From a virus (Duplodnaviria > Caudoviricetes), in IMG/VR virus record IMGVR_UViG_3300005611_000142, positions 1 to 30,457 of that record: 30,457 nt of DNA. The stretch is one strand, 5' to 3'. The notes beneath the pieces were generated by a model. The model made no database searches. It saw only the letters and a list, made by a program, of their open reading frames with translations, and had not been told where the DNA came from. Both the position numbers and the translations under genes were made by a program. Positions within the stretch are counted from its first letter, which is position 1; every line of letters begins with the position of its first letter. Shown here piece by piece: positions 1-30,457 of this stretch.

Positions 1-77
1 AATTCTAAATGTGTCATTGCTTAAATTAAGCACGGTATCAGTAATTCTTATGATATCACCAACTTCAACATTCATTA
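1..77. repeat. Terminal direct repeat (circular assembly overlap), left copy
   Basis: 1-77 is identical to 30381-30457; 77 is a common assembler k-mer size; an ORF reads in frame across the junction. Confidence 0.95.
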
Positions 78-1431
78 ATTCTTGCGTGGCATTAAAGGAT
101 ATTGACTTTTGCGTTCTTGATTTTTTATAAATCATTCTCGCAGTTTCCCAAGCGATCGCAGGATTGGTAATGGTATGGAATGTAAATTCTCCAACCAATT
201 TTTCATTATTGTCAAGCGCCTGATCTCCACTTTCACTGTATACCTGCTGTTGATTGGTAAATTCTCTATCAGGGTCAATCCAATTGACCAATACTTCATT
301 AAATTTTGTTTTCTTTCTTTCGCCCTGTAGGCTTATGCCACCAATTATGTAGGATTTGTCAACGTCAAATGCAACATTAATTGTGGTTGATGTGATATCA
401 GTATCATTGCCACCATCCTCTACTTTTAATTTGTATTTTCCTTGGATATATGGCATTATTCCTCTACAACCATTCAATAATCTTTTTAGATTTTCAAGAA
501 GTTTTGTGTTGGTATCAACCACGGCATTCATTGTTACTGCCGGACCTGAATAATTGTTGTTGTATGATACCGTTTGATCAAATTTAAGTGCCGCAGTCTT
601 AAATGTATCAAAATCAATCTGTGTATAACTTAGTCCAGCACCATACTTGGTATTCAGCATGTAATCCAATAAACAGTTTGCTGGATTGTATGAATAACGA
701 TGCGTGGTTTCATCCGTAAGCGATGATACTATTGCTGGAACTGATCCAGCATATCTTCTAACATCAAAAACTTTCTTGCCAAGTATGTCAAATTTGACCT
801 GTGGAATTCCACCACCAAATGGATTGTTGTCCTGATCTTCTTGTGTCTTGATTTCCTTCCAATAAAATCTCATCATGACCCAAGCAACCTTGGGCAATGC
901 TCTCTGTTTGCTTCCCCAATTTGGACCCTTTAGATCGCCATTGACCGAAAAATTTTCAGCCTGGTTACCATACATGACTTGGAACTTGATCCTACCATTA
1001 AACTTACCACTGGTTACATCAACAACTCCCTGATCCGTGTAGATGTTATCTGGTAATGGTAATGCGACATCGTCAATGTAAATTCTCTTTATGCCAGCAA
1101 TGGGTCCTTCGCATAATGAATAAGCACACCATAGATATTGATTGTTTGTTGAGCCAGTTTCAGCATATATTAATGCACCTCCAACTCTCCTATAACCATA
1201 AACAACGGGTATTGCCACATTGGTTCCATTCTTTGTGACCGTAACACCCTGTGCCGCCTGATCCGCATTCTGTGCCCCCAAATCCGGAGTATCAAAAGCA
1301 CCAAATGGATTGAGAACGAAACCAATGATATCACCAACAAAATTAAGAATTGACTTGAAAATTTTGCCAATGCTCTTGAATAACTTCTTGAATGGCTTAG
1401 TTATGGCCTTTATTGGATTTCCGCCACCCAT
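1..1431 (-). CDS. Tail tip / central tail fibre (lambda gpJ-like) protein, N-terminal part; continues across the junction into 29244..30455 (about 855 aa total)
   Basis: Not in the ORF track. Hand translation from ATG at 1431 (TAATG overlap with the upstream stop) is open to base 1: MGGGNPIKAITKPF...IPVVYGYRRVGG...SLCEGPI...NPANCLLDYMLNTKYGAGL...MNVEV. The Met at 75 equals the Met at 30455. The IPVVYG, LCEGPI and NPA..LLDY..N..YG.GL motifs are typical of siphovirus tip proteins. Confidence 0.88.
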   Translation of the reverse strand, partial: MGGGNPIKAITKPFKKLFKSIGKIFKSILNFVGDIIGFVLNPFGAFDTPDLGAQNADQAAQGVTVTKNGTNVAIPVVYGYRRVGGALIYAETGSTNNQYLWCAYSLCEGPIAGIKRIYIDDVALPLPDNIYTDQGVVDVTSGKFNGRIKFQVMYGNQAENFSVNGDLKGPNWGSKQRALPKVAWVMMRFYWKEIKTQEDQDNNPFGGGIPQVKFDILGKKVFDVRRYAGSVPAIVSSLTDETTHRYSYNPANCLLDYMLNTKYGAGLSYTQIDFDTFKTAALKFDQTVSYNNNYSGPAVTMNAVVDTNTKLLENLKRLLNGCRGIMPYIQGKYKLKVEDGGNDTDITSTTINVAFDVDKSYIIGGISLQGERKKTKFNEVLVNWIDPDREFTNQQQVYSESGDQALDNNEKLVGEFTFHTITNPAIAWETARMIYKKSRTQKSISFNATQELMNVEVGDIIRITDTVLNLSNDTFRI

Positions 1432-1907
1432 TATCCTAACTCCTGAACAAATATGTTACCACAGTGGTTTCCGCCCTTGTGTTCAAAATAGGTTGATGCC
1501 CTATCGATGTATGTTTTCTTGCCCTCATAATTTTCATCAAATAGGCTCACGCTGTATTCAATCCAACTTGCTCCGTTTTGGTATGACCATGAGCATGTTT
1601 TATCATAGAGTGCATCAGCAAGGTATTTGTTTCTAACGCTGTTGTGAACATAGAAAAAATATACTTCAGCATAGATGGTTGGATTCCATAATTTTGTCAT
1701 CAATCCAACCAAACTATAACCAACTATTTCGCCGCCGCTTTCAACAACAAAACACTGATGGTTTTGCTGTATCAGCGTGTGCCTAATCTGTTCCTTGGCA
1801 TATACCTCATCAACTGGCAAGTTTTGAAACACTTCCGCTTCCTTGGCATGTTCTCTAACCAATTGTAATATTTTATTCATGTCCGTTGGTTGAAATTCTC
1901 TTATCAT
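1431..1907 (-). CDS. GNAT-fold acetyltransferase-like protein in the tail module
   Basis: MIREFQPTD start, CFVVESGGEIVGY strand and FFYVHNSVRNKYLADAL (motif A-like) match the GNAT pattern; translationally coupled to its neighbours. Confidence 0.7.
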   Translation of the reverse strand: MIREFQPTDMNKILQLVREHAKEAEVFQNLPVDEVYAKEQIRHTLIQQNHQCFVVESGGEIVGYSLVGLMTKLWNPTIYAEVYFFYVHNSVRNKYLADALYDKTCSWSYQNGASWIEYSVSLFDENYEGKKTYIDRASTYFEHKGGNHCGNIFVQELG

Positions 1908-2482
1908 ACCTTTCTACCCCACCCCAAGTCATTTAATGTTTCATGCGAAAATTCCATTCCCCAATCATTTGGATACAATCTTTGGAAACTGGTTAAATTG
2001 GTTCTTCTGCAATTAATCTTTTCAAAATCAGCAAATTGGCTTTCAACGGTTATGGTTACCGATGCCGTTTCCTCAGCATCCGTGATATCATATGCGCTAA
2101 CGCGACCCTTGAAAATTAATAATCCATTATCACCCGTGCTATCACCAACTGGTTCTTCCGTTGATTGATCATAAAGTATTCTATAGATTGATACGTCCTG
2201 ATTGATTATTGATGGTGTTGCAAAATTAGCCACCACTACCGGCACCAATGCTGATAATTGTATTGCTATGGTGCTGATCGCAAGATCTGAATTTTCGTCA
2301 ACTTCACCTATGCCAAGGAAATTTCCCTGTGCCTCATAGGTATTTGATGAACCCTCTATTGAACTGGTAATGTCAAAAGGCGCATCAGTATATCTTGTTC
2401 CATTGATGTTGAGTAGCAGGTATGAAACAATGGCATCTCTTGCCAATGCTGTTTGTAAATTGCCACTCAATTGTTTTGTCAT
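1904..2482 (-). CDS. Minor tail / baseplate hub protein (gpL / DUF2163-like)
   Basis: Lies between Dit and tip; C-terminal RRTNLTSFQRLYPNDWGMEF..LGWG resembles siphovirus hub proteins. Confidence 0.7.
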   Translation of the reverse strand: MTKQLSGNLQTALARDAIVSYLLLNINGTRYTDAPFDITSSIEGSSNTYEAQGNFLGIGEVDENSDLAISTIAIQLSALVPVVVANFATPSIINQDVSIYRILYDQSTEEPVGDSTGDNGLLIFKGRVSAYDITDAEETASVTITVESQFADFEKINCRRTNLTSFQRLYPNDWGMEFSHETLNDLGWGRKV

Positions 2483-3117
2483 TAGATAATCTCCGTAACA
2501 TCCAATTCATAATTAACTAAGCCATCAGTCCTATATCCCATTTCCTGTATTTCGTTATTCATTATCATTCTAAATGGAACATCGGCAACGATATGATAAT
2601 CTCCAGCACTATCATTAACGGGCACAGTAGTAATTAACGCCGGTTCAAAGTTAATGGTAGCATTTCCGGATCCATCCGTGGTTACTCCAGCATCATCAGT
2701 AATCATGTAAACCTTTGAATGATTGTTAAATCTTATTACATCGCCCGGATTGAATATCTTGGTATCATTAAGAACGCTGTTTATCTCCATGCTGGTAGTT
2801 CCAGCAGCCGCTTCCGTGGTTGTAATTAATGCCACTGTTGCATTATTGGTATATCCGGCACTGTTTTGTGATATCGTGGGCATGACCACATCAAATTCAT
2901 TCAAGCCACCCTGGCTTCTTGCTATGAATGCCTGTATGGGAAGAAATTCTGCCAATGACATTGGAGGAAATCTTAGTATCGCACTCCATATGGTCGTTGA
3001 ATTTGTTAATCTAATAATTCTTCCGCTTGCCGCTGATGTTTGTTTAACGGAATTATTTTGTTTGAAATTAATTGCTTGGAATCCAGGTGATGTTGGAAAA
3101 TTTCCTATATAGGCCAT
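2482..3117 (-). CDS. Distal tail (Dit-like) protein
   Basis: Immediately after the tape measure gene; GDVIRFNNHSKVYMIT and INFEPAL motifs; beta-rich. Confidence 0.65.
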   Translation of the reverse strand: MAYIGNFPTSPGFQAINFKQNNSVKQTSAASGRIIRLTNSTTIWSAILRFPPMSLAEFLPIQAFIARSQGGLNEFDVVMPTISQNSAGYTNNATVALITTTEAAAGTTSMEINSVLNDTKIFNPGDVIRFNNHSKVYMITDDAGVTTDGSGNATINFEPALITTVPVNDSAGDYHIVADVPFRMIMNNEIQEMGYRTDGLVNYELDVTEII

Positions 3118-5600
3118 TATGCTATTGCTCCTTGTTTACCACGTTTTTCCATTGCAGTATTGATTATGTTTACTATTGTTCCTCTTCTTTCGACAAGCAA
3201 TTCATCAAAGCCACTTGCATCAACTGTGGTTATGTTAAAGTTTACATTAACAGGTCCGTTATTACCACCCATGTTACCAATTGCATCCGCAACCTCTCTT
3301 GGTATGACTGTTGAACTCTGCTTGGGCACAATTAACTCCGGTCCATCCTCACCAACTGCAACTGGCTGTCCGCCAATTACCTTACCACCACGCTGTGCTG
3401 TTTGCGCCCTAATGGTTGCCACCTGTGCCAAACCTGAAGCAACGGTTGCCGCTGCCGCAATAAAGTTGAATGGTGGTGGATATGCTTTTAAGGCTTGCGT
3501 CGCTCCAACATAGGTGTTAATTATTGCTTCAGCAATAGCAAATGCCTTGTATGCCGCAAAGAATTTCTTATTGTAAGCCGCAAGTCCCTTGAAGAATGTT
3601 GCACCCTGTTGTAATCCAAATTGAACTTTTTCTTCTTCTGATTTTTTCTCAAATTCAATACGTCTGCGAACAATATCCTGAACTCTTTCTTCATCTCCTT
3701 TGCGTTTTAAGAAACCCTTATCAAGAGCGCCTTCAACAGTATCAAGATATTTCATATCGGCTGCAAGACGTCTTTCAATGTTACGCATATGCATTGAATC
3801 AACAGCCTTATAGAAATTTTCATTAAGTGTTTGTAATTTGTCAAATTTTTCTTGTTCTAATAATATTTCTCTTGAAATTAATGTTTTTTTACCAACACGA
3901 ATAAATTCATTTGTTTCAGATGCTTTTTTTAAATTTTTATCATAAAATTCAATCAATGAATCCTGTTGTTCTTTTAATGCTTCTGTTTGTCCTAATCCTA
4001 AGGATGCCGCATTTAATTTTTGTTGTGCTGCTGTTAGTTGTTCTGTTGCAGTTGTTAAATTATTTGTGCCATCTGCCGCACCATCTGCCGCATCGCCTTG
4101 ATCCACTAATCCTTTGTTGGTAGCAATTAAGGCATCATAAGTTTCTCTTGCTTTCTTTTCTGCTTCATCATAACTTAATCCAGCATTTGTCCAAGCAGTT
4201 GTTAATTCAGCAAGAACACTTTTACCTGATTCTAAAGCCTTTTTAGCCAATTCATTGGTATCAATCCATTCTTCAACACCTTCAACAACATCACCTACGG
4301 TATCTTTTACAACTTCAAATCCTTCAATAGCAAGATCTTTTAATCCGTCTCTTACCTGTTTACCAGTGACTTCAATTTCTTCTAAACCTGGAACAAATTT
4401 TGCAATAGCATTGTATCCTGAAATGATACCTTCAACAAAACTATCAAAAATACCTGTTACAAAGTCAATTGCTTTACCAAGTTGATTTTTAAAATATGTT
4501 GCTATGCTACCTGCTACATCACCAAGTTTTTTCAATACAGCACGAACCTGTGCAATGGTTCTACCCAATCCATTTTCCATAGATAGGTATGTGATTAAAC
4601 TTGCGGCCGCTACTGCTAACAATCCTAATGGGTTTCTTGCCATAGCAAGTGTTAAACTTTTAACACCAGTTGTCACCATCTGCAATACTTTTACAAGTCC
4701 TGCACCACCTAATACAGCAACAGCAATTTTAGCACCCTTGATAAAGTTGCCCATATCAAAATTAGATTCTTTGATGAATTCATTAAGTTTAAAGAACATA
4801 AAGCCAAGTTCTTCACCAATTGTTTGAGCAAGTCCATTTGAACTTTGAACTATGCTTGTGAATGTTTTGGCCAATTGTGTAAGTGCTAAACCCAATCCGC
4901 TTTCACCTATTGTAGCAGAGAATTTATCAGTAGCATCTCTTAGATTTGATAATGCACCTGTTAGTGTGTTAGATTGACGTTCAATACCACCTGCAAACTC
5001 TGTCTTACCAATTTGATCAATTAATTTGATAATTGATCTACCATCATTTGCAACGGTTTGTGTTGTGCCTTTGAAATTTACTTTTAGTTTATCGCCTTCA
5101 ACCTTTACCTTAATACCCAATTGTTTGAGCATTTCAAATTCGCCGGTTGTAGCGTTGAATACTGCTTGTGCGACATCGTCAATACGTTTACCCATACCAG
5201 CCGCTATGTTGCCCACGTTTGTCATAAACTCCGTGGTTGGATTTAGACCAGCATTTTTAAATTTAATAAATGCTTGTGTGACCTCATCCAATTGGAACGG
5301 GGTGCCAGCCGTAAAATCTTCAATTAATTTAAAGGATCTTGCGGCTTTGGCAGTATTACCTTCGATGGTGACCAATGTTGCTCTTAAGTCTTCAAAACGT
5401 CTTGAAACGCTGATGACTCCTGATGCAACTCTACCTAAACCTAAACCAGCAAAAACTCCTGCCGCTAATCCGGCAATAGATCTAAATGTATTGTCTACAC
5501 TTCTTGCACGTTTTTCGACCTTGGATAAATTAGCATTGATTTTACCCAATGCCTGTTGAGTTTTATCTACGGCCCTTATTTCTACGGTCTGTGTTGCCAC
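3117..5600 (-). CDS. Tail tape measure protein
   Basis: 827 aa, Ala/Gly-rich helical; tape-measure domain (TPFQLDEVTQAF, GEFEMLKQLGI); C-terminal VGEDGPELIVP; follows the tail chaperones. Confidence 0.93.
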   Translation of the reverse strand: MATQTVEIRAVDKTQQALGKINANLSKVEKRARSVDNTFRSIAGLAAGVFAGLGLGRVASGVISVSRRFEDLRATLVTIEGNTAKAARSFKLIEDFTAGTPFQLDEVTQAFIKFKNAGLNPTTEFMTNVGNIAAGMGKRIDDVAQAVFNATTGEFEMLKQLGIKVKVEGDKLKVNFKGTTQTVANDGRSIIKLIDQIGKTEFAGGIERQSNTLTGALSNLRDATDKFSATIGESGLGLALTQLAKTFTSIVQSSNGLAQTIGEELGFMFFKLNEFIKESNFDMGNFIKGAKIAVAVLGGAGLVKVLQMVTTGVKSLTLAMARNPLGLLAVAAASLITYLSMENGLGRTIAQVRAVLKKLGDVAGSIATYFKNQLGKAIDFVTGIFDSFVEGIISGYNAIAKFVPGLEEIEVTGKQVRDGLKDLAIEGFEVVKDTVGDVVEGVEEWIDTNELAKKALESGKSVLAELTTAWTNAGLSYDEAEKKARETYDALIATNKGLVDQGDAADGAADGTNNLTTATEQLTAAQQKLNAASLGLGQTEALKEQQDSLIEFYDKNLKKASETNEFIRVGKKTLISREILLEQEKFDKLQTLNENFYKAVDSMHMRNIERRLAADMKYLDTVEGALDKGFLKRKGDEERVQDIVRRRIEFEKKSEEEKVQFGLQQGATFFKGLAAYNKKFFAAYKAFAIAEAIINTYVGATQALKAYPPPFNFIAAAATVASGLAQVATIRAQTAQRGGKVIGGQPVAVGEDGPELIVPKQSSTVIPREVADAIGNMGGNNGPVNVNFNITTVDASGFDELLVERRGTIVNIINTAMEKRGKQGAIA

Positions 5601-5751
5601 TCATCGCCTCCTCGCCTTTCTTTTGTTGTAGTAAAAACCATTCATACCACAACCTAATTTCAAGGACACTTAACTGCATAACTTCCTCCACACTCTTGTG
5701 TAAAGTTTCTGCTATTCTCATTAGCAGTTGAAGTTCAGTGTCCTCCTTTAG
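5563..5751 (-). CDS. Tail assembly chaperone C-terminal extension (gpGT-like), reached by -1 frameshift; alternative ATG at 5721
   Basis: The -1 frame is open from the slippery site: LKEDTELQLLMRIAETLHKSVEEVMQLSVLEIRLWYEWF...GRR*, a typical gpT-like sequence; missing from the ORF track. Confidence 0.8.
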   Translation of the reverse strand, partial: LKEDTELQLLMRIAETLHKSVEEVMQLSVLEIRLWYEWFLLQQKKGEEAMSGNTDRRNKGRR

Positions 5752-6089
5752 TTTTTTGCTATTTCCTCATATTCAGAAACAGCATTGTTTAACTCGCTAC
5801 ACACTCTTAACAATGTTGCTGGATCAGCCTCATTTAGTAATGTAGTTTTGTCAAACTTATTAAACATTGGTTTTCCATCTGGATCCAATGCTTTAGCAAT
5901 TAGACTTTCCACCAATGCTTCAACGGTTTTACCTTGTTGCTGTAGACTAATAATTTTGCTTTCTACAGCAAATGGATAAGCCGCCTTGTAGTAGATATCT
6001 GTTTTCCATTCAGGAACAGAAATCTTTTGTAATCCACCACTTAATTTTTCCTTAAAGTGTGTTTGTATATTGTTAATAACGTTACTCAT
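5748..6089 (-). CDS. Tail assembly chaperone (gpG-like)
   Basis: Upstream of the tape measure gene; ends in the slippery sequence (..IAKN*); ALDPDGKPMF motif. Confidence 0.82.
   Translation of the reverse strand: MSNVINNIQTHFKEKLSGGLQKISVPEWKTDIYYKAAYPFAVESKIISLQQQGKTVEALVESLIAKALDPDGKPMFNKFDKTTLLNEADPATLLRVCSELNNAVSEYEEIAKN
5751..5757 (-). other. -1 programmed ribosomal frameshift slippery heptamer A AAA AAC
   Basis: GCA AAA AAC TAA at the 3' end of the chaperone gene: an X XXY YYZ pattern with an open -1 frame. Confidence 0.8.
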
Positions 6090-6382
6090 TTATAACTCCT
6101 TCGTGTTATCTCCCTAACGGTCGGTCCAAGTATACCATTAGGTGCTTGTTTGGAATGCCCTCGTTCAAGTGCGTCAATGTGAGGAACGCGATTGACAATC
6201 TTCTTCTGTCTAAATGACGATTCCAATCGCCAACCACGCCTCGCTTGACCCTTGTCTATTGGAGTCTTGGATCTTGCAACCTCCAATATATCGCTCGCAA
6301 TCCTGGTCATTAACTTCTCTTTTTCTCTTTCAAGAGAAGCAATGGCCTGTCTTGTGCCTGTTACCTTAATAGATAACATCAA
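6086..6382 (-). CDS. HK97 gp10-like tail completion / neck protein
   Basis: ARSKTPIDKGQARRGW and LERGHSKQAPNG motifs; basic 98 aa protein in the neck-tail region. Confidence 0.8.
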   Translation of the reverse strand: MMLSIKVTGTRQAIASLEREKEKLMTRIASDILEVARSKTPIDKGQARRGWRLESSFRQKKIVNRVPHIDALERGHSKQAPNGILGPTVREITRRSYK

Positions 6383-6388
6383 CGTTTC

Positions 6389-6799
6389 CTATGCGTTATA
6401 CGCTTGAACGTCTAATGCGCCGGTGCCTTGGAAATTTACTGTGCATGTTACAAGATCATCGTATGATGCTGTTCTTGAAACTGATGTCACAAGTATCTTA
6501 CCAGTAAACTTCTCACCAGCAGTTGTTGATGGATAGAATTCCACGAATAGGTCACCATCAGCATCGGGTCTGAATGCATCAGATGCCGCTGTGTGTCCAT
6601 CGTCGTAAACTACTTCCATTGAACCTGTAAATTGGTGTAAGCCATTCTTATAAGTTCTCGCTGCATCTCCCATGACAGTATCCTCAATAACATCTTTTGA
6701 ATGTTCTACTGTCCAGGAACGAACTTGAGCGATAGCAGACTCACCTGTTGAGTCAGAACCAATTTTCACAGTTCCATTTTCGCCTGTATATGTTGCCAT
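6389..6799 (-). CDS. Major tail tube protein
   Basis: MATYTGENGTVK, SWTVEHSKDVIEDTVMGD and VNFQGTGAL are typical of short siphovirus tube proteins. Confidence 0.85.
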   Translation of the reverse strand: MATYTGENGTVKIGSDSTGESAIAQVRSWTVEHSKDVIEDTVMGDAARTYKNGLHQFTGSMEVVYDDGHTAASDAFRPDADGDLFVEFYPSTTAGEKFTGKILVTSVSRTASYDDLVTCTVNFQGTGALDVQAYNA

Positions 6800-6802
6800 A
6801 GT

Positions 6803-7090
6803 TTAGTCCTCCTTTTTGGCAGTTTGAAAATCATCGTAGGAAAAGGTAAAGTTGTCTTGTTCTTGGATGTTATCTTCCTCAACCTTGACTTCCTCAACCT
6901 TTTCTTCAGATGCTTTTGAAGTTACCTGGGCTTTTGCAGAGATTTTATTCTTGCTGCCGTTGCTCTTAGTAACTTTTTTTTCTGATTCAGGTTGTTTAGT
7001 CCAACCCTCATCAAGAAATCTATTAACACGATCCTCTTGGATAAATTCCCAGGATCCGTCCTTCCACATTTTTGTGTATTTTATTGGCAT
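6803..7090 (-). CDS. Hypothetical protein (neck region)
   Basis: TAATG coupling to the upstream gene; low-complexity K/E-rich C-terminus. Confidence 0.65.
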   Translation of the reverse strand: MPIKYTKMWKDGSWEFIQEDRVNRFLDEGWTKQPESEKKVTKSNGSKNKISAKAQVTSKASEEKVEEVKVEEDNIQEQDNFTFSYDDFQTAKKED

Positions 7091-7539
7091 TATGTTGCTC
7101 CTTTAGTGAATGAATAATGCACTTCAACAATCATAACAAATTCGCCCAATGGTGGCGTCCTATCAATCACTTCTATTGAAGCAACGTGTGTGGTTGCCGC
7201 CCTTGCTGATGCCAGTTCGCGTGTGCGATCCGTGTTCAGTGCTTCTTCTATTCTTTCAATTAAGTTGTTGCGTTTCTCATCGACCGATTGAACGAATCCC
7301 TTGCGTCCATCAGAACGCACAAATCCTCTAATGTTGACCTCAATGATTCCTCTCCTATAACCACCCATGGCTTGATCTTCTCGTGTCTCATTGCCAGCGG
7401 TTATCAATAGGGCAGGAAATTGTGTTAGTGCAAGTTTGTCAAGATCAAATGGTTCTCTTGACACGAATACTGGTCTTGGTGGACTCATGTCCTCCAATAC
7501 TGTTATGATGTTCTTTACTGCTAATTCTCTGTTTGACAT
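7090..7539 (-). CDS. Tail terminator / tail completion protein
   Basis: 149 aa between adaptor and tube; MSNRE..FPALLITAGNETR..LIERIEEAL pattern of gpU/gp17-like proteins. Confidence 0.7.
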   Translation of the reverse strand: MSNRELAVKNIITVLEDMSPPRPVFVSREPFDLDKLALTQFPALLITAGNETREDQAMGGYRRGIIEVNIRGFVRSDGRKGFVQSVDEKRNNLIERIEEALNTDRTRELASARAATTHVASIEVIDRTPPLGEFVMIVEVHYSFTKGAT

Positions 7540-7545
7540 GCTACC

Positions 7546-8001
7546 TTACCTTTTTAGGCGTAGGTAGTGTGTGGGTTCCTTTTCTGCTTCATCAACCGTT
7601 CCACTACTATCCGCGTCATATTCAACACCATCACGCAACACGAGATCAAGTTCTCTCTCATACTCCTTGCGATAGTATTCCATCTTGCGTTCAAATAAAT
7701 CTGTTTCTGGATCAAATTTAGCAAGTTTAGGAAATATGTGGAAACCCAATACGTTAAAAACGCAGGCAGTGGTTAATTGGCTTGCAGTATATAAATCTTC
7801 ATCGGGTTCATTGTTGCCCGTGTTTAGTCTCGTAAGATCATATTTTCCAACATGATATGTAGGCCACCATCTAATTCTTAGATCGCGGAAAACATCGTTC
7901 TGTGCTTTCGTAATTTCTGCATCAAAATCAGGAATGCCAAAATCTAAGATGTCTGGTTCATATTCCTGTATGTTAGATATGGTTGCAAGTGTAATTGCCA
8001 T
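7546..8001 (-). CDS. Head-tail adaptor (connector) protein
   Basis: Directly after the capsid gene; start reassigned to ATG 8001 (AAAGGA upstream) because the track's extension overlaps a promoter box and abuts a terminator. Confidence 0.7.
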   Translation of the reverse strand: MAITLATISNIQEYEPDILDFGIPDFDAEITKAQNDVFRDLRIRWWPTYHVGKYDLTRLNTGNNEPDEDLYTASQLTTACVFNVLGFHIFPKLAKFDPETDLFERKMEYYRKEYERELDLVLRDGVEYDADSSGTVDEAEKEPTHYLRLKR

Positions 8002-8062
8002 AGGATACTGTCCTTTATAAAACGCTCTGGGTCCTTCCCAAACCGCTAATTTGTTTACTCTT

Positions 8063-8070
8063 GTATTTAG
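8063..8070 (-). promoter_or_regulatory. T4-late-like promoter box CTAAATAC
   Basis: Located just after the capsid-gene terminator, upstream of the neck/tail operon. Confidence 0.6.
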
Positions 8071-8101
8071 CGAATAATTGGAAAACCCATAACTTTTCAA
8101 G

Positions 8102-8131
8102 AAAAAAGGGCGATATTGCTACCGCCCTTTT
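8102..8131 (-). terminator. Rho-independent terminator after the major capsid gene
   Basis: GGGCGGUA-GCAA-UAUCGCCC stem-loop followed by U6 on the minus strand. Confidence 0.88.
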
Positions 8132-8155
8132 CGTTATGCCTAATTAATCAGTTGA

Positions 8156-9013
8156 TTAAAGAGCCGCGTCTGCGATGATACCAACACCATAAGCGTCGAA
8201 TATTTCGCTTGTCGCATAAGCCATTGTGCCAACTATTTGGTCCGCACGTTGGCTTGATTGTCTTTGAGTTTCAATTCTCATGTTACGTTTAACCATGTAA
8301 CCAAGAGCATCTGAACTCATAGCCGCACCCACATAAGCACCACTTGAAGCGCCTGATACAACTGTTGATTCGAAAATAGAAATTCCCGCAATAGTTGCAA
8401 TATAGCCAGTTCTTAGTGCCTCGTTTGCAAGGATATGGTTGTTCATTGGTGTGTTACCGTTACCAGCAAGAGCCTTCTTAAGTTGGAATGCTTGGTATGG
8501 GTGTAGCACACAAACGTATGGTCCAGGAGCATTGTTTGCTCTTAGAGTTGCCGCAGCCTTGAAGATGTCGTCAACTGTGATTTCAGCCGCACCTGATCCT
8601 ACAGTGTTTGAGAAACCTGTGAATAGTGCCGCTAAGTCTTCGTCAACTTTCTTAGCCATAGCATCACCTAACTGTCTTCCGATAGCAGATGCTAAGTCTT
8701 CATTGCTTGACTCTTTTGACAAATCAGTCAATGTAACCATTGCACCAATTTCTGATGCAGTCATTGTCACTGACGTTGTGTTAAAAGCAGTGTTAGCCGC
8801 AATGTCAGTTCCATCAGTTAAGCCTGATGCTGAAATTGCTGGATAGATTGGAACCTGTGCCGTTAAGCCTGGAGTTCCAGTCATGTCGTAGTTACGAACA
8901 AGCGGACGAATCACAGTCTGTTCAGAAAGTGTGTATAAAGCCGCTTGGACGATGTTTGAATACATTTCTGACGAAACACTCGCCGTTACTGCATTCGCTG
9001 AATAAATTGCCAT
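8156..9013 (-). CDS. Major capsid protein (HK97 fold, P22/N4-gp56-like)
   Basis: Follows the scaffold gene; strong RBS AAGGAG; motifs LGDAMAKKVDEDL, VCVLHPYQ..L and IATIAGISIFES; followed by a terminator. Confidence 0.9.
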   Translation of the reverse strand: MAIYSANAVTASVSSEMYSNIVQAALYTLSEQTVIRPLVRNYDMTGTPGLTAQVPIYPAISASGLTDGTDIAANTAFNTTSVTMTASEIGAMVTLTDLSKESSNEDLASAIGRQLGDAMAKKVDEDLAALFTGFSNTVGSGAAEITVDDIFKAAATLRANNAPGPYVCVLHPYQAFQLKKALAGNGNTPMNNHILANEALRTGYIATIAGISIFESTVVSGASSGAYVGAAMSSDALGYMVKRNMRIETQRQSSQRADQIVGTMAYATSEIFDAYGVGIIADAAL

Positions 9014-9047
9014 AATATCGTCTCCTTATATTAGCAAATTGTTGTTG

Positions 9048-9752
9048 TTATATGCGAACACCCTTTGCTCGCATAATTTGGGCATAGCGTTGTCTATGTT
9101 CTGCATTGTTCATATCCAACTTGCTTATGTCCGTATCAACCACAGTATCTTGCCTTCCAATGCCCTGTCCAGTGCCACTGCCATTTGGGCCAGCACTAAC
9201 AAAGTGTGGATTTGCTGTAAGGAATTCTTTTACCAAGTTTGATACTGCTAATGGATTACCATTATCATCATATCTAACCTGTCCATTCGTATCAACCACG
9301 TCAACGCCACCTGCCTCATTAAGTTTGATCTGACCTTTTAGCAATGAAACCACCTGTTGTGGATTAACTGCCTTTTGGTTACTTGCCTCACTTAATAGCG
9401 TGCCGTCAACTTTAATGGAAGTAAGTTCTGTTTCATACTGTTGAATTTTGCCATTGAATTTCTCCGCCTGCTCCTTCAACAATTTTTCAAACTCTCCACG
9501 CTTTTCCATCTCTTGTTGGCGTGTAGTTTCTTTTTCTTCCACGAGTTGATTATAAAGATCCAAGTCAACGCCTGAATATTTCTTTTCAAACTTTGCCTTT
9601 TCTCTCGCAACCCTCTCCGCAACAATACGATTAACATCGTCCTGTGTAAGAGTATTTTCCTTTACAGTTTCCTGTGTATTTGCCTGCTCTTTACCTTCTG
9701 GTTGAGACGCAGTTGTCTCAGTTTCGTTTACCGCTGTGTTTTCCGCGTTCAT
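9048..9752 (-). CDS. Capsid scaffolding protein
   Basis: Acidic N-terminus, LTQDDVNRIVAERVARE, coiled coil, NPHF..GSG; lies between portal and capsid. Confidence 0.85.
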   Translation of the reverse strand: MNAENTAVNETETTASQPEGKEQANTQETVKENTLTQDDVNRIVAERVAREKAKFEKKYSGVDLDLYNQLVEEKETTRQQEMEKRGEFEKLLKEQAEKFNGKIQQYETELTSIKVDGTLLSEASNQKAVNPQQVVSLLKGQIKLNEAGGVDVVDTNGQVRYDDNGNPLAVSNLVKEFLTANPHFVSAGPNGSGTGQGIGRQDTVVDTDISKLDMNNAEHRQRYAQIMRAKGVRI

Positions 9753-9812
9753 TATTACCTCTTTCCTTTATGAGTTGAGTTCTACTCCCTGCCCCCTTCG
9801 GCAGTATTATTG

Positions 9813-9820
9813 TTATTTAT
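9813..9820 (-). promoter_or_regulatory. T4-late-like promoter box ATAAATAA
   Basis: Intergenic, about 60 nt upstream of the scaffold-capsid operon. Confidence 0.6.
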
Positions 9821-9840
9821 GCCATTTGGCACAAATTCAT

Positions 9841-9921
9841 TTATTTGCGGCGTCTTCCGCCGCGTGTTCCTGGTTTTTTCTTTTTGCCGCCTCGTGTGCG
9901 TCTTCCACCTCGCATAGCCAT
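9841..9921 (-). CDS. 26-aa Arg/Lys/Gly-rich protamine-like peptide
   Basis: Hand translation MAMRGGRRTRGGKKKKPGTRGGRRRK*; GGAG upstream; fills the gap after the Hc1-like gene. Confidence 0.65.
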   Translation of the reverse strand: MAMRGGRRTRGGKKKKPGTRGGRRRK

Positions 9922-9941
9922 ATCCAATTCGCTCCCGTAGT

Positions 9942-10190
9942 TTATTCTATTTCTTCTGTTTCCCAGCGGAATGGAATTATTGTTTTCTTGCGTTCCAATA
10001 TTTCCTTTCTACGCTGTTTGCACAAATGGTGCAATTCTAATAAATTGTTCCTTGCCCTAACGCCCGCTGCCTTAGAATCCTTGACCTCAAAGCGCCATAC
10101 GTTTTCCTTGTATTCTTCAAGGACTTGTCTAATTCTCTTTTCAGTGGCAATCTCATTAATGAAATCTCTCTCCGGAATGTATTTTCCCAC
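9942..10190 (-). CDS. Histone H1-like (Hc1 family-like) DNA-binding protein
   Basis: FEVKDSKAAGVRARNNLLELHHLCKQRRKEI resembles the Hc1 core (KGNKAAGTRAR..LEL.KL.K..RK); GTG start overlaps the upstream TAG. Confidence 0.65.
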   Translation of the reverse strand: MGKYIPERDFINEIATEKRIRQVLEEYKENVWRFEVKDSKAAGVRARNNLLELHHLCKQRRKEILERKKTIIPFRWETEEIE

Positions 10191-10330
10191 TAACGCTTTC
10201 TCCTACCACCACGCTTGCCTCTGCTTGCCGCCTGTATGGCTCTGCCCTGTCTTTCTGCCTCTATTTTGGTTCTATAGACCTTGCCTGATGAACCCCAACG
10301 ATATCCGCCCTTAACCTTGCGAACTGGCAT
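10190..10330 (-). CDS. 46-aa small basic phage protein
   Basis: Hand translation MPVRKVKGGYRWGSSGKVYRTKIEAERQGRAIQAASRGKRGGRRKR*; overlaps the portal 3' end and is coupled to the next gene. Confidence 0.72.
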   Translation of the reverse strand: MPVRKVKGGYRWGSSGKVYRTKIEAERQGRAIQAASRGKRGGRRKR

Positions 10331-11885
10331 TTCCAAATAACCTCGCTAATTCAGGATGTAGTTCCTTGATCTGCTCATCAGTATAACCTTCTGAAATCAT
10401 TTCTCTTAGATGCTGTAATAGTGCATCTGGTGATGTGACTGGTGGATGTTCCATGGCTTCCATTTGTGGTGTTTCCATTGCCTCATGTTCAGCATAAGAA
10501 CCATTTTCCTGTTTCCAGTCCTGATACCATTCTTCCACTTCCTCATAACTTCTTTCAGTGATGGTTTCAAGCATCATCTTTTCAATCTTGTCAATCAGCA
10601 TAGGATTGGTTGGATTTGAATCCTTGGCCATCTTTAACAGCGCAACATCATTTGCCTTGTCCTGGATTGAGAATGATCTTGGATATTGAACTTCACCATC
10701 CCATACTGAGCCTTGGTATTGTGCCCATAATCTCCAAATCTGTTCTTCCGCATGCTCCAAGTTCATGGCAAAATCTGCCAATTTGGCATTCAACATTTGG
10801 AATTCGGTTTGGAGTCCGATGCCCGATAGCCTACGGCTTTCAATGCTTCTAATTCCTCCCAGCGATGCCATTCTGTCAATGGAATCAACTTTCTTTTCAA
10901 TTGCCTGTAACACTGATTCAATTGAAGCACCATCCGGTTGTAACAAGTAAGGTTTTAGTCCTGGATCAAGTCCATCTGGCAATTGTATGATTGAACCAGC
11001 ACCTGCCGTTGCCTCAGTGTCAGCCGTCTTTGCGAGGCTGGGATGGTTTGTTAATCTAATGATCTGTTCAATCTCAGAAGCAAATTCGAAGAGTTCCTTT
11101 TGAACATCGGCAACATCACCCATCGGTGATATTCCTATTCCTCTTGTTGCGCTTCTTTGTCCATAAACACACACTGCTGGAATTTTACCAAGAGTGTTTG
11201 GGATGGTTTCATACAAGTCACCAGTTTTATTTTCACCATCAATGAGATAGACATTGATTTCTTCTGGTGTGTATTCTCTTATGTATTGCTTGCCTTCAAT
11301 TATTTCTTCCTTGACCTTAAGATAGGTTAATTGATATAATCCTGAAGCAGTTCTTTCATACTTCCAATCCAATACATTTTCAGGAGTGAACAGAGAAACA
11401 TAAGGACGTATTCCCTGTTTTAATTCATCGGCACGTGTGAATGACGCAGTGTTGGGTTTGTCCACAATGACCCAAACATTACCATATACCATTGCCAAGG
11501 CACTCGTCTCACGAAGAAATTGTAGGAAACTTCTACCATCAAGATCAGCATCCGCAAGGAATGGATCCAATCCTTGATCGTTTTCTATGCTTCCATAATT
11601 TCTTTTGGGTTCCTTTCTAAATAGGAATGAATTGTATATTCCCACGATTGATTTGACATGATTATCAAGTCCAACCGCTCTTAATCTCTTTTCATAATCA
11701 TCTCTTGATTCATAATAATATGGCTCCAAATATTTTCCTTGAAAAAATTCGAATCCACCATTGTAAGAGTCAGCCAAAAATCTCCATCGATTATAATAGT
11801 GTTTGTAGGCTGGATGCGCCTCCACTATGTAATCAACATTGAGTTGTGGATTTCCCTTTATAATTTGATCTCTAATAACGGGCAT
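10311..11885 (-). CDS. Portal protein
   Basis: 524 aa directly after TerL; ADADLDGRS, YGNVWVIVD, RPYVSLFTPENVLDW and LGKIPAVCVY motifs. Confidence 0.9.
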   Translation of the reverse strand: MPVIRDQIIKGNPQLNVDYIVEAHPAYKHYYNRWRFLADSYNGGFEFFQGKYLEPYYYESRDDYEKRLRAVGLDNHVKSIVGIYNSFLFRKEPKRNYGSIENDQGLDPFLADADLDGRSFLQFLRETSALAMVYGNVWVIVDKPNTASFTRADELKQGIRPYVSLFTPENVLDWKYERTASGLYQLTYLKVKEEIIEGKQYIREYTPEEINVYLIDGENKTGDLYETIPNTLGKIPAVCVYGQRSATRGIGISPMGDVADVQKELFEFASEIEQIIRLTNHPSLAKTADTEATAGAGSIIQLPDGLDPGLKPYLLQPDGASIESVLQAIEKKVDSIDRMASLGGIRSIESRRLSGIGLQTEFQMLNAKLADFAMNLEHAEEQIWRLWAQYQGSVWDGEVQYPRSFSIQDKANDVALLKMAKDSNPTNPMLIDKIEKMMLETITERSYEEVEEWYQDWKQENGSYAEHEAMETPQMEAMEHPPVTSPDALLQHLREMISEGYTDEQIKELHPELARLFGNASSQG

Positions 11886-13142
11886 TTAGTTCCATCTCCT
11901 TGCTTGTGTGTTACCTGAGAATGCCCATCGTTGTGGTTCCTGTGGTGCATATTCAGTGCGAAGTGGATATAGGAAATCTACCAAATAGCCTACGGCATCA
12001 GCCATATGATCCAATTCTCCATCCTTTTCAATTATGGATGTTCCTGGTTTGTATACCATTCTTTCTAAACTGTTCACTATCTGCTTACACTTTGGATCAA
12101 CAAACAATGAACTTATTCCTTTTGCGTTTTTCAACTTACTATTTACAGCATTTACCCTATCGCGAACAGGAGTATGGCTATTTCTCACCTGCACGACAAA
12201 TCCTGCATTCTGTAAGATTGAAATATCTGTTCTACCACCCGCTGAAGTCTTTCTTTGCCTACCAGCAGGATCCGGATACATAACAATTCTTGAATTTGGA
12301 TAGCGTCTCTTTAATTCATCGCATACCTCATCAGTGTTTGATCCTTTCATAACAATTTCATCTACGAAATAAACTGTATTATTTTCTATTACAGAAATAC
12401 ACACTGACATTGGATCCACGTTAAAGTCAATTCCACAGTGTATTTCTGTAATATCCATGCCCTTGCATGGTTTTATCGTATAATCTCTATCAAAGTTATA
12501 ATAGACCTGTCCGCTATATGTGTTCCATGAAGCACAATATTCTTGCAAAAATGTGCGTTCGTCCATGTCACGCTTTGCTTGATCTATTTCTTCTTCTGGA
12601 ACATTGCCACCTTCAAGTGTTGTGTATGTATGGGCAACCCATCCTTCAGTATCCTGTGCCATGGTAAACATTTGATGGCTAAAGGATCCTACTCCTCGGG
12701 GAGTTCCGATGAACAATGCTCTACCTTGTTTGTCAGATAGTGTTGGCCTTAGTATTTGATACCATACCTTTGGATCAATGTCCTGATACTCATCCAAAAC
12801 CGCGTAGTTCAAACCAACTCCGAGAAGTGATTCGGGATTGTCCGCGCCCTTGAGATATATTACACTTCCATTCTTTAATCTTAATTTTAATTCTGCTTCG
12901 TTGCTGGCTTCAATCCAACGCAAATCTTTTAGTTTGCCCTTTAATTGATCCCACACAATGGTTTTTGCCATTCTATAACTTGGTGCCACGTAATAGACCA
13001 TTTGATTCGGTTTGCTTGCCGCTCTTGCTAATTCTCTCAAGGCAACGTATGTTTTTCCAAAACGACGTCCACACGCAGAAACCACGAAGCGATTTTGAAG
13101 AGCACTTTGGCAAATTTCTTTTTGTGGATCACTTAATGGCAT
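11886..13142 (-). CDS. terL: Terminase large subunit
   Basis: Walker A GRRFGKT, Walker B YAVLDE, IGTPRG, nuclease motifs GIDFNVDP and DHMADAVGY. Confidence 0.96.
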   Translation of the reverse strand: MPLSDPQKEICQSALQNRFVVSACGRRFGKTYVALRELARAASKPNQMVYYVAPSYRMAKTIVWDQLKGKLKDLRWIEASNEAELKLRLKNGSVIYLKGADNPESLLGVGLNYAVLDEYQDIDPKVWYQILRPTLSDKQGRALFIGTPRGVGSFSHQMFTMAQDTEGWVAHTYTTLEGGNVPEEEIDQAKRDMDERTFLQEYCASWNTYSGQVYYNFDRDYTIKPCKGMDITEIHCGIDFNVDPMSVCISVIENNTVYFVDEIVMKGSNTDEVCDELKRRYPNSRIVMYPDPAGRQRKTSAGGRTDISILQNAGFVVQVRNSHTPVRDRVNAVNSKLKNAKGISSLFVDPKCKQIVNSLERMVYKPGTSIIEKDGELDHMADAVGYLVDFLYPLRTEYAPQEPQRWAFSGNTQARRWN

Positions 13143-13861
13143 TATTTGTCCTCCAATACAATTTCAAAGCCAGCCGCAATTGAAGTTGTTGCACCTGCCT
13201 TGGCTCTGATTTCAATATCTGTTTTTTCATTAAGAACTGGTGGTAAATCCCATTTGCGTTGGAATGGCACACCAAATGTTGATATGATACCTGTTGTTCT
13301 AAGCACACCGCCTAAACGGCCAACCATTAGTTTTGCTACAACAGGTTGATTCTTTTCAACGGAAATATTACCAGTTACGAGATAACCTCTCTTGCCTGCT
13401 GGTATGGTATAAATTGCCATGTTGGTTTGTTGGTGTTCTGCAAATATTTTTGCATAGGTCGTGCCACCGTTTGAAATGGTAACATCACCAACCAAATCAG
13501 TGTTGGATGAATTGTATGCTCTAAACACTCTTAGGAATTGTTGTGTGGTTTGGACTGCACCTGCTGAATCAGTATCATCCAGCGTTACGGTTTCAGTAAT
13601 CTCATTATAATCAGCATCAAGACCCTGTATAAAAATTGTAATGCCATTGTCAGCACTTTCATCACTTACCACTTGCATTGTAAGAGCACTTGATGGATAG
13701 GTATAAACATTGTCTCCATCCCAAACGGTCTTATAGGCTGTGGTTGCCGTTGGAAGATAACCAAACTTGTCTATGCCTGATAATTTTGGATATAATCCCT
13801 TGCGTATTCCCAATCCAAAGGTTGCATTAAAATTATTATTGAATGATGATAAGTCCGACAT
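13142..13861 (-). CDS. Hypothetical, probably virion-associated beta-rich protein between terS and terL
   Basis: 239 aa, coupled to terL; contains the DSAG motif otherwise seen in virion proteins. Confidence 0.6.
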   Translation of the reverse strand: MSDLSSFNNNFNATFGLGIRKGLYPKLSGIDKFGYLPTATTAYKTVWDGDNVYTYPSSALTMQVVSDESADNGITIFIQGLDADYNEITETVTLDDTDSAGAVQTTQQFLRVFRAYNSSNTDLVGDVTISNGGTTYAKIFAEHQQTNMAIYTIPAGKRGYLVTGNISVEKNQPVVAKLMVGRLGGVLRTTGIISTFGVPFQRKWDLPPVLNEKTDIEIRAKAGATTSIAAGFEIVLEDK

Positions 13862-13864
13862 AGT

Positions 13865-14185
13865 TTAATCCTCCCAAGGAAGAGGTGTTGTGTTTTGTGT
13901 ATCTTCTGGTGAATCCTTCATGCCCAAATATTGTTTCGAAAGAAATATTTGAACTCTCGTATCACCATTCATTGCCTTTTCCCACATAGCACGCCTTAGG
14001 CTCTGTGCTCCAGTCTGTTTGCCCTTCTCCAATAATGCGGAAAAACGCTTCTTGAGTGCGGATGCTGAACAACCCACCACCTCAGCAATCTCTTCCGGGG
14101 TGCACTGTATGCAGGCTAACTTATAGACCAAATCTCTGTCTATGGTTCTATATTTTTTCTTTTGTGTATTAGTATCTTCGCTCAT
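13865..14185 (-). CDS. Terminase small subunit (HTH)
   Basis: HTH-like LACIQCTPEEIAEVVGCS, then SLRRAMWEKAMNGD..IFLSKQYLG; upstream of terL. Confidence 0.75.
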   Translation of the reverse strand: MSEDTNTQKKKYRTIDRDLVYKLACIQCTPEEIAEVVGCSASALKKRFSALLEKGKQTGAQSLRRAMWEKAMNGDTRVQIFLSKQYLGMKDSPEDTQNTTPLPWED

Positions 14186-14508
14186 TAGGCTTGTCTCTCC
14201 AGCACCTTGATTCTAAAATTACGTGAATCCTGTAGTCCATTGGTTGTTACAATCTTAAATTCTATATTGTAGATATTGCCTGCCGTGCCGCCTGAGATGT
14301 ATGCCGTTGCTATGTAATCTGTGTTTGAAGTTGAGTCTAAGGTAAGACTGCTGTCGTCGCCTGTGATGATTGGATCTGGAAAAGAAGTTATAGTATCACC
14401 ATCTGGCATCCAGTTGGTAAAATCGAGTGAATAGTCCAAGACAGCGTATGGATCCTTTTCAATGTAAACCCCTACCCTATCTTCTTGAAATCCTGTTAAA
14501 CTTGGCAT
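14185..14508 (-). CDS. Virion fibre adaptor-like protein
   Basis: KDPYAVLDYSLDFTNW and ISGGTAGNIY motifs of a widespread small phage structural family (recognised from memory). Confidence 0.6.
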   Translation of the reverse strand: MPSLTGFQEDRVGVYIEKDPYAVLDYSLDFTNWMPDGDTITSFPDPIITGDDSSLTLDSTSNTDYIATAYISGGTAGNIYNIEFKIVTTNGLQDSRNFRIKVLERQA

Positions 14509-14511
14509 GCT

Positions 14512-15783
14512 TTATTTCCTTGTATCCAAAATTGAACCTGGCGTATTTATAAGGGTCAAGTTTTGAAGTTCTAATTTTCTTGTTTCGCTTTTGATCTCGT
14601 AAGATCGTGTTTCTTCTTGTATTGTATTTACACGATTTTCACTAATTACGGATTTTTTGCGGGATTCTGCTTCTATTATGAGCGTTCTGCCCTCTGATTT
14701 GATGGTCAATACCCTGTATGGGTCTATCACATAAATGCTGGCAAATCCAAGGAATGACGTGAATCCATTAAGCGTTGTTGATGCCAATCTCTGCCTACCG
14801 CCAAGTGCTGATATGGTGGCGTTAGTTTGTATATTGCTGGATTGTGTCCTAATCCTTCCACCAATCGCATTGATTGTGGCACTGCTTGGCAGTGTGCTTC
14901 TGCCCTGTATGACGCTTCTTGCACTAAATGAAGTAATGGCATTTAGTGTGGCATTACCAAATATCGTCTTTATACCATTGGCAGTAAGTGTGGCACTGCT
15001 GGCTTGTAATACCGTTCCATCTCTCTTTCTAACAGCATTGATGGTAAAATTAAGAGCATCGGAAAGAGTTGCTGAAACATTTCTCGTTCTTAGGGCATCA
15101 ACTGATACCGTGGCACTGCTGGCTTTAAGAACTATTCCCTGTCTTTCTCTAACAGCATTAACTGTTAGCGTGGTAATGCTATCCAATTGCTTGGATGCGA
15201 ATATGTCTCTTCTGCCCGATGCGTTAACCGTTGTATTGGTATCAAGATTGCTTGATGCATTTCTTGTGACCAATCCATTGCTTGTTAGTGTTGCCTGTGT
15301 GGTTAGCGTTCCATTACCAACATTAATTTTAACGCCTTGAACGTATAGGCACTGCCAAGTTTCCTGTGTGGGCCTTTCCCAGGTATTTTGATTGTCCCAT
15401 GTTCCTGGACAAACATACATGTCAATGCTACCGCCAACAAATCTCTTGGCATCAACACTGACCGTTGATTGCGTGCTGATTGAAACGACTGGTTTAATTG
15501 TTAGGCTTGCGCTGATTGATGTTGACAGTGCATCAGACAGTGTTGCTGATCCAACCCTATCTCTGCTTCCAAAAGAAGTTAATGTGGCTGATGCTGCCAG
15601 GGTGATGGGCTGTGCAATATCAGTGGCATTACCAGCGTTCGCACTTAATGTAACAGATGAGGAGAGAGTTGCTGAGCCGTTGATTATGCCAGTGACATAA
15701 CCAGCATCAACATAATTGCCCTCTACAAAAGTATTATCTACGTATCCACTTTCAACGTAGATATCACTTACAAAGTCAGTCAC
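14512..15783 (-). CDS. Repetitive Ser/Thr/Ala-rich fibre-like virion protein (about 20-aa repeats)
   Basis: Repeats such as NAVRERQGIVLKASSATVSV / NAVRKRDGTVLQASSATLTA (120 nt apart); N-terminal YV repeats. Confidence 0.65.
   Translation of the reverse strand: MTDFVSDIYVESGYVDNTFVEGNYVDAGYVTGIINGSATLSSSVTLSANAGNATDIAQPITLAASATLTSFGSRDRVGSATLSDALSTSISASLTIKPVVSISTQSTVSVDAKRFVGGSIDMYVCPGTWDNQNTWERPTQETWQCLYVQGVKINVGNGTLTTQATLTSNGLVTRNASSNLDTNTTVNASGRRDIFASKQLDSITTLTVNAVRERQGIVLKASSATVSVDALRTRNVSATLSDALNFTINAVRKRDGTVLQASSATLTANGIKTIFGNATLNAITSFSARSVIQGRSTLPSSATINAIGGRIRTQSSNIQTNATISALGGRQRLASTTLNGFTSFLGFASIYVIDPYRVLTIKSEGRTLIIEAESRKKSVISENRVNTIQEETRSYEIKSETRKLELQNLTLINTPGSILDTRK
14544..14551 (-). 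promoter_or_regulatory. T4-late-like promoter box TATAAATA
   Basis: Exact T4 late consensus, 35 nt upstream of ATG 14508 at the head of the adaptor-terS-terL-portal run. Confidence 0.6.
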
Positions 15784-15808
15784 CTGGGTGCCCCCCTAAA
15801 AGTGACCG

Positions 15809-16258
15809 TTAAGCCAATGTTACGGTAAGTGATCCTGCGGTAATTTGGAAAGTATCTGAAACCAGAATCTCACGAGCAGTGTCAAGTGCGCCATAGAATA
15901 ACACATTTCCCTGACCAGCACTATCACCAGCATTACCTGCTTCTGCATTGTCCATGATCGCAACGTGTGTGATCGTGCCCCAATTACCATCTGTTGCAGT
16001 TGCCCAGGTAAGGTTTCCTGAATTTGATACGGCACCGTTTGTGATGGTTCCAAATGTTACGGGAACACGCTCATAGCCGCCACCCACGCATTCATTTGTG
16101 AGTGTTCCTGCTTCTAATAGATCTCCGGTTGCACCAGCACTATCATCTGATGTGAATAGCGCAACATAAACAGCGGCAGGAGCCGTTGTTGATTGTGAAT
16201 TAGCCTTTAGCCAAAAATCAAGTGTTCGATTTTCAACATAGTCCGAACTTGCTGACAT
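15809..16258 (-). CDS. Virion fibre-associated structural protein
   Basis: DYVENRTLD, VYVALFTSD, GGGYER, WGTITHVAIMD and GNVLFYGAL belong to a widespread phage fibre family; strong RBS AAGGAG. Confidence 0.72.
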   Translation of the reverse strand: MSASSDYVENRTLDFWLKANSQSTTAPAAVYVALFTSDDSAGATGDLLEAGTLTNECVGGGYERVPVTFGTITNGAVSNSGNLTWATATDGNWGTITHVAIMDNAEAGNAGDSAGQGNVLFYGALDTAREILVSDTFQITAGSLTVTLA

Positions 16259-16304
16259 AATATTATCTCCTTATAAGGTTTTGCTTGCGTTTGTTATAAC
16301 AAGT

Positions 16305-16312
16305 GTATTTAT
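16305..16312 (-). promoter_or_regulatory. T4-late-like promoter box ATAAATAC
   Basis: Intergenic, about 47 nt upstream of ATG 16258; a TTGTTATAACAA palindrome (16291-16302) lies just downstream. Confidence 0.6.
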
Positions 16313-16347
16313 TGTAGATGAGAAAGGATTAAATGCTACGCTAATTG

Positions 16348-17007
16348 TTAATGTCGCTGTATTACCGCGTAAGTGTTTTTAACCTCAATGCTTGGACTTA
16401 CACCACAGGTTCCAGGATATCCTCTTAAACCATATTGTGCTGTTGTGCTGGTTACCGTATAATTTATAAAACAAATACCACGTGGGTCTCTTATATCCAT
16501 CTGTGGAGCACCAGTGCCACCGACACCCTGCCTCATAAATTGAAGTGTGCTACCATCATAAAAGGCAAATTCAGATGGAGTTGAAATATTAGCGGTTGTG
16601 CTATAATGGTATAGAACCAGGCTATAATTTCCAGTAGTATTGTGCGTCCAATAATGGATGCCCGATCCTGGACTCGTAGTTACTGTTATACCACTGGTAG
16701 TTGGATTAGTATCAGGACCCAAAAGGGTAAATGGTGTGGTGGTTGAAAGTGAAAGATAGGTCCTATTTCCAAGCAAGACTATGTCACTGGTTGAAGAAAA
16801 AGTGCTTACGGCAACCTGTTCCCACTTGCCTGATGATGTTGAGTATCTTAGGACATCTCCATCAGATGGTGATGCGATGTTTAAGTGATCAATTATGTCA
16901 TTGACATTGTCAATGTTTTGTTTTATGTCCGCTCGTGCAAGACTAATCTTGTCACCACCCTGATCCACGTTTGCAGTGCTTGCCTTTGTTCCACTTGGCC
17001 ATGCCAT
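16348..17007 (-). CDS. Fibre / receptor-binding-like protein, MAW-family paralog 1
   Basis: N-terminus shared with 27521.. and 27993..; PSDGDVLRYSTSSGKW fibre repeat; RBS AAGGAG. Confidence 0.62.
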   Translation of the reverse strand: MAWPSGTKASTANVDQGGDKISLARADIKQNIDNVNDIIDHLNIASPSDGDVLRYSTSSGKWEQVAVSTFSSTSDIVLLGNRTYLSLSTTTPFTLLGPDTNPTTSGITVTTSPGSGIHYWTHNTTGNYSLVLYHYSTTANISTPSEFAFYDGSTLQFMRQGVGGTGAPQMDIRDPRGICFINYTVTSTTAQYGLRGYPGTCGVSPSIEVKNTYAVIQRH

Positions 17008-17020
17008 AAATTATATCTCC

Positions 17021-17767
17021 TTAAGCCTCATCATCTTCAAATGTTGTGCTACCATCTGATCCGTTCATGTGTAACAATAATAATGTATTTGCGTCATTAG
17101 TAAATGCCGCAGTTGGTTCTATGTAGGTTGAACTTGCTGGATCGTATCTTGAAGTATCTGATAATCTTACCTCATCAATCCAACCACTGTCAGTTCTATT
17201 AAATGGTAATGCTCCATCCAATGATAGGGCACCCATACCCCAATTCTCAAATGAAACCGTGCCATTATAGGTTATCTGTCCAATTCTCTGTCCAGCACAG
17301 AATATACCAACATTGTTTGAACCACTTCCGCTTCTTGATATCGCAACATGGATCCAAGTATCCGCACTAATCAATCCACTGCCAAGGAAGTTAAGGCTTT
17401 GGTTACCAACCTGCACCTGTAGCCTCATTGGAACATCCTCATTTCTTAGGATTATGAACATTATATCTGAGGAACTATCACTGCTTGTTTCCTTGGATGA
17501 TAATATTATTGAGTTATTTGGATACTGTTGGGCATCAAAATTAAACCAACATTCACAGGTAAAATCTCCTGTTAGATCCCAATCTCCTGATGTGCTTGGT
17601 GATGCCTTTAACCAATCACCCGTTCCGTCCAACAATAAACTTGCGCCGCCAAATTTGCTCCTTGCGGTATCAACCTGTGCATCACCATTTACCGTAATGG
17701 AGGATCTTGGACCTGCTGCCGCGGCTGCCTGTTTTGAAAATATGCTTCTTGAAAATCCTAATGGCAT
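17021..17767 (-). CDS. LamG / concanavalin A-like lectin-domain virion protein
   Basis: SKFGGASLLLDGTGD, DFTCECWF, WIHVAISRSG, GWIDEVRLS and DANTLLLLH are hallmark motifs of phage LamG domains. Confidence 0.82.
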   Translation of the reverse strand: MPLGFSRSIFSKQAAAAAGPRSSITVNGDAQVDTARSKFGGASLLLDGTGDWLKASPSTSGDWDLTGDFTCECWFNFDAQQYPNNSIILSSKETSSDSSSDIMFIILRNEDVPMRLQVQVGNQSLNFLGSGLISADTWIHVAISRSGSGSNNVGIFCAGQRIGQITYNGTVSFENWGMGALSLDGALPFNRTDSGWIDEVRLSDTSRYDPASSTYIEPTAAFTNDANTLLLLHMNGSDGSTTFEDDEA

Positions 17768-17776
17768 GACTTCTCC

Positions 17777-18463
17777 TTACGCAAAGTTGGTCACGTAGTT
17801 CATGTAATAATTCGTTCCATCATAGAAGACCGTGCAGATATCAATAGTGTCAGTCACTGACATTGTTGGATCCGTTGCGTCTGGTGTTTTCATTGTGGTT
17901 GTTAGCGTTCTGCTGGTTCCATTCGTATCAATGATAAGAGTCAATGATTGTCCTGCTTCGGGGTTTGAAAATGCGTTAAAGGTTAAATTTCCATTTAAGG
18001 TAATTGTTTGAACGTTTCCGTTTGCCACATCTGGAGTGATAGTTCCTGAAGTAGTTCCAAGACTATAAATTGTTTCCTTGTAATCCTTGAATTCAACGGC
18101 ATCAACCACGGCTTCCAATGCTACCGTAATCTGTCCAGTTGAATCAGCAGTCACATCAATGTTGGCACCTGGTAATACACCTTCAACCAAATCAACTACG
18201 GCCGCGCCCTGTGTAAGAGTAAGCACTGCCTGTCCAGTTGAATCTGAAGTAATGGAAGTGGTTAATCCACCAGAGCCATTTACAACGAGCCTTCTGTCGG
18301 TTGTTGATGCTGTGGAAAGTTGTGCAGAACCCGAATCACCTTCTACGGTAAGTTCCGTTCTGTTTAATATATCAATAAAGTTGTTATCAAGTTCTTGGAA
18401 ATTTAGACTGGTCCCCTTGGTAGAGGCTCTTGCGTCTGTTTCCTGTCTAAGGGTAATAGTCAT
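17777..18463 (-). CDS. Fibre-like virion protein
   Basis: ITLR..KGTSLNFQELDNNF N-terminal fibre motif; C-terminal NGNVQTITL..GQSLTLII..YDGTNYY domain. Confidence 0.68.
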   Translation of the reverse strand: MTITLRQETDARASTKGTSLNFQELDNNFIDILNRTELTVEGDSGSAQLSTASTTDRRLVVNGSGGLTTSITSDSTGQAVLTLTQGAAVVDLVEGVLPGANIDVTADSTGQITVALEAVVDAVEFKDYKETIYSLGTTSGTITPDVANGNVQTITLNGNLTFNAFSNPEAGQSLTLIIDTNGTSRTLTTTMKTPDATDPTMSVTDTIDICTVFYDGTNYYMNYVTNFA

Positions 18464-18497
18464 TTATGTCTCCAATTATGGTTTTCGCTGAACATAC

Positions 18498-18956
18498 TTA
18501 TTTATAAAAATTATAGTATTTGCCTGATTTTTGTAGCAATCTGCGGCTATCATTCAGTGTGCTTGCCCTCTGCACTATCACAAGCGGCGAATCCTGGAAG
18601 TTATAGTCCATGGGCAATGGTGGATCCTCCGTATCGGGGTGCATTAGGAGTATTTCTATGTCTTTCTTATAGTATCTTGATTGATAATCATCGCAGATTG
18701 CCATCAATTCATCATAATCTTCCCATGGACCGCATATCACTATGGCTTCATAGCCAACCGCATGGAATACATCACACACCTGGCTGATTTTTCTTTCCCA
18801 ATCGGTGGTCTCAACCACCGTTATGCTGTCAAGATACTGTTTTATGAATGGGCAGATTGCCATGCCATCCATTTTTTTGTTGGGCACGGACAATTTTTGC
18901 TTGATGTAGCGCCAAACCTTAGATTTTAGATTTGTTCCATTTGACATTTTTACCAT
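18498..18956 (-). CDS. Hypothetical protein (DUF1415-like CPF motif)
   Basis: ICPF and LLMHPD motifs; continuous with the upstream operon. Confidence 0.55.
   Translation of the reverse strand: MVKMSNGTNLKSKVWRYIKQKLSVPNKKMDGMAICPFIKQYLDSITVVETTDWERKISQVCDVFHAVGYEAIVICGPWEDYDELMAICDDYQSRYYKKDIEILLMHPDTEDPPLPMDYNFQDSPLVIVQRASTLNDSRRLLQKSGKYYNFYK
18499..18506 (-). promoter_or_regulatory. T4-late-like promoter box TATAAATA
   Basis: Exact consensus, 35 nt upstream of ATG 18463 (fibre operon); overlaps the upstream stop codon. Confidence 0.62.
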
Positions 18957-19461
18957 AATCCACCGTTTCCGTATTGTTTGGGCAGGTTATCACGAATGTC
19001 TTGTTCGTTTCCCATGCCTTTTTCCAATGCTCTCTCCATCTTGAATGCAAATTGTGCGCTCTTGAGGGCCTTGGTATGATTTCATCCTGGTGACTGCTTA
19101 CATTTTCGCTCCATAGTGCGTCACAGCCATATAACCATATGACATCATAATCCTGTGCAAAATGATATGCGGCAGTTGCCGCTGAATTCATTAATTTTTC
19201 CTTAAACAACGGTTGTATCTCCGTCCTTAAATTATAATTCTTTACCTGTCTTGCGGTATCTTCGGTGGTTAGTATGGGCCTTTCGAAGACCCTGTCATTA
19301 TCCTTGATGTATTTAAATGCCTTTACATCAACCATTGATATGTAATCATAGGGAACATCAATCTGTGGAATGTTGCACAAGCAGACATCACCACGGAATG
19401 GCGTGTATAGGCTTCTTGATGGACCGTTGCCCACTATGGCTATTTGTTTTTGAACAGCCAT
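18919..19461 (-). CDS. Glycosyltransferase-like protein (Maf/DUF115/CstII-type fold)
   Basis: IAIVGNGPSR, CLCN, NSAATA and IWLYGCD match the GNGPS...S/G...lyGfD signature of this fold. Confidence 0.65.
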   Translation of the reverse strand: MAVQKQIAIVGNGPSRSLYTPFRGDVCLCNIPQIDVPYDYISMVDVKAFKYIKDNDRVFERPILTTEDTARQVKNYNLRTEIQPLFKEKLMNSAATAAYHFAQDYDVIWLYGCDALWSENVSSHQDEIIPRPSRAHNLHSRWREHWKKAWETNKTFVITCPNNTETVDYGKNVKWNKSKI

Positions 19462-19622
19462 AAATCTCTATACTCCAAACTATGGCCCATGAATAGTAGA
19501 GGGACGTATAGCATTGCCCACCATCCTGATATGTGTCCAAGGATGTGTGCAATTAATAATATGCTTCCAACAAGAGTTGTTGTGGGCATTAGGTAACGGT
19601 CGTTGCGATCTGGAAGTTTCAT
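19440..19622 (-). CDS. Small membrane protein
   Basis: RBS AAGGAG; two hydrophobic stretches in 60 aa. Confidence 0.6.
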   Translation of the reverse strand: MKLPDRNDRYLMPTTTLVGSILLIAHILGHISGWWAMLYVPLLFMGHSLEYRDLWLFKNK

Positions 19623-19664
19623 ACATATCTCCTTATTTCAAATCTTTGTTTTAGACTTTTTGGT

Positions 19665-19886
19665 TTAGGTCCTCTTTTCGTTTGCAATTTCATTTATTAC
19701 TCCTTCCAATAATTTTATTTTTTCCTGCATTTGTTTTATCTGTGCTGATAGTTCATTCACTGCCTTGATTATCTGTTTCTCATTGGCCATTATGTTTGCA
19801 ATGTGCGTGTCAGCAGTCACGGCAAAGTTTTTAAGTTCTACCAAATCCGCATAGGGATCCCAGTCTGGTGATGGTTGGAATTTCAT
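19665..19886 (-). CDS. Hypothetical coiled-coil protein
   Basis: RBS GAGGA; ATGA overlap with the upstream gene; heptad pattern. Confidence 0.6.
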   Translation of the reverse strand: MKFQPSPDWDPYADLVELKNFAVTADTHIANIMANEKQIIKAVNELSAQIKQMQEKIKLLEGVINEIANEKRT

Positions 19887-20341
19887 ATCGTCCTCTTCTT
19901 ATACTTAACGGCACTGGGTGTCAGTGTTGCCGCATCCTGGGGATGCCAACCCAATCTTAATCTTGAATAGTAGGTTGGTGATGGTATGCCATTTGATTTT
20001 GCCACATCCAACATCTTGTAATCACCACGATATCTTGCACGGGTGTTGCGCCTATTCACGGCAGGATCAACCCAACGGCAGTTGCCTGGTTCATAATTGC
20101 CCAATGGATTTACTCTGTCTATTTCTCTGTAATCCTCGCAGGGCCCCATGTCATCAAGGAACCGTAGGAATGCATCTTCTGATCCATTGTCTATGTTCCA
20201 ATCATCACACACTTCAACATCAAGATAATCTCCATTCTGTCCTACCTTGCATCTCTTATTCATGCGATACCAAATGCGCCAGGTTCTTGGATACTCCTTT
20301 CTCGTTTCAGTGTATAGGGGATCAAATTTCTTTTTCTTCAT
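19883..20341 (-). CDS. HNH-family endonuclease
   Basis: W..M.KRC, VEVCDDW, FLDDMG and IDRVNPLGNYEPGNCRW, plus a C-terminal DNA-binding-like segment (YYSRLRLGW). Confidence 0.8.
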   Translation of the reverse strand: MKKKKFDPLYTETRKEYPRTWRIWYRMNKRCKVGQNGDYLDVEVCDDWNIDNGSEDAFLRFLDDMGPCEDYREIDRVNPLGNYEPGNCRWVDPAVNRRNTRARYRGDYKMLDVAKSNGIPSPTYYSRLRLGWHPQDAATLTPSAVKYKKRTI

Positions 20342-20696
20342 TCTTGTTTCTCACGTCATGTTTATCATCCCATGGCACATTTGGCCATCCCTGTAATTCA
20401 ACATAACCTCTCTTCTTAAAATGCTGTCGCCTTGTTATGATTATGCAGTTGTGTGGTCCCCAGGCTTCTATTGGATCCTTTCGTGTCATGCAATAGTTGT
20501 GTGGTTGGCTACCAAGATGTTCCGCGTATCCTGATGTCATCCACATGTCATACCAAGTGTCCTGATCAAATGCCCATTCCTCACGCCTAAATTTTGCCTG
20601 TGCTCGTGCCTTTGAATATCTCTTTGCCCATTCCTTTGGTATGTGATATATTCTTGGCCTACCATTTCCAAATTTATTTCCCTTTTGAAATGTCAT
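20322..20696 (-). CDS. His-Me finger / HNH-like protein, paralog of 25510..25842
   Basis: RAQAKFR..W, YCMTRKD...WGPHNC. Confidence 0.55.
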   Translation of the reverse strand: MTFQKGNKFGNGRPRIYHIPKEWAKRYSKARAQAKFRREEWAFDQDTWYDMWMTSGYAEHLGSQPHNYCMTRKDPIEAWGPHNCIIITRRQHFKKRGYVELQGWPNVPWDDKHDVRNKNEEKEI

Positions 20697-21291
20697 CCTT
20701 CTTTCTCCATATCCAGTCCTTGCCGGATTTTATTTTTAATTCATAACCCCAATCTTTTAATAGTTTTTCCGCTGGCTTGTTTCCGTTAACCAATTCACAA
20801 CATAGGATTGGTTGGTGCTGTTTTATGATATTTTCCGCACCCAACAATATCGCATGCTCATGTCCCTGGACGTCAATCTTTATTCCTGATATCCTTCCCT
20901 CATGTTGTAGCGAATCAAGCGTCACGCTGGGCATTCTTATTGGAGTCCGTCCATGCTGGGCTCCAAGATCAATTCCATTATCTCCTGAATTATCCTGCCT
21001 GATCCAAATGGTCTTTTCTCCAATGTCCTTGCTCAATAGCATGCGCCTAACGATTATGTTTTTCATTCCGCTCTGCGCAACATTGTATTCAAGTGTATTT
21101 CCATGTATGGGTTCATAACTATACACTCTCTCAAACTTGTGTGCGAGAGGAATGCTCCAACTGCCAGCATGCGCACCAATATCAATTATGGTTTCACCCT
21201 TACCAATCGCATTGATGAATTCATTCCTATTCTTCTGCTGATAGGTTAAAAAATCCTTGAAATGGATATCATGTTCGGGCCATCTATACAT
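20674..21291 (-). CDS. FkbM-family SAM methyltransferase
   Basis: IIDIGAHAG, VYSYEP, TLDS and IKIDVQGHE..ILLGA motifs; start moved to ATG 21291 after GGAGGA. Confidence 0.88.
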   Translation of the reverse strand: MYRWPEHDIHFKDFLTYQQKNRNEFINAIGKGETIIDIGAHAGSWSIPLAHKFERVYSYEPIHGNTLEYNVAQSGMKNIIVRRMLLSKDIGEKTIWIRQDNSGDNGIDLGAQHGRTPIRMPSVTLDSLQHEGRISGIKIDVQGHEHAILLGAENIIKQHQPILCCELVNGNKPAEKLLKDWGYELKIKSGKDWIWRKKDDISKGK

Positions 21292-22147
21292 GCCAAGTTC
21301 CTCCAAATATTTCAGATTTGTGCCTGCAATTTCCAAGCAGTGTTTCAACCCAATTTATGGTATCAATTAGGGTTGGTTTTCTCGTGTGTCCATCTGCGAA
21401 CTCCTGCCATGGTGTTGCAAGATTGCCCGCTGGATGTGGTCCTGTCACTATTGCGGGATATCCAGCCATTATGGTTTCCATGGCTGCCACCGAATGCTGG
21501 CTAACGGTGCCAAAGTATTTGCCCGTGTTCAATTGATCCGTGAGTTCATTGCCCTGCTTTCTAAACTTGCGTCCACGCTTGATGCGTATTTCAACTTCAT
21601 AGCCAAGCCGCCTCAATTCCTTGCTGTATTGTTCTATCCATCGTGCCTGATTGGTGCCATAATAGTGTTCATAGTTTGCGGGCGAACTTGGAACCAACAG
21701 CATGGTTTTGGATGGGGTGAATGAGACCGGTTTCACTGGTGCTATGTCATGCCAAGCAGTGACACGCCCATTGCTATAATGCTTGAGTAGATCATTTATT
21801 CTGCTCGCACCATTTTCGGTCTTTTTTGTTGTGAGTATTTCTCCTGGCACCCAGCGTATCCAATCCTTGCTTCCCATGGGGTTTGCTGGATTGGGCCACA
21901 GCAGTTGTGGTATTTCGGGATTGTCCCAAAAGTGCCAATTTTGATGACTTAGATTGTTTGGATGCTGGAATGGTCTATGTCCCCATTCATTACCAAACTT
22001 TAGCAGATGGCGTTGTGGATCCTCCGAGCCTATGTCATGGCAAACTTCATAATTGTCCAGGTGTATGCGCCAATCCTTGGCAGTGTCCCTGCGGCGATAC
22101 CACCCCCAATGCAGTCCATGATTTGATTTCTTGGTCCATTCACTCAT
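21284..22147 (-). CDS. GT-B-like glycosyltransferase / capsular polysaccharide (KpsC/KpsS-like) protein
   Basis: LLVPSS, EIRIK and HSVAAMETIMAGYPAIV resemble the GT-B C-terminal S..a.Ea...G.Pvi motif; start ATG 22147 after GGAGG. Confidence 0.6.
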   Translation of the reverse strand: MSEWTKKSNHGLHWGWYRRRDTAKDWRIHLDNYEVCHDIGSEDPQRHLLKFGNEWGHRPFQHPNNLSHQNWHFWDNPEIPQLLWPNPANPMGSKDWIRWVPGEILTTKKTENGASRINDLLKHYSNGRVTAWHDIAPVKPVSFTPSKTMLLVPSSPANYEHYYGTNQARWIEQYSKELRRLGYEVEIRIKRGRKFRKQGNELTDQLNTGKYFGTVSQHSVAAMETIMAGYPAIVTGPHPAGNLATPWQEFADGHTRKPTLIDTINWVETLLGNCRHKSEIFGGTWHV

Positions 22148-22473
22148 TGTAAATTTCCTCCCCGTGCTACCCATTCACGATATTCGCGCAGGGGTTCCTG
22201 TCTTTCTTCATCCCAATCCTTCAACTTGCTTTCATCCCAATGCTTGCCCAATAGAATCCTAAGTTGATTCCTGTTCAATTCCCAAATGCTACCATACTTT
22301 TGCAGTGTTGCCTGCTGTGCCGTGGTTTTACCATAACCATTTTCCGTCATCCTACGCATGATGAGATAGTCACCCTCCCAATCAGCAATATACCAATCCC
22401 GTGCCAACTGCTGTTCATACCACGCATTATCCACGTATTCACTTTGATGTATTCTTTTTTCAGTTTTGGACAT
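22144..22473 (-). CDS. Hypothetical protein (probably leaderless)
   Basis: MSKTEKRIH...; ATG is 5 nt after TATAAATA; the track's N-terminal extension runs through promoter DNA. Confidence 0.6.
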   Translation of the reverse strand: MSKTEKRIHQSEYVDNAWYEQQLARDWYIADWEGDYLIMRRMTENGYGKTTAQQATLQKYGSIWELNRNQLRILLGKHWDESKLKDWDEERQEPLREYREWVARGGNLQ

Positions 22474-22478
22474 ATTTT

Positions 22479-22500
22479 TATTTATACAAATATATAAATA
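22479..22500. promoter_or_regulatory. Back-to-back TATAAATA boxes (minus 22479-22486, plus 22493-22500)
   Basis: TATTTATA-caaata-TATAAATA: two exact T4 late consensus boxes in divergent orientation. Confidence 0.62.
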
Positions 22501-22503
22501 ACA

Positions 22504-22532
22504 TTGACAAAATAGACAATTTAGTCTATAAT
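22504..22532 (+). promoter_or_regulatory. Consensus sigma70 promoter TTGACA-17-TATAAT
   Basis: Perfect -35/-10 with 17 bp spacer upstream of ORF 22592; inverted repeat TAGAC-N6-GTCTA spans the spacer and the start of the -10. Confidence 0.88.
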
Positions 22533-22591
22533 GTAAACATACACTAAGAAAACAGGTGTAGTAATGAAACAGTAATGTAAAGGAGAACATA

Positions 22592-22882
22592 ATGCAGGGC
22601 ATAATAATACACACGCAGGAATGCGATTCACTCTATGGTGGCAAGTGCTACCGCAACACCGTGAAATGCACGGATGGCAAGACGAGGACACTTTGGGTTG
22701 ATCCCCGAATGGACAACTATAGGCATTGGGCCGAAATCATGCAGATAGCCTGCTCAAGCAAGTATAGGAGCAAGGGCATAGCATTGGATGGATTGGCACC
22801 ACTCAAGAAGAATGATAAAAATCTAAACGCGGACTATCCGCCCACCTTCGTTGACTTGGTTGACAAGGAGGAGATAGTATGA
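22592..22882 (+). CDS. Hypothetical early protein
   Basis: RBS AAAGGAG; first gene after the consensus sigma70 promoter. Confidence 0.75.
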   Translation: MQGIIIHTQECDSLYGGKCYRNTVKCTDGKTRTLWVDPRMDNYRHWAEIMQIACSSKYRSKGIALDGLAPLKKNDKNLNADYPPTFVDLVDKEEIV

Positions 22883-23085
22883 AAACGGTGGCAATCCTAC
22901 TGTTCTTTCTGTTCGCCAAGGGTGCATGGGCGGACACTCCCATTGTTATCGTAACGGATGAAAAAATGCAGTTGCCCAAGACCGTGATCACCACGGAGGG
23001 CACATACCTCATAATACCCGATTACACAACGGGCAAGCCCATGGCAGTGATCCAAACCAGCAAGAGCAAGAAGAGCAAGGACTAA
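22879..23085 (+). CDS. Small exported/membrane protein
   Basis: RBS AGGAGG; signal-peptide-like MKTVAILLFFLFAKGAWA. Confidence 0.7.
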   Translation: MKTVAILLFFLFAKGAWADTPIVIVTDEKMQLPKTVITTEGTYLIIPDYTTGKPMAVIQTSKSKKSKD

Positions 23086-23277
23086 GAGAATTTGCTCCGC
23101 CCGTGCAAATAATGGGGAGAATCAGAACTTCCCACTCCTTAAACTGGGCTATCCTGGACATGATACCAAACTGTCCCCTTTTCGTTGCACCCGAGCATGT
23201 GGCTAAACTGCTCATTTTATGAGCAACGCGAATTTGCGCCAGCAACACGGTAAGAGGTATTTTGGCGAGATTTGGGG

Positions 23278-23305
23278 TTGCACTATCCCACAGTGAGTGT
23301 ATTAT
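23278..23305 (+). promoter_or_regulatory. Possible sigma70 promoter TTGCAC-16-TATTAT giving a leaderless mRNA
   Basis: The -10 ends 6 nt before ATG 23312; no SD sequence. Confidence 0.45.
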
Positions 23306-23311
23306 AGTAAT

Positions 23312-23596
23312 ATGAATAACACACAAGCACGTGACATCCTTAGACAGCGCCAAAGCACAGATTTAGAACTGGGCACGTGGAGTGAAAGAAAGCAGTTTGA
23401 TACAGCCCTTGCTGAACTGTATAAGGAACGCAATTGGTGGATATTCACAATGGGCGAGGCTTGGTTCAACAGACAGGCTGAACGCTATCACCAAAAATGG
23501 ATTGAGAGTGGTGGATTTTGGGCTGACAATGATTACACCATAGATAGAATATGTTGGGAAACTGATCCTGAGAATCCACACGCACCAAATCTTTGA
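23312..23596 (+). CDS. Hypothetical early protein
   Basis: MNNTQARDILRQ..., Trp-rich 94 aa; start reassigned to the ATG. Confidence 0.62.
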   Translation: MNNTQARDILRQRQSTDLELGTWSERKQFDTALAELYKERNWWIFTMGEAWFNRQAERYHQKWIESGGFWADNDYTIDRICWETDPENPHAPNL

Positions 23597-23700
23597 GATG
23601 GATTTTTCCGCAACCTGTGGTTACCCTGGTTTAGCGAGATGAATGGCGTAAGCCTTGCCCCCCCACCACTCTGTCACACAGTGGGACGCCCCTCACCCAC

Positions 23701-23729
23701 AGTATAACACACTCTGACCCCAAGGTCAA
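23701..23729 (-). promoter_or_regulatory. Sigma70 promoter TTGACC-17-(TGn)TATACT, leftward
   Basis: -35 at 23724-23729, -10 at 23701-23706, extended -10; mirror image of the rightward promoter. Confidence 0.72.
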
Positions 23730-23763
23730 GAAAAATATCCCCACAGTTTGGAAAAATTCCCTC

Positions 23764-23792
23764 TTGACCACCGTGCGAAACTGTGCTATACT
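23764..23792 (+). promoter_or_regulatory. Sigma70 promoter TTGACC-17-(TGn)TATACT, rightward
   Basis: -35 at 23764-23769, -10 at 23787-23792, extended -10; no convincing ORF downstream. Confidence 0.75.
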
Positions 23793-23839
23793 GTAGATAT
23801 AGTTAGGGAGCGACCCCTCACGGCCAATCACAGTCCAAA

Positions 23840-23956
23840 ACGGTGGCAGCCAGGGTGGAATCACGGTATCTCCACGGTGGTTTCATGGTGGTTTCACGGT
23901 GGAAATCAATCAGAAAGTTGTGGGGGAACCGTGGCGACAGGGTGGATAAACGGTGA
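23840..23956 (+). repeat. Iteron-like ACGGTGG-type repeats including an 11-nt tandem (23873-23905)
   Basis: CACGGTGGTTT CATGGTGGTTT CACGGTGGAAA plus about five degenerate copies. Confidence 0.7.
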
Positions 23957-24065
23957 TTATCAGAATATTTCAGGGGTTTAGAGACATTTTGGAGAGGGGG
24001 GTGCTAAACATAAATCCCTCTACACAAATTTCGAGCATGTTCTCTACGCAAGGATCACCCTCTGC

Positions 24066-24102
24066 CATTCTGCCCAATACCCCCTCGTATTGCTACAGAA
24101 TG
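24066..24102. terminator. Long hairpin at the junction of convergent transcription units
   Basis: CATTCTG-CC-CAATAC-(CCCCTC)-GTATTG-CTA-CAGAATG immediately after the stop of 24104..24844; no U-tract. Confidence 0.45.
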
Positions 24103-24103
24103 C

Positions 24104-24844
24104 CTACGGTTTCTCGTGATTTTGTTGTTCTTTTGAATGGCCCCGTTGCTTGCGCTTGCCCTTCATGTGATCCAGTGTATCTCCATATAGATAGGCAAGT
24201 ATGTGGCTTCCTGGCACCTTATGGTCTATGTGCGCTGCGAGGTTATGAAAACGGTTGCCCTTGGCTTCATACTGCATTCTAACTTGATCAAACACGAAAC
24301 TGTCATGCCATTCCCTTAGCAAATAGATCATGTCCGTGTCATATAGTTTTCTAACACTTGCTATGTAACTGTGTGTGCTTGGGTGTTCAAGATTAAACAG
24401 CAGCAGTCCACATTCACTGTGAAGGTTGTGCCTTCCCGCGTAACTCATTAGGCAGTCTCCTTTATAGAGATTATGTGTTATCCAGTCTTCGTCTATGTGT
24501 TTGTGGAAACGGGTATCTGCATCAATCCACAGTAGCCTATCATAGTCATCCAAAGCCCAGTCTTCAAGTGCCTGTGCTATTGAGTATACCTTGTAGCAGA
24601 AACGCACACTGTCATGCTTGTAACTGCTCACTGGTCTGTAACTGTTGCGCTCAACAAAGTCACAGTGTAGGTGTAGGTGCGTGGTCTTTATCGCCAGTGT
24701 TTCTTCTGAATATACCTTGAGATCCAGGAGATCATGTGGGAATGTGTGCCAAAAGCCCTGTGCATACTGTTCATATAACTCCCTGTTGAAGGAGGTGATT
24801 ACGAGCGTTTTGTGTATTCTTTTGATCTGCGTGTCCAAATGCAT
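24104..24844 (-). CDS. GT-A glycosyltransferase (DxD motif)
   Basis: VITSFN, VRFCYKVYSI, LLWIDADT, SECGLLLFNL, EWHDSFVFD and DHMKG.RK motifs of a phage GT family. Confidence 0.82.
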   Translation of the reverse strand: MHLDTQIKRIHKTLVITSFNRELYEQYAQGFWHTFPHDLLDLKVYSEETLAIKTTHLHLHCDFVERNSYRPVSSYKHDSVRFCYKVYSIAQALEDWALDDYDRLLWIDADTRFHKHIDEDWITHNLYKGDCLMSYAGRHNLHSECGLLLFNLEHPSTHSYIASVRKLYDTDMIYLLREWHDSFVFDQVRMQYEAKGNRFHNLAAHIDHKVPGSHILAYLYGDTLDHMKGKRKQRGHSKEQQNHEKP

Positions 24845-25407
24845 ACTCTGTCTCTCGTGTTGAAAAGGGGGTCTGGTTGGCTGTATGGAAACACTTCCTC
24901 GATCTCATGCTCCTGTGCTTCAAACACGGCTATCCATTCGTGCTTGTCCAACAGTGTTATGTGTGCGTTCCTGCCGTCCGGCAACTGCTTCTTGGCGGGG
25001 GTCATGTCTATTATGTGTAGGTTTGCGTCTGCCAGGCTCTGGGTGTGCGCAAGCACACGCTTGATGTCCTCCCGTTCAATGTGTTCCAGCACATCGCAGG
25101 AATATACCACATCATAGCGTTCCCGTAGCGGGGTGTCTCTGTATGGTTCATGTCCCGGGTCGTATAGATCTATCTCAATGGTGTGCTTGATCAGGCTTCG
25201 CAGCCATTCTGCAGTTCCACCCTTGCCACAGCCATAGTCCAGGAATGTTTGCCAACGCTTGGCCTTTTCGCTCTTGCGCAGTTTTGGGTTTGAGTATTGC
25301 GTTTGGTTCTGCATGATCTTGTCCAGCAACCAGGGATACTGCTTGCCCTTGCCAGATTCAGGAAATGTCCTGTGCCAATCAGTGTAGATTGTCTTGTTAG
25401 GAAGCAA
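24799..25407 (-). CDS. Class I SAM-dependent methyltransferase
   Basis: FLDYGCGKG, YDPG, YDVVYSCDVLEHI and LPDGRNAH; probable TTG start at 25407, 6 nt after GGAG. Confidence 0.85.
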   Translation of the reverse strand: MLPNKTIYTDWHRTFPESGKGKQYPWLLDKIMQNQTQYSNPKLRKSEKAKRWQTFLDYGCGKGGTAEWLRSLIKHTIEIDLYDPGHEPYRDTPLRERYDVVYSCDVLEHIEREDIKRVLAHTQSLADANLHIIDMTPAKKQLPDGRNAHITLLDKHEWIAVFEAQEHEIEEVFPYSQPDPLFNTRDRVCIWTRRSKEYTKRS

Positions 25408-25499
25408 GGGCCACTCCATTCGGAAAAAAAACAATGGCATTGTTTTGATTTGTAGTGATAACAGTCTTACCAGGAAAGATATCACGGAGTGCCCTTGCT
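25403..25499 (-). ncRNA. Structured 5' leader / small RNA (three-way junction)
   Basis: AGCAAGGGCACUCC pairs with GGAGU(G)GCCCUUGCU and encloses two hairpins; starts 7 nt after CTAAATA. Confidence 0.55.
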
Positions 25500-25505
25500 G
25501 TAATA

Positions 25506-25513
25506 GTATTTAG
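25506..25513 (-). promoter_or_regulatory. T4-late-like promoter box CTAAATAC
   Basis: Overlaps the upstream stop codon; directly precedes the structured leader. Confidence 0.58.
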
Positions 25514-25842
25514 CGTTTGCATTCTATTTCACGTGTTTTGTGGCTGATTCCGCAATATATTGATTGGAAGTGTGCCTTGCGAGATAGAAACTGCACGTTG
25601 TGTTTGGTCCATGGCAGGTTCTTGTTGATTCGTGTCATGCAGAGATCATCGCCCCGTCTGCCACGCTGTTTGTAACGATCATCCGTCATCCACAGTTCAA
25701 TGAATGTTTCCTCGTCTATGTCCCATACCTGACCACGATACTTTGCCTGTGCCCTATTTCTTTGGCATTCAAGCCATAACTTGTGCCTAATAGGACAGCG
25801 TCCTGATTTCCATAATTCCGGATATATTCCATTCTTTCTCAT
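25510..25842 (-). CDS. His-Me finger / HNH-like protein, paralog of 20322..20696
   Basis: RAQAKYRG..W, RGRRGDDLCMTRIN...PWTKHNV. Confidence 0.58.
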   Translation of the reverse strand: MRKNGIYPELWKSGRCPIRHKLWLECQRNRAQAKYRGQVWDIDEETFIELWMTDDRYKQRGRRGDDLCMTRINKNLPWTKHNVQFLSRKAHFQSIYCGISHKTREIECKR

Positions 25843-25846
25843 AACT

Positions 25847-25854
25847 TTATTTAG
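25847..25854 (-). promoter_or_regulatory. T4-late-like promoter box CTAAATAA
   Basis: TAAATA ends 5 nt before ATG 25842 (leaderless arrangement, no SD). Confidence 0.58.
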
Positions 25855-26297
25855 TCATCCTTGTAATCGCTTAATATCTTTCTGATACTGTCCGTGCTGT
25901 GCCTTGCAGTCAAATCACTAAATCGTAAATTTTCATTGCTTCCCTGCAGGCCCTTCCTGCCTTCATTGATCCTTGGCAACATAACAGTATCAGTGGATCC
26001 ATCCTCAAGATGAAAATCAATCTGCCAATCATTGTTGCCCTGTTCTTCAGGTATTGGAAAGAATAACTGTGCTCCAATTCCATCAACAAACTGTCCTTGG
26101 TATTTCACATACTTTGCCCTGCATTCACCCTGCATGACATCATCAAATGCAAATTGAAAGGGCTCAGGTATCTTATCAATCTTCGCATATAGATTTGCAT
26201 TGTCACTGTTAGGATCATAATACAGTTTCAATTTGTAGGTGTGTTTTAGGGGATCATTCCATTTTAGTTTCTCTTTGATTTCATATAATTTTGCCAT
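25851..26297 (-). CDS. Hypothetical protein under its own sigma70 promoter
   Basis: RBS AAAGGAG; 148 aa; no recognised motif. Confidence 0.75.
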   Translation of the reverse strand: MAKLYEIKEKLKWNDPLKHTYKLKLYYDPNSDNANLYAKIDKIPEPFQFAFDDVMQGECRAKYVKYQGQFVDGIGAQLFFPIPEEQGNNDWQIDFHLEDGSTDTVMLPRINEGRKGLQGSNENLRFSDLTARHSTDSIRKILSDYKDD

Positions 26298-26323
26298 TGC
26301 AATTCTCCTTTGTGTATTGTTAC

Positions 26324-26352
26324 ATTATACAATAAAACGGGTATAATCTCAA
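26324..26352 (-). promoter_or_regulatory. Sigma70 promoter TTGAGA-17-TATAAT
   Basis: -35 at 26347-26352, -10 at 26324-26329; downstream sequence resembles that of the 22504 promoter. Confidence 0.8.
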
Positions 26353-26489
26353 TGGATAATGTATCCAAACAGTAATAGGTGTCTAAAGACACCTGTTATC
26401 GCACAAAAATCTGTTTCGCTCCACTCAACAGATATTTTCTGCTTCTAACACAAATGTTCCTTTCCTAATACAGAGATAAACACCACTTG

Positions 26490-26834
26490 ATGATTATTTG
26501 TCTTTATGCAGATTGTTCAGTCATACGGAACCTGTTTAAGGTTCCGTATAAAAAAGACTTTATGCGAGTTGCACAGCCTAAACGGAAGTAGGTATTTTTC
26601 TGTTATGTGTTACTGGACTCTGCTCTTTTCCAACCTACAGCGACTCATCTTGCGATGCCTAAACCTCGTTCCAAATTGTTTAGGTGTTTGTAACAACAGT
26701 TTTTCGTATGTTAGCATTCATACTCAGTAAATCCAAATCTATTGCTTTCAGTTTTTCTTTACTGTTTAGGAGTGCATACTCATCATATGCCCTTGTCTCC
26801 AGCGGAATTATATCTGGCCCGCTAACCTTATGTG
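26490..26834 (-). ncRNA. Candidate large multi-helix non-coding RNA
   Basis: No credible ORF; at least six helices including long-range and pseudoknot-like pairings (see findings); boundaries approximate. Confidence 0.55.
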
Positions 26835-27044
26835 CTAATTGAATATGCCTTTGAGTTTTTTATAGGTGTTACCTGAATACTTACGCCCTTTTTGTTTGCC
26901 TTTTGTATTTGGATCAACATTAGTAACCCATTTTGTAAGTTTTTCAATCTGGTAATAATTTAGGGAGCCTAAGTCTCTTGTGCCGTAATATTTTTCAGCC
27001 AAGTCATAGAATTTTGCGTTAAATCTTTGTTTATAATTTGCCAT
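26835..27044 (-). CDS. Small basic hypothetical protein
   Basis: 69 aa, Lys-rich, 18 nt downstream of CTAAATA; directly upstream of the ncRNA candidate. Confidence 0.62.
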   Translation of the reverse strand: MANYKQRFNAKFYDLAEKYYGTRDLGSLNYYQIEKLTKWVTNVDPNTKGKQKGRKYSGNTYKKLKGIFN

Positions 27045-27061
27045 CGTTTTGCCTTATACAC

Positions 27062-27084
27062 TTATTTAGTCATAACCTAAATAA
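27062..27084. promoter_or_regulatory. Back-to-back CTAAATAA boxes (minus 27062-27069, plus 27077-27084)
   Basis: TTATTTAG-tcataac-CTAAATAA inverted pair. Confidence 0.58.
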
Positions 27085-27105
27085 AGTATAGCAAAAGTGG
27101 CTATT

Positions 27106-27333
27106 TTAGTCAATATTTGATTTAACCAAAGCAGTGGTCTTGCCACAATCCATGCAGGAACGTCGTGCGATGGTATCTCTTAGGCTGCCTCTTTGGCTTT
27201 CAGGACGATGGTTTGGGTTTGGATAAAAGCGTAGATTGAAATCCGTGCTTCCACAAAATTGGCAGGTATCAAATTGGAACATCTGCCTCTTGCTAAGGGT
27301 ATAGGTGTCCGGATTTACCTTTAGATAGGGCAT
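27106..27333 (-). CDS. Small zinc-ribbon protein
   Basis: CQFC...CMDC; start reassigned to ATG 27333 (TAATG coupling). Confidence 0.62.
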   Translation of the reverse strand: MPYLKVNPDTYTLSKRQMFQFDTCQFCGSTDFNLRFYPNPNHRPESQRGSLRDTIARRSCMDCGKTTALVKSNID

Positions 27334-27521
27334 TACAGCATCATGCTCAGTGCTACGATAACGCCAAGCAATTGCATGAATACAACACCAACCGCCCAAC
27401 CAAAATAACGCTTGATATCGTCAATGTCCTCTTGCATGTGTGCCAGATGATTGTTGATGATTAAATCAACCTTTTGCTCCACCAAAGCAATTCTTGTTTC
27501 TATTTCGTTGATATCGCCCAT
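27333..27521 (-). CDS. Coiled-coil plus C-terminal TM protein (XhlA/holin-like)
   Basis: IETRIALVEQKVD..NNHLAHMQEDI then a hydrophobic tail; start ATG 27521 (TAATG coupling). Confidence 0.6.
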   Translation of the reverse strand: MGDINEIETRIALVEQKVDLIINNHLAHMQEDIDDIKRYFGWAVGVVFMQLLGVIVALSMML

Positions 27522-27952
27522 TATAATACCGTTCCAAGTTGGACTGCACGCCAATCCGCACCATCATATACCGCAATACAGCCAACACCAGCACTGTCAT
27601 CTCCGCCATCCGAACAGTAGGCAACGTCACCCGCAGCCTTGTCCGTTCTTGCGTTTAACTGTGCGGTAGTTTGTGGTGAAAGATTGAGTATTTCCTCAAG
27701 GGCAACCTTGCCCGTTGATGGATCCAATGTTAAATTGGTTGCTGAAGTAGTGTTTAATTCGTCGGGCATGTAGGTTGCCGCAATCTTTGAACTTGCATTT
27801 AGCGGAACCACTCCATTGGCAGTGCCTCTTCCGTCAATTACCAGCACCAATTCGTCAAGTGCTGCCTTTAGATCCGCCCTTGCTGCCGCAGGTGAATCCG
27901 TGCCGCTATCAAGATTGGTTGTAATAATATTTGAACTATTTGCCCAAGCCAT
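27521..27952 (-). CDS. Fibre-like protein, MAW-family paralog 3
   Basis: Shared N-terminal domain; C-terminal GDVAYCSDG..CIAVYDGADW (Mtd-like fibre repeat); RBS AAAGGAG. Confidence 0.65.
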   Translation of the reverse strand: MAWANSSNIITTNLDSGTDSPAAARADLKAALDELVLVIDGRGTANGVVPLNASSKIAATYMPDELNTTSATNLTLDPSTGKVALEEILNLSPQTTAQLNARTDKAAGDVAYCSDGGDDSAGVGCIAVYDGADWRAVQLGTVL

Positions 27953-27968
27953 TTGCTACTCCTTTGTT

Positions 27969-27976
27969 ATATTTAT
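27969..27976 (-). promoter_or_regulatory. T4-late-like promoter box ATAAATAT
   Basis: Intergenic, 17 nt upstream of ATG 27952. Confidence 0.58.
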
Positions 27977-27992
27977 TGGATTTAGCCATATC

Positions 27993-28448
27993 CTAATGTA
28001 AATCCACCCAAGTGCCGTTCGCACGGCCCTGAAATTTATTGGTTGTTGTGTTATAAATGATCATGCCATCCTGTATGCTTGGTATAGCATCTCTCTGTGT
28101 CGTTGTTCTGTTATACACTGTCATGGCTGAATTCACAAAAACATTTATGGCACCAAGTGAAATTGTGCCATCACTATTAAGTGTTAATGATGGACTTGAA
28201 CTTCCTGATGTGCGCCCATATAATTCTAATGCCTTTGAGGATTGTGTTGTGTTTGCAATAATCTGCACGGGATCACTATCCTCCTGTCCAACCTGTATCA
28301 AATCCTCACCAAATCCTGATGGCCCCACATCAATCATATCATTGACGTAACCAGCCATCTTGTATAATTCCGCGCGGCTTTCTGAAATTTTATCAGTGTC
28401 TTGATCTAATTTTGTGGTGTCTATATCACCCGTGTTTGGCCATGCCAT
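27993..28448 (-). CDS. Fibre-like protein, MAW-family paralog 2
   Basis: Shared N-terminal domain; C-terminal TTTQRDAI..GMIIYNTTTNKFQG..NGTWVDL fibre motif. Confidence 0.68.
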   Translation of the reverse strand: MAWPNTGDIDTTKLDQDTDKISESRAELYKMAGYVNDMIDVGPSGFGEDLIQVGQEDSDPVQIIANTTQSSKALELYGRTSGSSSPSLTLNSDGTISLGAINVFVNSAMTVYNRTTTQRDAIPSIQDGMIIYNTTTNKFQGRANGTWVDLH

Positions 28449-28450
28449 AT

Positions 28451-29242
28451 CTAACTCCTTATGTTACCAGTAACATCAACTATTGCGTTTGGTAAACCCT
28501 GAACCATGGCATCAAATGTGCAATCTATTGGCGCATTCTTTCCATACGTATCAAAATTGTATATGTTGAGCGTTATTGGAGATGTTGTTTTGTTTATGTA
28601 TATGATGGGCTTGACCGTTATGCCTTCTTCTACATATATTTCACCAGCACTATCATCACTTGCCACATAATCATTGCTAACATAAAGTGCTTGGCCCGGA
28701 GTATGTGGTGTTACGGTTAGTGAGGTAACCGTGATTGGATCCTCAACCGTTAATTCTCTTGCGCCCACGCTACCACCAAGTGTTGATGAATCTATGCTAT
28801 CAAATGTGGCAGTAATCTTTTCATTGGATAGTGATGTTACTATGTTGGAAATAACGGGCCTTTCACTCACTCCCGCACTGTCAAGATAACCAACGCTAAA
28901 ACTAAAACGAAAATAGCGTGCCTTGATTGCGTTTACGCTGTCACCGGGCGTGTATGTTACGGAACTTTCACTATCTATTGCTCCGCCCGTTGAATCAACG
29001 GTATTTCCATAATAGATGGTAACCTGCGTAACCTGTCCAGTGGTAGTTACTTCCGTTAATGGTAAAAATTGATCTATCTTTTCACCATCAACAATGCCAG
29101 TATCAAATGTTAAGGGAAGGTCGGGCGTTCCATTCCAGGATGTAAAATTATCCCAAGTGTAACCAACGCTATCACCATAGTCAGCCCAAGTTTCCGTGCT
29201 GTATGGTTGTAATAATCCTTCCTTGTAAAATCCTGCTGGCAT
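28451..29242 (-). CDS. Tail-tip-associated structural protein
   Basis: Directly downstream of the tip gene; acidic, beta-rich, KARYFRF motif; four DSxG motifs. Confidence 0.65.
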   Translation of the reverse strand: MPAGFYKEGLLQPYSTETWADYGDSVGYTWDNFTSWNGTPDLPLTFDTGIVDGEKIDQFLPLTEVTTTGQVTQVTIYYGNTVDSTGGAIDSESSVTYTPGDSVNAIKARYFRFSFSVGYLDSAGVSERPVISNIVTSLSNEKITATFDSIDSSTLGGSVGARELTVEDPITVTSLTVTPHTPGQALYVSNDYVASDDSAGEIYVEEGITVKPIIYINKTTSPITLNIYNFDTYGKNAPIDCTFDAMVQGLPNAIVDVTGNIRS

Positions 29243-29243
29243 C

Positions 29244-30455
29244 TTATGTTCCTAAACTATGTGTTGTTACGACAGCACCATCTGATTTAAAGGTGCTACC
29301 CGTGCCCGTAACTGTTTGCAAATACAATGATTTTAAATTCTGTTGATAATAATTTAGCATTGCTTCGATGTTATTTCCAGTCACATTCTTCTGTAGATCA
29401 TAATCATAAAATGTATATGAATCTGGTAAATTTGAACCATCCAATAGTTCAATGCCTGCATTGCCACCATTAAAATAATTTTTTACCCAACGAAATCTAA
29501 TATTTTTTGCCGTTGCACTTCTATTATACGTATCAATACGAATGTAGGATGAATCAGGATAATTTATATCAAGATTTCTTACGGTAATAAATGGTAAAAC
29601 GTCATCGCCATACGTGTATTCTAATTTATAGTGTGCGATGCTGGCATCCTGTGGTCTATTCAAGATTAGATACATTCTCATTCCACCAAACTTCCACATA
29701 TTTTTGGTATCAACCCAAACATATGGTTTGTTTGCAATGCTAACGAATCCTTGTAGTATTTGATTTCCGCTACCATAAGGATATTCATACGAGGGTGCCG
29801 AACTATACACCCAATCCTGTCCAACTTCGCTATTGGTTAGATTGGCAACTGAAAAGATTCCTGAATCCGATGATACTGATAGATATGATTTTAATCCTGT
29901 GGGAGTTTCCCAATAGAATACATTTGGCAGTGTTCCATCAGCATATCTCTTTGACGTGTAATTTTCAATTCTTGAAGGATTGAATTCACATGCTGGTGGA
30001 ACATCTCCTTGTGATTGTAGATATTCAAATGTGTTAAATTTTGTAACCACGGTTGGATTAGTATCTGGCTCATCGGCCAATGGATTTGATTCATTGATGG
30101 CATCCGTTGCGGTTGCTCCAGCACTGTCAGTTATTGGAATGCCAGCACTGTCAACTATGTCAATGCCATTTACGGGTTCATCTGGATTGTTTGGTGGAAA
30201 CACGCTTAATGGATTAAGTGGTGTATTCTTTAATCTTGGATTTACGCTTAATTCCTGTGGCAAATAAACCTGTGGAGGAATTTCAATTTGTCCAACTCCA
30301 CCCGTTGCTGGATACAGTGTGGCATCATGCTCAACCGCATCAATTGATAGAGTAAGATCATTGTTTAGTTTAAGTGTAACAATTCTAAATGTGTCATTGC
30401 TTAAATTAAGCACGGTATCAGTAATTCTTATGATATCACCAACTTCAACATTCAT
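29244..30455 (-). CDS. Tail tip protein, C-terminal part (same gene as 1..1431)
   Basis: Begins MNVEVGDIIRITD, identical to the frame at 75..1; VEVGDII and AVEHD..LY motifs of gpJ-like proteins. Confidence 0.85.
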   Translation of the reverse strand: MNVEVGDIIRITDTVLNLSNDTFRIVTLKLNNDLTLSIDAVEHDATLYPATGGVGQIEIPPQVYLPQELSVNPRLKNTPLNPLSVFPPNNPDEPVNGIDIVDSAGIPITDSAGATATDAINESNPLADEPDTNPTVVTKFNTFEYLQSQGDVPPACEFNPSRIENYTSKRYADGTLPNVFYWETPTGLKSYLSVSSDSGIFSVANLTNSEVGQDWVYSSAPSYEYPYGSGNQILQGFVSIANKPYVWVDTKNMWKFGGMRMYLILNRPQDASIAHYKLEYTYGDDVLPFITVRNLDINYPDSSYIRIDTYNRSATAKNIRFRWVKNYFNGGNAGIELLDGSNLPDSYTFYDYDLQKNVTGNNIEAMLNYYQQNLKSLYLQTVTGTGSTFKSDGAVVTTHSLGT

Positions 30456-30457
30456 TA
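30381..30457. repeat. Terminal direct repeat (circular assembly overlap), right copy
   Basis: Identical to 1-77. Confidence 0.95.

Follow-up and report, generated by a model that had tools for sequence, protein, structure and literature searches.

A circular long-tailed virus genome with T4-type late promoters as a probable satellite of a T4-like phage

The majority of phage satellites described to date retain their own replication and steal virion parts, and the PICI, cf-PICI, P4 and PLE elements typically integrate and carry their own initiator or primase. The genome described here probably resembles these elements in being a phage parasite, but they take the virion parts of their helper, whereas the window (the whole stretch of DNA analysed, 30,457 nucleotides) appears to follow the inverse division of labour: a full tail module is present, no integrase, primase or Rep match was found, and searches of GTDB genomes with TerL or MCP patterns found no copy. 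PLE offers a further likeness in CapR, a domesticated endonuclease-derived regulator, although one related to GIY-YIG and not to HNH (PMC8096241).

Two satellites of BE phages from Streptomyces, MiniFlayer and MulchRoom, have their own capsid and terminase and an HNH gene, with no primase or replicase; in MiniFlayer a lysogeny module is also absent, and this satellite relies on, and attaches to, a large virulent helper (PMC10690885). Judged on genes alone the window is of the same type, with its own capsid and packaging genes and no recognisable replicase beyond one SSB-like fold. The two satellites differ in being linear, 15-17 kb in length, with terminal repeats of ~1 kb and an actinobacterial host, and they have short fibres or, with no tail genes reported, a siphovirus-like tail; the window measures 30 kb and includes a complete module for a long tail. 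Extra fibre-like genes are also present in the window. A helper-type promoter is not reported in the available text on these satellites (PMC10690885), and neither was present among nine MCP matches or the best 30 of 2120 TerL matches. The virophages Sputnik and Mavirus also place virion genes of their own under a late promoter that belongs to a larger virus, and the shared promoter argued for dependence there too; they have eukaryotic hosts and an unrelated virion fold, and Mavirus encodes replication machinery, making the parallel one of analogy and not homology (PMC6723459). No description of a satellite with T4 late promoters, or of DSL-LC06 as one, was found among the top matches of a literature search confined to non-subscription journals.

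Shared head genes and gene order place the window in the lineage of DSL-LC06 (OR003941; proposed 'Nanhuiviridae', PMC10611076), a 29.8-kb circle with the same gene blocks (TerL 66%, MCP 68%), the same promoter motif and 44 annotated CDS without a replication or lysis gene, but lacking the 23.7-kb element and the OB-fold gene described below. DSL-LC06 was published as an ordinary virulent phage, and the available text mentions neither missing replication genes nor promoters nor a helper (PMC10611076). The closest cultured relatives by head genes are the HTVC111P-type pelagiphages (TerL 47-48%, MCP 43-44%), which are of similar size, lack a DNA polymerase and are said to depend on host replication (bioRxiv 2019.12.14.876532). 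They differ in that the annotation of 4/4 includes an HTH regulator together with a lysozyme or M15 peptidase, and that of 3/4 a DnaD-domain protein, while they have no late-promoter core before the scaffold and head-tail genes, neither HNH family and no OB-fold family.

The window represents a circle of 30,380 bp closed by a 77-bp terminal repeat, and its IMG/VR entry records a direct terminal repeat and 100% completeness. An earlier note on this DNA had described a closed circle with an ORF across the junction and three non-coding blocks; the repeat and the 855-aa tail-hub ORF that spans the junction bore out the first, and the blocks lie at 23086-23296, 23597-24103 and 26298-26834. The hub gene is uninterrupted in close relatives, with a copy of 801 aa in DSL-LC06. 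As closure depends on a 77-bp assembly overlap, the circle could in principle be a sub-genomic or mis-assembled piece of a larger genome that holds the missing modules. This is largely refuted, and extremely improbable, given that the same architecture recurs in six further circular genomes of 29.8-33.1 kb (LC06, G003, G018, G020-G022), that the DSL genomes were PCR-checked (PMC10611076), and that other assemblies, possibly from the same sample, match 19 kb at 99.9% and positions 21181-25146 at 99.7-100% identity. Sequencing runs held at most 0.08 of the genome's words in any run, with contigs of relatives only. RNA contigs of a relative spanned the scaffold and MCP genes in one run, in which contig depth cannot rank genes.

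Profile searches revealed a complete long-tailed virion gene set comprising head, packaging motor and long tail, arranged as follows.

1..77, no strand: terminal repeat; copy at 30381-30457, assembly overlap
1..1431, minus: tail hub / central fibre (J-like), 855 aa, N-terminal part; continues across the junction to 29244
1431..8001, minus: tail and neck module (GNAT, hub-associated tail protein, distal tail, 827-aa tape measure, chaperones, neck, major tail, terminator, head-tail adaptor), from profiles and synteny with DSL-LC06
8064..8070, minus: late-promoter core CTAAATA preceding the head-tail/tail operon
8156..9752, minus: major capsid protein and scaffold (PHROGs)
9814..9820, minus: late-promoter core ATAAATA, 69 nt upstream of the scaffold start; 23/23 lineage genomes
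9942..10330, minus: Hc1 histone-like protein (82 aa; PF07432, E 6e-10) and 46-aa basic protein (phrog_31267)
10311..14508, minus: portal, terminase large subunit, 239-aa protein, terminase small subunit and gp77-like adaptor (profiles)
14512..18463, minus: extra virion or fibre proteins; late cores at 14544, 16306 and 18499
26835..27333, minus: 69-aa basic protein and 75-aa zinc-finger-like protein; late core CTAAATA at 27063-27069
27333..27521, minus: XhlA-like membrane protein, 62 aa, holin candidate (phrog_1193, haemolysin-like, E 0.0017)
27521..30380, minus: minor tail proteins (143, 151 and 263 aa) and hub C-terminal part; late core at 27970

A search for phage matches to the Hc1 histone-like protein was negative. 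Across three profile libraries, the window gave no match to any family of polymerase, primase, helicase, initiator, integrase, repressor or endolysin, in scans of 30 ORFs against PHROGs and Pfam (E<=0.1), of 21 mostly structural ORFs against PHROGs and of 27 ORFs against NCBIfam. Profile searches of the window also detected neither a gp55-type late sigma nor a sliding clamp, and no DnaD-domain protein, lysin or HTH regulator of the HTVC type; no tRNA genes were present and Rfam gave no match at gathering score. The earlier statement that replication, integration, repression and endolysin genes are missing holds at the level of families, and several ORFs then left as orphans (19883, 20322, 25510 and 9942) are now assignable. 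The relatives were also found to lack these modules, as that note had proposed checking: 25 relatives, six of them circular and DSL-LC06 among these, share the gene architecture, and their 56 and 98 non-core proteins held no lysozyme/M15 peptidase, HTH regulator or DnaD-domain family and, among those scanned, no integrase. Judged from gene content, the replication and lysis gap is lineage-wide. Unassigned initiator-sized ORFs occur in some relatives (226 aa in G010, ~190 aa in G006, 530 aa in G021, 352 aa in G023); a 'helicase' match of a G010 protein was rejected, the matched stretch being a methyltransferase motif. The XhlA/haemolysin-like ORF, with its hydrophobic C-terminal segment, provides a candidate holin. 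A 19-genome group was recovered in the TerL tree with support of 100/100, while the trees leave the root and the placement of G020-G024 unfixed.

Near-consensus sigma-70 promoters are concentrated in a small early region, listed here with its surroundings.

22144..22470, minus: 108-aa orphan with late core TATAAATA upstream at 22479-22486; no family in PHROGs, Pfam or NCBIfam
22504..22532, plus: perfect sigma-70 promoter (12/12 consensus positions) for early genes
22592..22882, plus: early OB-fold protein, SSB/PriB-like by predicted structure, 96 aa; 9/26 lineage genomes
22879..23085, plus: 68-aa protein with signal-peptide-like N-terminus; lipobox-like motif in some relatives (by eye)
23312..23596, plus: 94-aa orphan; no family in NCBIfam
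23633..23729, minus: conserved non-coding element, an extended -10 sigma-70 promoter leading into an unstructured, G-rich transcript
23764..24001, plus: divergent sigma-70 promoter with CACGGT-type repeats and a G6 tract downstream; no convincing ORF
25851..26352, minus: 148-aa orphan with its own sigma-70 promoter (11/12); 3 homologues only
26298..26834, no strand: non-coding block with several short hairpins, without Rfam match

Structure prediction and search, also proposed earlier, altered one point. The ORF at 22592-22882 gave a confident OB-fold model (pLDDT 93.9) whose best match among solved structures was the SSB Rim1 (Z 6.4, rmsd 2.7, 78 aligned), and this makes the earlier view that none of the ORFs looks like an SSB unsafe. 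SSB, PriB and RPA were frequent in the top rows, as were other OB proteins, with Z <8 and ties with tRNA-synthetase and IF1A OB domains; Foldseek against the PDB gave no match at E<=0.001, and an Atlas search with the 96-aa protein gave viral clusters only, at <0.9. The model suggests an SSB-like OB domain with putative ssDNA binding. The 148-aa orphan gave a single-sequence model with pLDDT 36.7 and no Atlas match, and the 68-aa protein is a candidate superinfection-exclusion protein.

The promoter of the element at 23633-23729 reads into non-coding DNA, and the element is a candidate RNA-primed (R-loop) origin, as predicted from sequence. A structured-RNA reading was rejected on transcript z values from -0.37 to 1.35. 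The element occurs in 10/26 genomes, six of which were used to build the profile; five circular relatives (LC06, G018, G020, G021 and G022) lack it. Only four of 32 metagenome matches held the full element, two being this genome and two 1.1-kb contigs; none was a long host contig. A motif match on the 162-kb contig L152 was rejected as indicating a helper, being a chance match inside a RecA-like ORF. In T4-infected cells, ~100 bp of promoter plus unwinding element gives plasmid replication (PMC3016281). The likeness to the T4 origin plasmids (oriF, oriG) is that a promoter and downstream R-loop-forming DNA are enough for the T4 replisome in trans, an activity that is predicted here; the difference is that oriF and oriG have MotA middle promoters and AT-rich unwinding elements, whereas the window has a sigma-70-type promoter and a G-rich transcript (PMC3016281).

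The virion genes are preceded by a -10-only [T/A]ATAAATA or CTAAATA core, as in T4-type late transcription units, whose transcripts begin ~6 nt downstream of it. T4 late promoters consist of an 8-bp TATA box without a -35 element, read by gp55 with gp33 and gp45; in T4-type late promoters position -13 is loosely constrained, CTAAATA being the form found in Aeh1 (PMC2988020, PMC1524935). Across the lineage the core [A/C]TAAATA heads the structural operons. In counts that come from related genomes and not from independent samples, the core stood before the scaffold gene in 23/23 lineage genomes against 0/4 of the more AT-rich HTVC111P-type pelagiphages; in 77 of 84 distinct scaffold upstream regions (shuffled rate 8.4%), all four HTVC phages being among the seven without it; and in 58/70 head-tail gene upstream regions (shuffled 6.9%), while 12 genomes held 87 sense and 30 antisense sites, with 69 of the sense sites 15-130 nt upstream of an ATG, in intervals making up ~15% of the DNA. 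The exact 8-mer TATAAATA was not enriched in the window (4 against 1.85 expected, a count reached or exceeded in 10/100 shuffles). An archaeal TATA-box reading of the core was rejected because sigma-70 promoters and bacterial ribosome-binding sites are present.

The presence of virion genes without genes for copying or lysis, together with T4-type promoters on the particle genes, makes dependence on a co-infecting T4-like phage probable. The genome is most readily interpreted, with reasonable though incomplete confidence, as a satellite virus whose helper is a large T4-like phage that encodes gp55, the satellite making its own virion and borrowing late transcription, replisome and lysis. The earlier note had proposed that replication and lysis are provided in trans by a helper or by a host-dependent route; a gp55-type core that is lineage-wide and absent at the same positions in related, autonomous pelagiphages agrees with this and narrows the helper to a T4-like phage, while the replication gap is not absolute, given the SSB-like OB-fold gene and the candidate RNA-primed origin. 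The strong sigma-70 promoters, the promoter-driven non-coding element, the SSB-like protein, the holin candidate and the polymerase-less HTVC111P-type phages that are said to use host replication would also fit an autonomous phage whose early module is minimal and unrecognised and which relies on host enzymes and a ColE1-like origin, on a domesticated HNH protein to activate TAAATA sites, and on the XhlA-like holin with an unrecognised lysin or small cell-wall inhibitor. This appears unlikely, as the core fits the gp55 consensus, both known variants included, and on a reading of the consensus does not correspond to a sigma-70 -10; the sequence upstream of it showed periodic A/T tracts only, with no conserved box; no lysin family was matched in the window or in the relatives' scanned proteins; and the autonomous relatives carry lysins and lack the motif.

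The HNH proteins that bear on this alternative lie among the non-structural genes.

18498..22147, minus: conserved non-structural block (152-aa, 180-aa, 60-aa and 73-aa proteins, HNH1, HNH2, FkbM methyltransferase, KpsC-like protein)
19883..20341, minus: HNH-like protein 1 (HNH1), HNH motif residues differing among relatives; 20/26 lineage genomes
20322..20696, minus: degenerate HNH-like protein 2 (HNH2), phrog_16521; paralogue at 25510-25842
24104..25407, minus: glycosyltransferase-like protein (38.5% to a GT-cluster gene of the T4-like pelagiphage Mosig) and class I methyltransferase

HNH2 is the non-structural gene with the widest spread in the lineage, near-universal, and its presence in 9/11 relatives retrieved by TerL alone adds to the case for autonomy; an element-encoded activator in place of a helper factor is possible, with HNH2 as the self-encoded protein. 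ORFs 20322 and 25510 both match phrog_16521. The HNH2 family comprises 3689 proteins, among which are fusions to NUMOD3, I-TevI or HTH modules, and the HNH1 and HNH2 profiles gave no credible match to PDB sequences. The 73-aa protein of the block has 3 homologues.

Under dependence on a T4-like helper, host sigma-70 polymerase would after entry transcribe only the early genes and the 23.7-kb non-coding element, and the structural genes would stay silent without a repressor, their -10-only TAAATA promoters requiring gp55, gp33 and gp45; if host RNA polymerase indeed does not read the late promoters, the lack of a repressor is explained. On co-infection the circle would be amplified by the helper replisome, with an R-loop at the G-rich, promoter-driven element as the most likely starting point and perhaps with aid from the OB-fold protein, the helper's late polymerase would express the satellite's virion genes, and its endolysin would release both viruses. 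The degenerate HNH proteins may bind DNA and tilt the competition, and between infections the genome could persist as virions (by co-infection or hitch-hiking) or as a silent episome.

It is plausible, with the balance about even, that there are widespread bacterial 'virophages', complete long-tailed phages in which replication, regulation and lysis genes are replaced by cis-signals for T4-like phages, silent without a repressor and perhaps host-primed episomes. If so, such genomes will so far have passed for ordinary lytic phages, and a genome-wide scan for the promoter signature alone could reveal them, a gp55 promoter without a gp55 gene offering a simple route to satellites missed by homology searches. 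The lineage appears to be a bacterial parallel to virophages that inverts the usual satellite division, and is not rare, one MCP pattern retrieving 385 related IMG/VR stretches; if T4-like phages bear such parasites, burst sizes and viral-lysis estimates in water would be affected.

Searches of GenBank phages, GTDB genomes and metagenome contigs identified no helper, host or prophage, and a DNA search of 19600-27560 against GenBank phages gave matches of 39-51 nt only. That DNA homology linked no T4-like helper, and that none of 49 HNH2-family loci lay on a contig >33 kb, would suit a satellite of some other large phage, outside the T4 family, that reads TAAATA-type promoters with its own late factor or RNA polymerase; this is improbable, since the motif and its variants fit T4-family usage and several shared genes point to T4-like phages. 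A domain at 17021-17767 is common to structural proteins of T4-like cyanophages (cyanomyoviruses). The cultured T4-like phage Mosig encodes a late sigma, clamp, polymerase, primase and GH108, has the same core before 15/29 genes tested and holds homologues of the window's glycosyltransferase and methyltransferase genes; its GC content is 33% against 41%, shared pieces are only 20-52% identical, and neither the non-coding element nor the DS[AT]G motif is present in it. A suggestive 41-nt match between the lineage genome G019 and Mosig is a terminator hairpin beside a late promoter, situated behind the capsid gene in both.

Identical 77-base stretches at both ends of the window yield a circle of 30,380 bp with an 855-aa tail-hub ORF across the junction, and in IMG/VR the record counts as complete, with direct terminal repeats. 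This bears out the earlier note's claim of a genome that closes on itself with an ORF reading through the junction, and the non-coding blocks that it placed agree with the ORF map. The virion set identified with PHROGs comprises the terminase subunits, portal, scaffold, capsid, neck, terminator, major tail, chaperone, tape measure, distal tail and hub, and the non-structural ORFs include methyltransferases, an acetyltransferase, glycan-related, Hc1 histone-like and HNH-like proteins and small orphans. The reported lack of recognisable replication, integration, repression and endolysin genes is real: profile searches of the window ORFs matched no polymerase, primase, helicase, initiator, recombinase, integrase, ParA, repressor, sigma factor, clamp or endolysin family. 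The portal-scaffold interval (window 9753-10330 and equivalents) repeatedly harbours small basic proteins, Hc1-like in the window and DUF5824 and others in relatives, which are possibly DNA-condensing. At 26298-26834, downstream of the 69-aa gene, 537 bp of non-coding DNA contain several short hairpins and gave no Rfam match.

The missing replication and lysis modules are a lineage trait. The nearest GenBank genome, DSL-LC06 (29.8 kb, circular, TerL 66% identical), has the same blocks and, judged by its annotation, neither replication nor lysis genes. A further 24 relatives were taken from IMG/VR via TerL (G001-G010), a non-coding motif (G012-G015) or the HNH2 profile (G016-G025), five of them with terminal repeats (G003, G018, G020, G021, G022). 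From these, 56 non-core proteins, drawn mostly from 87 cluster representatives with structural and likely shadow ORFs left out, were searched against Pfam and PHROGs, and another 98 against PHROGs only (95 of 140 unlabelled ORFs, those omitted being mostly in the structural block, plus three from G012). Matches were to DNA and other methyltransferases, a glycosyltransferase, asparagine-synthase-like proteins, cupins, endonucleases and virion proteins; no replication, integration, repression or lysin family was found among the 56 and 98 proteins, while relatives also encode a few orphans of 190-530 aa to which no family was assigned. The check proposed earlier, whether relatives lack the same modules, came out in agreement. 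Asparagine-synthase-like amidotransferases of 540-580 aa occur in G005, G007, G012 and G018, and DNA methyltransferases in G006, G010, G016 and G020.

According to PMC2988020 and PMC1524935, T4 late promoters have no element other than a -10 box, TATAAATA, which gp55 recognises together with gp33 and the gp45 clamp; its first position is loosely constrained, and Aeh1 uses CTAAATA. The exact 8-mer alone was not enriched in the window, which has 10 sense-strand sites of the core [A/C]TAAATA, but this core is strongly positioned, 69 nt upstream of the window's scaffold gene. It precedes the scaffold gene in all 23 lineage genomes tested versus none of four HTVC111P-type pelagiphages. These serve as a control: cultured on Pelagibacter, they resemble the lineage in head genes and size, and each has a lysin and an HTH regulator. 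Across all fetched loci the core was present in 77 of 84 distinct scaffold upstream regions (shuffled rate 8.4%; 14 of 201 loci left out for want of a start or upstream DNA) and upstream of the head-tail gene in 58 of 70, counts that show conservation rather than independent origins because kin share traits; four of the seven scaffold regions without it belong to HTVC phages. The core also lies upstream of the 149-aa and 228-aa genes. In Mosig, a cultured T4-like pelagiphage, the same motif precedes 15 of 29 genes tested, and TATAAATA-type sites are evident upstream of its late genes, although attempts to predict late promoters in pelagimyophages were unsuccessful according to PMC7029224. Lineage-wide, A/T-rich tracts at about 11-bp spacing (-27 to -24, -16 to -12, -7 to -4) lie upstream of late cores, and are less regularly spaced at 14 Mosig sites.

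The window virus is probably a satellite that makes its own particle but depends on a T4-like phage for late transcription, DNA replication and lysis. The main alternative, an autonomous phage that encodes its own activator and a lysin that went unrecognised, appears less likely. As a satellite, the virus would work like MiniFlayer, a Streptomyces phage satellite with its own capsid, and would resemble virophages in promoter logic. By their membership tests it falls outside PICI, P4 and PLE, and outside the HTVC111P type. None of the papers listed by the literature search was a description of this arrangement, although the supplements of PMC10611076 could comment on gene content. Neither helper nor host was found, and GTDB scans, covering one genome per species and requiring conserved peptide words, gave no locus. 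The glycosyltransferase and methyltransferase cassette has homologues in Mosig, and a structural domain is common to the window virus and T4-like cyanophages; such sharing demonstrates a common pool of genes but does not identify a partner. GC content is 36-44% in the lineage versus 33% in Mosig and 30-31% in HTVC phages.

Total weak sigma-70 matches were not above shuffles (41 versus 34.3), and five near-consensus sigma-70 promoters were located:
22504 (+), near-consensus sigma-70 promoter
23729 (-), near-consensus sigma-70 promoter
23764 (+), near-consensus sigma-70 promoter
26352 (-), near-consensus sigma-70 promoter
27113 (-), near-consensus sigma-70 promoter
These promoters indicate a bacterial host and probable expression on entry. 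Behind 22504 (+) lies a 96-aa ORF with 47 homologues, present in 9 of 26 lineage genomes, whose model has a confident OB domain; among solved structures it matches an SSB best (Z 6.4, tied with other OB proteins), and the proteins close to it in structure are viral and uncharacterised. The 23729 (-) promoter leads into a conserved, G-rich, unstructured stretch with no convincing ORF (23633-23729), found in 10 of 26 genomes and not in five circular relatives. By analogy with ColE1 and with T4 origin plasmids, as described in PMC3016281, we infer that this element is a candidate RNA-primed origin. Contigs of G004, G005 and G012 start or stop at or near it, which may mark the point where packaging begins or be no more than a break in the assembly.

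The most conserved non-structural genes are two adjacent HNH-like genes, HNH1 and HNH2, whose HNH motifs are eroded in several members, which suggests DNA-binding roles. Relatives that are otherwise divergent (L149:7989-8985, L150:9848-10844) share, at 92.7% identity, a 1-kb cassette of the 148-aa orphan, its sigma-70 promoter and the HNH2 paralogue, a sign of recent exchange.

A glycan-modification cassette at 18919-25407 (180-aa, FkbM, KpsC-like, GT-like and methyltransferase genes) is partly homologous to a Mosig cluster at 124.8-130.7 kb; its candidate targets are the virion, the host surface or DNA. The window's virion proteins (e.g. 28451-29242, 15809-16258, 17777-18463) show strong enrichment for the peptide motif DS[A/T]G, with 14 occurrences in the called ORFs versus 0.37 expected, 5-18 in most close relatives, 0-1 in G009, G020-G024 and HTVC111P, and 0 in Mosig. 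Together with the glycosyltransferase cassette, this enrichment suggests a sequon for virion-protein glycosylation.

Follow-up and report, generated by a model that had tools for sequence, protein, structure and literature searches.

The window, meaning the whole stretch of 30,457 nucleotides that was analysed, is a complete circular siphophage genome (30.4 kb) in which a 77-nt terminal overlap joins 27521..30457 on the minus strand to position 1. On sequence similarity it is a member of the proposed family 'Nanhuiviridae' (phage DSL-LC06). DSL-LC06 (OR003941) matches the window at 66% in the terminase and 68% in the capsid, has a similar gene order and is also enriched in the hexamer TAAATA; the words 'satellite', 'helper' and 'promoter' are absent from the main text describing it (PMC10611076). 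The family is aquatic and widespread, and capsid matches comprise 273 IMG/VR stretches and 211 metagenome stretches. Among the matches listed, the longest 'Nanhuiviridae' contig is 34,915 bp and no contig of the family carries flanking host DNA. GC content of the family is 38-44%. A group with 43% terminase identity (105-112 kb, GC 57-62%) shows no enrichment of the hexamer and was set aside as a separate family. A listing of sequencing runs gave five DNA runs with a small share and no RNA run.

The features to which the text refers are given below. The sigma70 promoters at 22504 and 26324 and the tandem at 27063 were called from sequence, and pairs of fractions give the orthologous regions keeping a box in a first and a second set of relatives.

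1..18463, minus strand: siphovirus morphogenesis module (terminases, portal, scaffold, capsid, connectors, tail tube, chaperone, tape measure, Dit, hub, tip, fibres)
8064..8069, minus strand: late box past the capsid terminator and ahead of the head-tail adaptor gene, whose real start is at 8001; 59/59 and 16/16
9814..9819, minus strand: late box upstream of the scaffold-capsid operon; 71/71 and 14/14
14544..14551, minus strand: exact TATAAATA, doubtful promoter, within the 3' end of gene 14512-15783; 1/39 and 1/14
16306..16311, minus strand: late box upstream of head-decoration gene 15809-16258; 34/34 and 12/12
18499..18506, minus strand: late box that overlaps the preceding stop codon and lies ahead of fibre gene 17777-18463; position kept in most relatives
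19883..20341, minus strand: HNH-like gene (PHROG HNH matches), conserved in 10/11 genomes
20322..20696, minus strand: PacI-like beta-beta-alpha protein (model pLDDT 81), 9/11 genomes; paralogue at 25510-25842
22479..22486, minus strand: late box heading a glycan-modification/HNH-like operon
22493..22500, plus strand: divergent late box directly before the sigma70 promoter at 22504
22504..22532, plus strand: consensus sigma70 promoter TTGACA-17-TATAAT of the variable early module
22592..22882, plus strand: early OB-fold protein, predicted SSB/PriB-like (AlphaFold pLDDT 92)
23625..23730, minus strand: conserved ORF-less element found by comparing relatives, with an extended sigma70 promoter followed by two motifs, the first G-rich and the second short
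23764..23792, plus strand: another sigma70 promoter, divergent, with ACGGT/ACCGT repeats after it
24104..24844, minus strand: glycosyltransferase-like accessory gene
25507..25512, minus strand: late box followed by CTATT, as in the T4 consensus
25848..25853, minus strand: late box sharing bases with the stop codon of orphan gene 25851-26297
26324..26352, minus strand: sigma70 promoter of orphan gene 25851-26297
27063..27113, minus strand: late box (27063-27068) and sigma70 promoter (27085-27113) in tandem
27521..30457, minus strand: remainder of the tail tip and fibre module, running on into position 1 across the terminal overlap
27970..27975, minus strand: late box upstream of fibre-like gene 27521-27952

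The module at 1..18463 has orthologues in HTVC111P (about 29-51%). Among cultured phages, HTVC111P-type pelagiphages come nearest to the structural module (terminase 47-48%, capsid 43-44%), but they differ in being autonomous and in carrying DnaD, HTH and lysozyme genes.

A sequence-only reading had proposed that ten TAAATA sites on the coding strand are T4-type late promoters. All ten are present on the minus strand where it placed them, with the exact octamer TATAAATA at 14544, 18499 and 22479; a plus-strand TATAAATA at 22493-22500, absent from that reading, adjoins the sigma70 promoter at 22504, and three more minus-strand copies of the hexamer (12140, 14625, 19310) fall within genes. TAAATA is depleted across the genome (16 observed vs 28.1 in shuffles), and 10 of the 13 minus-strand copies lie at most 70 nt upstream of a gene start (binomial p 3.7e-8, with hand-curated starts and 70-nt upstream zones making up 10.6% of positions). 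Among upstream hexamers it ranks second overall, behind the RBS AAGGAG, and top among those starting in TAA; dinucleotide shuffles of the 45 upstream windows reached 10 copies in 2/2000. The observation holds, and more strongly than first stated. Of the 8 gaps that measure at least 60 nt, 6 contain a box; the two longest (23085-24104, 26297-26835) lack one and hold sigma70 promoters instead. Nor does a -35 box accompany them, the signal upstream of the box reaching at most 0.47 bits in a 74-site logo. The site at 14544 is present as claimed, but its role as a promoter is doubtful because it falls within a gene, at the 3' end of the coding sequence, and few relatives keep it.

Exact TAAATA is present in 206/206 distinct upstream regions of the scaffold, head-tail adaptor and head-decoration gene heads. 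This count pools two sets, the first of 71, 59 and 34 distinct regions, respectively, from 182 loci and the second of 14, 16 and 12 new regions from 80 metagenome loci. The flanks of these boxes are only 40% identical (median), and genes internal to operons have a box in just 0-4 cases per gene family. In relatives G001-G010, 60/99 TAAATA sites lie upstream of genes (p 2e-37). The position at 18499 is retained even in relatives in which the upstream gene ends differently, the box at 22479 stays constant while the first gene of its operon changes, and the box at 16306 is the nearest conserved one upstream of terminase and portal. It is scarcely credible that the hexamer arises only from AT-rich spacers and stop codons, or that it serves as a binding site of a non-promoter kind: two of the ten sites (18499 and 25848) do overlap stops and 14544 is not conserved, but the 206/206 at three operon heads contrast with almost no boxes at internal genes, although these too come after TAA stops, and the genome-wide depletion and a start-site signature at fixed distance speak likewise.

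The signature is a pyrimidine-purine step 5-6 nt past the box, seen in the sequence of 122/147 'Nanhuiviridae' sites, and in 53/76 upstream sites vs 33/84 other sites (Fisher p 1.4e-4); only 7/10 of the window's own boxes have it. For the box at 9814, with a TA step at +10/+11, the predicted start is 9808. The base preceding the box is A in 92 and C in 42 of 147 sites, and the full octamer is the minority form. In the available text of PMC2988020 and PMC2984593, the T4-like late promoter is a lone TATA-type box at the -10 position, roughly one helical turn before the start, the cyanomyophage late box is NATAAATA, and tandem early and late promoters are known. Conserved boxes, the lack of a -35 element and a T4-like distance to the step argue for the T4-type late promoter reading. 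The tandem layout at 27063..27113 recurs in G001, G005, G007 and G010. An archaeal TATA box was considered and rejected, the bases before the box not being T-rich and a bacterial RBS and sigma70 promoters being present.

The other promoters are clear sigma70 types, as had been stated, with consensus TTGACA-17-TATAAT in the window. Lone -10-type promoters occur in bacteria, and an alternative sigma factor of the host, or a variant primary one, might read TAAATA with no helper needed for transcription. This is very improbable. The primary sigma is canonical, because the same genome has consensus TTGACA-17-TATAAT promoters; TAAATA lacks the sigma70 -7 T in that register; a host-like contig binned with a family member shows no box enrichment (1/22); and the missing replication and lysis genes would be left unexplained. 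A marine Proteobacterium with canonical sigma70 promoters is the likely host, possibly, by a weak inference, one related to SAR11.

The early module behind the promoter at 22504 varies between relatives. The model of its 22592-22882 product is predicted to be an OB fold, not a sigma factor; its best Z is 6.4, to the SSB Rim1 (78 aligned, rmsd 2.7), a score that other OB folds equal. Foldseek returned nothing at E<=0.001 for the two models searched, 22592-22882 (best E 7e-3) and 20322-20696; in the ESM Atlas 22592-22882 gave only unnamed viral clusters under 0.9 and 25851-26297, an orphan found in 2 other relatives by a word-based search, gave no usable match. The ORF-less element at 23625..23730 may serve as an R-loop origin or a pac region, or may encode a small RNA. 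It was found in 'Nanhuiviridae' members only, has no Rfam match and folds unremarkably as RNA (z -1.9 and -0.5). Past the divergent promoter at 23764..23792, ACGGT/ACCGT repeats number 7 in 250 nt vs 0.47 expected.

The absence of the T4 late regulators, claimed from the window's letters, extends to relatives. No gp55 is found in any of 11 'Nanhuiviridae' genomes (0/11), and no gp33 or gp45 in G000 or G005. A six-frame HMM search for gp55 gave best E values of 1.3, 2.9 and 0.48 across partly overlapping locus sets of 2.30, 0.34 and 0.89 Mb (control 1.6e-100), and hhalign of 96 'Nanhuiviridae' profiles a best probability of 1.5% (control 99.3%). The sequence-only reading in fact understated the case, as recognisable replication, integration and endolysin genes are missing too. 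No polymerase, helicase, primase or initiator was matched in the 53 window ORFs or in the relatives' scanned non-shared proteins, apart from one weak N-terminal 'helicase' PHROG match in a G010 methyltransferase; integrase was unmatched in the window, and endolysin in the window and the relatives' scanned proteins. The window lacks the gp55, gp33, gp45 and contractile-tail genes of a T4-like phage. It is unlike P4, PICI, PLE and cf-PICI, which have an integrase and an initiator or primase of their own and miss tail or head genes, in that integrase and primase are unmatched and the head and tail set is full, and it resembles own-capsid satellites of the MiniFlayer type, encoding the encapsidation machinery and missing key replication genes.

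An autonomous phage could give the same picture if a protein of its own with an unrecognised fold, for example one derived from HNH, steered host RNA polymerase to TAAATA and host enzymes replicated the genome from an R-loop. The two HNH-like genes, whose active sites are degenerate and which 10 and 9 of 11 genomes keep, would suit this, as would several orphans without a fold model (25851-26297, 26835-27044) and the conserved sigma70-driven ORF-less element as a protein-free origin. In 19883-20341 the aligned Asp that is often substituted is presumably metal-binding; the 20322-20696 protein, whose best structural match is PacI (Z 5.4, weak), is likely nuclease-dead. But both genes stand in an operon behind a late box and not a sigma70 promoter, one of the proteins folds like PacI and not like sigma, the box sits at the -10 position in gp55 geometry, no endolysin is found and the early genes are not conserved. 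An autonomous phage of this kind is quite unlikely.

The same geometry occurs in T4-like comparison sequences. Mosig, a gp55-encoding T4-like Pelagibacter phage, has TAAATA upstream in 20/91 cases, 13/20 with the step, and the T4-like contig C28 in 47/247, 22/47 with the step. In autonomous HTVC111P the hexamer is not enriched (10/79 upstream, p 0.06), and neither the scaffold nor the adaptor gene has a box before it. Marine T4-like phages have some of the accessory genes too: eight families match C28, at up to 72%. Identity is mostly 22-39%, a sign of old exchange, which counts against helper dependence. The 24104-24844 gene has its best match among 50,697 phage records in Mosig (38.5% over 92%) and one weak match in IMG/VR, its glycosyltransferase-like function being suggested by its neighbours and the DSL-LC06 annotation. 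Gene 21284-22147 matched DSL-LC06 only and gene 18498-18947 only a podophage, weakly. As tracers of a helper, an Hc1-like protein (longest IMG/VR contig 32,451 bp, unmatched among cultured phages) and gene 13142-13861 (no contig over 30 kb) were tried and dropped.

A scan of GTDB with the capsid alignment found one genome with a 'Nanhuiviridae' member, and a scan with the single capsid protein none. That bin also carries gp55, gp45 and gp33, and gp55 occurs in 3/202 genomes of its GTDB family. The two other gp55-positive bins hold no member, which counts against the association, and the bin attracts phage contigs, as an unrelated T5-like phage was also binned there. Other phage contigs in gp55-positive bins show no box enrichment. 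Phages of the Mosig or C28 type may not be the helper, because G follows the box in 5/147 'Nanhuiviridae' sites vs 8/20 Mosig sites; their GC of about 32%, vs 38-44%, also counts against them.

These differences of GC and post-box base, with the same sequence evidence for dependence, could also mean that the circle is not a parasite, being half of a cooperative two-part phage or relying on a non-classical gp55-encoding partner. Such an arrangement is quite unlikely: most of the gp55 matches listed come from large genomes of T4-like phages, and in the shared bin the contig with gp55 has a terminase of its own.

The best explanation, to which we give a probability of roughly three in four, is a satellite with its own virion that would use the late transcription of a T4-like helper and likely its replication and lysis. 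Since it has late boxes and no detectable late sigma, it likely multiplies only beside a gp55-encoding T4-like phage. The dependence proposed by the sequence-only reading stands as best explanation, at the level of inference and with one weak case of co-binning. Against the satellite counts the absence of an integrase or obvious helper-attachment device to account for co-infection, as does the failure to detect the ORF-less element in the complete DSL-LC06 genome. On entry, host sigma70 RNA polymerase would read a few variable early genes, including the SSB-like OB-fold protein, and would yield the G-rich ORF-less transcript, maybe forming an R-loop origin. A T4-like helper would then provide gp55, gp33 and the gp45 clamp, probably together with its replisome; with that the late boxes would fire, the satellite would assemble its own siphovirus particles, and release would follow when the helper lyses the cell. 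The satellite may meet its helper by entering with it or by waiting in a plasmid-like state. The two conserved HNH-like proteins, probably dead as nucleases, may act on the helper as regulators or by interference, by analogy with CapR for PLE.

The claim that such an element inverts all known satellites was overstated. According to the main text of PMC10690885, the Streptomyces satellites MiniFlayer and MulchRoom carry genes for terminases, portal, capsid and scaffold as well as an HNH gene, have no primase (nor, in MiniFlayer, an integrase) and depend on a large virulent helper; they are linear, of 15-17 kb, with BE-cluster siphophage helpers, and the words 'promoter' and 'sigma' do not occur there. 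'Nanhuiviridae' genomes differ in their size of about 30 kb, full tail module and T4-type late boxes. Capsid-encoding satellites are thus already known. No published report of a satellite using a helper's late sigma was found, in a search whose coverage mostly excludes subscription journals. T4-like phages encode gp55, gp33 and gp45 themselves, whereas the window has the promoters without them in a siphovirus-type genome. In the available text of PMC8096241 and PMC13595925, activation of PLE in Vibrio cholerae tracks the helper's transcriptional progress and the regulator CapR is related to homing endonucleases; unlike 'Nanhuiviridae', PLE is integrated and packaged in helper-derived particles.

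In virome catalogues such elements pass for ordinary complete siphophages and are tallied among them. As precedents, virophages such as mavirus have their late genes read via the helper's late-transcription factors and build their own capsid, but are eukaryotic and encode replication genes; P4 late promoters respond to Ogr of the helper P2, and P4 steals helper structural proteins. More speculatively, and doubtful at present, the family might be a virophage-like aquatic one of silent, R-loop-replicated waiting circles with T4-like gp55 as alarm and engine. Siphoviruses that have lost their replication, lysis and late-regulator genes would, on that tentative view, tax the dominant marine myophages, and L293, among distant relatives with another tail, would hint that the strategy reaches further. 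If true, the satellite reading would provide a simple search rule, T4 late boxes at operon heads and no gp55, would make these elements a bacterial counterpart of virophages and would explain a family without an isolate.

The window, a whole virus record, has direct terminal repeats at its ends, and their 77-nt overlap closes a circle of 30,380 bp on which the minus strand carries nearly all genes. PHROG and Pfam scans of its 53 ORFs recovered a complete set of siphovirus head and tail genes, non-structural matches to methyltransferases, an acetyltransferase, an Hc1-like protein and HNH-like proteins, and one weak match to a holin/hemolysin-like membrane protein. No polymerase, helicase, primase, initiator, integrase, endolysin or sigma factor was matched among these ORFs, the sole sigma-region match being a sub-threshold HTH match within the small terminase. 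The Hc1-like histone protein (9942-10190; Pfam E 6e-10) adjoins the portal gene and is kept in 10 of the 11 family genomes, i.e. the window and ten relatives. The nearest cultured relatives are HTVC111P-type pelagiphages, and the nearest public record is DSL-LC06 (terminase 66%, capsid 68%), in whose paper the family 'Nanhuiviridae' was proposed (PMC10611076). That paper states replication genes for all seven of its genomes, contrary to the GenBank annotation of DSL-LC06, which lists none; the words satellite, helper and promoter have zero occurrences in its main text (PMC10611076).

A tetrapeptide, DS[A/T]G, is almost confined to virion proteins, with 119 copies in the 11 family genomes vs 6.7 in shuffles. 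It is absent in HTVC111P and not enriched in Mosig, a gp55-encoding T4-like phage, or in C28, a T4-like contig. Taken with the glycan-modifying genes that the phage encodes, the motif may be a signal for modification (glycosylation) or for cleavage. It is found in virion genes throughout the window and in all relatives; examples from the window are:
15809-16258, DS[A/T]G-bearing virion gene
27521-27952, DS[A/T]G-bearing virion gene
28451-29242, DS[A/T]G-bearing virion gene

The ten TAAATA sites that the sequence-only reading took for T4-type late promoters are all present in the window. The hexamer is rarer than expected across the window (16 vs 28). Its placement upstream of starts is borne out: of 13 coding-strand copies, 10 are no more than 70 nt from a hand-curated start (p 3.7e-8). 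Upstream of window starts it ranks second among hexamers, the RBS alone standing above it, and composition-matched shuffles matched the observed count of 10 in 2 of 2000 cases. In ten relatives, with genes called by a simple in-house gene caller, 60 of 99 sites lie upstream of genes. Position gives the strongest result. Over 182 family loci, with identical 60-nt upstream sequences merged and genes counted only where the called start fits the family alignment, the exact box precedes scaffold (71/71), adaptor (59/59) and head-decoration (34/34) genes, and internal genes have counts of 0 to 4. New regions from 80 metagenome loci gave 14/14, 16/16 and 12/12, respectively, with only 40% identity in 15-nt stretches flanking the adaptor box; as the loci in both sets are relatives, neither count represents independent events. 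Site 14544 of the original list is not conserved (1/39 and 1/14 regions). The view that TAAATA sites are not promoters appears extremely improbable.

A plus-strand TATAAATA at 22493 had been overlooked. At 22479-22500 and at 27063-27083 two TAAATA boxes lie back to back on the two strands with 9-10 nt between them, and a sigma70 promoter adjoins each pair. A more distant relative, L293, whose gene order is rearranged and whose tail genes differ, has 11 plus-strand boxes, several ahead of gene starts; it may represent a second family that uses this strategy.

T4 late promoters consist of a TATA box of 8 bp that lies roughly one helical turn ahead of the transcription start; gp55 recognises it, with gp33 and gp45 as activators (PMC2988020); the cyanomyophage late box is NATAAATA (PMC2984593). 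As first noticed in the window, the boxes have no -35 element, none appearing in the family logo. A pyrimidine-purine step, which would put a start purine six bases past the last A, is found at 122 of 147 family sites and, by position, at 53/76 upstream sites vs 33/84 others. Mosig, a SAR11 myophage, has the same pattern (20/91 TAAATA sites upstream, 13 of these 20 with the step). In HTVC111P boxes are not enriched (10/79 upstream, p 0.06); its scaffold and adaptor orthologues have no preceding box, one box lying ahead of an adjacent gene. Consensus sigma70 promoters, to which the other promoters had been assigned, were indeed found, mainly in the variable region. Several relatives carry a sigma70 promoter and a late box in tandem, an early/late arrangement that has been described in RB49 and S-PM2 as well (PMC2984593). 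Reading of the boxes by a host sigma factor is very unlikely.

The supposed lack of a late sigma factor and its partners survived wider searches. The gp55 family phrog_234 had no match in the 11 family genomes. A gp55 HMM on six-frame translations gave best E values of 1.3, 2.9 and 0.48 (control 1.6e-100) on partly overlapping loci totalling 2.30, 0.34 and 0.89 Mb, most covering the structural and not the early region. Profile-profile comparison of gp55 with 96 protein families, none longer than 320 aa, reached a top probability of 1.5% (control 99.3%), and neither gp33 nor gp45 was found in the two terminal-repeat genomes searched. The non-shared proteins of relatives came out as methyltransferases, HNH proteins and unknowns; sigma70-driven genes vary from genome to genome, the recurrent one having a predicted OB-domain fold, SSB/PriB-like. 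Two conserved HNH-like genes sit in an operon headed by a late box. In alignments their proteins lack the residues that we take to be catalytic, and one weakly resembles PacI in structure. CapR of PLE is a precedent for a regulator with homing endonucleases among its kin (PMC8096241). A hidden activator encoded by the phage itself is considered unlikely. A variable early gene in one relative (L288:5360-6250) has no Pfam match; it carries a DGQHR-like motif (ParB/DndB type) and could relate to plasmid-like maintenance.

GTDB yielded a single genome with a family member (contig C59), the representative bin G025; its gp55 and gp45 genes share a 118.7-kb contig, and gp33 lies on a second contig. 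Among 202 genomes of its bacterial family 3 have gp55, and the two other gp55-positive bins contain no family member. Co-occurrence with a T4-like phage is thus seen in this single bin, whose contigs C28, C8, C59, C9 and C6 represent at least three different phages (T4-like, 'Nanhuiviridae'-family and T5-like); the T5-like phage and the two gp55-positive bins without the family weigh against the co-binning evidence, and GC (39% in the family vs 32% in the T4-like contig) counts against partnership. Eight accessory gene families match C28 at 22-40%, one at 72%, and for gene 24104-24844 Mosig gives the best match among phages; two other accessory genes examined have no T4-like match. A ferredoxin-type auxiliary gene (phrog_3704; L089:772-1248, G004) is present in C28 too. 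A partner that is cooperative, or encodes gp55 but is not T4-like, seems quite unlikely. Among the matches listed (80 of 273 from IMG/VR, 80 of 211 from metagenomes) no family contig exceeds 34,915 bp, and thus there is no sign of integration.

One region may bear on replication:
23625-23730, ORF-less element: extended sigma70 promoter, then a G-rich motif, then a second short motif
It recurs in G004, G005, G007, G009 and several other family contigs; it was detected neither in the T4-like sequences examined nor in DSL-LC06. A role as replication origin is plausible because in T4 oriF and oriG a promoter is paired with an R-loop-forming unwinding element, and ColE1 replication likewise uses an R-loop made during transcription for priming (PMC4412123); alternatively, the element may be a site for packaging or encode a small RNA. 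A palindromic hairpin in an ORF-less gap is conserved in three family members (window 26519-26547, G009 3774-3803, C59 26781-26809).

The most economical model, with a probability of about three in four, is a siphophage with gp55-controlled operon heads that assembles its own particles only in cells infected by a T4-like phage. Its ancestor would have been autonomous and HTVC111P-like, the lineage shedding replication, lysis and regulation genes; operon heads would have come under gp55 control, confining particle assembly to T4-like-infected cells. Literature searches, with subscription journals mostly outside their coverage, found no description of dependence on a helper's late sigma. Capsid-encoding satellites without replication genes, MiniFlayer and MulchRoom, are already known (PMC10690885), and the window phage therefore extends a known kind. 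What is new in its family is the full tailed virion, the family's breadth and a probable dependence on the helper's late sigma that is readable.
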